This document shows positions 1 to 64,000 of a DNA stretch of 64,000 nucleotides, one piece after another. The position numbers and the translations under genes are program-made. Source of the stretch: Mytilus edulis (taxonomy: Eukaryota); assembly GCF_963676685.1 (NCBI RefSeq), contig NC_092345.1, forward strand, positions 45,012,001 to 45,076,000, read 5' to 3'. Under the pieces are notes generated by a model. It was given only the letters and a program-made list of their open reading frames with translations, searched no databases and had not been told where the DNA came from. Position 1 is the stretch's first letter. Every line of letters begins with the position of its first letter.

Positions 1-917
1 TACACTTCGTGGTTAGTTTTTTCAATAAGAGGAAAAAATATTTTGTAAAATTTAAAATAATAGAAGGACACGACACGACACGTACACTAGCTGATTGATG
101 TATTCTTTTAAGATTGTTCGGTCACTTTTATCAATGCCTATGGGTTTGGTTTTTTTTTAATTTCATAAAACGATGTTATTAATTGACTTACCTTCATATT
201 TGTAGTTATTATATAAAAAAAAGGATCATTTTCAAGAAGTGTACATTGTTAAAAAAAATCTTTTTCAATACTCAGATTACTTCCGGAATTTTAAAGTAAT
301 CATTAATGAAAAAAAAGTTAAGTGTACGGAGCCATACTCACAAGTATTCTCTTTTGCTGAAACAAGAATTAAAATAGGAATGCCGATGCTCTGTTCAAAA
401 TAAAATCAGTGATTATTTGATATGGCGAAAAAACACGACTATCAATTTTATGCATGTATAAGTGGTAATTACTCTTCAATAAAAACAGTGTGTTACCTAT
501 AAAACTGTCATACAAATTTATAAAGTTTTTTAGTAAGCTATCTACACACAATGAGCTGTGATGTTATTTGAATTAAGACAACGTTCGACCACAGTCTAAA
601 TGGCGTGAATGTAAACAACATAAGGTTATCACATGGTTACTTTTGGTTTTTCTTGATAAATATCGATTGAAATATCTCTTACTATCAAATTTATACTTGC
701 ATGTGGAACTGATATTATGATATCAAAATGTATCGGGTATAGTTGTACAAAAAGGAACAGGTGGTAGGAAGTTATGGTTTGAATGAAAACTTGTAATCTG
801 CATGTCATTGATTACAGTTATGTCGGGGTAGTTGCTAAATATAGACCGATCAAAGAAAAATATTATATTTCCTTTCTCAATTTTATGGTAATAATATTTG
901 ATTTGTGCATAACGTAT

Positions 918-1085
918 TCATAAAAAATGTGGATTCCTACGTTGCATATAAAGATGCTGTGCAAATCTGTAGCAATGTCTTTTTGATGTGTTTCCCTTAG
1001 TTTTATTTTGTAACCCGGATTTGTTTTTTTTCTCAATCGATTTATGTATTTCGAATAGCGGTATACTACTGTTGTCCTTATCTAT
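918..1085 (-). repeat. Interspersed repeat fragment; another copy at ~37073-37225 (+)
   Basis: Reverse complement of aaggacaacagtagtataccgct... matches aaggcaacagtagtataccgctg at ~37078. Confidence 0.6.
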
Positions 1086-1470
1086 TACTTTCACTGCTTC
1101 CAGTATCAGCATTTTAACTACAGAGATCAAAAGGGTAAAGGGATTAATCCAAATTTATTAAGTTCGATCGTGTATTTCTGTTGAGTTAACACTAACAAAC
1201 GCAGAGAGACTATGTTTTGAAAGCTAACTATTTTTAAAGATCAAGGAGACTACGAGTATAACAAAAGAAGGACACAGAAAGAATAGAAAGACAGTAACGT
1301 AGCTTAATTGTTTTTTAGAAAAATTCTCAACGTATCGGCTTAAACCTTCTGAGATATCTATCCAGTGCCATGTTTGCCTGCCGTCTTAGCTGTAAAAACG
1401 TTTGATTCCAGACTAGAGACCTACCGCGTGATCAAATATTTGTGTATTGCAACTTGTAAAGTGTACTTAC

Positions 1471-1548
1471 CGACCCATACTTCTGGCTTGCCAGTAAGAT
1501 TTCCAGGAGTACAGATGTCACACAAATTTGGAGGTGAATCCATTTGCA
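1471..1548 (-). CDS. Gene A exon 4 (secreted Cys-rich protein): (M)QMDSPPNLCDICTPGNLTGKPEVWV
   Basis: Minus strand tttgtatcacAG|...GTCG|GTaagt, 78 nt, phase 1/1. Same length, phase and Cys positions as gene C exon 4 (41678-41755). Confidence 0.88.
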
Positions 1549-2424
1549 CTGTGATACAAATAAATCCCCATTTAATTTTATTCAGAAATTATTTGTTATA
1601 CAAATTGCTTAATATTTGTGGACTGGACATTCTAGAGCTTTGAAAGATGTTTTTTTTTACTTTGCAAAGGTTTTGTGTGAGTTCTGCTTCAAATGACTAC
1701 AACATTAAGTTGACAATAGGAGTGCACTGTTACAATACTGACCCTTTGTTGAAATAGTAATCCACCAAACTCAACCAATATGTTGTCAAGCAAACAACCC
1801 AACGGTTTATATTTTTTTCTATAATTAGCGCGATTCTTTACAAAGTATGATTTCGTATGACCTCAAACAAAAATATGTATCTACGATTCTGATTTTTGTA
1901 GTTATAATGGAAAAGAAAGGCTGTCACCCGTTTAATGAGACGTTGTTTTTCGATTTTTCAACTGAGTATGAGGAATAGTAGTGTGAAGTGTAGAAAAATC
2001 ATTGGTATTACTTAAAAGGTCGTGGTTGAAGGTTTTGCATTATATCTTTAGAATCTTAACACTCCAAATCTGATTGACACCACTGGTTGAATATAACTTT
2101 TGTTACTGTAGAAAGGACTGTTGTTAATTAATTTAAAAGATAAATAGTCTAACATCTTGAAAACCGGTTTATATATCATTGTTTATATCGATTTTGTGAA
2201 CATTATGTATCCATTAAAAAGCGATTTGTAAGAAAATTTAAAGTATAATGTACAATAACAATCAGACAAATGAAACTGAATTTTCATAAAACAGATACCA
2301 GTAATTAATCACCAAACAATAAATTTATTATTATATATTTCCCTTTCTATCATTTAATATTTTCCTGTCTACATCCTTTCTGTATTTCTCTTTTCTTTAA
2401 TACATTTTAGATAATTGAACTTAC

Positions 2425-2510
2425 TTAGAGGTGTTTCTAACAACACAAAGCTGTTCTCACACACGTCGTTAAGTTTTATACATCTGTATATATCTTTATT
2501 TTTCCCTCGT
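2425..2510 (-). CDS. Gene A exon 3: (R)RGKNKDIYRCIKLNDVCENSFVLLETPL
   Basis: ctttgttcAG|...CTAA|GTaagt, 86 nt, phase 2/1. Matches gene C exon 3 (39666-39751). Confidence 0.88.
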
Positions 2511-2714
2511 CTGAACAAAGAAAAAATCATAATGAATCAATAATGATAACAGTGTATTTGCTGAGCAACTTTTTGCTAAAAGATTTTATTGTTACTTATT
2601 TTAGTTTGAAAATTATCATACTAGTACTTGTCAATTAAAGTCAGTTTTTATTTTGACAAAAAAGAAATAAGATTTTTACAAAAATGAACGGGACTGGAAA
2701 AGCATTTCACTTAC

Positions 2715-2874
2715 CTGTTAACAATGAACGGTCCTTCTCTAATCAAACATTCTATAACAATGTCAGGTGCAATATGTAATTGGTATGCATTTGGAACTAG
2801 AAGGTCTATGTCCAGTAATTCATTGTAGAATGTTCTCTTTTGCCAATTACATGGGAAAGAACACATACAGTTCA
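2715..2874 (-). CDS. Gene A exon 2: (V)NCMCSFPCNWQKRTFYNELLDIDLLVPNAYQLHIAPDIVIECLIREGPFIVN(R)
   Basis: T-tract ataaAG|...AACAG|GTaagt, 160 nt, phase 1/2. Lies inside ORF 2711..2905 and matches gene C exon 2. Confidence 0.88.
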
Positions 2875-4222
2875 CTTTATAAAAAAAAACAATTATGTAA
2901 AACATGTCAACTAAAATAGTTTCTAGGTGATGATTTCTATCAGTACCAATTTCAAAACTGTCAGTTTGTTACATTACCATTATAACATCTACGCTAGAAA
3001 CCACTTTCTGTAAATTCTTACAAAATGTTAAATCTTGTAAAAATTTAAATATAAATTTATTTCCTGGATTTGTTGTATTTAAAGTTGGACAAATTCAATA
3101 TTGCTTCAAATGAACTTTTTGTAAAATTCTTTTAAGTACGCTTAAAGATTTATCTGGAAGATTATTTTTTTCATGGCACTGTTGATTGTTTGATAAAAAG
3201 TAAAACAAACGGACCGAACTCAAAGGAAAGATCAAAAAGGGGAAGTCCAGAAAAACACACAAAATCAAACTATATCAATCAACGGAAACGAGTGAAAAAC
3301 AACTGTCATATTTCTAACTTGGTACAAGAATCAAAAGATTTTAAAACCTGAATAAAGTTCGTTGTTTTCTTTTCCGCCAACTCTGACCGCTCCAAATGTG
3401 TTCCTTTTTTATACTTAACTAGCTTTCATTACTACAAAGAGCTTATATTTGTGATAATGTTACTCAAAAAAAAAAAACACCACATAGGTGGTATACATAG
3501 CCACAATCTGGATTCCAATTAGTATTGCTTTTATCAGAGATTTTAATAAACAAAGCTACAAAGTATATCTTAGGTATACAATTTTTAAACACTTCCATAT
3601 GTAAGTTAACGATTTGAAAAGTATTTTAGATTTGAATTAACATACTGCTATAATGCTAATCCATTTCAAATGAATCTCTTGAGTAAAGTCAATAACTCTC
3701 AGCTCATGAAATTTTACAAACGAACGCGTCCCTACATAATTCAAAGAAATGGAGGCTTATAATTCTTACCTTGAATAATAGAGATTAATTATAAAGAAAT
3801 ACAAGTCCCGGAAAATTGTCCTTGAACTACCGTACGTGTAATAGAAAATTTGACGATATTAATAAATATATTGACTCCAACTTATTTGAAATAATTTCGC
3901 AATTAATGGAAAGATTATTTTGCTAATGATAAGCATCAAAACGCAATGAAATTTAATTATACACACAGCAGTCATTATGATAGGAATACAAAAGAGAAGA
4001 CTCTCATACGATTACCACCACCTTTACATGTAATGTTTGTGATGTATGTTATAATATTAAAACGATGAGAAATACTCTTAATTAATTGCACGAAGTTTCT
4101 GGTGGCATCACGGGATAAAGCTTTTCATCTATTCATTACTTACAGACAGACCCTTTACAAGCAAAAAAAATGTTTTGTCGTCTACACTTAAAATGATTTT
4201 TACCAAAAAAAAAAGAATTTAC

Positions 4223-4280
4223 CTTGTTTATAACAGACAAGACCAGCAAATAACAAAGCAATCGTTGCCCTCAGAAGCAT
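4223..4280 (-). CDS. Gene A exon 1, proximal copy (unit 1): signal peptide MLLRATIALLFAGLVCYKQ
   Basis: ATG...CAAG|GTaaat, 58 nt, phase 1, joins exon 2 in frame. Hydrophobic core; lies downstream of TATA and CCAAT boxes. Confidence 0.85.
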
Positions 4281-4377
4281 GCTGTAATTGTTAAGTTCAC
4301 TATTCGATATCACAACGTTTTTGTTTAGCGAGTTTGTTTCTTGTACAGTTGTACTATACAATTTGCAAATTTCTTCT

Positions 4378-4450
4378 TTTTATACTTGAGAGAAAACAAT
4401 GAATTTCTTATGTTCTTTCTATACTCTGACGAGTGTCTTATTCTGATTGG
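4378..4450 (-). promoter_or_regulatory. Core promoter of gene A (unit 1; repeated in all 8 units): CCAAT box 4446-4450 and TATAAAA 4378-4384
   Basis: Minus strand caCCCAATCAGaa, then ~65 bp, then TATAAAAAG about 100 bp before the ATG. Both boxes are conserved in genes B and C. Confidence 0.75.
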
Positions 4451-4927
4451 GTGAAAATCTCTTTCAAAAAGAAAAAAAGTTTGAAAATCAATGAGATTAT
4501 TTTTACGCATGCATAAAAATACTTAAGAAAAAACAAATTGTTTAATGCACAGATATATAAATCAGCATATGTGAACAACAATTACAACATACATGTAAAA
4601 TACAAGTTAAAATCTGCATAGATCAGCAGATGTTTCTCCATATTTTGTATTATAAACATTCATCGTTTCCATTCTCAATTGTTTGATACATGGTTTTATA
4701 TTAAACATGAATAGATTTTAAAATGGACCGAAATAATCACGAATTTAAATCATGAGTGTTAAACCACACATCAGAACCAAATAGATATTAAGAGTTGGAA
4801 AATAAAAAAAAACAAAACAAAACATTTATTAATCTTAACTTGACGCTTTTCAAATTAAATTAGTCAAAAATCATAAAAAAAAAAATATGATATTATAAAA
4901 ATAATTACTAAACATTATATGAACGAA

Positions 4928-5372
4928 TCAGTTACAGCTGGGGGAAACGTCCATTTCTCTAATTTTTGCGCTATCATCACATTTCTTGATCGATGTGAGA
5001 ACAATATTTTTCCTCACTAGTGAATAAGCTGTTGTCGGCAAATGATTGGTCGAAATTGTATTGTGACGTTGAATTTTCTTGGTTTTTTTCTGAATTTTCC
5101 TATTGTGACGATATGGTAAAAAGGCGACCATGCTTGATGACGTCACATAAAAAGTAAACATATTTCTTCAAATTTTTGAAAAGGAGGGCTACAAATCATT
5201 AGAGAAACAAAATCCACCACTTTAACTCGTGTAGTACGATTTTTCTCCACTCTCAACTGTTAAAGTTTAATTATTTATAAAGCTTTGCCAGCCTCACGCT
5301 TTAAATATTAAGATTTAACGGTCTCGAGTGGAGAAATATCGTAGCACACTTGTTGCAGTTATGGAATCTATA
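4928..5372. mobile_element. Non-autonomous element ending in a long imperfect palindrome (5209-5370); present in every unit and in the gene C upstream region (~37380-37810)
   Basis: Arms gtgtagtacgatttttctccactctcaactgttaaa / tttaacggtctcgagtggagaaatatcgtagcacac around a ~14-nt loop. A Crypton-like assignment is inference only. Confidence 0.5.
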
Positions 5373-6861
5373 TATCCAAGACCACATCGATTGATCAGCG
5401 CTTATCTCACCATTGATAATGCAGAGTTGTTCGGATTTGTTCCCCAGAATTCTATATTCTTTAGGCGGGTTAATTTTCAGTGAATTAGATCAAATATATT
5501 ATAGGAATATATTTACTCTTTTATAAAAAAAACAATTATGTAAAACATGTCAACTAAAATAGTGTCTAGGTGATGATTTCTATCAGTACCAATTTCAAAA
5601 CTGTCAGTTTGTTACATTACCTTTATAACATCTACGCTAGAAACCACTTTCTGTAAATTCTTACAAAATGTTAAATCTTGTAAAAAATTAAATATAAATT
5701 TATTTCCCTGGATTTGTTGTATTTAAAGTTGGACAAATTCAATATTGCTTCAAATGAACTGAGTAAAATTCTTTTAAGTACGCTTAAAGATTTATCTGGA
5801 AGATTATTTTTTTCATGGCATTGTTGATTGTTTGATAAAAAGTAAAACAAACGGACCAAACTCAAAGGAAAGATCAAAAAGGGGAAGTCCAGAAAAACAC
5901 ACAAAATCAAACTATATCAATCAACGGAAACGAGTGAAAACCAACTGTCATATTTCTAACTTGGTACAAGAATTCAAAAGATTTTAAAACCTGAATAAAG
6001 TTCGTTGTTTTCTTTCCCGCCAACTCTGACCGCTCCAAATGTGTTCCTTTTTATACTTAACTAGCTTTCATTACTACAAAGAGCTTATATTTGTGATAAT
6101 GTTACCCAAAAAAAACCCCACCACATAGGTGGTATACATAGCCACAATCTGGATTCCAATTAGTATTGCTTTTATCAGAGATTGTAATAAACAAAGCTAC
6201 AAATTATATCTTAGGTATACAATTTTTAAACACTTCCATATGTAAGTTAACGATTTGAAAAGTATTTTAGATTTGAATTAACATACTGCTAAAAAGCTAA
6301 TCAATTTCAAATGAATCTCTAGAGTAAAGTCAATAACTCTCAGCTCATGAAATTTTACAAACGAACGCGTCCCTACATAATTCAAAGAAATGGAGGCTTA
6401 TAATTTTTACCTTGAATAATAGAGATTAATTATAAAGAAATAAAGGTCCCGGAAAATTGTCCTTGAACTACCGTACGTGTAATAGAAAATTTGACGATAT
6501 TAATAAATATATTGACTCCAACTTATTTGAAATAATTTCGCAATTAATGGAAAGATTTTTTTGCTAATGATAAGCATCAAAACGCAATGAAATTTAATTA
6601 TACACACAACAGTCATTATGATAGGAATACAAAAGAGAAGACTCTCATACGATTACCACCACCTTTACATGTCATGTTTTTGATGTATGTTATAATATTA
6701 AAACGATGAGAAATACTCTTAATTAATTGCACGAAGTTTCTGGTGGCATCACGAGATAAAGCTTTTCATCTATTCATTACTTACAGACAGACCCTTTACA
6801 AGCAAAGAAAATGTTTTGTCGTCTACACTTAAAATAATTTTTACAAAAAAAAAGAATTTAC

Positions 6862-6919
6862 CTTGTTTATAACAGACAAGACCAGCAAATAACAAAGCAA
6901 TCGTTGCCCTCAGAAGCAT
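6862..6919 (-). CDS. Exon 1 copy, unit 2 (intact signal-peptide exon)
   Basis: Same 58-nt ATG-to-donor exon; lies inside ORF 6770..6952. Expression is unknown. Confidence 0.65.
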
Positions 6920-9539
6920 GCTGTAATTGTTAAGTTCACTATTCGATATCACAACGTTTTTGTTTAGCGAGTTTCTTGTACAGTTGTACTATACAATTTG
7001 CAAATTTCTCCTTTTTATACTTGAGAGAAAACAATGAATTTCTTATGTTCTTTCTATACTCTGACGAGTGTCTTATTCTGATTGGGTGAAAATCTCTTTC
7101 AAAAGGAAAAAAAGTTTGAAAATCAATGAGATTATTTTTACGCATGCATAAAAATACTTAAGAAAAAATAAATTGTTTAATGCACAGATATATAAATCAG
7201 CATATGTGAACAACAATTACAACATACATGTAAAATACAAGTTAAAATCTGCATAGATCAGCAGATGTTTCTCCATATTTTGTATATTTTAATATTTTGT
7301 ATTATAAACATTCACCGTTTCCATTCTCAATTGTTTGATACATGGTTTTATATTAAACATGAATAGATTTTAAAATGGACCGAAATAATCACGAATTTAA
7401 ATCATGAGTGTTAAACCACACATAAGAACCAAATAGATATTAAGAGTTGGAAAATAAAAAAAAAACAAAACAAAACATTTATTAATCTTAACTTGACGCT
7501 TTTCAAATTAAATTAGTCAAAAATCATAAAAAAAAATATGATATTATAAAAATAATTACTAAACATTATATGAACGAATCAGTTACAGCTGGGGGAAACG
7601 TCCATTTCCCTAATTTTTGCGCTATTATCACATTTCTTGATCGATGTGAGAACAATATTTTCCCTCACTAGTGAATAAGCTGTTGTCGGCAAATGATTGG
7701 TCGAAATTGTATTGTGACGTTGAATTTTCTTGGTTTTTTTCTGAATTTTCCTATTGTGACGATATGGTAAAAAGGCGACCATGCTTGATGACGTCACATA
7801 AAAAGTAAACATATTTCTTCAAATTTTTGAAAAGGAGGGCTACAAATCATTAGAGAAACAAAATCCACCACTTTAACTCGTGTAGTACGATTTTTCTCCA
7901 CTCTCAACTGTTAAATTTTAATTATTTATAAAGCTTTGCCAGCCTCGCGCTTTAAATATTAAGATTTAACGGTCTCGAGTGGAGAAATATCGTAGCACAC
8001 TTGTTGCAGTTATGGAATCTATATATCCAAGACCACATCGATTGATCAGCGCTTATCTCACCATTGATAATGCAGAGTTGTTCGGATTTGTTCCCCAGAA
8101 TTCTATATTCTTTAGGCGGGTTAATTTTCAGTGAATTAGATCAAATATATTATAGGAATATATTAATTTTTTTATAAAAAAAAAACAATTATGTAAAACA
8201 TGTCAACTAAAATAGTTTCTAGGTGATGATTTCTATCAGTACCAATTTCAAAACTGTCAGTTTGTTACATTACCTTTATAACATCTACGCTAGAAACCAC
8301 TTTCTGTAAATTCTTACAAAATGTTAAATCTTGTAAAAAATTAAATATAAATTTATTTCCCTGGATTTGTTGTATTTAAAGTTGGACAAATTCAATATTG
8401 CTTCAAATGAACTGAGTAAAATTCTTTTAAGTACGCTTAAAGATTTATCTGGAAGATTATTTTTTTCATGGCACTGTTGATTGTTTGATAAAAAGTAAAA
8501 CAAACGGCCCAAACTCAAAGGAAAGCTCAAAAAGGGGAAGTCCAGAAAAACACACAAAATCAAACTATATCAATCAACGGAAACGAGTGAAAAACAACTG
8601 TCATATTTCTAACTTGGTACAAGAATCAAAAGATTTTAAAACCTGAATAAAGTTCGTTGTTTTCTTTTCAATAAAGTTCGTTGTTTTCTTTTCCGCCAAC
8701 TCTGACCGCTCCAAATGTGTTCCTTTTTTATACTTAACTAGCTTTCATTACTACAAAGAGCTTATATTTGTGATAATGTTACTCAAAAAAAAAAACACCA
8801 CATAAGTGGTATACATAGCTACAATCTGGATTCCAATTAGTATTGCTTTTATCAGAGATTTTAATAAACAAAGCTACAAAGTATATCTTAGGTATACAAT
8901 TTTTAAACACTTCCATATGTAAGTTAACGATTTGAAAAGTATTTTAGATTTGAATTAACATACTGCTATAATGCTAATCCATTTCAAATGAATCTCTAGA
9001 GTAAAGTCAATAACTCTCAGCTCATAAAAATTTACAAACGAACGCGTCCCTACATAATTCAAAGAAATGAAGGCTTATAATTCTTACCTTGAATAATAGA
9101 GATTAATTATAAAGAAATACAAGTCCCGGAAAATTGTCCTTGAATTACCGTACGTGTAATAGAAAATTTGACGATATTAATAAATATATTGACTCCAACT
9201 TATTTGAAACAATTTCGCAATTAATGTAAAGATTTTTTTGCTAATGATAAGCATCAAAACGCAATGAAATTTAATTATACACACAGCAGTCATTATGATA
9301 GGAATACAAAAGAGAAGACTCTCATACGATTACCACCACCTTTACATGTAATGTTTGTGATGTATGTTATAATATTAAAACGATGAGAAATACTCTTAAT
9401 TAATTGCACGAAGTTTCTGGTGGCATCACGGGATAAAGCTTTTCATTTATTCATTACTTACAGACAGGCCCTTTACAAGCAAAGAAAATGTTTTGTCGTC
9501 TACACTTAAAATAATTTTTACAAAAAAAAAAGAATTTAC

Positions 9540-9597
9540 CTTGTTTATAACAGACAAGACCAGCAAACAACAAAGCAATCGTTGCCCTCAGAAGCAT
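9540..9597 (-). CDS. Exon 1 copy, unit 3
   Basis: Intact, with one synonymous change (TTA to TTG); donor GTaaat intact. Confidence 0.65.
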
Positions 9598-12181
9598 GCT
9601 GTAATTGTTAAGTTCACTATTCGATATCACAACGTTTTTGTTTGGCGAGTTTCTTGTACAGTTGTACTATACAATTTGCAAATTTCTTCTTTTTATACTT
9701 GAGAGAAAACAATGAATTTCTTATGTTCTTTCTATACTCTGACGAGTGTCTTATTCTGATTGGGTGAAAATCTCTTTCAAAAAGAAAAAAAGTTTGAAAA
9801 TCAACGAGATTATTTTTACGCATGCATGAAAATACTTAAGAAAAAATAAATTGTTTAATGCACAGATATATAAATCAGCATATGTGAACAACAATTACAA
9901 CATACATGTAAAATACAAGTTAAAATCTGCATAGATCAGCAGATGTTTCTCCATATTTTGTATATTTGAATATTTTGTATTATAAACATTCACCGTTTCC
10001 ATTCTCAATTGTTTGATACATGGTTTTATATTAAACATGAATAGATTTTAAAATGGACCGAAATAATCACGAATTTAAATCATGAGTGTTAAACCACACA
10101 TCAGAACCAAATAGATATTAAGAGTTGGAAAATAAAAAAAACAAAACAAAACATTTATTAATCTTAACTTGACGCTTTTCAAATTAAATTAGTCAAAAAT
10201 CATTAAAAAAAATATGATATTATAAAAATAATTGCTAAACATTATATGAACGAATCAGTTACAGCTGGGGGAAACGTCCATTTCTCTAATTTTTGCGCTA
10301 TTATCACATTTCTTGATCGATGTGAGAACAATATTTTCCCTCACTAGTGAATAAGCTGTTGTCGGCAAATGATTGGTCGAAATTGTATTGTGACGTTGAA
10401 TTTTCTTGGTTTTTTTCTGAATTTTCCTATTGTGACGATATGGTAAAAAAGCGACCATGCTTGATGTCGTCACATAAAAAGTAAACATATTTCTTCAATT
10501 TTTTGAAAAGGAGGGCTACAAATCATTAGAGAAACAAAATCCACCACTTTAACTCGTGTAGTACGATTTTTCTCCACTCTCAACTGTTAAATTTTAATTA
10601 TTTATAAAGCTTTGCCAGCCTCGCGCTTTAAATATTAAAATTTAACGGTCTCGAGTGGAGAAATATCGTAGCACACTTGTAGCAGTTATGGAATCTATAT
10701 ATCCAAGACCACATCGATTGATCAGCGCTTATCTCACCATTGATAATGCAGAGTTGTTCGGATTTGTTCCCCAGAATTCTATATTCTTTAGGCGGGTTAA
10801 TTTTCAGTGAATTAGATCAAATATATTATAGGAATATATTTACTCTTTTATAAAAAAAAAAAAATTATGTAAAACATGTCAACTAAAATAGTGATGATTT
10901 CTATCAGTACCAATTGCAAAACTGTCAGTTTGTTACATTACCTTTATAACATCTACGCTAGAAACCACTTTCTGTAAATTCTTACAAAATGTTAAATCTT
11001 GTAAAAAATTAAATATAAATTTATTTCCTTGGGTTTGTTGTATTTAAAGTTGGACAAATTCAATATTGCTTCAAATGAACTTAGTAAAATTCTTTTAAGT
11101 ACGCTTAAAGATTTATCTGGAAGATTATTTTTTTCATGGCACTGTTGATTGTTTGATAAAAAGTAAAACAAACGGACCAAACTCAAAGGAAAGATCAAAA
11201 AGGGGAAGTCCAGAAAAACACACAATATCAAACTATATCAATGAACGGAAACGAGTGAAAAACAACTGTCATATTTCTAACTTGGTACAAGAATCAAAAG
11301 ATTTTAAAACCTGAATAAAGTTCGTTGTTTTCTTTTCCGCCAACTCTGACCACTCCAAATGTGTTCCTTTTTATACTTTACTAGCTTTCATTACTACAAA
11401 GAGCTTATATTTGTGATAATGTTACCCAAAAAAAACACCACCACATAGGTGGTATACATAGCCACAATCTGGATTCCAATTAGTATTGCTTTTATCAGAG
11501 ATAGTAATAAACAAAGCTACAAAGTATATCTTAGGTATACAATTTTTAAACACTTCCATATGCAAGTTAACGATTTGAAAAGTATTTTAGATTTGAATTA
11601 ACATACTGCTAAAATGCTAATCCATTTCAAATGAATCTCTAGAGTAAAGTCAATAACTCTCAGCTCATGAAATTTTACAAACGAACGCGTCCCTACATAA
11701 TTCAAAGAAATGGAGGCTTATAATTCTTACCTTGAATAATAGTGATTAATTATAAAGAAATACAAGTCCCGGAAAATTGTCCTTGAACTACCGTACGTGT
11801 AATAGAAAATTTGACGATATTAATAAATATATTGACTCCAACTTATTTGAAATTATTTCACAATTAATGTAAAGATTTTTTTGCTAATGATAAGCATCAA
11901 AACGCAATGAAATTTAATTATACACACAGCAGTCATTATGATAGGAATACAAAAGAGAAGACTTTCATACGATTACCACCACCTTTACATGTAATGTTTG
12001 TGATGTATGTTATAATATTAAAACGATGAGAAATACACTTAATTAATTGCACGAAGTTTCTGGTGGCATCACGGGAAAAAGCTTTTCATCTATTCATTAC
12101 TTACAGACAGACCCTTTACAAGCAAAGAAAATGTTTTGTCGTCTACACTTAAAATAATTTTTACAAAAAAAAAGAATTTAC

Positions 12182-12239
12182 CTTGTTTATAACAGACAAG
12201 ACCAGCAAATAACAAAGCAATCGTTGCCCTCAGAAGCAT
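12182..12239 (-). CDS. Exon 1 copy, unit 4
   Basis: Intact ATG, frame and donor; lies inside ORF 12090..12272. Confidence 0.65.
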
Positions 12240-14841
12240 GCTGTAATTGTTAAGTTCACTATTCGATATCACAACGTTTTTGTTTAGCGAGTTTCTTGTA
12301 CAGTTGTACTATACAATTTGCAAATTTCTTCTTTTTATACTTGAGAGAAAACAATGAATTTCTTATGTTCTTTCTATACTCTGACGAGTGTCTTATTCTG
12401 ATTGGGTGAAAATCTCTTTCAAAAAGAAAAAAAGTTTGAAAATCAATGAGATTATTTTTACGCATGCATAAAAATACTTAAGAAAAAATAAATTGTTTAA
12501 TGTACAGATATATAAATCAGCATATGTGAACAACAATTAGAACATACATGTAAAAAACAAGTTAAAATCTGCATAGACCAGCAGATGTTTCTCCATATGT
12601 TGTATATTTGAATATTTTGTATTATAAACATTCACCGTTTCCATTCTAAATTGTTTGATACATGGTTTTATATTAAACATGAATAGATTTTAAAATGGAC
12701 CGAAATAATCACGAATTTAAATCATGAGTGTTAAACCACACATCAGAACCAAATAGATATTAAGAGTTGGAAAATAAAAAAAACCAAAACAAAACATTTA
12801 TTAATCTTAACTTGACGCTTTTCAAATTAAATTAGTCAAAAATCATTAAAAAATATATGATATTATAAAAATAATTACTAAACATTATATGAACGAATCA
12901 GTTACAGCTGGGGGAAACGTCCATTTCTCTAATTTTTGCGCTATTATCACATTTCTTGATCGATGTGAGAACAATATTTTCCCTCACTAGTGAATAAGCT
13001 GTTGTCGGCAAATGATTGGTCGAAATTGTATTGTGACGTTGAATTTCTTGGTTTTTTTCTGAATTTTCCTATTGTGACGATATGGTAAAAAGGCAACCAT
13101 GCTTGATGACGTCACATAAAAAGTAAACATATTTCTTCAAATTTTTGAAAAGGAGGGCTACAAATCATTAGGGAAACAAAATCCACCACTTTAACTCGTG
13201 TAGTACGATTTTTCTCCACTCTCAACTGTTAAATTTTAATTATTTATAAAGCTTTGCCAGCCTCGCGCTTTAAATATTAAGATTTAACGGTCTCGAGTGG
13301 AGAAATATCGTAGCACACTTGTTGCAGTTATGGAATCTATATATCCAAGACCACATCGATTGATCAGCGCTTATCTCACCATTGATAATGCAGAGTTGTT
13401 CGGATTTGTTCCCCAGAATTCTATATTCTTTAGGCGGGTTAATTTTCAGTGAATTAGATCAAATATTTTATAGGAATATATTTACTCTTTTTTAAAAAAA
13501 ACAATTATGTAAAACATGTCAACTAAAATAGTTTCTAGGTGATGATTTCTATCGGTACCAATTTCAAAACTGTCAGTTTGTTACATTACCTTTATAACAT
13601 CTACGCTAGAAACCACTTTCTGTAAATTCTTACAAAATGTTAAATCTTGTAAAAAATTAAATATAAATTTATTTCCCTGGATTTGTTGTATTTAAAGTTG
13701 GACAAATTCAATATTGCTTCAAATGAACTGAGTAAAATTCTTTTAAGTACGCTTAAAGATTTATCTGGAAGATTATTTTTTTCATGGCACTGTTGATTGT
13801 TTGATAAAAAGTAAAACAAACGGACCAAACTCAAAGGAAAGATAAAAAAAGGGGAAGTCCAAAAAAAAACCAACCACACAAAATCAAACTATATCAATCA
13901 ACGGAAACGAGTGAAAAACACTGTCATATTTCTAACTTGGTACAAGAATCAAAAGATTTTAAAACCTGAATAAAGTTCGTTGTTTTCTTTTCCGCCAACT
14001 CTGACCGCTCCAAATGTGTTCCTTTTTTATACTTAACTAGCTTTCATTACTACAAAGAGCTTATATTTGTGATAATGTTACTAAAAAAAAAAACAAAAAA
14101 CACATAGGTGGTATACATAGCCACAATCTGGATTCCAATTAGTATTGCTTTTATCAGAGATTTTAATAAACAAAGCTACAAAGTATATCTTAGGTATACA
14201 ATTTTTAAACACTTCCATATGTAAGTTAACGATTTGAAAAGTATTTTAGATTTGAATTAACATACTGCTAAAATGCTAATCCATTTCAAATGAATCTCTA
14301 GAGTAAAGTCAATAACTCTCAGCTCATGAAATTTTACAAACGAACGCGTCCCTACATAATTCAAAGAAATGAAGGCTTATAATTCTTACCTTGAATAATA
14401 GAGATTAATTATAAAGAAATACAAGTCCCGGAAAATTGTCCTTGAACTACCGTACGTGTAATAGAAAATTTGACGATATTAATAAATATATTGACTCCAA
14501 CTTATTTGAAATAATTTCGCAATTAATGGAAAGATTTTTTTGCTAATGATAAGCATCAAAACACAATGAAATTTAATTATACACACAGCAGTCATTATGA
14601 TAGGAATACAAAAGAGAAGACTTTCATACGATTACCACCACCTTTACATGTAATGTTTGTGATGTATGTTATAATATTAAAACGATGAGAAATACTCTTA
14701 ATTAATTGCACGAAGTTTCTGGTGGCATCACGGGATAAAGCTTTTCATCTATTCATTACTTACAGACAGACCCTTTACAAGCAAAGAAAATGTTTTGTCG
14801 TCTACACTTAAAATATTTTTTACAAAAAAAAAAGAATTTAC

Positions 14842-14899
14842 CTTGTTTATAACAGACAAGACCAGCAAATAACAAAGCAATCGTTGCCCTCAGAAGCAT
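14842..14899 (-). CDS. Exon 1 copy, unit 5
   Basis: Intact ATG, frame and donor. Confidence 0.65.
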
Positions 14900-17487
14900 G
14901 CTGTAATTGTTAAGTTCACTATTCGATATCACAACGTTTTTGTTTAGCGAGTTTCTTGTACAGTTGTACTATACAATTTGCAAATTTCTTCTTTTTATAC
15001 TTGAGAGAAAACAATGAATTTCTTATGTTCTTTCTATACTCTGACGAGTGTCTTATTCTGATTGGGTGAAAATCTCTTTCAAAAAGAAAAAAAGTTTGAA
15101 AATCAATGAGATTATTTTTACGCATGCATAAAAATACTTAAGAAAAAATAAATTGTTTAATGTACAGATATATAAATCAGCATATGTGAACAACAATTAC
15201 AACATACATGTAAAATACAAGTTAAAATCTGCATAGATCAGCAGATGTTTCTCCATATTTTGTATATTTGAATATTTTGTATTATAAACATTCACCGTTT
15301 CCATTCTCAATTGTTTGATACATGGTTTTATATTAAACATGAATAGATTTTAAAATGGACCGAAATAATCACGAATTTAAATCATGAGTGTTAAACCACA
15401 CATCAGAACCAAATAGATATTAAGAGTTGGAAAATAAAAAAACAAAACAAAACATTTATTAATCTTAACTTGACGCTTTTCAAATTAAATTAGTCAAAAA
15501 TCATAAAAAAAATTATGATATTATAAAAATAATTACTAAACATTATATGAACGAATCAGTTACAGCTGGGGGAAACGTCCATTTCTCTAATTTTTGCGCT
15601 ATTATCACATTTCTTGATCGATGTGAGAACAATATTTTCCCTCACTAGTGAATAAGCTGTTGTCGGCAAATGATTGGTCGAAATTGTATTGTGACGTTGA
15701 ATTTTCTTGGTTTTTTTCTGAATTTTCCTATTGTGACGATATGGTAAAAAGGCGACCATGCTTGATGACGTCACATAAAAAGAAAACATATTTCTTCAAT
15801 TTTTTTAAAAGGAGGGCTACAAATCATTAGAGAAACAAAATCCACCACTTTAACTCGTGTAGTACGATTTTTCTCCACTCTCAACTGTTAAATTTTAATT
15901 ATTTATAAAGCTTTGCCAGCCTCGCGCTTTAAATATTAAAATTTAACGGTCTCGAGTGGAGAAATATCGTAGCACACTTGTAGCAGTTATGGAATCTATA
16001 TATCCAAGACCACATCGATTGATCAGCGCTTATCTCACCATTGATAATGCAGAGTTGTTCGGATTTGTTCCCCAGAATTCTATATTCTTTAGGCGGGTTA
16101 ATTTTCAGTGAATTAGATCAAATATATTATAGGAATATATTTACTCTTTTATAAAAAAAAAACAATTATGTAAAACATGTCAACTAAAATAGTGATGATT
16201 TCTATCAGTACCAATTGCAAAACTGTCAGTTTGTTACATTACCTTTATAACATCTACGCTAGAAACCACTTTCTGTAAATTCTTACAAAATGTTAAATCT
16301 TGTAAAAAATTAAATATAAATTTATTTCCTTGGATTTGTTGTATTTAAAGTTGGACAAATTCAATATTGCTTCAAATGAACTGAGTAAAATTCTTTTAAG
16401 TACGCTTAAAGATTTATCTGGAAGATTATTTTTTTCATGGCACTGTTGATTGTTTGATAAAAAGTAAAACAAACGGACCAAACTCAAAGGAAAGATCAAA
16501 AAGGGGAAGTCCAGAAAAACACACAATATCAAACTATATCAATCAACGGAAACGAGTGATAAACAACTGTCATATTTCTAACTTGGTACAAGAATCAAAA
16601 GATTTTAAAACCTGAATAAAGTTCGTTGTTTTCTTTTCCGCCAACTCTGACCGCTCCAAATGTGTTCCTTTTTTATACTTAACTAGCTTTCATTACTACA
16701 AAGAGCTTATATTTGTGATAATGTTACTCAAAAAAAAAAGACCACCACATAGGTGGTATACATAGCCACAATCTGGATTCCAATTAGTATTGCTTTTATC
16801 AGAGATTGTAATAAACAGAGCTACAAAGTATATCTTAGGTATACAATTTTTAAACACTTCCATATGTAAGTTAACGATTTGAAAAGTATTTTAGATTTGA
16901 ATTAACATACTGCTAAAATGCTAATCAATTTCAAATGAATCTCTAGAGTAAAGTCAATAACTCTCAGCTCATGAAATTTTACAAACGAACGCGTCCCTAC
17001 ATAATTCAAAGAAATGAAGGCTTATAATTCTTACCTTGAATAATAGAGATTAATTATAAAGAAATACAAGTCCCGGAAAATTGTCCTTGAACTACCGTAC
17101 GTGTAATAGAAAATTTGACGATATTAATAAATATATTGACTCCAACTTATTTGAAATAATTTCGCAATTAATGGAAAGATTTTTTTGCTAATGATAAGCA
17201 TCAAAACGCAATGAAATTTAATTATACACACAGCCTTCATTATGATAGGAATACAAAAGAGAAGACTTTCATACGATTACCACCACCTTTACATGTAATG
17301 TTTGTGATGTATGTTATAATATTAAAACGATGAGAAATACTCTTAATTAATTGCACGAAGTTTCTGGTGGCATCACGGGATAAAGCTTTTCATCTATTCA
17401 TTACTTACAGACAGACCCTTTACAAACAAAGAAAATGTTTTGTCGTCTACACTTAAAATAATTTTTACAAAAAAAAAAAGAATTTAC

Positions 17488-17545
17488 CTTGTTTATAACA
17501 GACAAGACCAGCAAATAACAAAGCAATCGTTGCCCTCAGAAGCAT
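17488..17545 (-). CDS. Exon 1 copy, unit 6
   Basis: Intact ATG, frame and donor. Confidence 0.65.
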
Positions 17546-20142
17546 GCTGTAATTGTTAAGTTCACTATTCGATATCACAACGTTTTTGTTTAGCGAGTTT
17601 CTTGTACAGTTGTACTATACAATTTGCAAATTTCTTCTTTTTATACTTGAGAGAAAACAATGAATTTCTTATGTTCTTTCTATACTCTGACGAGTGTCTT
17701 ATTCTGATTGGGTGAAAATCTCTTTCAAAAAGAAAAAAAGTTTGAAAATCAATGAGATTATTTTTACGCATGCATAAAAATACTTAAGAAAAAATAAATT
17801 GTTTAATGCACAGATATATAAATCAGCATATGTGAACAACAATTACAACATACATGTAAAATACAAGTTAAAATCTGCATAGATCAGCAGATGTTTCTCC
17901 ATATTTTGTATATTTGAATATTTTGTATTATAAACATTCACCGTTTCCATTCTCAATTGTTTGATACATGATTTTATATTAAACATGAATAGATTTTAAA
18001 ATGGACCGAAATAATCACGAATTTAAATCATGAGTGTTAAACCACACATCAGAACCAAATAAATATTAAGAGTTGGAAAATAAAAAAAAAAAAAAACAAA
18101 ACAAAACATTTATTAATCTTTACTTGACGCTTTTCAAATTAAATTAGTCAAAAATCATAAAAAAAAATATGATATTATAAAAATAATTACTAAACATTAT
18201 ATGAACGAATCAGTTACAGCTGGGGGAAACGTCCATTTCTCTAATTTTTGCGCTATTATCACATTTCTTGATCGATGTGAGAACAATATTTTCCCTCACT
18301 AGTGAATAAGCTGTTGTCGGCAAATGATTGGTCGAAATTGTATTGTGACGTTGAATTTTCTTGGTTTTTTTCTGAATTTTCCTATTGTGACGATATGGTA
18401 AAAAGGCGACCATGCTTGATGACGTCACATAAAAAGTAAACATATTTCTTCAAATTTTTGAAAAGGAGGGCTACAAATCATTAGAGAAACAAAATCCACC
18501 ACTTTAACTCGTGTAGTACGATTTTTCTCCACTCTCAACTGTTAAATTTTAATTATTTATAAAGCTTTGCCAGCCTCGCGCTTTAAATATTAAGATTTAA
18601 CGGTCTCGAGTGGAGAAATATCGTAGCACACTTGTTGCAGTTATGGAATCTATATATCCAAGACCACATCGATTGATCAGCGCTTATCTCACCATTGATA
18701 ATGCAGAGTTGTTCGGATTTGTTCCCCAGAATTCTATATTCTTTAGGCGGGTTAATTTTCAGTGAATTAGATCAAATATATTATAGGAATATATTTACTC
18801 TTTTATAAAAAAAACAATTATGTAAAACATGTCAACTAAAATAGTTTCTAGGTGATGATTTCTATCGGTACCAATTTCAAAACTGTCAGTTTGTTACATT
18901 ACCTTTATAACATCTACGCTAGAAACCACTTTCTGTAAATTCTTACAAAATGTTAAATCTTGTAAAAAATTAAATATAAATTTATTTCCTGGATTTGTTG
19001 TATTTAAAGTTGGACAAATTCAATATTGCTTCAAATGAACTGAGTAAAATTCTTTTAAGTACGCTTAAAGATTTATCTGGAAGATTATTTTTTTCATGGC
19101 ACTGTTGATTGTTTGATAGAAGGTAAAACAAACGGACCAAACTCAAAGGAAAGATCAAAAAGGGGAAGTCCAGAAAAACACACAAAATCAAACTATATCA
19201 ATCAACGGAAACGAGTGAGAAACAACTGTCATATTTCTAACTTGGTACAAGAATTCAAAAGATTTTAAAATCTTAATAAAGTTCGTTGTTTTCTTTTCCG
19301 CCAACTCTGACCGCTCCAAATGTGTTCCTTTTTTTTATACTTAACTAGCTTTCATTACTACAAAGAGCTTATATTTGTGATAATGTTACCCAAAAAAACA
19401 CCACATAGGTGGTATACATAGCCACAATCTGGATTCCAATTAGTATTGCTTTTATCAGAGATAGTAATAAACAAAGCTACAAAGTATATCTTAGGTATAC
19501 AATTTTTAAACACTTCCATATGTAAGTTAACGATTTAAAAGTATTTTAGATTTGAATTAACATACTGCTAAAATGCTAATCCATTTCAAATGAATCTCTA
19601 GAGTAAAGTCAATAACTCTCAGCTCATGAAATTTTACAAACGAACGCGTCCCTACATAATTCAAAGAAATGAAGGCTTATAATTCTTACCTTGAATAATA
19701 GAGATTAATTATAAAGAAATACAAGTCCCGGAAAATTGTCCTTGAACTACCGTACGTGTAATAGAAAATTTGACGATATTAATAAATATATTGACTCCAA
19801 CTTATTTGAAATAATTTCGCAATTAATGTAAAGATTTTTTTGCTAATGATAAGCATCAAAACGCAATGAAATTTAATTATACACACAGCCTTCATTATGA
19901 TAGGAATACAAAAGAGAAGACTTTCATACGATTACCACCACCTTTACATGTAATGTTTGTGATGTATGTTATTATATTAAAACGATGAGAAATACTCTTA
20001 ATTAATTGCACGAAGTTTCTGGTGGCATCACGGGATAAAGCTTTTCATCTATTCATTACTTACAGACAGACCCTTTACAAGCAAAGAAAATGTTTTGTCG
20101 TCTACACTTAAAATAATTTTTACAAAAAAAAAAAGAATTTAC

Positions 20143-20200
20143 CTTGTTTATAACAGACAAGACCAGCAAATAACAAAGCAATCGTTGCCCTCAGAAGCAT
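20143..20200 (-). CDS. Exon 1 copy, unit 7
   Basis: Intact ATG, frame and donor. Confidence 0.65.
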
Positions 20201-22804
20201 GCTGTAATTGTTAAGTTCACTATTCGATATCACAACGTTTTTGTTTGGCGAGTTTCTTGTACAGTTGTACTATACAATTTGCAAATTTCTTCTTTTTATA
20301 CTTGAGAGAAAACAATGAATTTCTTATGTTCTTTCTATACTCTGACGAGTGTCTTATTCTGATTGGGTGAACATCTCTTTCAAAAAGAAAAAAAGTTTGA
20401 AAATCAATGAGATTATTTTTACGCATGCATAAAAATACTTAAGAAAAAATAAATTGTTTAATGTACAGATATATAAATCAGCATATGTGAACAACAATTA
20501 GAACATACATGTAAAAAACAAGTTAAAATCTGCATAGATCAGCAGATGTTTCTCCATATGTTGTATATTTGAATATTTTGTATTATAAACATTCACCGTT
20601 TCCATTCTAAATTGTTTGATACATGGTTTTATATTAAACATGAATAGATTTTAAAATGGACCGAAATAATCACGAATTTAAATCATGAGTGTTAAACCAC
20701 ACATCAGAACCAAATAGATATTAAGAGTTGGAAAATAAAAAAAACCAAAACAAAACATTTATTAATCTTAACTTGACGCTTTTCAAATTAAATTAGTCAA
20801 AAATCATAAAAAAATATATGATATTATAAAAATAATTACTAAACATTATATGAACGAATCAGTTACAGCTGGGGGAAACGTCCATTTCTCTAATTTTTGC
20901 GCTATTATCACATTTCTTGATCGATGTGAGAACAATATTTTCCCTCACTAGTGAATAAGCTGTTGTCGGCAAATGATTGGTCGAAATTGTATTGTGACGT
21001 TGAATTTCTTGGTTTTTTTCTGAATTTTCCTATTGTGACGATATGGTAAAAAGGCGACCATGCTTGATGACGTCACATAAAAAGTAAACATATTTCTTCA
21101 AATTTTTGAAAAGGAGGGCTACAAATCATTAGAGAAACAAAATCCACCACTTTAACTCGTGTAGTACGATTTTTCTCCACTCTCAACTGTTAAATTTTAA
21201 TTATTTATAAAGCTTTGCCAGCCTCGCGCTTTAAATATTAAGATTTAACGGTCTCGAGTGGAGAAATATCGTAGCACACTTGTTGCAGTTATGGAATCTA
21301 TATATCCAAGACCACATCGATTGATCAGCGCTTATCTCACCATTGATAATGCAGAGTTGTTCGGATTTGTTCCCCAGAATTCTATATTCTTTAGGCGGGT
21401 TAATTTTCAGTGAATTAGATCAAATATTTTATAGGAATATATTTACTCTTTTATAAAAAAAACAATTATGTAAAACATGTCAACTAAAATAGTTTCTAGG
21501 TGATGATTTCTATCGGTACCAATTTCAAAACTGTCAGTTTGTTACATTACCTTTATAACATCTACGCTAGAAACCACTTTCTGTAAATTCTTACAAAATG
21601 TTAAATCTTGTAAAAAATTAAATATAAATTTATTTCCCTGGATTTGTTGTATTTAAAGTTGGACAAATTCAATATTGCTTCAAATGAACTGAGTAAAATT
21701 CTTTTAAGTACGCTTAAAGATTTATCTGGAAGATTATTTTTTTCATGGCACTGTTGATTGTTTGATAAAAAGTAAAACAAACGGACCAAACTCAAAGGAA
21801 AGATAAAAAAAGGGGAAGTCCAAAAAAAAACCAACCACACAAAATCAAACTATATCAATCAACGGAAACGAGTGAAAAACAACTGTCATATTTCTAACTT
21901 GGTACAAGAATCAAAAGATTTTAAAACCTGAATAAAGTTCGTTGTTTTCTTTTCCGCCAACTCTGACCGCTCCAAATGTGTTCCTTTTTTATACTTAACT
22001 AGCTTTCATTACTACAAAGAGCTTATATTTGTGATAATGTTACTCAAAAAAAAAAAAAAAAACACATAGGTGGTATACATAGCCACAATCTGGATTCCAA
22101 TTAGTATTGCTTTTATCAGAGATTTTAATAAACAAAGCTACAAAGTATATCTTAGGTATACAATTTTTAAACACTTCCATATGTAAGTTAACGATTTGAA
22201 AAGTATTTTAGATTTGAATTAACATACTGCTAAAATGCTAATCCATTTCAAATGAATCTCTAGAGTAAAGTCAATAACTCTCAGCTCATGAAATTTTACA
22301 AACGAACGCGTCCCTACATAATTCAAAGAAATGAAGGCTTATAATTCTTACCTTGAATAATAGAGATTAATTATAAAGAAATACAAGTCCCGGAAAATTG
22401 TCCTTGAACTACCGTACGTGTAATAGAAAATTTGACGATATTAATAAATATATTGACTCCAACTTATTTGAAATAATTTCGCAATTAATGGAAAGATTTT
22501 TTTGCTAATGATAAGCATCAAAACGCAATGAAATTTAATTATACACACAGCCTTCATTATGATAGGAATACAAAAGAGAAGACTTTCATACGATTACCAC
22601 CACCTTTACATGTAATGTTTGTGATGTATGTTATAATATTAAAACGATGAGAAATACTCTTAATTAATTGCACGAAGTTTCTGGTGGCATCACGGGATAA
22701 AGCTTTTCATCTATTCATTACTTACAGACAGACCCTTTACAAGCAAAGAAAATGTTTTGTCGTCTACACTTAAAATAATTTTTACAAATAAAAAAAGAAT
22801 TTAC

Positions 22805-22862
22805 CTTGTTTATAACAGACAAGACCAGCAAATAACAAAGCAATCGTTGCCCTCAGAAGCAT
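22805..22862 (-). CDS. Exon 1 copy, unit 8 (most distal)
   Basis: Intact ATG, frame and donor. Confidence 0.65.
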
Positions 22863-23103
22863 GCTGTAATTGTTAAGTTCACTATTCGATATCACAACGT
22901 TTTTGTTTAGCGAGTTTCTTGTACAGTTGTACTATACAATTTGCAAATTTCTTCTTTTTATACTTGAGAGAAAACAATGAATTTCTTATGTTCTTTCTAT
23001 ACTCTGACGAGTGTCTAATTATGATTGGGTGAAAATCTCTTTCAAAAAGAAAAAAGTTTTAAAATCAATGTGATTATTTTTACGCATGCATAAAAATACT
23101 TAA

Positions 23104-23674
23104 AGTCATAAGAAACGAGTGACCGGTGAAAAATAATGTTCTTCCAATTCTTGAACCAATGCATACAAACATCATAAACTTAGTCTTCTGTGCTCGAATT
23201 TATCATTTTTTTCGTGTAAATTTCGTATAATTGTCAATTTTTTTTTCAATCGGTCAGTTTTGTTGTGAAAATATGGCAGGTAATTAAAGTTCGTGTCTTG
23301 AAGCCGAAGTTTAACGATTGTCACCTGTTTGTCAACAATTGACGAAAAATAAACAAAAAAGCATGGAAATTGAGCACGTGTTTAACATGTAAATTCAGAT
23401 AATAGTTTATTTTAAGGACATCCATGCGTATTGTGGTCACCGGATTTTTACGAGATGTCACACTGAGGTCACCTTGCATACGGAAAATATCTCGGGGGAA
23501 TTGCTTGCTGGAAGGAAGCTATTCAAATAAAGTAAACTTCTTCTAAATATGAATAAATTAAAGAATTTTCTTCAGAAAAAAGTATATGTACATAAGTTTT
23601 ATAATGAAAACTATCCATTGAGTTATTAAAATCATATGCATTATTTTTTTTTTGATTTGAGGTTTCTTATGACT
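23104..23674. mobile_element. 571-bp non-autonomous DNA transposon (Kolobok-type MITE) in unit 8
   Basis: Perfect 13-bp TIR AGTCATAAGAAAC/GTTTCTTATGACT, with TTAA on both sides (23100-23103, 23675-23678). The other seven units carry the empty site tacTTAAgaa. TTAA TSD with purine termini fits Kolobok rather than piggyBac. Confidence 0.9.
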
Positions 23675-26600
23675 TTAAGAAAAAATAAATTGTTTAATGC
23701 ATATATATATAAATCAGCATATGTGAACAACATTTAAAACATACATGTAAAATACAAGTTAAAATCTGCATAGATCAGCAGATGTTTCTCCTTATTTTGT
23801 ATATTTGAATATTTTGTATTTTAAACATTCACCGTTTCCATTCTCAGTTGTTTGATACATGGTTTTATATTAAACATGAATAGATTTTAAAATGGACCGA
23901 AATAATCACGAATTTAAATCATGAGTGTTAAACCACACATCAGAACCGAATAGATATTAAGAGTTGGGAAATAAAAAAACAAAATTAAACATTTATTAAT
24001 CATAACCTGACGCTTTTCAAATTAAATTAGTCAAAAATCATAAAAAAAAATATGATATTATAAAAATAATTACTAAACATTATATGAACGAATCAGTTAC
24101 AGCAGGGGGAAACGTCCATTTCTCTAATTTTTGCGCTATTATCACATTTCTTGATCGATGTGAGAACAATATTTTCCCTCACTAGTGAATAAGCTGTTGT
24201 CGGCAAATGATTGGTCGAAATTGTATTGTGACGTTGAATTTTCTTGGTTTTTTTTTCTGAATTTTCCTATTGTGAAGATATGGTAAAAAGGCGACCATGC
24301 TTGATGACGTCACATAAAAAGTAAACATATCATTAGAGAAACAGATTCCACCACTTTAACTCGTGTAGTATGATTTTTCTCCACTCTCAACTGTTAAATT
24401 TTAATTATTTATAAAGCTTTGCCAGCCTCGCGCTTTAAATATTAAAATTTAACGGTCTCGAGTGGAGAAATATCGTAGCACACTTGTTGCAGTTATGGAA
24501 TCTATATATCAAAGACCACATCGATTAATCAGCGCTTATCTCACCATTGATAATGCAGAGTTGTTCGGATTTGTTCCCCAGAATTCTATATTCTTTAGGC
24601 GGGTTAATTTTCAATGAATTAGATCAAATATATTATAGGAATATATTTACTCTTTTCTATAATCTCCATATGCATTTCTTAAAAGAGAATTCACAATACC
24701 TAATGTAATATTATACATCATAAATTACATTTTACTGAAAAATGTATGAGACAATCTTTCAGATGAAGAAAGGCAACTGTTATATTTCTGATGAATACGT
24801 TACACATGTAGTTGTTACGACTTTATAGAATGTATAGGCTTATATCGATGTTGATATGATGTATAGTTATGTTTACCTTTTATACTGATATTTCCGCTTT
24901 CTCTTATACGACTAAGTGCAAAGTACAGTCTTATTTCGATGTATGATGTATATTCATTTTTTTGGGTATCTCTATTAAACTTTTAATTCGAAAATCTGAA
25001 ATTTGAATTTAGGCAAAAATGATAAGTGTTCTGTCGTTAAGAAATGATGTCTCCAAAATGCTCGTCTTTTTTTCGCCTAAAATAATAATATGGGTGGTCG
25101 TCAATTTAACTTTCTGGTCAGCAGGATTTCCGATGCTATGAAAAAATCATAAACAGGCAGAATAGTTTTGTTTTACCTTAGACCCGATGGGACCTTGTAC
25201 CCTATTCACAATCTGAATGTATAAGCATCAACAATCATCTCTTTATCTAATTCAACACAATTAAGAAGCAAACCTCAGTTATAGAAAATATTTATTGATT
25301 TTCAAATGCTGAAAAAGAGTTATATTCCAACAACATTTGATAAGAAAGTATAATATTATCATACATGATTAAACAAATATGTCATGCACATGTTACACAA
25401 GACAAATAGGTACAAATGTATTAAAAATGTTGTCAGACAATGTTATGCGTTTTCCAGGCTGTTTGTGACGTTTCAATACTAAATCCACGGAATGTGTATT
25501 GATTGCAATTATTGTGGGAGACGAAGATTCATTCATATGTAATAACTACTTTTGAACTAGCTTCCGATACCTAATAGAACACTTAAATCGGTGTTGTTTT
25601 GTCTATTAGTTTTATGATACTGTTTGTTTGTGTTATTACCAATCTTTTGATGCATGACCTAAGCCAATTACAACTGATTATTACAATAAGCTTGAACATA
25701 TATTATTGTTCAAAATGACAAATAAACCAATAAAGAAAAATACTTTATATAAGAGGCAGCAGACAAAATCAACAATCTGAGATTATAAAAATGTTATGTA
25801 ATAAGTAACCATAATGCGTTTTCGAAGGTCAATATTTAGGTTATACTTGCTATATTAGTACTGGCTTATAGAAAGGCAAATGTTAACTTGATGATTTTTC
25901 AAACAAAAATCCATGTGTTGCAAAACAAAGATACAAAGAGGACAAGCAGAAACCACAGGTGGTTGAATGACAGACTACATATCAATCACAAGAATAAGGA
26001 CGAAAAGACAAAAACAAAGTCCATCAAATACATCAATAAAAGCAAGATTATGTAAAACGAACTGGGGAAGTTTGACAATAATGTCGTCAGTTGATAAGTT
26101 TTTTTTATTTCAGCTATTTAGCTTATCATTAGTAAGACAAGAAGATTAAAAAATCAAGATACAAACATGTTGACATAAAGATGTGATTTTAAATTTTAGT
26201 AAGGGGAGGGAGAAGGGGGTGTATGAAGCTACATTGTAAATGCATATTCTTTTATCATGTCAAACTCTGAACGTTGTGTTGTATGTTGCCCCTTTTTCAG
26301 AATCCTGGAAGAGCATCTAAATGTCATTAAAGATTTAAAGTTTCTTTGATCTTAGAAAAAAGAACTCTCTTTCTTTGTCCATCATACGGAATAGTTTGCA
26401 TGTCGCTTAATAAAGTAGGGTAGTTTTCAAGGTATGTTACATACAAGATAGAAGCAATATATATCATATTGGTAGTTTAACAACTATTACCAGGGTCACA
26501 GATCAACAATGATTTTTTTCTACTTTTTCCCATCAGTTTGATTTGAAACTAAAATAGAAAATAATGTTGATTCATTTTTCGTATACTGGTATATTCTAGA

Positions 26601-26714
26601 AATGTCAACATTATTCAATTCTATGTAATAATTGCATAATATTAAAGACAGTATGAAGTTCAATAGACTGCACAACAGCAGTCAATATTCATCAATATTT
26701 CATCAATTATACAT

Positions 26715-26925
26715 GATGAGTGCGGCATGTGGAGCAGGATATGCTTACTCTTCCAGAGCACCTGAGATCACCCCCAGTTTTTGGTGGGATTCGTGTTGCT
26801 AAGTCTTTATTTTTCTTTGTTGTGTTTGGTGTTCTTTTGTTTGTCTATCTTTTCTTTTTAAGCCTTGGCGTTTATTTTCAATTTATGAGTGTGAATGTCC
26901 CTCGGGTGACTTTTGCCATTCTTTT
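26715..26925 (+). repeat. Interspersed repeat (3' part of a Penelope-like family); related copies at ~44135-44350, 46590-46815, 51520-51645
   Basis: Shared motif gagcaggat...cttac...ccagagcacct...atcacccc...gtgttgct; two of the other copies directly follow Penelope-like RT remnants. Confidence 0.6.
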
Positions 26926-27759
26926 AGCAGCAGTGATTTGTATCTCAGGTGATTACATTGAGAACTTAAGTTAGTTTTCAGTAATTACAAGCATTCTTTC
27001 ATACAGTAGTAATTTAATATATGGAAACAAGACCACATGGTATAAAGTAGGTATATGGTACTATTGACCTCATACAAAAATCACTTTTCCATTGTGGTAA
27101 TAGATATTTTGTTTTATGAGGTCAAAATTTCACAGGAACCTGTATGATGTCCAGAATTGGAGGACAAATAGCGATCAGTTATATATGGCAGATGAAAAGG
27201 TTGAAGCACTTTTTGTGTGGGTTTGTGCTCTAAAAGTTACAGATGTATACAGTGCATAAGGTCCTGAGTTTGATTCTGACTCTGGGACCTAAAAATATCA
27301 GTACATCTGAAGATTGTTTTTTTTACTCTCCCACAAACATCTCTGTCCCTTGGTACCCAGACCAGAGTTTAAGCTAGAATGGGTACATCCTTTGTGCAGA
27401 CAAATAGCGCCAAAGTCAATGGGAAGTATCATCTCAGGATCAGTTATTAGTCATATGTCTTCGAAGATTTTTTTATGCATTTGGGGACATAATCAGGATA
27501 ATTTATAAGATAAGACGACGGGAAAAAAAGTTGAAAAGCTAGATTTACGTCGCTTTAACATTGGGTGCATATTGGGTACTGTAGCATTATTATTTTCATC
27601 TGTAAATGTACTTGTAATGACTGTCCAATTTTCTTCATAACTTTCACATATACATCGAAAAAAAGGTGGACCTTATATCCTATTGAGGCTTCTCAGATTC
27701 CGGAAATGATACCGAATTTTGTTTTCGTATTAGAATTAATGTTATTGAAAGCGGGAAAT

Positions 27760-29532
27760 TTACGGTCCTTTTCTAATCAAACATTCTATAACAATGTCAG
27801 GTGCAATATGCAATTGGTATTCATTTGGAACTAGAAGGTCTACGTCGGCTGCTTCATTGTAGAATTTTCGATCTTGCCAATTACATGGGAAAGAACACAT
27901 ACAGTTAACTTAAAATTTTTTTTTATGTAAAACATGTCAACTTAAATAGTGTTTTGGTGATGATTTCTTTTAATATCACTTGCAAAACTGTCAGTTTGTG
28001 AAATAAATTTTAAAAAATATACGCTAGAAACCAATCACTTTCTGTTAATTCTTATAAAATGTTAAAACTTTTAAAACAATGACCAGGTTTAAATGTTGAT
28101 TTTTCCCCTAGATTTGTTGTATTTAAGTTGGACAAATTCAATATTGCTTCAAATATTTTCAGTGCATTTTTGGTATAAAAAATATAAAAATAGACTCAAA
28201 GGAAAGTTCAAAAAGGGAAGGCCATAAAAACTGACAAAATCAAACTTTATCAATCACAATCATATATTTACTACAAATAGCTTTTATTTTTGATAATGTT
28301 ACCCGCAAAAAAAAACCCCACATAAGCCACAATCTGGATTCAAATTTGTATTGTAATTAACAAAGCTATAAAGAATATCTTAGGTATACAATTTTTAAAC
28401 ACTTCCATATGTAAGTAAACGATTTGAACAGCTTTTTTTATATTTGAATTAACTTTCTGATAAAAAAGCTGATCAATTTCAAATGAATCTCTAGAGTCAA
28501 TAACCCTCAGCTCATGAAATTTTTACAAACGAATGCGTCCCTACATAATTCAAAGAAATGGAGGCTTATAATTCTTACCTTGAATAATAGAGATTAATTA
28601 TAAAGAATAGAAGTCCCGGAAAATTGTCGTTAAACTACCATTTGTGTAATAGAAAATTTGACAATATTCATAAATATTAACTCCAACTTATATGAAATAA
28701 CGCGCTTAAACAAAAAAATCATAAACTAATTCCGTAATTAATATAAAGATCTTTTTTGGCTGATGATTAGCAAAGAAATTTAATTATACACACAACAGTC
28801 ATTATGATAAGAATACATAAGAGAAGAATTTCATGCAATTACCACCACCCTTACATATAATGATAGGCAGGTATTACAATGTAGATAGAGAAAATAGATT
28901 ATGTACTATGTGCAATAACAATATTGTAGAAGATAAATACCATGTTATTCTAGAATGTAATAGATATAGTAATGTAAGAAAACTATACATTAAGAAATAT
29001 TATTGGCTATATCCATCCACTTTTAAACTTATACAGTTGTTATCAGTTCACAATGTGAAAGAACTTAATAATTTAGGTAAAATTTTGTTTAATATTGAAA
29101 AAAATCGTAATATGTAGTTGTATTAGTCATTCATCATATGAATTTATTTTCATTCTCCGCCATACATGTATTGTGTATAATTATTCTTATTTATATTACA
29201 CTGACGCATTCAAAAATATTGTAAAATGTATATTCTATAAGCTGTATTGCTTCTGAATAAAGTATACAAAAGATAAGACTCATATAATTACCACCACCCT
29301 CACATAGTATGCGATGTATATTATCACATTAAAACGCTAAGAAATACTCTTAATTAATTGCACAAAGTTACTGGTGGCATCACCTGCTAAAGCTTTTCAT
29401 CTATTCATTACTTACAAGCAAGGCAAATGTTTTGTCGTATACAAATAAACTATTTTCTACAAAAAAGGACTTACCTTGTTTATAACAGACAAGAACAGCA
29501 AACAACAAAGCAATTGTTGCCCTCAGAAGCAT
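27760..29532 (-). pseudogene. Gene B, truncated paralogue: exon 1 29475-29532 (MLLRATIALLFAVLVCYKQ) and partial exon 2 27760-27908 (VNCMCSFPCNWQDRKFYNEAADVDLLVPNEYQLHIAPDIVIECLIRKGP*)
   Basis: Collinear with gene A from ~27762 to ~30165. Homology stops inside exon 2 at CCG TAA; no exon 2 donor and no exons 3-5 found. The acceptor T-tract is largely replaced by an A-run. Confidence 0.85.
28863..29262 (+). mobile_element. 5'-truncated LINE (RTE-X-like): ORF2 C-terminal CCHC region plus 3' UTR, inserted in gene B intron 1
   Basis: GRY..V.RE.RLC..C....VED.YH..L.C..Y...R...I.KYY motif (ORF 28833..29117), AATAAA at ~29256; absent from gene A intron 1. Confidence 0.75.
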
Positions 29533-30436
29533 GCTGTAATTGTAAAGTTTGAAGAGCTTAAATCTTCACTATTCAATATCACAACGTTTTTGTTTAGTGC
29601 GTTTCTTGTACAGTTGTACTATACAATTTGCAAATTTTCTCTTTTTATATTTGAGAGAAAACAATGAATTTAATATGTTCTCTCTATACTCTGACGAGTG
29701 TCTTATTATGATTGGGTGAAAATCTCTTTCAATAAGAAAAAAGTTTTAAAATCAATGAGATTATTTTAAACGCATACATAAAAATACTTAAGAAAAAATA
29801 AATTGTTTAATGCATATATATATAAATCAGCATAAATATGTGAAAAAAACAATTACAACATACATGTAAAATACAAGTTAAAAACTGTACAGATTAGCAG
29901 ATGTTTCTCAATATTTTGAATATTAGTATATTTTGTATTATAAACATTCACCGTTTCCATTCTAAATTGTTTGATAAATGGTTTTATATTAGACATAAAC
30001 GAATTGTGGACAGAAATAAACACGAAATTAAATCATGAGTGTTAACCCACACATCAGAACCGAATAGGTATTAAGAGTTGGAAAATAAAAAACAAGACAA
30101 AACATTTATTAATCATAACTTGACGCTTTTCAAATTAAATTAGTCAAGAATCATAAAAAAAATAGTGTGTAAAAAGTCGAAAAATATTGTCAATGACATA
30201 TTCTGTTTTTAATAGGAGCATTGTTTTAAAAAAACATTATCGATCCACATACAAATTCATGTATATTTATTTAGATTTCATTTTGTTTGTCTTTTCTTTG
30301 AATCATATTAATTTTCAATTATTTTCAGTTGAGATATGATTTAGTGAATCAGTTTATTTAGAGTAAGTCAAGACAAATAGTTTACACATCAATGATATAA
30401 ATGAGAACCAGAACTCTTGTAACACAATTTTAAATA

Positions 30437-30865
30437 GATTGATTGATTGATTGTTGGTTGCTTAACGTCCAGTGGCAAATATTTCATTCATATTCAGGAC
30501 GGTAACAAGTTCACAATAAATGCAATAGGTCTTGTCATAATAGAGGCCGTTCGGGATGATAGTCGGGGAAATTTGGACTGCCACAGAAAAATGAGGGTAT
30601 ATTGGATAGGGACAGAAATTTTGCATTATAACAGGCGGTCTACGGGCCCTCAAAGAGTTGTTTAAAGGGTTCTTAACGTGCAAAGAACGTTGCACTCTCT
30701 TTACACGAGACATCGGATTTAACGTCCCCAATCCGACCGGACGTGACTGCGAACTTAATACATCCCGCACAGCCAAGCGGACGCCCCACTTCGGTAAGCG
30801 TTTTACTGCCAGTCGGGAGAATGCCAAGTGACCATATTTCTATTCCCCAGTCACCCTTGTGGGCT
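30437..30865 (-). mobile_element. SINE with (AATC)n tail and a Nin-domain-like core
   Basis: (GATT)n at 30437-30453, GC-richer body, core gggttcttaacgtgc...acacgagacatcggatttaacgtc...atccga resembling the Nin SINE domain (recalled, not searched). Confidence 0.6.
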
Positions 30866-32069
30866 ATGTTTTGCATAGATAAGGATACTGTAAGATTATG
30901 TATGACCATTCGTTTCATGTGTTTTGTCGTTTGATTTTGCCATTTGATTCGGGAAATTAACTCATCATAGACTTTCCGTTTTGAATTTTCCTCGGAGTTC
31001 AGTATTTTTGTTATTTCACTTTTTTCGTCGTTTAAAATAAAATAATCTTTAAGTGTTTGGTACTTGTTTTATCGATTAAAATTTGCATTACGGCTAAGAG
31101 TACTCAATTCAAACGCCAATCTTTTTATTAAAATGGTTCTTAATCATGACAGTTGACTATGATACTAACATCAATATACATATCAAATGTGTAATTGGCA
31201 GTAAAATAAGAAATGGTTGTTGCAGTTTAAACAGTACGTGGAATCCCGCTGAAGTATTTAGTTGATTTTTGACATGACGTCGCTCAAAATATATAATAAA
31301 TGCGAGATTTTTTTTAGATGTATTAGTTGAATTTTGTCATGTTTATTTAGTTCTTTTATGTTAATACTCTCCAGCAACAAAAGCCACAACTTTCGAACAA
31401 AACAGATCCATCTAGACAGTTTTATTTTACAGCATTTCTTGATTTATAGCTTTATAAGCTTTAAATTGAAGAATAACTGCAATAAAATCATCTTGAAATT
31501 TGAATTGGTTGGTGACAAATAGTCAGAGACTTTTGTTTTGTTATTTGTCAACACGCAAAATATTTTACGAACCTGAGTTAGATTATGAAAATTTACAATG
31601 ACACTTTTCAGATTCCGTGTATAAAAACCGTTTTTCCTCTTGCCTTATAGATGTTTTTTTCTTTATTTTATTCTATATGCTATAAACTAATTTTTTCAAG
31701 AAGAAGAAACAAAACCGTGTAATTATTTTTAATCCGGAAAACTTTCATACGTTGTACACACATGCTCCCAGCGCAGTGCACAGGAACTTAATATATGTGT
31801 CCTTTAATATTGAATGACGATCTGGAGAAATACTTGAAATTTTGAAAAGTCTCAATTAAAACATCATAGAAATAAATATAAGTGACAATACAATATTATA
31901 ATCTATATGTCGATAATGACAAATCATAAGACCAAGAAAAAACATACAACTTGTCGTATAACTAAATCACAGTTGTCTTTCTTTTTCTAATAAAGAATCT
32001 AGTAACATCGTTGATGAAATAAATCAAGTGTATATGTTCCGTATCAAACTGCAAAAGAGATGTAAAAGG

Positions 32070-32300
32070 AAAAAGTGAAATGACAAACATACCAAACTCC
32101 AAGGATAATTCGATATTGAAAATACCTAATTAAATGGCAAAATCAAAAGCTAAAACACATCAAAAGAGTGGGAAACAACTGTCATTTTTCTGACTTTGTA
32201 CAGGTCGTTTCTCATGTAGAAAAAGGTGGATTAAATCTGGTTTTATAGCTAGTTAAACATCTCTTTTATATGTCTGATGCAAATACATTCAATTATAAGA
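32070..32300 (+). repeat. Abundant interspersed repeat (probable non-autonomous Helitron-like); copies at ~30900-31025(-), 48960-49325(-), 50720-50890(+), 56350-56815(+), and a decayed copy at 3200-3330 in each array unit
   Basis: Shared motif aaatggcaaaatcaaa...acaactgtcatattcctgacttggtacagg...gtagaaaatggtggattaaacctgg across the copies. Confidence 0.65.
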
Positions 32301-33339
32301 AAATTAGACAAAAGGATATTCCTTAAACTGTTTTAATTTCAATTTACTGTAAATTAAAGTCTCGGAATGACTAAGAATAATTTGCAGGACATTTACAAGT
32401 GCTTATCTTTTGTGATTTAGACAGTATTCAGTAATATAATCATATAAACATTTACCCTTATACTTTTTAACCATTCTCTTTTCTTGGCGTTGTACCAAAT
32501 TAAGTTTGCATATTTTTTTTTTTGCAATATTTTATAGATTTGATTAAAAAATATACACATTTGGTTGAATGTAGTATTTCAACCCCTCTATAAAAGGATA
32601 TTTTATGATAATATTCATCTATCTGGACATAAAAGAAAATGTGTTTCTTGTGTAGAAAAATACTGCAATCTGATTGATTAATTATCCCGGTGTAAATTGT
32701 TCACCCCTGGATAAATACAATTTTGCCAAAAAATAAAAAGTATAAGAAATTTGCAAAACTCAACACAAAATACAACGTCAAAAAGTCAAAAAAATGAAAA
32801 ATATAAAAAATAAAAAATAAATAAATTTGATGCCAAAAATTTGTAAAAAAAGATATTTCCTGAATATACAAAAAATAAAGAAAGAAAAAGCATTTGACTA
32901 TACGCAGAAACATCGTTGAAATCGCTGAGATTTTTTCATTAGCCTTTTTCAATTTTACTTCCCGGTTTAAAAATGAGTAAATAAATTCGTTATCTTAGAT
33001 GCTCCCCAGGGTGTATGAATTTACAAAAACGGTGTAAAATTCTGTACACCCCTGATTACTTCAAGATAACTAATGATATTTCCCAACTAATTCTCGTAAG
33101 GTAGCTTTAAAAGAAATCTACGAGCCAAAAGCGAATTAACACTCTTAACTGTTCATTGCTACTTAACATAACACTTTAATTTCGAATTTCGAATTTTGCA
33201 TTTCTTTTATATTATGGAAATGAGTTCTGCTAGGTGTTACATAAAAACCTTATACTTATTTACTTAACATGAAAATGATATAAAGCTAAACTTACCGAAA
33301 CTTTTTTATAACTTTCGTTCCATCTGTGCGAATGGTTAA

Positions 33340-33911
33340 GGGGGCTCGGGGGTCTAAATCATTTTTTTTTTATAATATAGGATTTCTCTATATTTTTCTA
33401 TAAATAAACTTTATCTCATTCTGAATAGAAAAATGAAAAAAAAATGGCATCACCGTTCATTTAAGCTCAAAATCTGCCTTCGAAAGGAGCATACATTTTT
33501 GTTAATGTCATTTTTTCTGTTTTTGTTTTCTGGAGAAATAGCCGTAATATCGAAATAAAAAAAAAAAAAAAAACTGAATTACAGACATCGCTTAAATTTT
33601 ACAATTATTTAGTCTATGTACAGCTTATTCGAAAACAATAATAAAAGATATACGTCACCAATGAGTTAAAAAAGAGATTTCAATTTAAATGCCAAAAAAT
33701 GGCATTTATGCACCAAAGGGAGATAATTTGGAGCTTTTTCAATGATAACTACATTTTAAAAGTCAGCTGGGGCCAACACGAATTGATTTTTTTGGAATAA
33801 TTTTTGTACCATTTAATAAGGTAACAACTACTAAAGGTAATAAACAAAATTTGTAATGAACAATTAAAGTTTTTTAATTTTTTTCTGAAAATCTTATACC
33901 CGCGAGCCTCC
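33340..33911. mobile_element. 572-bp Kolobok-type MITE
   Basis: TTAA flanks (33336-33339, 33912-33915); imperfect TIR GGGGGCTCGGGGGTCTAA vs GGAGGCTCGCGGGTATAA. Confidence 0.8.
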
Positions 33912-36900
33912 TTAAGTCTATTTATTACAAATTTCAAAATATGTAGTTTATTAATAGATTTTAAATCTTGTACTTAAATTCAGTTATCACGGTGCGCTGT
34001 ACCCTATATGTTTTGTTTGGTTATTGGTGAGTTTACTATACCATAATCTAATTGGTGAACCTTAAATCTGACGTAACAAGCCTTTTTCAATTGGGATCCA
34101 AGGAGGAAGGCAGGAGACAATTGAACTCAAATATAAAACCAAAAAATATTGTCAGGAAGTATTTAGAAATATTCAAACCTTTGAAATTATACTTGGTGGT
34201 TTTTACTAACGCATTAATGGTGTTTCGTCATAAAGTGACGTTAATATAATGAATTATTTTTGAAGGCTCTCACGTCAAGAGCAACGTTAACTGAAATATA
34301 GGAGCACATGGCGACCACATGGAAGAACAATGTCATTATTACATAATTTACAAATTTGTTTCTGGGGTGTTCCTTTATGTCTCCCCTTTTCTATTTCAAG
34401 TTCATGGGTACTGATTCTTAATTTGGATAACTCATTTATTGTTTTACATTTACTTTACAGTAAATACTTGTCAAGGCCAATGTTATTTTAAATAATCTAT
34501 AGGTTCTTCATATATTTCCTTGCACCATGCCAGGTTTGTCAATATTGAATTGGTTAGGTCAAATTTCATCATGTTTAATTCGGATTTTATTTTAATGATA
34601 ATTGTCTTCTATGCTATTGAGGATTATGTTCATAATTTAGCTTTCTTTTATGAAATATTTTGTATATCTAAGTTATGTTTCGTAAAAATCGTTGACAAAT
34701 TATTTCAGGAACTATTTGGTTTAAAATCTAAATAGAAAACGAATAATAACAGTCCAAGTGTAAAACGTTGTGGAATTTCAAGGTTAGATAAGTATTCAGC
34801 ATGTTTATAACCAGATTCAATGGTTCTTATAAATATTTGGCATAATCCGAAAGAGATGAGATGAACCATTTTACAGAATATAAGTACAATAGTAATAGTA
34901 AGATTTGCATGGCCCAGTACTTGTACGACTTAATCATTTGGAAAAAGGTGGAAATTGAACATCATTGTTCTTTTTGAAATTTTAGTTTTGGAATTTCTCA
35001 GATTAAACTTGCGTGTAAGGATCTTGTTAAGCTTCTTTAATCAGTTTTCTATATCATTTTAGTTTGTAAGAATTTAATTCAGCATCAAATTTTACAGTTC
35101 TTAATATCGTATTTATGGCATTTATAAAATATTTTGCTTTTGAGTGATCAAATTTCCCCCCCCCCCCCTAGGATATGTTTAAGCATCATTTAATCATTCA
35201 AATATGGGTAACATTGACTATCAAAGGATAAACAACATATCGGGTATGTCTGCATAATATCGTTTTGAACAAACAACCGGTCACAGCCTAAATAATAATA
35301 ATTTGTTCTGCATATTTTTATTATAATATATGTTTAAATTTTTCTGTTCGTGTTGTAACTATTGCAATGAATTGATTTTGTGGGTGTCGATTTTTAAGAT
35401 TCACTACTGAGCTAATTTTTAATAGGACATTGAAATGTGTATTTTAAAAAGGGGAATCAAGCCTGTGGCTGCAACACATTTAATAAGATAATATATAAAT
35501 ATATATTTTTTTATCTATATATATTTTTGTACTAAATTCCATGTTTATTTTTAGCAATCATGTCTGTTTAGCTGAGACAGTCAGCAAGAAAAAGCAAGCT
35601 ACACCAATAACTGTCAGTAGCAGCCCTGCAAGAAAGTCAACCAAAGGCTACCACCTACATGTATATTTGTACCTGTACCAAAGTTAAACGGCAACTTCAT
35701 CTGTAACAATTCGAGGGTACATGTATTGCCATTTACAACATTGGCCTTTATCAACCAACTGTTAAACACGCGTCTGGCGTATAAAATTATAATCCTGGTA
35801 CCTTTGATAACTATATATTCGTCATATTTTTCACAAGTGAACAATGTAAATGTTTGATCATTTTCAATTTACTCTAAAAAACACTTTTATGTTTAATATG
35901 AAAAGTCATTAAAGATAGTTTAATGAATCTTTTTTCTATTGTCTAATGCTAACATGTTACAATCATTAAAACATATGTTTTCTACTTTTTTTATAATGTG
36001 AAGGCGTAAGAATAGATGATTGATTTCAAAGACTGCCTTTTTCAAATATTTTGTTAATTGGATTATATAACTCGCTTAACACTCTCGTAATTTTGACTGT
36101 GTTATAACTACTTCAAATTTTACACTTTGGGAAGGTTCGGTATAAATTTTGCTTCATATGAATACACAAAAGTGACAATGTTGACTTTGACACAAGCACT
36201 CGACATATGCAAAGAAATTAATTTCCCATGAATTAATACGATTTTATTGTTATCTGATATTGGCATATTTGGATAAAAAACGAGATTTCTACAATTCATA
36301 ATTTGTGTGTATGTGAAGATGTAAACTGAATCTCGTGGATAATATTATATAAAACTGCATGTTTCTTCTGTTGTATACATTTTGCGGATTTTTATTGTAC
36401 TTTAGGGTTTCTAACTCTGAATCTCTTTAATTGTTTTATTATGTCTTAATTTCTTAATTCGAAAGGAGCATTTAGAAATATATAACAACAGATCACTCAG
36501 TAAAAAAACATAAAGGTAACTGTTGATAATTTAGATGAAGCATTGCACTAGATAAAAAATATCACTGAATTTCAAAAAATGTCTTTGAATGAATATATGT
36601 AGTAGAGATAATCAAGTAACCGAATATACATCATACGTTGACATCGAAATAAGACTGTACTTTCTACTAAGTCGTATAAGAGAAAGTGGAAATATCAGTA
36701 TGAAAGGTAAACATAACTATACATCATATCAACATCGATATAAACCTATACATTCTATAAATTGTAAAAACTAAATGTATAACGTATTCATCAGAAATAT
36801 AACAGTTGTCTTTCTTCATCTGAAAGATTGTCTCATACATTTTTCAATAGTATGTAATTTATGATGTATAATTTAACTTTAGATATTTCTATGCGAATTC

Positions 36901-38282
36901 TCCTTTAAGAAATGCATATGAAGAATATAGAAAAGAGTAAATATATATTCCTATATTATCTTTGATCTAATTCACTGAAAATTAAATTCTGGGGATCAAA
37001 TCCGAACTATTTGCCGTTTCAGAATGTATCCTGGGTAATATTTCCAAAAGAGTGATTGGTTTAAAACGTTCAAAATAAAGGCAACAGTAGTATACCGCTG
37101 TTAAAAACTCGTAAATCGATGGACAAAAAACAAAATCGGGGTAACAAACTAAAACTGAGGGAAACGCATTAAATACAAGAGGAGAACATCGACACAACAT
37201 TAAAATGTAACACACACTAAACAATGAAAATTCAACAAATTATGTAACTTTTTTTTTTCATTTTGGTGTAAGAACAATAAGAAGACCCGTAGTCCTCTAG
37301 ATTATGAAACGGTGAGTTCTGCCTTTACGGTATTAATAGTGAGGTTACCGCTGATCAATCGATGTGGTCTTGGATATACAGATTCCATAACTGCAACAAG
37401 TGTGCTACGATATTTCTCCACTCGAGAGAGTTAAATTTTAACATTTAAAGCGCGAGGCTTTCCGAGCTTTTTAAATCATTAAAATATAACTGTTGACTGT
37501 GGAGAAATATCGTAATACACGAGTTATAGTGGTTTCTCTAATAATTTGTAGCCCTCCTTTTCAAAGATTTGAAGAAATATGTGTACTTTTGATATGACTT
37601 CATGAAGCATAGTCGCCCTTTTTATGACGTCACAATAAGGAAAATTAAAAAAAAAAAAAAAAAAAATTAACGTCACAATAAATTTTTGACCACTCATTTG
37701 CCGAGAACACAGTTTTCATTAGTGAGGAGAAATAATTTTTCACACCGATCAAGAAATGTGAAAATAGCGCAAAAAAATTAGAGAAATGGCCGTTCACCCC
37801 TGCTGTAACATATAATTTTTAGTAATTATTTTCATAATATCTTTTTTTTTTTTTAATTTAAAATTCTTGACTCTTTACATCTATTCGGTTTAACACTCAG
37901 GCTATGAAAGTTGCCAAATCCAATTCAATTTATTTGACTAAAATATTGTTTAAACTAAACTAACACTCATGAATTAAATTCCTGATTATTTCGGTCCATT
38001 TTTAAAATCTATTTTTGTTTAATATAAAATAATTTATAACAAACTTGAGAATGGAAACGGCGAATGTTTAAAATACAAAATGTACAAAATATGGAGAAAC
38101 ATCTGCTAATCTATGCAGATTTTAACTTGTATTTTTACATGTTTGTTGTAATTGTTTTTCACATATGCTGATTTATATATATACATGCATTAACCAATTT
38201 ATTTTTTCTCAAGTATTTTTATGCATGTGTAAAAATAATCTCATTGATTTTAAAACTTTTTCTTTTTGAAAGAGATGTTCAC

Positions 38283-38355
38283 CCAATCAGAATAAGACAC
38301 TCGTCAGAGTATAGAAAGAACATATTAAATTCATTGTTTTCTCTCAAGTATAAAA
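38283..38355 (+). promoter_or_regulatory. Gene C core promoter: CCAAT 38283-38287, TATAAAA 38349-38355
   Basis: acCCAATCAG and TATAAAAAG with canonical spacing, ~110 bp before the ATG at 38466; conserved in A and B. Confidence 0.75.
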
Positions 38356-38465
38356 AGGAGAAATTTGCGAATTGTATAGTACAACTGTACAAGAAACTCG
38401 CCAAACAAAAACGTTGTGATATTGAATAGTGACGATTTAAGCTCTTCAAACTTTACAATTTCATC

Positions 38466-38523
38466 ATGCTTCTGAGGACAGCAATTGTTTTGTTGTTTTC
38501 TGTTCTTGTCTGTTATAAACAAG
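38466..38523 (+). CDS. Gene C exon 1: signal peptide MLLRTAIVLLFSVLVCYKQ
   Basis: ATG...CAAG|GTaaat, 58 nt. Confidence 0.88.
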
Positions 38524-39301
38524 GTAAATACTGTTTTTTTGTAGAAATTATTTTATTTGTAGAGGACAAAATGTGTTCCTTTCTTGTAAGTAATGAATAG
38601 ATGAAAAGCTTTAGCAGGTGATGTTACCAGAAACATTGGAATGCGTTCGTTTGTAAAATTTGATGAGCTGAGAGTTAATGACTTTACTCTAGAGATTCAT
38701 TGAAACTGATAAGCTTTTTAGCAGTAAGTTAATTCAAATGTAAAAAAGCTGTTCAAATTGTTAACTTACACACGGAAGTGTTTAAAAAGAGTATACCTAA
38801 GATATACTTTATAGTTTGTTTATTACAATTTGATAAAAGCAATACTAATTGAAATCCAGATTGTGGCTATGTATGCCACCTATGTCGTGTTGTTTTCGGG
38901 TAACATTATCAAAAATATAAGCTCTTTAAAGTAAATGAAAGCGAGAGTTGAGTATAAAAAGGAACAATTTGGAGCGGTCAGAGTTGGCGGAAAATAAAAC
39001 AACGAACATTATTCAAGTCTTTTGAATGCCTGCACCAAGTTAGAGATGAGACAGTTAATTTTCTCTCGTTTCCGTCGATTTCCCCTTTTTGACCACAAAT
39101 CTATGAAATTATCTATATCTAAACATGGTAATTATTTTAAAAGTTTTAACATTTTGTAAGATTTCACAGAAAGTGATTGGTTTCTAGCGAGGATGTTATA
39201 AATGTAGCAAACTGACAGTTTTGCAATTGGTACTGATAAAAATCATCACCAAGACACTATTTAAGTTGACATGTTTTACATAATTGTTTTTTTTTTTTAA
39301 G

Positions 39302-39461
39302 TGAACTGTATGTGTTCATGGCCATGTAATTGGCAAGAGCGAACATTCTACAATGAAGCAGCCGATGTAGACCTTCTTGTTCCAAATGCATACCAATTAA
39401 AAATCGCACCTGCCACTGTTATAGAATGTTTGATAAGAGAAGGACCGTTCATTGTTAACAG
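39302..39461 (+). CDS. Gene C exon 2: (V)NCMCSWPCNWQERTFYNEAADVDLLVPNAYQLKIAPATVIECLIREGPFIVN(R)
   Basis: poly-T aAG|...AACAG|GTaagt, 160 nt, in frame with exon 1. Confidence 0.88.
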
Positions 39462-39665
39462 GTAAGTGAAAAGCTTTTTCCAGTCGCGTTCATCTTTGTA
39501 AAAATCTAATTTCTATTTTATCGAGAAAAAAAAACCCGACTTTAATTGACTTGTATGATAATTTTAAACCAAAATAAATAACAAAACAATTCATTTAGAA
39601 AAAAAGTTGCACAGTAAATACACGGATATTGTAATTGATGATACATCATGGTTTTCTTTTTTCAG

Positions 39666-39751
39666 ACGAGGTGCCAATAAAGACTTTTATAGATGTATAA
39701 AAATTAACGACGTGTGTAAGAACAGCTTTGTGGTGATAGAAACACCTCTAA
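39666..39751 (+). CDS. Gene C exon 3: RGANKDFYRCIKINDVCKNSFVVIETPL
   Basis: ttttcttttttcAG|...CTAA|GTaagt, 86 nt; lies inside ORF 39607..39807. Confidence 0.88.
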
Positions 39752-40879
39752 GTAAGTTCAATTATCTAAAATGTAGTAAAGAAAAGAGAAATACAGAAAC
39801 GATGTAGATATAAAGGGAAATATATTATAATAGATTTATTGTTTGGTGCTCAATTGCTGGTATCTGTTTTATGAAAATATCAGTTTCATTTGTCTGATTG
39901 TAATTGTATGTTATACTTTGAATTCTCTTACAATGCAGTGTGTCAGGTAACCCTTGGTTTCATCTTGTTTTGTATGGTTCTTTCTAAAGGAATAAATATT
40001 ACATTAAATGATTATTTCTCGGTTTGTATTTTAGTAAATTTATTAGATTGTTTGATCTGTGTTCAAACATAATAAAAATTTGGCATCAAAATTATTTCGA
40101 AAAATAAAAATCAGAAATGTGTCAATCATTCTTTTTTCTCCTTTCGTATTAACATAAAAAGAAACCTTCAAATCTTCTGTGGTTTACTTGATACATAATG
40201 TTCAAAAAACCATTATAAAGAACGATATATAAACCGGTTTCAAGATATTAAACTAACTATCTTTTAAAAGTATTATCAACAGTTCTTTCTACAGTAACAA
40301 ATTAACAGCAGAGATATTCTAATGTTTAATATTCAACATGAGGTGTCAATCAGATTTGGAGTCTTAAGATTCTAAAGATATAATGCAAAACCTTCAACCA
40401 CGACCTTTTAAGTAATGCCAATGATTTTTCTACACTTTACAATAGAATACCTCCTACTCAATTGAAAAATGGAAAACAACGTCTCATTAAACGGGTAACA
40501 GCCTTTCTGTTCCATTACATCTACACAAATCGGAATCGTAGATACATATTCTTGCTTTAGGTCATGCGAAATCTTTCTTTGTAAATAATCGCGCTAATCA
40601 TAGAAAAAAAGATATTCCGTTAATGGTAATTATAATCAAAATGATGGTTTGTTTCGACAGCATATTTGTTGAGTTTGGTGACAGAGAGTCAGTTTTTGTT
40701 TTTCAACTGTGTACTCCTATTGCCAACTTAATTTTGTTGTCATTTGAAGCAGAACTCGTACAAAGCCTTTACAAAGACAAAAATACATCTTTTAAAGAAC
40801 TATAATGTCCATTCCACATAAATCGCTGATGTTTTGTCAATCAATAACCACATATGTGTGGGTGCTTGCATCTCATATT

Positions 40880-41525
40880 TCAAAGAAGTGTCTTAATTTC
40901 TACATAACGCTCGTGTAGGTTCACACTGTACGAATTGCATCACCCTTACACAAAAACTGCTTAGACTTGGTTGTTAAAAAAAAGACAAAATCATATTTCA
41001 GAGTCTTTTCATGTCCCTTTTGTATATATTGATGATCTTCTGTTAACCAATCTTTACATTTCAGTGGGTACTTGCATCTCAGTTATCTCAGTCATTAATT
41101 ACTCTCGTGCATTTTCACTTTTCGAACTTCATCAACGGGCATGTGATCCCTACAAAAAAATCTACTCCAACTGAGTCATAAGGTTATACGATTTAAATCG
41201 ACGCTACATAAGTTTACGGTCATGATCACACATCGGTTAACCGATACAATGTTTCTATGTCTCCACTCAAAAGCGATATGTTTTCATTGTTTGGTATTAT
41301 CTTTAGATACCAGAACAGTCGTATGATCTGTAAAATTACTGACTGTGTCCTATTACCTGTTGTGAAAGTTTGTTTGAGTGATAACCTTCACGGTGGGTCA
41401 TACATGCACAGCAGGAGACGTTTATCCTGTCGACGCTTCCGATTTCGATCCTATTTGAACTTATGTGAATCTCTCAGTTTGTGTTTGTTAGCTTTATTTG
41501 TCGTCCCTGTCGATTTATGAATTTC
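40880..41525 (+). mobile_element. Highly decayed Penelope-like retroelement fragment in gene C intron 3
   Basis: Absent from gene A intron 3; tatattgatgatctt (YIDDL) motif and a 3' tail resembling the 26715 repeat. Confidence 0.45.
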
Positions 41526-41677
41526 GAAAATCGATTATCAGCAATATTTTTAAGAATACTCTAGCCAGCCCGTTAAACTTCATTTGATTTTTAAACATAT
41601 TGTTTTGTTATATTAAATATTTCGTATTCCAAATAATTACCAAATTAAATTTTATGGTGGTTTATTTTGTATCACAG

Positions 41678-41755
41678 TCAGACAGGATTTTCCTCCAAAT
41701 TTGTGCGACATCTGTACTCCTGGAAATCTTACCAGCAAGCCACAAGTATGGGTCG
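41678..41755 (+). CDS. Gene C exon 4: (I)RQDFPPNLCDICTPGNLTSKPQVWV
   Basis: ttttgtatcacAG|...GTCG|GTaagt, 78 nt. Confidence 0.88.
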
Positions 41756-42109
41756 GTAAGTACACTTTACATGTTATAGTAAAACAAATATTGGATCGCA
41801 TTGTTAGGTCTCTAGTCTGTAGTCAAACGTTTTACAGGTACGACTGCAGACCAACATGGCACGAATACAGCCATTGACATAACATGATTTTACCAACTCC
41901 CTCGACACGATTATAATCGATAATTTTCAAATTACAAGTTTTCATTTAAACCCGCCTAGAATCGAACTCACTACCACCTGCTCTCTACTTTTGAAACTTT
42001 ACCGACACATTTCGATATAATAAATTTCAACACCACATGCAAATGTAACTGTAATATTAAGAGATATTTCCATCAATATTTATCAAGAAAAAACAAAATT
42101 AACCTATAT

Positions 42110-42275
42110 TAAAAAGAAGATGTGGTATGATTGCCATTGACACAACCGTCCAGAAGAGACCAAAATGACACAGAAATTAACACCAATAGGTCAACGTACG
42201 GCCTTCAACATGGAGCAAAGCCCCTACCGAATAGTCAGTTTTAAAAGGCCCCGAAATTACAATGTAAAGCAATTA
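42110..42275 (+). repeat. Mg1-like Mytilus interspersed repeat; reverse copy within ~50897-51410
   Basis: aagaagatgtggtatgattgcca...gtacggccttcaaca...aaaaggccccgaa; reverse complement at 51260-51405. The family name is recalled, not searched. Confidence 0.6.
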
Positions 42276-42917
42276 TGATGACCTAAAGTTGCTTTAATCT
42301 ACGTCATTTAGACTGTGATCGAAAGTGGTCTCATTGGCAATTATATCACAGTTCCTTGTTTGTTTATAGCTTACTCAAAAACTTTATACACAAATATAAC
42401 AATATCATTTTCAACACATTGTTTATATTGTAGAGCAATTATGCATAATAATGAACATTGTGTTTTCTCTCCCTATTAAACTAATCATAGATTTTCTTTT
42501 GAACAGAGAATCGACGTTCCTATTTTAATTATTGTTTCAGCAAAAGAGAACACTTGTGAGTATGGTTCCGTACACTTAAGGTTTTTTTTTCATGAATAAT
42601 TACTACAGAATTCCAGAAGTTATCTAAGTATTGATAAAGATTTTCTTAACAATGTACACGTCTTGAAAATAATCTGTATATTGTGCATTTTGTTTTATAT
42701 TAAGTACAAATCAATAATAAGTCAATAAATAACATCGTTGTATGATAAAAAAAAAACCAAAACCCTTAGACATTGCGTCAATAAAAGTGACCGTGTCGTG
42801 TCGTTCTATTTTTATAAATTTTGTAAAGTATTTTTTAAAATTTTTCCCCCTTTGAAAAAAACCATCAAGGTGTAGCATAAATTTAAAAACAACTTTTGCT
42901 ATTATTTGTTTTGTTAG

Positions 42918-43165
42918 ATCTAGGATGCGATGTACCAAAGAACTGTCCTGTACAACGTCGTACAGACATTCAATGTAATGGATGTGAAGAGAACCAACCA
43001 AATGATGATATAGCCTGCAGCACTTGTAAAAAGGAGGAAAGAAAAAAGTGGGAATATCAAAGGACATATTCCGGAGAGAAGAAGAAATCAACCTACGGTT
43101 CATATTCCGGGGAGAAGAAGAAATCAACCTATGGTTCACATTATATACGTTCTTTCAGAGGCTAA
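42918..43165 (+). CDS. Gene C exon 5 (terminal): (D)LGCDVPKNCPVQRRTDIQCNGCEENQPNDDIACSTCKKEERKKWEYQRT(YSGEKKKSTYGS)x2 HYIRSFRG*
   Basis: ttgttttgttAG| phase 1, in frame with exon 4; lies inside ORF 42896..43165. Total CDS 630 nt = 209 aa + stop. Confidence 0.85.
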
Positions 43166-43227
43166 ACGTAAAAGGAAAAATATGCTGAACCACTGTCATG
43201 TTTCAATAGAAAAAGCAAAATATTGAA

Positions 43228-43233
43228 AATAAA
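43228..43233 (+). promoter_or_regulatory. Candidate polyadenylation signal of gene C
   Basis: First AATAAA, ~60 nt after the stop codon; weak evidence in AT-rich DNA. Confidence 0.45.
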
Positions 43234-43559
43234 TATCAGCAAATATTCTTTAGTTATCCTTATAATATAGACAACTTTCGATTTCGTGCAATTTCCATTG
43301 AAATTTCCCATGCTTATGTTCTAACGTTATAAATGACCTCGTGTATGTCAATTGACACCGCGTCTACCGGTGTAATGATACTTTGCTATTGGGAATTGAT
43401 TTCACTTTTACTATGCATAGGCTTTACTCTTTTTGAATTTGGAATTATGCCTAAAAGGAGGCAAAACTGTTTTTGAACAATAAAATCTTTGCTTTACAAT
43501 CCAAATATTGCAGTAGATAGACGTTTAATCGTTCGTATCATCTAGTATAGGTTAATTTT

Positions 43560-44350
43560 CAATAAACAATGACATTCAAATGGGAACCAATTGTGCCCCT
43601 CTTGTTTCTTTATTATTATGAGACTAATTTCATACAGAAACATCTCATGTTTAACGCATCTATCACATCGAACTAAAGATAAATGATACAACATATACTG
43701 TTAAATCTTCTTCATAACTTGATTTATATAGAAAAATTGATAATGAGGGTCGGTTGAAAACAAAACTTTACGACAAAAGAGATGATTTCAGCTTTCCAAT
43801 TGTGACCTTTCCTTTTCTACGTTACAATATTGCATACATAGTATATATATTCTCTAGATTATACGATATTTCTGGGCTTGTTTTCCTATTATAATGTCCT
43901 TTATATAGGATTAATGCTCACAATGAAGCTATCAAAATAATAGTTCCAGATAATGATGTTGAAATCGTAAATTTTAAGGGCACCATTGCGAGTGGGTTAA
44001 GCGTTATGGAATATTAGTTTCCAGATAATAGCGAACATGTTCATAGTGTCGTAACTATAATCCCGTCCCTTTTTTCACAAATGTGGCCACATAATTAAAC
44101 TTATAACCGGGTTTTTACTAATATGAGCAACTTGACGGATGCCACATGTGAAACCGAATCTCTTGGCCCTATCAGGCTACTTGAGATCACCCCAGCTGTT
44201 GGTGAGCTTCGTGTTGCTTAGTCTTTAGTGTTCAGTGTTGTGTGTTGTACAATTGTTTGTCTTTTTGTCTTATTCTATTTTAGCTATGACATTGTCAGTT
44301 TATTTTAGACTATAAGAACGAATGTCCCTCTGGTATATTTCACCTTTTTC
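43560..44350 (+). mobile_element. Decayed Penelope-like RT fragment plus 3' region
   Basis: Remnants translate as MGTNCAPL and GRLKTKLYDKRDDFSFPIV. Confidence 0.65.
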
Positions 44351-45769
44351 TCATAGTTCCATTGATCAATGTTTTGACTCTTTTGTCGGCCTTTGACGTA
44401 TTACAAGGATCATGTTTCGATTGACCTTTAGCAGGACCGTTCAGACTTAAAATAAGAGACAACAATAGAGGGATAAACATCTTTGCTATATCGCGGCGAG
44501 AGCTGTTTCGTATATTTCATGGAAAAATGATAATCATGTGATGCACAAATATTTGAAAGTAAATAGAAGTTTTTTGTCGATAGCCAAAATTGTTCGAAAA
44601 ACATTCAAAAATTTATCAAACACTGTGTTAAATTCACTGTCATGTATATATGCACTATACAATTATATTGAATCCTTGGAATCCACGAAAGGTTATGTTA
44701 AAAAAAAGGTTAAGTTTTGGTTGATGATTTAAGCAGTTTCTCACGGGTTTATTGATGTGACAATTAGTCCGATGCACCCAAAAACGTTACACAATAACTC
44801 CTTTTATTCCGTTTGTGAGTTTTTAATAATCATCAGAAAAATAAGTTTTTTTCTTATTATATGTGCATAAAAGATAATGGTTAAAAACCGACGAAACCGC
44901 AATTACCAAAGGACATGCTTAACAGAAAGACATTCAGATGTATAACAAACAGTCTACAACAATATCTTCTTATGATGGTTTCTGCCTTTCGGATCTATAA
45001 TAGTTGCTTATAATCCTCGTTTTTGCAGGGTTTGTGCTGCCAAGTGTTTTGTTTTCTGTGTTGTGTTTTATACTATTGTTGCCTTTTTGTCAATTTTCCG
45101 TTTTTGCCATGGCATTGTCTTTATTTGTTTTTACCAGAATTTGAATGTGAAATTTAATAAAACAGCGCCCAAAAGCCGCAAAATTTTTATAAGCCGTTTG
45201 GTGGTCAACAAATAAACAGTATCAAGAAAAGTTGGTTGCGATGCAACATGTCAGCATATCATTGTTCCGAAGTACTGGTGACAATGGCAGATCTGCAGTC
45301 AACCATGGATTTTCAAAATGATAAAACTTGGACAAACTAACGAGATTCTTCACTTGGGAAGGAGATATGACCATGTGAGAAGGTTAAACTATTTTTTAGC
45401 ACAATCTTAGACTGAACCCAAGACCTTTTAAGATACCATTAAGGTTATAAGATTGGATTGAATGTCATAGTAAAATATATATAAAACCGAGTTCAGACTA
45501 AATTATTGATGAAAAACAGATGTCATTGAACGTAAATTATTCAATCTAGAATTAATATTTTACAAAATTATATGCCTGACATGATTTTAAACTATGTATT
45601 GAGGTTGTAGTTTATTGTATGAGGTAAATTTAACTGTTTTACTTATGAGCCATCAGATAAATCCCTGGGTGAACTGTATACATGATTGGTTTTTTTTCAG
45701 GAATAATAAGTGAACATGTAGGATCTTTTTAAATTTGAAACTAACAATATTAGAATCCTTGATTTCTTG

Positions 45770-46815
45770 ACATATTTGTTACGTTTAAAGAACTTGTGTT
45801 TCTCCATACGTCGGCATTCTCAAGGGAACCATCTGTGCCTCTCGTATAACCGACATGTATCTTTATTCATACGAAGTTGACTTCATACAGGAAAGTAATT
45901 GGAATGAAAGAATAGAAGTTAGCAGTATCCTTTAACCTTAATTTCCACTATAAAGATGATATTCTTACTAAATAAAATTAAGTTTGGTGACTATGTATGC
46001 ATTAGTACTATTGTCATTGGCCTAATAATATCAAACTATGAAATTTACTAAAAGCTTCTAGTAAGTCTCTCACGATCAAATTATGTAATTATGTAAAAGC
46101 TGCATGGAATATTCGATCTCATATAGTCTCATAACTTAATTTATATGTCATTGTATTTTACTATTGTTCTCTGTTGTCTATTCATGTTTTATATTATGTA
46201 ATATATGTTCTTAATTTTGCCAAAGCATGTCTATGCTTTGCAATAAAGATTCATTCATTCATTCATTCATTAATAACCGCGAACCTGAGATAAAGGATAC
46301 AACCGATAAGTTAAGTCTGTCTCATATCTTGAATTCCATCTAGAAACTGACAATACAGGTCGGTTGAAAACAAAACTTTACGATACTATTAGTTGCACAG
46401 TGTACAATTGTCTGATACGAGAATTTATCGGGTCAATAAAATTCATATCGGGTGAGGCGAAGCCAAATACCAGCCAATCAAATTGCGAGAAATTACTCTA
46501 AATTAGAATACAAAATAATGCCAGCTTCCCAATTGTGAACTTTTTATTTCTATGTATTAACATTTCAGCAGCTAACATGAACTGACATGAGCAAAATGAA
46601 GGGTGCAACATATAGAGCAGGATCAGCTTACCCTACCAGAGCACCTTATATTATCCCCCCTTTTTGATGGGGTTCATGTTGCTTAGTCTATATTTTCTTT
46701 TTGTGTTGTGTGTACTGTTGTTAGCCTGTTATTTTTGTCTTTTTAGCCATTGCGTTGTCAGTTTATTATCGACTTTTGAGTTTGAATACAACTTCGGTAT
46801 CTTTCGACTATCTTT
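45770..46815 (+). mobile_element. Decayed Penelope-like RT fragment with two nested insertions
   Basis: VGI..GT.CA..I.D.YLYSYE.DF and GRLKTKLYD remnants. Interrupted by a LINE-like 3' end with AATAAA-(CATT)n (~45995-46272) and a small element (~46386-46510). Confidence 0.6.
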
Positions 46816-46882
46816 AAAGTGTAATGCTTATATTTTCCACAAAGACATCCCTTTTCTATTTTGAGTCACAATAAAGGAAAAT

Positions 46883-47065
46883 GGGGATCTCGTTGTAGCA
46901 TGCTAACTATGAGTGCGGGAGGTCGTTAGTCAGATCTCCGATCAGGTCAATCGAAAGACTTGAAAATTGGGATTTGGTGCTTCTCCGTTCAGAACGCAGC
47001 ATTAAAGAGTAAAAGAAAGACTTGACGGTTCGAAATTAGAACAAAGAGCGCGGGAAGGGTGACAA
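46883..47065 (+). mobile_element. Decayed tRNA-derived SINE (Meta/RUDI-like core)
   Basis: ggtcaatcgaaagacttgaaaattgggatttggtgcttctccg...acgcagcattaaagagtaa resembles the mollusc Meta-domain SINE core (recalled). Confidence 0.55.
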
Positions 47066-50000
47066 TTGACAATTACGTTACAATTTGACTCAGATTTGTA
47101 CAAGCAAGGCTTATATCAAAACATGCGTTAAATTTGCTGCTTGTCATTTGGTCTAAAAAAAGGCTTTGGATTGCTAGTATTAAGTTCTTGTTCTAGTATA
47201 AATGTTCTAAATGAAAAAGAAAAAAATACCACCATGTTTTGAAATAAAACGAAAGGGTAAAACGCAATAAATGTCTCAATCATATTAAATAAACAATAAA
47301 AAAAATAGTGGATCTTCAGATTTATTTAAGCTATTAACCTAGTAAGAGAAGACGGTTCAAAAATCCAGATAAAAACATGTTGACATTAATATGTTATTTT
47401 GAATAAAAAGAAATTATCTAATTAAGAGATGTTCATATATAAAAATTAATCTACAAATCATTTACTCAGGATTTCAGATTTTTTTTTGTATTAATGATGA
47501 TCCTCCCAATCTTTTGCATATTTGTTTATTTTATGAAAGAGAAAAACTTTCAAGAGTAAAACGAATCAATAAATGTAGATCCTCGAACAATTCAAGATCA
47601 CCTAAATTGTCAGTCAGCTATTTTTAAGAACTTAGTATTTGTTTTAATACACTTTAAAAAAATCTTTTTTGTGATAGAGCAGGTGCGATTTTTTGAATGA
47701 ATTTGAATATTATTGTCTAAAGAAATGCACTACGAAATAACTGTGTTCTTGTGTCATTTTCCTGTTACTGTTTGGAAATCGGTATTCTTATTTTAAATTC
47801 GAATTTTAATTGATATCATAGTTAAGTCCTATCTCGTTTTCTTTCGTAAAGGTAATTAACTTCCACAATGATAATTTTTAGATCTGGCTTTTATTCATGA
47901 AAAAGAGATGCGAATGAGTCCAAATGGTCAGTTTTTGATATTGTGTTTTGTAACCAAACTGTCATCTATTGGTCGTATTTGGTATCTTCGTTTCTTTCTT
48001 TTTTGGTCCTGTTTGATATTTGGTAAATTGTATAAGCATTAGTATATTTAAACGCAAAATTAAAATGCAAAGATGATAATCCTCTCAACACTTGAATGTA
48101 ATTGTATTCATGTATCCTTCATGATTGAATAATGAGTACATGTATAGACCTTAAAAGGATTTTTTGGGGTTAAACTGACCCTTACCTTCTTTTCCAATCA
48201 CAAAATGAAGCCCTAAACGAGTGAATCAAAGGAAAAATATCAATATTTGTCCACTTTTGCACTTTATAAAAGATCCAGCAGTTTGCATTTATAAATTCAA
48301 ATATTGAACGATTATAACCGAATGTTGCCGACATGCTGATCTTTTATTTGTTAACTACTTTACACAAGTTCACTGTATGGTTTGATTTTTTGTGGAACAA
48401 AAGTATATGTTGAAGGGAAAAGGAAGATCCCAGAATTGCAACTATGAAAAAAAAAGCAGATAAAGAACAGATCACAAATCTGGCAAACGAAAAAAAAAAA
48501 AAAAATATGAGAAATATTAAACTGGAAACAAATCTTGCACAACAAATCAAATTATAATCCGGTGAAGAGTTGTGTGCTTAGAAACTACAATAAACCCCCA
48601 CTTTTGTAACTACGTGTGCTCTTCCGGTCTTGTTGATCAACGAATGTATTCAAACTCTCAATCCATTCCTTGTCGCCTCTGAGGGTGATTTTATCAACAT
48701 CAACAAAATCAGTTTTGATATTAGATATTAGCTTCGTTTTGTTTTATTTACTAAATCGGCATTCCAATCTCATTTAATTACTTTTTTTAAATTAACATGT
48801 ATAATTATGTAACAAATAAATGAATATATCAACTGATTTGATTGTTCAATGCATATTTCACATGTAATATATGAAATATGATATTCGTAAGGTATCAACA
48901 CACGTTATAATATAATTTTGCAGATATATATACGTCAAACACGCGAAGCAATGAATTTGGTTGTTAAATTTGATAGATACTTTTTGTGCTTCTTTGATAA
49001 ATATTTATTTGTTTTGAGACTGTGACACAGTAATGACTGCTGTACCCCTATTTTCACAATTTTACCTACAATGTCTGTTTTGTTCACGCATCGCTGTAAA
49101 TATAATGGAATTTGATGCGACCATCATACAAGTGAGAGGTATCGCGCTATAAAACCAGGTTCAATCCACCATTGTCTACAATTGAAAATACATGTACCAA
49201 GTCAGGAAAATGAAAGTTGTTGTCCACTCGTTTAATGTGTTTTATCATTTGACTTTGACATTTGATTAGGGACTTTCCGTTTTGAATTTTTATCCGAGGT
49301 CAGTTTTTTTGTGATTTTAATTTTTATTGGTTTATTAATTCATGAATTTTTATTTGTCTCATTTTCTTTAGCCAGATTTGTTTGCGTGAAATTTGTAAGT
49401 AATTTCCTAATTTTCTACTGCATTAAATGAGCAAATGCTGTAACTTTTTCTATTAGTAGTTTTCATATATGTTTTATGAACTACTATCTGACGTTTTATC
49501 AATTTATTATGTAAAGATGTGATCTGATGTAGATACTGTTTGAAATTTCAAGAAAGGAACAGAGTGCAATTACATTATTGGAATTCTTGAGGACTTTTGC
49601 TTTGAAGAAATAAATATTTGAGCTCTAAGTCGTCATAAAACGTTTAGCACTTACAAATATTGATGTCGTATATCTTTTCAAATACAAATTGGATTATTAA
49701 AAGGATTGATTTGGTGCATTTCTGACACTGAAATTTAAACTTTATCTCAATTAAATCGATTTGCGGAGCTTTTTTTATTTTTTTACCCTAGACCCTATAA
49801 TTAGGCCTTGTATCCTAACATTCAATGTTTAAGCATAAACACTTATCTCTTTAGTTATTTACACGAAAAACAGTTATAGAAAATATTTATGTATTTTAAG
49901 ATGCTGAAATAGAGTGACATTTTACATCATGTTAAGGAAGTGTAATATTATAATTCACGAATAAACAAATATGTCATGCACATGTGTCGCAAGCAAACTA

Positions 50001-53000
50001 AATACAAATATATTGATAAACGTATATAGTGAGTTGCATTGTACTTAGTCAGACAAGGTCATGCGTCTCAAAACTGGTTATGACGTCTATATACTAAACT
50101 CAAGCGTTGAGTATTGATTGATAGTTGTATAAGGGTGAACATAATTTATTGATTAGTTGTAATTGGCTTTGAACTAGCTTTGTGTCTATGAGTTTTTTTT
50201 AATTTTTATAGTTGTTGTTGTGCTTTGTACCAAGCTTTTGAGACTAAACTGAAGCCAAATTTATTTAATTTTTTACAGTTTGTTCTTTTGTTGTGCTAAT
50301 AAACCATTATTCAAGGTTAGGAGAGGGTTGGGCGCTCACAAACACGCTACCCCAATTCTGTCCCAAGTCAGGAGTCTTTCGTTCAGGTTTTGTTATTGGT
50401 TCATGTACGTCATAATTATTTTTCCAAAAATTATTTTGTGATAAACTATATCGTTAGTTTCGGACTTTGCGGTATGAGTTTTTCTCTTTTTCTTGGAGAC
50501 ATTGTTGCCTATAATTGTTTAAATCCATTTCATTTGAACTCAAATGGGTAATTTTCTCATTCGCAATTATATCACATCTCTGTTTTTCATCTATCAAAGT
50601 TTTGAAATTAAATTAATAATGATATATCTTCAGAATTATTTTGAAAATATCGTTATTTGTTCATACAGTATTTACAATTGTATTAGACTAGTTAACATAA
50701 TTAGTCCAACTTTGGTTCATAAAAGTAAAATAAAAAAAATACCGAGCTCCAAATTAAATTCAAAGTCCCTTACTAAAGGCAAAATCAAAAGTTTTTTTAA
50801 CACATCAAACGAATGGAAAACAACACACATATTCCTGACCTGGTACAGGTATATTTTTATGTAGAAAATGGGGAATTACACCTGTTTTTTTTTAAGCTGG
50901 TTTGTCTTTTTGTTGTTGGGATATATAATTACCCAGCCACGTTCATTGTGTTTTTGTTAGATGTATTTCTATTTGTATCAATCTGATAAATTACGCCTTT
51001 TTCAACTGAATTTTATAGTTCGTTCTGTTGTACTTTAACACCACTGTCCCAGGTTACGGGGGGTTGGGGGGTTGGGGGGTTGGGTTGGATCAAGCTAACC
51101 TGTTTAACCCTCCACACTCTGTTTGTATGTTTCTGTCCCAAGTCAGGAGGCTGTAATTAATTGGTTGTCGTTTGTTGATGTGATTTATATTTGTTTTTCG
51201 TTCATTTTTTGTACATAAATTAGGTTATTAGTTTTTTCGTTTCATTTTTTTACATTTATCAATTCGGGGCCTTTTATAGCTTACTATGCGGTATTGGCTA
51301 TGATCATTGTTGAAGGCCGTACAGTGACCTGTAGTTGTTAATTTCTGTGTCATGTTGGTATCTTGTGGAAAGTTGTCTCATTGGCAATCATACCACATCT
51401 TCTTTTTTTTTTTTTTAATAAAAACCTATTATTTGTATGACAGTCGCACTAAAAATGAATGACTTACGTAAATACAAATATATTCACAGAATTTTTCAAT
51501 ACACTGTAATTCATGTTTATTCTTTAGTTTTTTAGGTTGTGTCATGTGTACTATTGTTTTTCTGTTTGTCTTTTTCATTTTTTGTCAGTTTGTTTTAGAT
51601 TTATGAGTTTGAATGTCCCTTTGGTATCTTTCGTCCCTCTTTTCTTCTCTTTCATAACAGTACAGGAATAACTCATCTATTACAGGGGAATGATTTATGC
51701 CTATAGAAATACCTACAGCCTGCCAATAAACCTTATTGCTGAAACGTACATAAATTGATGCAAATAAAATTCAAGTTACTGCATCTAGACTACTAACCTG
51801 TTTCTTTAAAGAAAAAAAAAACACTTTGAATGAGTGGCAGCAGATTAAATCAACAATCTGCGATTATATATCTGTAATGTCTTGTTTCATAAATTAAAAT
51901 ATTGAGCAACTCTACGGCAAATATATCCATAATTGGTTTTTTAAAGCTCAATAATTAGATTATACTTGTTATCTAAGTATTAACTTATACAAGGGCGAAT
52001 GTATACTTGATATTCTATCAAACGAAAGTCAATGTGGAAGGAAAATGAAGAAACAAAGGGGACAAGTAGAAACCACTAGTCGGGGAATGACAAACTACAT
52101 ACACATCACAAGAATAAAGCAAAAAAACCAGTGGTGATACGGATTTTACAATGTTTTATACGCTTTATCATATATTTCAACAGGAGAGTTATATGAACTG
52201 CTTTCTAATCTCTAATTTGTCTTATTTTAACAGCTTAAAAAACATTGATCAATTACTTACCCAAAGCACCTGGGTTACCTAACAATTTGCGTGCTGTTGT
52301 TTTAAAAATAGTTTGTTTATTGTATTTTTTTGTGTGTTTTGTATGGTACTTCATTGAGTTCTTTTTTATAGTTGGATTTCGTGTCGAAAAAATATGAAAA
52401 CTCGACATGTGTGACGTCACATACTTAACAATGACGTCATTTAATAAATTGCGTCACGCCCGAATGACCATTCATTGAGGACCCGTGTTGAGAAAATATA
52501 TTTGTTGAGAAGCTTGCATAAACTAAAACGGACTTTATTATGTAAAAATGAAGAACAAAATGAGTAGGGGTGTGATAAAGGGTGCACATCAAAGTTGCGC
52601 GATATAGATAAGACAAAAGGTTATTTATCAAATATTCAAAACTACTGTATTTATTACTTTTTTTTTCATTTATAAGAATAACCAATATAAATAATAAAGA
52701 CATAACTAAGTAGCAAATTTAAACAGCTTATGACTTTGGATAATTTGTTTAAAGGTCTAACCGAAGTCTTAGAAAAATAATTGAACAGTTCGTATTTTTC
52801 CCAAAATCGAAACAAATGCCGATTTAACATTCTGACGCTCTTTTTAAATACAATAACTGGTTCCTCGAAATCATTATTCTTAAGCGGTTATAATTATTCC
52901 GAAGGTGTGAATCTGATTGTGTTGGTCATTTTTTGTCAAAATCATAAATTAACTGTTAACAAAACTTTGAAGTTTTGAAACACTAAGGCTTTTTTACAGA

Positions 53001-53760
53001 TTACCTTAGCTTATTTGGCCGAACTTTAAGGAGTTTTGGGTCCTCAACTTTGTTCTTTGTTTGGCCTTTTTAACTTTTTTTTATTCGAGCGTCACTGATG
53101 AATCTTTCGTAGACGAAATACGCGTCTGGCACCTTAAAAAATACACTAGAAAACGTGTTCATAGAAGAACATTTTATTACATTCATATCTGCAATGTCAA
53201 TTTGTACCCAATAACCGTAAAACAAATGCTGATGAAAGTCGATATTTTTATACTTATGATCAGAAACTTTAATATTCAACAATTTGTTAATTTAAAATAT
53301 TGTCAAACACTTGTTACAGAAAAAATAAAAACAACTATTTCTGAACATTATCACGAATCAACATAATGTTATGTTTATTTTTATTGTAACATTATCGATT
53401 AAACAATTAACTGAAATGCACTTACAACAATTTTCCTTTGTAACTATCAGAAGGTTTTGACTTGAATATTTTTTTTAATTTTTTTTTCAAATATACGAAA
53501 ATTTTATTTTCATTTTTGCTTTTAATAAAATTTCCTTACGTTTCGTTTACATATTCACGTTTATATGTCGATCTCAGTTCGGTAACCATGTAAACATACA
53601 CATTTGCCATTTGAATTCGCTCCCTAGCTGTATTTCTGAACGTGATATATACAATTTCATGTAAAAAAAAAACCAAGAATAATTTTAATGTTTTGCATGA
53701 CGCATCCTGTTTTGCAGCTTGCAAGGTATTTAAGACAAATGCATATATTTTCTTAATATA

Positions 53761-55137
53761 ATATGAGTGCCAATGAAAACGCAACACTTTGTTTAAAAAA
53801 AAACCATATTCAAATGCAATGCGTTCGTGCAACACAACGCCACATTTCACTAATTCACAGTCTCAAAAACGAATGTGTCTGCTGCGTGCTGCCACGCAAT
53901 CTCTACAATGACGTGGTAGTGACCTGACCAGACGTCGGACACGGTGTTGTAGAATGTTTGTCCATTCTTCCCGCAATGTAGAAATTAACGCACCGTAACT
54001 GGTAGTGGCTGTCGTCGTCTTACGGCTTGTCCAATTTGATTCCATAATTGTTCAATTGGATTCAAATCCGGCAAAAAGGCTGACCATGTAATGTCTGAAC
54101 ATGGTTGTTATTGATGAACTCAGTTGTGAGTCTAGCGGAGTGTGCTCGAGCGTTATCTTGTTGAAAAACATTAACATCTTGATGCCTAGCCATAGAATAA
54201 TCGATGTAGCGTTGGGCGTTTAAATGTCTATTGATAGTGGTGAGTGGAGTTTTATGGTTAACGATATTCCTCCCCATACCATGACACAACCACCACTCCA
54301 ACGATCTGTGTCTTGGATATATGAATATGCATAGCGTTCTCATCGTCGTCTCTACACACGAGTTCGTCCATCACTACGGCGAAGATGGGTTCTTGATTCG
54401 TCCGTCCGTAAGACATTTGTCCATTGCATGTGTAACCATCCCTGACGCAGTTGTGTCCATCTAAAACAATTTTGGCGTCGTACTGCTGTCAACATGTTAC
54501 CACGGAAAGGCCGCCGTGACCTTTATTCACTACTGCGTAAACGGCTTCTTATCGTGTTTGCTCCTATTTGTATCCTATGAATACTGACAGTATTTCGTGC
54601 TGATTGGACAGTCGTACGGAAACAACCGTGCAGGTGCTGAAGACCAATATACCGGTCCTGTTGGGCAGTAGTTGCTCTCTGTATTCTGGGACGTGGTCTA
54701 TCATTCAACGACCCAGTTTGGTTGAATTCTTTGATGAGTCTGGTATTTGTTGAGGCTTGCAATTTCACGACTGAAATGCCACCTTGTACCATGCCCCAAA
54801 CTTCATGTCTCTGGTAGTCTGAAATTCTTTGTATCTACGCCTTAGTTTATTGCAGTGGCTTACAAAAAAGGATGTGAAATTTCAATTCTTAAGCAAGGCT
54901 TTCCAAAACAAACATGAGAAAATCACTTTTGCGTAAAATAGCGCTGCAGTCCACTCTCCCCACTTTTCTGTAACCAAGCAACTATCTTTTTTTCTAAATT
55001 CATTCAAGCGTAAGGTTGTCAAAATAAGTCTGACAATTCATTTTCAATCCGATATAGGTAATCATTTCAAATGATTATTAATATCTTTTTTAAATATTTG
55101 AAATTTACAGGTGTTGCGTTTTCATAAGCACTCAGTT
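53761..55137 (-). mobile_element. Full-length degenerate Tc1/mariner transposon (~1.38 kb)
   Basis: TIRs ..tgagtgccaatgaaaacgcaacac / gtgttgcgttttcataagcactcag.. with TA on both sides. Frameshifted transposase pieces (ORFs 54523..54792, 54062..54343, 53863..54045) include DRPRPR..R.TT..QDRYI, DESR, FQQDNARAH and W..I. Confidence 0.92.
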
Positions 55138-58100
55138 TAGATATATATCTACTACTTTCTATCAATTATTTACTTTTAATCGTTAATAAAACTATTGTAC
55201 GGAAACTGATGCCTGTCATGCAGTTTTTTTTTAAATTCTTACTCGTTATAACGACTTTGTCTTGATTTAATTTATATGTATATTGTATAGTTCTATTTTG
55301 TACCGAAATCATTTACATCTCAGTTGCGAGATGATAGTTGGATAAGTCTTCCATATTACGGGTATGTATCTGTTCTTGGTATAATTTTAATCTTAAAAGT
55401 GTTTTTTTTTCCTGACATGGTGGGTTCATAAAGAGGAACCGCGACTATTTCTTAAATAAATTACGATGTACATTTTTTTAAATATTGTTTAATCGATAAA
55501 CAAAATATGTAACACGCAGAACAGTGACCTTTATCTGGGAAACATCCTAAAATAACCAAAGCGATTCCAAAAACAAATCACCAAGGCAATAAGTCCATTT
55601 AGAGACTATAGGTGCCAAGCCCAATCATACCAGATTTCAGATTAAAAAATCAACAGGGAAAAACATTTGATCATTAAATTTTAATCTAATCTTGTTTTCT
55701 ATACACAGATTCGATGCGAGCACTTCAAATGCAAAAATCGTATAAAGAAAAACGACCTTCGTTCCTTATACATTGAGGACCACGACTGTCTGTTGATGAA
55801 CACACTTAGCATATAGTAAAAAAAAGCCCGTTTTATTCATTCAATCAAAGAATGATAACTCGAAGGTATTTTAGTTACTTTTCCCACACCAATATTAGTT
55901 AAAAAACTAAAAGATGAATTTGAAATAAACAACTTGTTAGACAAATGAATTGATTGTTGCTAGCCAAATGGTAAGACGGTAATATTTCATGTACTTTGGT
56001 TCTGCCTTTACGGCAATAAAATTACGGACATTATTTTATTAAAATTTGCTGTAATTTAATTTGAAATGAAATCGTTTAAAGCTAAGGAATATATCTTCCT
56101 TATTCAAACGTGTGATTCGTTGTGCGAATTGGGTCTATTTCATGCCTTTAATAAAAAAACAAAATATTTTTTTTGGCCTCGTGCATCACTAAAAAAACAT
56201 ATGCACACATGGAGTGCAGTAAAGTTGGTACCAATTGTGAAAAAAAGGACTTTTCACTTGTTGAAGCAATATCAAGAAGGGCATTTCAGGGGTCACCCAA
56301 TTTGTGAAATATTTAATCATACTTTGTACCACGAAACTTTAACGAGTGTGAAAAAAAAAATTCACAAAAATACTGAACTCAAAGGAAAATCAATTCGGAA
56401 AGTCCATAATCACATGGCAAAATCAAATTAAAAACACATAAAAAACGAATGGACAAGAACTGTCATATTCCTGACTTGGTACAGGCATTTTCAAATGTAG
56501 AACATGGTGGATTAAACCTGGTTCTATAGCGCTAACCCTCTCACTTTGATGACAGTCTCATCAAATTCCGTTATATCTACAATGATGCGTTATCTAAACA
56601 GACACAATAAATAAAATAGTCAAAATATGGGTACAGCAGTCATCATCGTGTAACAATTTTAAAAGGAACAATTTAACAGAACACAAAAACATCTATCTAC
56701 AAACACATTCATTGATTCGCGTGTCTGACGTCAGAAATTTTATACGTCACATATATTTGTCGTTCAATGTACATACAAACAATTTAATTTCACATAGGCA
56801 ATGTTAGCATACAGGAAAATGAGTCTTAGCTTCGAAATGAGCCACAATAAATCTCCAATTTTATGATATGAACAGAAGAAGGGGAAAAGGCTACCATTTT
56901 CGGCTATGGGAACTGAATTGCGAATCTTGCCCAGATATTGTCTGGCTGATTAATTTTCCTAATTTAAATGACCTAGAAAGTTAAAACAATCTTAGGGGTC
57001 TGTCATGGAAAAGAAGAGTTCAAAATGGAAAAAAAATCTGGAATATATTCTATTTTCACTGGAATAATTATTACAATATATGTCCCTAATGGAATAAATG
57101 GTAGAGAACATTTGTACCAACAGGACACAAAGAACTATCACAACAAAAATCCTGATAAAAAAAATCTTAAAAAGCTTTAATCAATCTCTTTGGGACATCT
57201 GTAAAGTGTAAAGTTACTTTCAGGATAGAAATTGTAAATAAAACAATAACTGAATTTTCTTTTTTTCAAAGAACTTTGAAATAAACAGTTCTAGGACACC
57301 AAGTATTACATTACATCCTCAGAAGTCTAAAGTATATATTTTGCTAATCGGCTTGACATTGCATTGGTTTTTAAATTATTTTTCAAAGATATAGTTTCCA
57401 ACTATCAACAGACTGCTCATGGTGTCTTTACACTTAATTCTTTGGAGGTGTTTTGATTGGCAAATTTATGTCTATGGTCCCGGTCTATTGGCATGTTTAA
57501 CCCAAATTGAAATGTGAGGATCTTAACTTTCATAAAAGCATGAAGTTCATTTATTAATCATTAATACTATGTTGATAGTCCTAAATAAAGATTTCACTAA
57601 ATATTTAAAAAAAAATGATTGTTTTACAAGATTAATATTATATCTGACTCTTACTTCAGTCTCTCTGACAGCTAGGGGTTCAACTGTAAGCATAGTAAGG
57701 TTCAGCTGTTTAAAAAAACTTTAAGTTGTTAGGTGAAACTAATAAAATACAAACTATACCAGTTGTTGAGCTTGACTCTGTTCTTTCTAATTTTGTTCTA
57801 ACTGTAAGAAAAAAAGATGGCCAAGAGTATGAACCGTCCACTATCCGTGGCTTCATAAGTAGTGTCGAGAGAAAACTGAGGCGCCACAAATATGGCCACT
57901 CTATCATGGGAGATGACAATGATGAGAGTTTCCACCTTACCAGAGAAACATTGAAGGCGAAGCAAAAACTATTGAAACAAAAAGGCAAGGGCAACAAACC
58001 TAAAAGGGCCCAGCCATTAACAGATGAGGTGATTGCCATGCTGTTTGACAAGAATGTTCTTGGTGACAATTCTCCAAAAGCCCTCCTCAACACAGTATGG

Positions 58101-58403
58101 CTGAACAATTGTGTTCAATTTGGACTAAGAAGCGTCTCAGAACATTACTCACTTCGGTATGTTTTTATATGAAATAAGATTTAAAGGTATTGTTAAATGC
58201 AATAAAAATAGATATCAGAAAATTGTAAAAAACTAACATAAAAATGAACAATAAAGTGATATGACATACATAAATCACACACCTTTATCTCCTAAATCTT
58301 GCCCATCCAGTTTTTTCATTAGCAATCATATCACATCACATCGTTTCTTCTTTTTAAACATGCATGAAAAAAATAAATCACATTTAATTTTTTATAAAAT
58401 ATT

Positions 58404-58570
58404 TAGAAACCACAAGGATCATTTTTACTGCACATTTTCTCTAGTAGAAACAACATAGATCATTTTTACTGCACATTTGCTCTAAAAACCACAAGGATCA
58501 TTTGTACTGCACATTTGCAATTGCTCTAGTAGAAACCACAAGGATCATTTTTACAGCACATTTGCTCTAG
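58404..58570. repeat. Minisatellite, 4 x ~41 bp, inside the Crypton intron
   Basis: Unit tagaaaccacaaggatcatttttactgcacatttgctctag repeated four times with variants. Confidence 0.9.
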
Positions 58571-59316
58571 AATGTAATCCAATTTTTTAACTTTAGGTGA
58601 ATAAACAATGTGCTAGTATATACATTGTACATGCATCTATGTATAATATTGATTGATTGATGGTGTATAACGCCACTTTCCGCCCGCACAGTTATACATG
58701 TACATGTTTTGGGGTAAACAGTTACGTGTAACATATTTAGTGTACAAACTGCATCTGGTTGTCGCTTTTATTACACTGAATAATACATTTGTACATGCAT
58801 ATAAAGCCACTCGATGAATAAACTCAATACCAACTCATTCTATACTATTATCTTCATGTATGTTTGTATCACATCTTTCATCTGTAATAAACTACTGCCA
58901 GTAAAATTTTGCCTCATACATGTCGTATAAAACGTTTTTGTCACAGCTTTTTTTAATTCTGTAAGTAATTCTAGCAGAATACTTGAGCTCACTTGCAAAT
59001 ATGTATCAAATTCAGACATGAATACATGTAACAACTCCTTAGTTAGTGAATGGTACATTTGTAGTGTTCAAATTCTTGCAGCTAGCAGAACAGATTCTGA
59101 AAATAAAAATAAATACAGAATTTCAATGAGACTAGCCACTTAATTAAGGTGATTAGAGTATAATTCATAAGAATAAATACACAACAAACATGAAATAAAG
59201 TGTACGATTAAATAAGTCATTTTGTTTTCTCGTTAAAATAGGACATGTTGGCCATTTATATATTATGTAGAAGGCTTTAGTTTCATACACACACTTTTGT
59301 CAATCTACAACAAAAT

Positions 59317-59443
59317 TAGTCCAAATAATTATGACGTCTTGGAAGGCTTTTTCAAATGTTTGCTTTGACGCCTTCCTGTCGATGTAAGGCGTCAAAGAAA
59401 AAAAATATAATAGCCTTTTAAGATGTCATAATTATTTGCACTA
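59317..59443. mobile_element. 127-bp palindromic MITE with a probable 9-bp TSD
   Basis: tagtccaaataattatgac.../...gtcataattatttgcacta with inner ctttgacgcctt/aaggcgtcaaag; flanks caacaaaat and cagcaaagt. Confidence 0.7.
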
Positions 59444-60569
59444 CAGCAAAGTAAAAACTAATTGTCTTATATCATGACATTGTTAACTGTGATTGACCCA
59501 GTCCACTTGTGTAACTGTTCATAAATAAACTATTACATTTTCAAATTGTGAAAAATATGATAACACTGTTGCTTTTTTTTCAGATGTAACTTTAAACACA
59601 GCATCTGATGGCACAAAATACATTGTACCTAGAATTGAATGAAAGGCAAACCAAAACTCGAACAGGGGCAAATGTCGCAGATGTTAGAGAAGTGTCGCCT
59701 AAAATATATGAAACAAGAGGGGATCATGATCCAATTAAGTACTATGAAATCTATAAATCAAAGAGGCCACAAAATTTCAGTGATGCAAAGGACCCATTTT
59801 ACTTGGCACCGCGCACCATTTCACTGGCCGACACACGCTCCCAAATATGGTTTCTTCGCCAGAAAATAGGAGAGAGAAAAATGGGTTCAATAGTTGAAGC
59901 ATGAAGATTGAAGGCGGGATAAATGAAAACAAGCGTTTAACAAACCACAGTGCCCGAAAGTATCTTGTTCAGAAACTAAGATAAAATGAAATTCCTGACA
60001 CTGACATTATGCAAATTTCGGGTCACAAAAATGTGAATTCCATAAACAGTTATAGTTCAATTTTAGAAAACAAACAGAGAAAATTTTCAAATTTGTTAAG
60101 TAATACAAGCAGCGAGGAATCTTTAACTTGTCACACTTCCACCGAGCCAAACTTACCGTGCACATCAGCTTCAACAGTCCTCCCATCTTTGTCTCAGCCT
60201 GTCAACCAACATAACAACCTTGATATGATGGCACCTTCCATTAGCTCGCAAACCAACATGTCGAGCCGTATCAATTCCATGTTTTATGGCGCTACTCTCC
60301 ATATCAACTCCCTCAATGTTTCTATGGACAAACCGCCTCAACAGTAATGGCCGCGTGCCAAATTCCGTTGGATCACAACGTGTAGTAACATTTGTCAAAC
60401 TTTTGTAAATTAAAACTTTTTATGTCTTCAAATTGTTAATTTACATATCATATCTTCTTTTTTTTAACAACATAAATAAATATTTATTTTAAATATTAGC
60501 TTGTTACAATATCATTCAGGAGTCCAAGCTCATCCTGATGTTCCCTGTTACAATCCACTAATAAATAAT

Positions 60570-61872
60570 AAATCAACATATAAAACAAATAATAATGAAG
60601 ATAAAGGACACCCTTGACGTATACCCCTTGTGTTTTTAAAGACCTCAGATATCCAATCATTATTCATTACACATGTTTGAATATCGCTATATAAAGTCTT
60701 AACCTATCTTATAAAAGATTCATTAAATCCAAAATGTTTTAAAACTGAAAACATAAAATTCCATTCTAGAGAGTCAAATGCTTTAGAAAAATCAACAAAG
60801 ACTATAGCCCCCTCAATTTTGTATAAATCAGTAAAATCAATAATATCTTGTATCCGTCTAAGATTAAAACCAATAGATCTATTTTTAACATATCCAGTCT
60901 GATCTTCTTTAATAAGTTTTGGTAAAAAAAAATTTCAATCGTTGTGCTAGAGCGTACGATAGAAGTTTCATGTCAATATTTAAAAGAGAAATAGGAAGGG
61001 AATTATCTAGTGACAATGGGTCAGCTTTTTTTTTTTAAAATAAAAGCGTTAATACACTTCTACGCTGTCAATATGTAAGTGTTTGATCTTTATATCCAAT
61101 ATTAAGAATGTTTACTACTATGAACTTTAAGTTACCCCAAAATTTTCTATAAAATTCAACGGTTAAACCGTCTAATCCAGGGGATTAATTAAGTTTCATT
61201 TTATAAATAGCATCTGAGCATTCTTCTACTGTAATATCCCCATCGCAGAGTGATTTATCATTTTTATCCATTTCTTTATCGAGTTTTTGTCGCTTGATGT
61301 TTTATCAGGGTTTTGCATCGAGTATAACTTTTTATAGTATTCTCTAATACTAAAAAGTATATCAGTTTGATGCGTTAAAATCTCACCATTTTCCCCTTTT
61401 AATTTATTGATTGACTTTTTTACCTGTCTCTGTTTTTCTAAACCTAAAAAGTACGAGTTATTTTTCCCCCAAATTCAACCCATTTCTCTCGAGATCTTAT
61501 TTGAGCCCCTTAAAATATTATTTACTTTTTTGAAAAATATATTTCTATTACTTTTACAATTAGGTGCATATATACACATTAGTGTAAATACGCTTTCATC
61601 AATTTCTACATTTAAAAGAATTAATCGTCCATCTAAATCGTTATGTTTATTTATCAACTTATAATTCAGTGACTTTTTAATGAGAATAGCCACACCCCTA
61701 CTAGAGGTCGTTCCGTGACTTCAAAATATATCAAATTCTGAATTGTTTCTTATTTCTGTTTCTATGTTTTCATTAAAATGAGTTTCTTGTAAAAAACAAA
61801 TTGAACTATTTTGACATTTAATCCATTCAATTACTCTGTCTCTTTTAGTTTTATTTTTAGTACCATTTACAT
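60570..61872 (-). mobile_element. Degenerate L1/Tx1-clade LINE ORF2 fragment (APE endonuclease + N-terminal half of RT)
   Basis: Minus-strand motifs ICFLQETH, SRGVAILI, GRLI, IYAPN, PGLDGLTVEFY, DFSKAFDS and RGIRQGCPLS, with stops and frameshifts. Confidence 0.9.
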
Positions 61873-62239
61873 GCTTCAAAAATATATTTTGTTGAACTAC
61901 AATCGTTCATTTACTATTAATAGCACACAGCATTTGTAAATTACTTCGCTATAAAGGGAAATACCCATTAATTGTAACCCCCAAGAGGGAAATTCTGAAC
62001 ACTTTTTCTTCTTTTTAACAATAAATATGTTACGTAATTTATTTTTGATATTTATTTTTTATCGATTTCAGTATAGAAACAATATACGCATAGTGTCTAA
62101 AAATACACAGAATGAGAAGAATATTCATGGCGATTTTATAACAACCAAACGACTATGCACAATTTTCCACAAACTGTAACGATAAATTAGTTTATACAAG
62201 AAAAACATGTTAATTGTATTGCAATGAGTTATAATTTAT

Positions 62240-62880
62240 GACAAAATCAGCAAAGACTCATCGAAACAACATCTGATACACAAATTTGATAATGCTTTTA
62301 GATATTTGGATGATATTTTGGCCCGCAATAATGACGACTTTAGTATATATTCTAAAGAAATTTATACTGTTGAACTTACTTTAAATAAAGCTAATACTAA
62401 CAATGACCACTGCTCTTTCCCCGATCTTGATATCTAAATCATTAACGGAAAGCTTAATACTAAAGTCTATGATAAAAAAGATGATTTTTCATTTCCTATC
62501 GTTAACTATCCATTTTATTCCGTTGTCCCCATCTTACGGTGTTTATATGTCCAAATTTGTACGATTCGCTCGTGTATGTAACAATGTTTTATATTTCAAC
62601 GAAAGAAATTTATGTATTACTGATATCACAAACTAGTCAAAACATTTACTAAATTTTATCATCGGTATAAGGACATTATTCGTAAATATAGATCAACATG
62701 CAGACATCTTATACGTTCAGGTATTTCACATCCAATTTTTTTATGCAAATATTCTTTATAAAGCACAAAAATGACTTATTGAGAAGGGATGTAGTTATGA
62801 TACTGTTGTCAGATCATTAAAGATTTCATATTTTGGCGTTAATATTGATTCACTTAGAGGGTCTTTGCATCGGAACTAAA
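62240..62880 (+). mobile_element. Penelope-like RT C-terminal fragment
   Basis: FRYLDDIL, ELTLNK, YDKKDDFSFPIVNYPF and PSYGVY.S..VRFARVC remnants with frameshifts. Confidence 0.75.
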
Positions 62881-63530
62881 CACATTTATTTAAAAACCAG
62901 TTGTTGGCATGACACACTCACGGGTTATATTCTTTTCATATATGTTATGATGGTATGATACTCAACCCCTAACGGGAAGGATATTGCCTGGTATTCATAT
63001 GATGGAGACATAATCTTTCAATCAGTGTAATTGAAGTCTGGAGCTGGTATGTCAGTTAACTGCTAGTAGTCTGTTGTTATTTATGTATTATTGTCATTTT
63101 GTTTATTTTCTTTGGTTACATCTTCTGACATTAGACTCGGACTTCTCTTGAAATGAATTGTAATGTGCGTATTGTTATGCGTTTACTTTTCTACATTGGC
63201 TAGAGGTAAAGGGGGAGTGTTGAGATCTCATAAACATGTTTAACCCCGTCGCATTTGTGCGAATGTCCCAAGTTAGGAGCCTCTGGCCTTTGGTAGTCTT
63301 ATATGATTGTTAATTTTAGTTTCTTGTGTACAATTTAGAGTTTAGTATGGCGTTCATTATCACTTAACTAGTATATATATATATTTGTTTAGGGGCCAGC
63401 TGAAGGACGCCACTTGGGTGCGGGAATTTCTCGCTGCATTGAAAAAGTGTTGGTGACCTTCTGCTGTTGTCTGTTATATGGTCGGGTTGTTGTCTCTTTA
63501 AAACATTCCCCATTTTCATTCTCAATTTTA
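62880..63530. repeat. Interspersed repeat segment (Helitron-like) sharing tgtcccaagt(c/t)aggag with 50360-50380 and 51135-51150
   Basis: Motif shared with other copies inside the window. Confidence 0.45.
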
Positions 63531-63649
63531 TGTATTGAATTTTTTTTAATGATTTTTGAAAATACAGACTTTCTTATAAAAAGATCGTTTTAGTTCGTTA
63601 GAAATGCATAGTATTTTGTATATTTGCGTGTTTAGCGAATATTTATGAT

Positions 63650-63780
63650 ATAGTTATCAAAGGTACCAGGATTATAATTTAGTACGCCAGACGCGCGTTT
63701 CGTCTGCATAAAGACTCATCAGTGACGCTCATATCGAAATATTTATAAAGCCAAACAAGAACAAAGTTGAAGAGCATTTA
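63650..63780 (+). repeat. Interspersed repeat end; reverse copies at ~35765-35815 and ~53030-53130
   Basis: tagttatcaaaggtaccaggattataattt...acgccagacgcg matches the reverse complement of 35768-35813. Confidence 0.7.
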
Positions 63781-64000
63781 AAACTGTTTAAGAAGGCAAA
63801 CATTTTTTTAATGAATTAATCTGTTTTGTTAAGGGGCATTGTTTTAAAAAAAAAATTCTTAAATTATATATCCACATACAAATCCATGAAAATTTATTCA
63901 TTTAGATTTCAATTAGTTTATATTTTTCTATGAGCCATATTAATCGTCATTTATTCACAGTTGATATAGAGTAAATCAAGAGTAATAGTTTACACATAAA

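What the first reader, a model, noticed from the sequence alone, without database searches (positions are those of the whole stretch)
2876..24656. Eight tandem promoter + signal-peptide-exon cassettes upstream of one shared gene body
Seen in sequence: the 2.65-kb unit is not anonymous satellite DNA. On the minus strand each unit holds ~1.2 kb of upstream sequence, a CCAAT box, a TATA box, the 5' UTR, an intact 58-nt exon encoding MLLRATIALLFAGLVCYKQ with a GTaaat donor, and all of intron 1. Exons 2-4 (2715-2874, 2425-2510, 1471-1548) occur only once, downstream of the array. All 8 exon-1 copies keep their ATG, frame and donor; the only difference I found is synonymous. Paralogue C has one cassette, which suggests the array is derived. 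Established: arrays of first exons spliced to shared exons exist (UGT1A, clustered protocadherins), but those diversify the product. Inference: identical first exons would instead change dosage or regulation, so copy number could tune output of a secreted protein without duplicating the gene. A neutral recent expansion is not excluded, because the units are young.
Basis: partly seen in the sequence, partly recalled or inferred. Interest (0 to 1): 0.88.

Follow-up and report, generated by a model that had tools for sequence, protein, structure and literature searches.

The report
Eightfold promoter–first-exon array in mussel gene
In the blue mussel genome, the promoter, first exon and first intron of a mussel-only secreted protein gene are repeated eight times head to tail, most likely through recent duplication, and a similar array is already known in the fruit-fly gene hydra.

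Summary
Window 2869-24652 (minus strand) is eight head-to-tail units of about 2.65 kb that differ by 1.1-2.5% in substitutions. Each unit keeps the CCAAT and TATA boxes, the 5'UTR, a 58-nt ATG exon and a GTAAAT donor. Exons 2-4 occur once.

The gene is real. It matches a RefSeq Mytilus edulis 'uncharacterized protein' of 202 aa.

The array is derived. Six complete paralogues have one cassette each. The breakpoints share AAAG microhomology, one inside the intron-1 acceptor. As a result, six of seven junctions rebuild an acceptor that is followed by GAG-TAA.

'Paralogue C' is a truncated 5' fragment. RefSeq nevertheless lists an isoform that joins C's first exon to this gene's exons 2-6.

Which units are transcribed, and how copy number varies, could not be tested. 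The raw DNA run barely matched, and the RNA contigs cannot be assigned to units.

My reading is a recent segmental amplification whose effect on output is unproven. Upstream cassettes probably fire but are redundant or unproductive. Drosophila hydra has nine tandem first exons, at least four of them used, yet lower expression.

The scan has noted repeats seeded at exon edges elsewhere in this genome.

The parts
2869..24652 (-). Tandem array of eight 2.64-2.68-kb units (u8 is 3.2 kb). Each unit holds about 1.23 kb of upstream sequence, the 5'UTR, exon 1 and intron 1.
4223..4280 (-). Exon 1 of unit 1 (ATG at 4280, donor GTAAAT at 4222-4217). This is the only copy directly followed by the real exon 2. 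The other copies lie at 6862-6919, 9540-9597, 12182-12239, 14842-14899, 17488-17545, 20143-20200 and 22805-22862.
   Evidence: The splice 4223|2874 appears in an RNA contig.
4281..4450 (-). Core promoter and 5'UTR of unit 1: CCAAT at 4446-4450, TATAAAAAG at 4376-4384, and a u1-specific 4-bp insertion at 4336-4339. All eight units carry the same block.
   Evidence: The block from -480 to +170 is 62-90% invariant (mostly 76-90%) across four paralogues.
5505..5535 (-). Unit junction. The T-run, ATAAAAG and AG (5519-5518) rebuild the intron-1 acceptor, and the sequence that follows reads GAG TAA in the exon-1 frame. Equivalent AGs end at 10845, 13487, 16146, 18800 and 21448. At 8169 the AG has been lost.
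24640..24670 (-). Distal breakpoint of the array (TATAGAAAAG|AGTAAATATATTCC). It shares A-rich AAAG microhomology with the true acceptor (TTATAAAG|TG at 2875).
   Evidence: Gene B's upstream sequence is homologous across this point.
23103..23675 (.). A 575-bp mobile element inserted only in u8, 241 bp upstream of its ATG, inside the conserved promoter block.
   Evidence: The 40 copies scored elsewhere in the genome are 98-99% identical, out of more than 2800 first-look candidates.
2715..2874 (-). Exon 2 (single copy), the start of the mature Cys-rich protein.
2425..2510 (-). Exon 3
1471..1548 (-). Exon 4
342..356 (-). The last exon lies outside the window at G000:C2:45011753-45011961 (L011 9753-9961, minus strand).
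   Evidence: The loose end of the RNA contig at 1471 reads micro-exon followed by last exon. The pieces match RefSeq protein P0004.
27762..29532 (-). 'Gene C', an older truncated 5' fragment. Exon 1 is at 29475-29532 (G13V relative to the array). Intron 1 follows, then exon 2 from 27908 down to 27762 and an immediate TAA. There are no later exons. Its exon-1 peptide is the N-terminus of RefSeq isoform X3 of the array gene.

Best explanation
This is a real, evolutionarily recent segmental amplification inside an expressed gene. It is not a purpose-built regulatory device.

The gene encodes a 202-aa secreted, 14-cysteine protein found only in Mytilus, with a Tyr/Lys/Gly/Ser-rich tail. Its function is unknown.

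Origin (inferred from the sequence):
- A first tandem duplication joined an AAAG about 1.23 kb upstream of the ATG to the AAAG of the intron-1 acceptor. This copied the promoter, exon 1 and intron 1 but not exon 2.
- Unequal crossing-over between misaligned units then raised the number to eight. The pairs u4/u7 and u5/u8 point to a three-unit register shift.
- A young mobile element later landed in u8.

How it works (shown in part, inferred in part):
- Unit 1 makes the normal mRNA. The splice chain from exon 1 through to the last exon is shown in RNA, although that RNA cannot be assigned to a unit.
- Every unit carries the whole conserved promoter-proximal block, so upstream units are expected to fire in the same cells (inference).
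- The donor of an upstream transcript first meets a rebuilt acceptor with the same branch region and T-run as the real one. Using it gives a 20-aa product (the 19 exon-1 residues plus E, then a stop) and probably nonsense-mediated decay.
- Only transcripts that skip all rebuilt acceptors would give normal mRNA. The net effect on output may therefore be neutral, slightly positive or negative.
For: - Eight units differ by 1.1-2.5% in substitutions, with unit-specific indels and no assembly gaps.
- The junction sequence is the same at all seven joins, and the two outer breakpoints share AAAG microhomology.
- The paralogues have one cassette, and B's upstream homology runs across the distal breakpoint.
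- The tree groups u4+u7 (100/98) and u5+u8 (97/95).
- The TE in u8 has 98-99% identical copies genome-wide.
- The spliced RNA contig has depth 161 and carries all the junctions.
- The exon pieces match RefSeq XP_071153231.1/232.1 exactly.
- The rebuilt acceptor is followed by a stop.
- Other AI notes on this genome report tandem repeats seeded at exon edges well above chance, with splicing kept at the copy next to the exon. This is a lead only and was not tested here.
- In Drosophila hydra, nine tandem first exons go with lower, not higher, expression.
Against: - All eight cassettes are intact despite 1-2.5% divergence.
- The core promoter plus exon 1 has 5 variable sites in 224 columns, against 135 in 2356 elsewhere (Fisher p=0.029). 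Only 1.3% of windows of that size are as low. This hints at constraint or gene conversion acting on several units.
- RefSeq lists two accessions with the same protein, plus isoform X3, which starts at C's exon 1 about 26.6 kb upstream of exon 2. If that isoform is real, distal first exons can skip every rebuilt acceptor.
- One junction has lost its AG.
- No read-level test of copy number or of unit usage was possible.
Confidence: 0.6

Rival explanations
1. Functional multi-promoter array. All eight promoters, and perhaps C's, fire. Each cap-proximal donor splices to the single exon 2. Copy number therefore sets the output of the secreted protein.
For: - All the signals are intact in all eight units.
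- The core promoter and exon 1 are among the least variable 1.3% of windows.
- RefSeq has two accessions with an identical protein, plus isoform X3, which starts at a first exon beyond the array.
- Duplicated identical promoter/first-exon cassettes are all usable in mouse Pcdh-alpha (PMC4151104) and in hydra.
Against: - Rebuilt acceptors followed by a stop sit between every upstream donor and exon 2.
- No joint from an upstream unit to exon 2 was seen, and no RNA could be assigned to a unit.
- Exon 1 alone shows no significant deficit of changes (1 of 58, p=0.37), and other windows of the unit are equally invariant.
- Hydra's nine cassettes go with about 22-fold lower expression.
- Isoform X3 may be an alignment artefact. 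The V-type exon 1 is the state seen in the M. galloprovincialis and M. trossulus relatives, so reads from such alleles would map best to C's exon.
Confidence: 0.2
2. The array lowers expression. Possible routes are read-through from upstream promoters interfering with the productive unit-1 promoter, decoy splicing that diverts transcripts to decay, or silencing induced by the repeats.
For: - The decoy acceptor followed by a stop.
- Poly(A) signals lie inside the inter-exon-1 stretch, at 5271, 4830 and 4546.
- The hydra precedent, where the authors propose local heterochromatinisation.
- The Pcdh duplication increased methylation of a duplicated promoter.
Against: There are no expression data for this species by copy number. 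The orthologous or allelic transcript in run X20 is abundant (depth 161), but the structure of its genome at this locus is unknown.
Confidence: 0.12
3. Assembly artefact. The true locus has fewer units, and the array was inflated by the assembler.
For: - No spanning reads or read depth could be examined. The only raw-read DNA run laid 2 reads.
- The array (21.8 kb) is longer than a typical HiFi read (my own knowledge).
Against: - The units differ at 140 substitution sites, about 1.1-2.5% pairwise. They also carry private indels: a 24-bp duplication in u3, 17-bp and 33-bp deletions, and a 575-bp TE in u8. Sequencing error does not produce these, and they give an assembler many anchors.
- There are no gaps.
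- No extra copies sit on unplaced scaffolds.
Confidence: 0.06

Closest known systems
Drosophila melanogaster hydra (CG1338): nine tandem alternative first exons (PMC1904467)
   Same: In both cases a young, lineage-restricted gene has had its short coding first exon and promoter duplicated in tandem many times, upstream of one shared gene body. The copies are near-identical and keep their core promoter motifs. In hydra, 5'RACE showed that at least four copies are used.
   Different: - Hydra's copies are flanked by the transposon DINE-1. Here the junction is a plain microhomology join inside the intron-1 acceptor.
- Each unit here carries the whole intron and rebuilds an acceptor followed by a stop.
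- The exon here encodes a signal peptide.
- Usage of the copies is not shown here.
Clustered protocadherin / UGT1A variable first-exon arrays
   Same: A tandem row of promoter plus first exon, each with its own donor, upstream of shared downstream exons. An engineered duplication of identical Pcdh-alpha cassettes showed that each duplicate can be expressed (PMC4151104).
   Different: In those clusters the first exons are large, old and divergent, and they diversify the protein. Here they are 58 nt, nearly identical (one synonymous change) and young. Those arrays have no acceptors between the first exons and the constant exon, whereas here six rebuilt acceptors intervene.
Intragenic tandem segmental duplication (partial gene duplication, a copy-number variant) formed by microhomology and expanded by unequal crossing-over
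   Same: Head-to-tail units, one recurrent junction, short microhomology at the breakpoints, a single-copy state in the paralogues, and a tree that suggests block-wise growth.
   Different: Eight copies that all preserve a complete promoter, first exon and intron are more than the usual one-step duplication. Polymorphism has not been measured here.
Spliced-leader RNA gene arrays
   Same: Tandem units of a promoter, a short exon and a donor.
   Different: The exon here is the ATG/signal-peptide exon of the adjacent gene, and the 'intron' is homologous to intron 1 of the paralogues. There is no Rfam match. To my knowledge, trans-splicing has not been reported in molluscs.

Membership tests
Hydra-type tandem array of near-identical alternative first exons | Several tandem copies of the first exon, with upstream sequence, ahead of a single copy of the remaining exons | tested here: met
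   Eight copies of exon 1, with exons 2-4 present once
Hydra-type tandem array of near-identical alternative first exons | Each copy keeps its core promoter motifs, start codon and splice donor | tested here: met
   Alignment of all eight units
Hydra-type tandem array of near-identical alternative first exons | More than one copy is used as a transcription start | tested here: inconclusive
   The RNA contig stops at 4327, before the unit-specific sites. RefSeq's two accessions with one protein, and isoform X3, are suggestive only.
Protocadherin/UGT1A-type variable first-exon cluster | The first exons encode different protein segments, so the product is diversified | tested here: not met
   All eight encode the same 19 residues
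Protocadherin/UGT1A-type variable first-exon cluster | The first exons have a donor and no acceptor lies between them and the constant exon | tested here: not met
   Six of seven unit junctions carry a rebuilt acceptor
Microhomology-mediated tandem duplication expanded by unequal crossing-over | One recurrent head-to-tail junction, with short microhomology between the two outer breakpoints | tested here: met
   Junction TTTTATAAAAG|AGTAAAT, distal ...TATAGAAAAG|AGTAAAT, proximal ...TTATAAAG|TGAAC
Microhomology-mediated tandem duplication expanded by unequal crossing-over | A single-copy ancestral state | tested here: met
   Gene B and five other paralogues match the cassette once each. Orthologous loci in other species could not be read.
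Microhomology-mediated tandem duplication expanded by unequal crossing-over | Copy number varies among individuals | not testable with these tools
   The only raw-read DNA run laid 2 reads, and the other runs are contigs, which cannot give depth.
Spliced-leader RNA gene array | A match to a known SL RNA model, or an Sm-site-bearing short RNA | tested here: not met
   No Rfam match at E<=1 on 2700-8300

The most novel reading that the evidence does not exclude
The array, together with the orphan cassette of fragment C upstream of it, works as a copy-number dial. Every cassette fires, each cap-proximal donor skips the rebuilt acceptors and reaches the one exon 2, and differences in unit number among mussels set how much of this secreted protein is made. 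This would be regulatory copy-number variation without duplication of the gene body.
Probability: 0.13. Interest if true: 0.7.

Novelty: new member of a known kind. Interest (0 to 1): 0.4.

Why it matters
If the upstream cassettes are used, this locus is a natural experiment in three things:
- how a cell chooses among identical promoters;
- how a cap-proximal donor chooses between a nearby rebuilt acceptor and the real one up to 20 kb away;
- whether promoter copy number alone changes gene output.

It also adds a kilobase-scale case to this scan's impression that tandem duplications in the mussel genome tend to break at exon edges. As it stands, it is a neat structural variant in an uncharacterised, mussel-only gene. 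It has a clear precedent in Drosophila hydra, where more first exons did not mean more expression.

Tried and rejected
- **Read depth and copy number.** The single raw-read DNA run on offer (X24, another organism) laid only 2 reads, so it gave no depth, no junction support and no copy number. The other runs are contigs and cannot show depth.
- **Assigning RNA to units.** The only well-covered RNA contig (X20) ends at 4327, short of the 4-bp marker. It also carries the I>V codon seen in the M. galloprovincialis relative, so it may come from another species or allele.
- **Low-depth contigs inside the array.** In X18 and X19 these cover 3086-3456, 4364-4537 and about 4528-4720. They could be read-through RNA. 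They could equally be traces of genomic DNA, which an eight-copy sequence would assemble first. I did not count them as evidence.
- **Protein family.** There are no Pfam matches for the exon pieces or for full-length database relatives. The ESM Atlas gave only sub-threshold DUF7042-7044 leads (0.84). The AlphaFold model had pLDDT 44.8, so I made no fold search.
- **Literature.** Searches for the tail repeat and for the accessions found nothing.
- **RNA families.** There are no Rfam matches.
- **Junction in other samples.** The junction pattern was not found in metagenome contigs.
- **Recursive-splice-site idea.** The GTAAAT hexamer sits one base after the rebuilt AG, so I considered recursive splicing. 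I set it aside because re-splicing would add one base per round and break the frame.
- **Joined spliced model.** Exon pieces were searched and compared by reference, and full-length work used database proteins (P0004 and relatives).


Full report
**What is there**

The window is G000:C2:45012001-45076000 of a 1.37-Gb, 2368-scaffold genome. That scaffold count and size match the Darwin Tree of Life Mytilus edulis assembly xbMytEdul2.2, as tabulated in PMC11304980.

Between 2869 and 24652 the minus strand carries eight head-to-tail units spaced 2635-2678 bp apart. Pairwise substitution divergence is 1.10-2.53%. There are 140 variable sites in 2580 fully aligned columns. The units also carry private indels: a 24-bp duplication in u3, 17-bp and 33-bp deletions, and a 575-bp insertion in u8. 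The window has no N. These are distinct sequences, not repeated reads of one copy.

**The cassettes**

Every unit holds the same exon 1, with ATGs at 4280, 6919, 9597, 12239, 14899, 17545, 20200 and 22862. Each encodes MLLRATIALLFAGLVCYKQ and ends in AAG|GTAAAT. The only change is a synonymous TTA>TTG in u3. The CCAAT box, the TATA box and the 5'UTR are kept in all eight units. u1 has a private 4-bp insertion, and u3 and u7 share a T>C change.

An alignment of unit 1 with three complete paralogues shows a conserved block from about -480 to +170 around the ATG. Sequence further upstream is poorly conserved. Each unit therefore contains the whole conserved promoter-proximal block. In u8 that block is split at -241 by the 575-bp insertion. 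The insertion is a very abundant, very young mobile element: the 40 copies scored are 98-99% identical, out of more than 2800 first-look candidates.

**The gene**

Exons 2 (2715-2874), 3 (2425-2510) and 4 (1471-1548) occur once. The gene continues with a 15-nt micro-exon at 342-356 and a last exon just outside the window (L011 9753-9961, stop TAA).

A 709-nt contig of depth 161 in run X20 carries the joints 4223|2874, 2715|2510 and 2425|1548. Its overhang reads micro-exon followed by last exon. Compared exon by exon, every piece is found in order in the RefSeq protein P0004. This is a 202-aa protein with accessions XP_071153231.1 and XP_071153232.1, named 'uncharacterized protein'.

Relatives occur only in Mytilus species. 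None has a name or a Pfam domain. The genome has about seven close copies, all on this chromosome. The protein has a signal peptide, 14 cysteines and a tail of YSGEKKKSTYGS-like repeats whose number ranges from one to about twelve among the paralogues. The structure prediction was too poor to use (pLDDT 44.8).

**How the array arose**

The seven internal junctions all read ...T-run-ATAAAAG|AGTAAATATATTCC. The distal edge reads ...TATAGAAAAG|AGTAAATATATTCC. The proximal edge is the real acceptor...T-run-ATAAAG|TGAACTG. The two outer breakpoints therefore share A-rich AAAG microhomology, and one of them lies inside the intron-1 acceptor.

Gene B's upstream sequence stays homologous across the distal edge. 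Gene B and five other paralogues match the cassette once each. The single cassette is therefore ancestral. A maximum-likelihood tree groups u4 with u7 and u5 with u8 with strong support. This is what an unequal exchange with a three-unit offset would leave.

My reading is one microhomology-mediated duplication followed by unequal crossing-over. Other AI notes on this genome say that tandem repeats begin at exon edges far more often than chance. I did not test that, but this array would be a large-scale example.

**What the junction does**

Because the break lies in the acceptor, six of the seven junctions rebuild a T-run plus AG with the same upstream intron sequence as the real site. The junction at 8169 has lost its AG. 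Spliced to exon 1, the next codons are GAG TAA.

A transcript that starts in units 2-8 meets this decoy 1.3 kb after its donor, long before the real exon 2. The stretch after the decoy also holds poly(A) signals at 5271, 4830 and 4546. Upstream cassettes are therefore not clean first-exon modules like those of protocadherin or UGT1A genes. To be productive they must skip up to seven acceptors, rebuilt ones at all but one junction.

**Evidence on use of upstream cassettes**

This evidence is thin.
- The X20 contig ends at 4327, short of the unit markers. It also has the I>V codon of the M. galloprovincialis relative, so it may not come from an eight-unit genome.
- The low-depth contigs inside the array in X18 and X19 could be read-through RNA or traces of genomic DNA. 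No joint to a decoy acceptor was seen, but contigs show presence, not absence.
- RefSeq gives two accessions for one protein. It also gives an 'isoform X3' (P0015) whose first 19 residues are those of fragment C's exon 1 (G13V) and whose remainder is this gene's exons 2-6.
- C's exon is the only such exon on this strand besides the array copies, so that model implies a 26.6-kb intron across the whole array.
- That isoform may be real. It may also arise from reads of alleles with the ancestral V-type exon 1, which would align best to C.

**Signs of selection**

The core promoter plus exon 1 has 5 variable sites in 224 columns, against 135 in 2356 elsewhere (Fisher p=0.029). Only 1.3% of windows of that size are as low. 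Exon 1 alone is not significant, and other stretches of the unit are equally quiet. This is a hint of constraint or gene conversion, no more.

**'Paralogue C'**

C has an intact promoter, exon 1 and intron 1. Its exon 2 stops 13 nt short, at 27762, and runs into TAA and unrelated sequence. No later exons are present. It is an older 5' fragment, about as diverged from the array as gene B is. It is not an intact single-cassette paralogue.

**Comparison with known systems**

The closest precedent is Drosophila hydra. It has nine tandem, near-identical first exons with promoters, and at least four are used as start sites. Expression is nevertheless about 22-fold lower than in D. simulans.

An engineered duplication in mouse Pcdh-alpha shows that identical duplicated cassettes can each be expressed, with changes in methylation.

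The mussel array shares the architecture. It differs in three ways: its microhomology junction, the inclusion of the whole intron, and the rebuilt acceptor followed by a stop. It fails the defining feature of protocadherin/UGT1A clusters, because the first exons do not diversify the product. It is not an SL RNA array.

**Verdict**

The most likely explanation (0.6) is a real, recent segmental amplification in which unit 1 is the productive cassette. A dosage function is possible (about 0.2, or about 0.13 in its full form) but untested. An assembly artefact is unlikely (0.06).

Full-length analyses used database proteins.

Noticed in passing
It is present in the RefSeq proteins and in the RNA contig overhang. 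Gene B is therefore a 6-exon, 214-aa gene (P0005), not a 5-exon, 209-aa gene.
   Followed up: yes
window 27762-29532 (minus): Fragment C is a truncated 5' copy (promoter, exon 1, intron 1 and most of exon 2, then TAA). Even so, RefSeq isoform X3 (XP_071153233.1) uses its first exon with the array gene's exons 2-6. Either an orphan first exon has been captured by the downstream paralogue, or this is an alignment artefact from V-type alleles.
   Followed up: partly
window 23103-23675: The 575-bp element inserted in u8 belongs to a very abundant family. The 40 copies scored are 98-99% identical, and they lie on nearly every chromosome. It appears to be a recently active non-autonomous transposon.
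   Followed up: partly
window 43065-43142 (gene B last exon); proteins P0005, P0009, P0023: The C-terminal 36-bp (12-aa) repeat YSGEKKKSTYGS varies from about 1 to 12 copies among the paralogues and alleles. This is a Tyr/Lys/Gly/Ser-rich tail of unknown role.
   Followed up: no
window about 3177-3369 and 5107-5492: Two dispersed repeats lie inside each unit. One is about 130 bp, sits in intron 1 and has many copies on other chromosomes. The other lies upstream of exon 1, has an internal inverted repeat and shows high depth in RNA-like runs. Neither sits at the unit junction.
   Followed up: partly
window 5511-5519 and equivalents: The donor hexamer GTAAAT sits one base after the rebuilt AG (AAAAG|A|GTAAAT). 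This resembles a recursive splice site, but re-splicing would add one base and shift the frame.
   Followed up: no
window 8646-8693: A perfect 24-bp tandem duplication, private to u3, lies in intron 1.
   Followed up: no

What the first reader, a model, noticed from the sequence alone, without database searches (positions are those of the whole stretch)
38466..43165. Complete 5-exon gene for a 209-aa secreted Cys-rich protein, missed by the ORF track
Seen in sequence: five exons with canonical GT/AG sites and consistent phases splice to MLLRTAIVLLFSVLVCYKQVNC-MCSWPCNWQERTFYNEAADVDLLVPNAYQLKIAPATVIECLIREGPFIVNRRGANKDFYRCIKINDVCKNSFVVIETPLIRQDFPPNLCDICTPGNLTSKPQVWVDLGCDVPKNCPVQRRTDIQCNGCEENQPNDDIACSTCKKEERKKWEYQRTYSGEKKKSTYGSYSGEKKKSTYGSHYIRSFRG. 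There are 13 Cys after the likely cleavage site (after VNC), including three CxxC motifs. Exon 1-4 lengths and all their Cys are conserved in gene A. I cannot assign a gene name. Inference: the CxxPCxW...C...YxC...CxxC layout suggests a disulfide-bonded extracellular domain, and the overall design recalls Cys-rich mussel foot/byssus or shell-matrix proteins.
Basis: partly seen in the sequence, partly recalled or inferred. Interest (0 to 1): 0.7.

Follow-up and report, generated by a model that had tools for sequence, protein, structure and literature searches.

The report
Mussel secreted barrel protein with microexon
This is a real, spliced mussel gene already in public annotation as "uncharacterized"; it has six exons, not five, and encodes a likely secreted protein predicted to fold as a small lipocalin-like barrel with a cysteine knot and a lysine/tyrosine tail, one of a large unnamed mussel family whose job is untested.

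The parts
38349..38355 (+). TATA box of gene B (predicted)
   Evidence: TATAAAA at 38349; same element upstream of all nine other exon-1 copies in the window; transcript contigs of X2 and X5 begin near 38392-38403
38466..38523 (+). Exon 1 coding part: predicted signal peptide (residues 1-19 plus 1 nt)
   Evidence: joint to exon 2 seen in contigs of X2 and X5, not in the X24 reads
39302..39461 (+). Exon 2 (160 nt): end of signal peptide, C24, C28, C62, predicted barrel strands A-E
   Evidence: 45 X24 reads join it to exon 3
39666..39751 (+). Exon 3 (86 nt): predicted strands F-G, C83, subfamily-specific C90
   Evidence: 26 X24 reads join 39751->41678, 34 more with a variant exon-4 start
41678..41755 (+). 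Exon 4 (78 nt): C111-x-x-C114, N118 glycosylation sequon, predicted strand H
42541..42555 (+).
   Evidence: 51 of 53 X24 reads; six-exon translation equals P0001; present in 8 of 8 close paralog loci examined
42918..43165 (+). Exon 6 coding part: six-Cys module (C136-C169) and basic Lys/Tyr/Ser tail, stop codon
43065..43142 (+). 36-bp tandem repeat (2.2 copies) encoding the 12-residue tail unit
   Evidence: 1-10 units in close paralogs, 0 in P0021
43228..43242 (+). AATAAA signal and poly(A) site
   Evidence: AATAAA at 43228; poly(A) loose end behind 43242 in one X1 contig
342..4280 (-). Gene A, intact paralog (exons 4223-4280, 2715-2874, 2425-2510, 1471-1548, microexon 342-356; last exon just outside the window)
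   Evidence: maps to P0004 = XP_071153231.1
2876..23103 (-). Eight tandem copies (about 2.65 kb, 97.9-99.3% alike) of gene A's promoter, exon 1 and intron 1
   Evidence: unit junction seen in contigs of run X17
27763..29532 (-). Gene C, truncated paralog: intact exon 1, exon 2 cut after 49 codons, no later exons found in the window

Best explanation
The gene makes a six-exon mRNA for a 214-residue protein that is likely secreted, is predicted to fold as a compact disulfide-stapled lipocalin-like barrel followed by a six-cysteine module and a disordered basic tail, and likely works as a surface-binding component of an extracellular secretion such as foot, mucus or mantle material. Shown: exon structure, splicing, poly(A) site, paralogs, purifying selection, cysteine pattern. 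Predicted: signal peptide cut after C22, the barrel, the disordered tail. Inferred and untested: the barrel binds partners on its outer surface; the Lys/Tyr/Ser tail anchors the protein by charge and perhaps by DOPA; one spare cysteine of 13 (C90, C155 or C169) is free to cross-link or reduce.
Against: No tissue, ligand or proteomic evidence. The match to Tp0751 is 8% identical and only a little above the 7-8 that unrelated models typically reach; Foldseek found nothing at E<=0.001. The tail is not a family constant: P0021 has an acidic tail (protein pI 4.7) and many distant members have little or none. Tyr is only about 5% of the mature chain. No named foot protein is among the hits. Transcripts of the subfamily were seen in all four runs laid, which does not point to one gland. 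Pocket size could not be measured.
Confidence: 0.4

Rival explanations
1. A secreted recognition or defence protein of mucosa or haemolymph, with the expanded, diverse barrels binding different microbial or particle targets.
For: 44 candidate loci on 13 contigs; distant members 19-49% identical to P0013 with a fixed Cys frame; recent tandem duplication; some paralog pairs near dN/dS 0.7-1.0; cationic tail ending in Arg-Gly, a possible amidation signal (established knowledge).
Against: Highest pairwise dN/dS over the mature core is 1.05 on five synonymous changes, so no sign of positive selection; no lectin, C1q or other recognition domain.
Confidence: 0.25
2. A lipocalin-type carrier of a small hydrophobic molecule (lipid, pigment, pheromone) held inside the barrel.
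Against: No GxW motif; no Pfam lipocalin hit in 50 rows; the barrel is short (about 110 residues) and its best match lacks a pocket.
Confidence: 0.2
3. The M. edulis form of an already named foot protein (mfp-15 to mfp-19).
For: Size is near Mcfp17 (203 aa) and Mcfp15 (249 aa); both have predicted signal peptides and are basic (table in PMC7018726).
Against: Residue positions quoted in that paper do not fit: at most 6 of 24 for Mcfp17 and at most 3 of 6 for Mcfp15 at any offset tried. Mcfp16 (94 aa) and Mcfp18 (72 aa) are far shorter. No hit carries a foot-protein name. The sequences themselves were not seen, and mfp-19 was not tested.
Confidence: 0.05
4. A zinc-finger or thiol-redox protein built on its three CxxC motifs.
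For: Two CxxC ten residues apart in exon 6; weak Pfam rows for zinc-ribbon and B-box models (E 1.2 and 2.6).
Against: The motifs are not kept as units: C152 is in 45 of 46 rows but C155 in 37 of 45 and C169 in 19 of 33; C155 is lost together with the Cys at column 165 in P0027, P0029, P0030 and P0046, as a disulfide pair would be. The protein is likely secreted.
Confidence: 0.05
5. The tail is a precursor of short peptides released at Lys-Lys-Lys sites, the last one amidated.
For: Repeated units flanked by KKK and a C-terminal Arg-Gly (sequence).
Against: The acidic-tail paralogs keep the STY core but have no KKK and end in KR.
Confidence: 0.05

Closest known systems
RefSeq XP_071155783.1 (Mytilus edulis, uncharacterized protein)
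   Same: Identical, 214 of 214 residues, to the six-exon translation.
   Different: Nothing; the record has no function, domain or family name.
Lipocalins / calycins, nearest solved structure Treponema Tp0751 (PDB 5JK2)
   Different: 8% identity; no GxW; seven barrel Cys; extra six-Cys module, microexon linker and basic tail; no sequence hit in PDB at E<=10.
DUF7044 (PF23071) and the DUF7042/7043/7044 proteins of invertebrates
   Same: Relatives P0029, P0027, P0048 hit DUF7044 over the barrel region at E 2e-4, 3e-3, 0.1; Atlas nearest clusters carry these domains.
   Different: All below the 27-bit cut-off; P0001 has no hit; this protein has one barrel where the M. edulis example L037 has DUF7043 plus DUF7042 in at least 638 aa.
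Cys-rich mussel foot proteins mfp-6 and mfp-16 to -19
   Same: Secreted, Cys-rich, basic Mytilus proteins; Tyr/Lys-rich stretch resembles DOPA-protein composition.
   Different: No sequence kinship found; lengths and quoted residue positions do not fit Mcfp16-18; foot expression not shown.
APCDD1 barrel domains
   Same: Extracellular, disulfide-bonded barrels with weak lipocalin likeness (PMC10193966).
   Different: Two barrels plus a membrane anchor; not among the 50 rows shown.

Membership tests
Lipocalin | Eight-stranded antiparallel beta-barrel | tested here: met
Lipocalin | SCR1 G-x-W motif on strand A | tested here: not met
   No GxW in P0001; the column reads E/G-R/K-T-F; 4 of 50 rows have any G-x-W in their first 60 residues. 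Motif definition from PMC5040251.
Lipocalin | SCR3 basic residue at the end of strand H | tested here: inconclusive
   K129, encoded by the microexon, follows strand H; K or R in 24 of 39 rows. Its stacking on strand A was not checked.
Lipocalin | SCR2 motif | not tested
   No residue-level structural alignment was returned.
Lipocalin | Pfam lipocalin profile match | tested here: not met
   0 of 50 rows at E<=0.5; P0001 no family at E<=10.
Lipocalin | Internal ligand pocket | not testable with these tools
   Model coordinates are not given to the script machine.
DUF7044 (PF23071) | Score at or above the 27-bit gathering cut-off | tested here: not met
   P0001 no hit; best relative 21.8 bits; none of the eight DUF7044 genome matches is at this cluster.
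DUF7044 (PF23071) | Remote homology of the barrel | tested here: inconclusive
   3 of 50 rows with weak hits; Atlas 0.86 and 0.84, under the 0.9 lead limit; profile against one DUF7043/7044 sequence gave probability 0.8%.
mfp-15 to mfp-19 | Sequence homology to the M. californianus proteins | tested here: inconclusive
   Only lengths and scattered residue positions were available (PMC7018726); they do not fit Mcfp15-18. Full sequences not seen; mfp-19 not in that table.
mfp-15 to mfp-19 | Expression in foot glands and presence in byssus | not testable with these tools
   Runs are coded without tissue.
C4 zinc finger / thioredoxin-type CxxC | CxxC pairs conserved as units | tested here: not met
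   C152 45 of 46, C155 37 of 45, C166 40 of 44, C169 19 of 33 rows; only C111/C114 is kept as a pair, inside the barrel.

The most novel reading that the evidence does not exclude
An unnamed, mussel-expanded family of dozens of secreted barrel-plus-cysteine-knot proteins whose linker is assembled from 1-3 symmetric microexons. The subfamily in this window is an unrecognised byssus or coating component that joins a folded binding barrel, a spare thiol and a variable-length DOPA-type tail, and gene A's output is raised by eight stacked promoter-plus-signal-exon copies.
Probability: 0.2. Interest if true: 0.6.

Novelty: new variant of a known kind. Interest (0 to 1): 0.35.

Why it matters
The gene itself is ordinary in status: it is in RefSeq. 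What is new is the placing. It belongs to a large Mytilus family with no Pfam entry and no mention in my paper searches, and the family now has a predicted fold and a shared gene design. Several database models of close relatives lack the microexon or the signal exon (for example P0010, P0011, P0017, P0022), so the family is partly mis-annotated. If the tail carries DOPA and the protein is in byssus or a coating, it would add a folded, multi-domain component to materials known mostly for short or repetitive proteins. That is directly testable with existing tissue RNA-seq and proteomes.

Tried and rejected
First AlphaFold run on 20 close sequences gave pLDDT 42.6 and no usable Foldseek match; replaced by the 50-row run. 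PDB sequence searches with three profiles: 0 hits at E<=10. Foldseek on the good model: none at E<=0.001. APCDD1 is not among the rows shown; that does not exclude a shared fold. The Cys module was not folded or searched alone, so its fold is open. DUF7042 and DUF7044 genome searches did not return this cluster. Profile comparison with one DUF7043/7044 protein gave no support. The run search listed no holder on record as RNA ('no RNA holder listed'); evidence of splicing comes from the lay. Summed contig depths differ strongly between runs, but the tool calls them a poor measure of expression, so I do not use them. Paper searches with no relevant result: DUF7042/7043/7044; Mytilus plus a tail motif; mfp-10/15/16/17 (45); five core motifs and one LOC id; mfp-15 spellings; Mytilus lipocalin-like foot; byssus proteomics terms; six accessions; six terms in the two supplements of PMC11667028 and in the one of PMC7018726. 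DeMartini et al. 2017, the source of mfp-7 to -19, could not be read, and supplements of papers not opened may list this protein under other ids. In one search the L018 rows for the Cys module are invalid (exon not mapped) and were not used. P0003 (787 aa, reverse-transcriptase fusion) and P0009, P0012, P0016, P0025, P0026, P0028 were left out of one or more alignments as fused, frameshifted, very long or partial models. No complex prediction was run, as no binding partner is claimed.

Full report
Observation. There is a TATA box at 38349, AATAAA at 43228 and a poly(A) end behind 43242 in one contig. Laying four runs on 38200-43700 showed spliced joints at all of these introns: exon 1-2 in contigs of X2 and X5, exon 2-3 in 45 raw reads of X24, exon 3-4 in 26 reads plus 34 with a variant start.

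Correction. Of 53 X24 reads across 41755->42918, 51 carry 15 extra bases; X1, X2 and X5 show them as well. They lie at 42541-42555 between a pyrimidine tract with CAG and GTGAGT, the only such site in the intron. The six-exon product is identical to P0001, which is RefSeq XP_071155783.1, Mytilus edulis, uncharacterized, 214 aa. So the gene is annotated and the 209-aa form is at best minor. The reads are mostly 90-99% alike and come from other alleles or sister genes, so they prove the splicing pattern of the subfamily more than the level of gene B itself.

Neighbourhood. Exon 2 has 12 matches in the genome at E<=1. Seven lie within about 230 kb: genes A, C and B in the window and four beyond it. 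A, B and the four beyond map exon by exon to RefSeq proteins, which makes six intact copies in that span plus truncated gene C; a seventh intact RefSeq-mapped copy (L018) lies about 0.9 Mb away and an eighth close copy (L019) about 19 Mb away. The summary's 'seven intact copies within about 230 kb' should be read with this count: six inside the span, the seventh at 0.9 Mb. The microexon is in 8 of 8 close loci examined. Pairwise dN/dS of B against six paralogs is 0.18-0.71 in the barrel, and no pair clearly exceeds 1 (small counts, Nei-Gojobori).

Family. A profile search of 1.84 billion representatives gave 28 proteins at E<=0.001. I looked up 20 of them: 17 representatives are named Mytilus proteins and 3 are unnamed ENA records; none is called a foot protein. 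All named hits are also Mytilus (five species in all). Searches with three distant members returned 44 distinct last-exon matches on 13 contigs (counted in 98); these are candidates, not curated genes, and a lower bound. Three distant genes have the same intron phases as gene B where mapped and build the linker from symmetric small exons: 15 nt (P0057); 15, 27 and 12 nt (P0034); 15, 18 and 12 nt (P0059). An earlier unchecked note of this scan (e1-9822638) describes the same design in another mussel genome.

Cysteines. Ten Cys are in 91-100% of rows: C24, C28, C62, C83, C111, C114 in the barrel and C136, C142, C152, C166 in the module. C155 is lost together with the Cys at column 165 in four rows, as a disulfide pair would be. 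Gene B has Ala at 165 but Cys at 169 and at 90 (C90 in 11 of 46 rows). I infer disulfides, not a zinc finger, and one spare thiol among C90, C155 and C169.

Tail. Residues 170-214 have pI 10.0, net charge about +8 and six Tyr. The 12-residue unit occurs 1-10 times in close paralogs and not in P0021, whose tail is acidic.

Mechanism. I commit to a secreted, surface-binding component of an extracellular secretion, anchored by its tail (0.4). Defence or recognition (0.25) and small-ligand carriage (0.2) remain open because tissue, ligand and pocket were not measurable here.

Comparison with foot proteins. From PMC7018726 I saw tables and passages and searched its supplement: Mcfp16 is 94 aa, Mcfp18 72 aa, Mcfp17 203 aa, Mcfp15 249 aa. 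The residue positions quoted there do not fit P0001. PMC7018715 and PMC9999432 (passages) describe mfp-16 to -19 as Cys-rich cuticle proteins. PMC5040251 (abstract and passages) gave the lipocalin motifs and the pocket-less Tp0751. PMC10193966 (passages) gave APCDD1. PMC11667028 (passages and two supplements) held none of the motifs. DeMartini et al. 2017 was not seen. That Arg-Gly ends can signal amidation and that S-x-E is a secretory kinase motif is recalled, not from a call.

Verdict. Real gene, wrong exon count, already annotated. It is a member of an unnamed mussel family with a predicted known fold and a microexon-built linker. New variant of a known kind; interest 0.35.

Noticed in passing
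window 2876-23103 (minus): Eight tandem copies of gene A's TATA, intact signal-peptide exon and intron 1 (spacing 2639-2678 nt, 97.9-99.3% alike); each unit ends at the pyrimidine tract just before exon 2. The unit junction is in contigs of run X17 at depth 438 and 102 against about 110-140 for single-copy contigs, so it is not only an assembly feature, though that run may be related to the assembled sample. Could act as stacked alternative promoters.
   Followed up: partly
window 29475-29532 (minus): RefSeq isoform XP_071153233.1 (P0018) starts with gene C's exon-1 sequence on gene A's body, implying an intron of about 26.6 kb over the array; it may equally be a read-mapping artefact.
   Followed up: no
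window 27763-29532 (minus): Truncated paralog C: exon 2 breaks after 49 codons; its intron 1 holds an insertion near 28860-29260 absent from gene A's intron.
   Followed up: partly
L014 (G000:C2:45082000-45091999): Next paralog (P0016, 310 aa) has ten tail units, against one in gene A.
   Followed up: partly
L018 (G000:C2:44127000-44136999): Paralog P0021 has a barrel 85-90% like gene B's in exon 2-3 but an acidic tail and 14 mature Cys.
   Followed up: partly
window 57714-59904 (+): DUF3504 matches over the cut-off in two frames (E 1.6e-7, 3.8e-11), likely a broken Crypton-type element (label recalled).
   Followed up: partly
window 54062-54834 (-), 61226-61720 (-), 62385-62636 (+), 30673-31068 (-): Short frames that look by eye like Tc1/mariner and retroelement remnants; no supporting Pfam hit at E<=0.01.
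   Followed up: partly
window 42105-42250: High-copy repeat inside intron 4 that attracts many unrelated RNA reads.
   Followed up: no
L037:1258-3171: Single long open frame (at least 638 aa) for a DUF7043 + DUF7042 protein with a predicted signal peptide.
   Followed up: partly
P0003, P0041, P0044: Database models of family members that are fused to a reverse transcriptase or misnamed 'uvrA' and 'ADAM22'.
   Followed up: no
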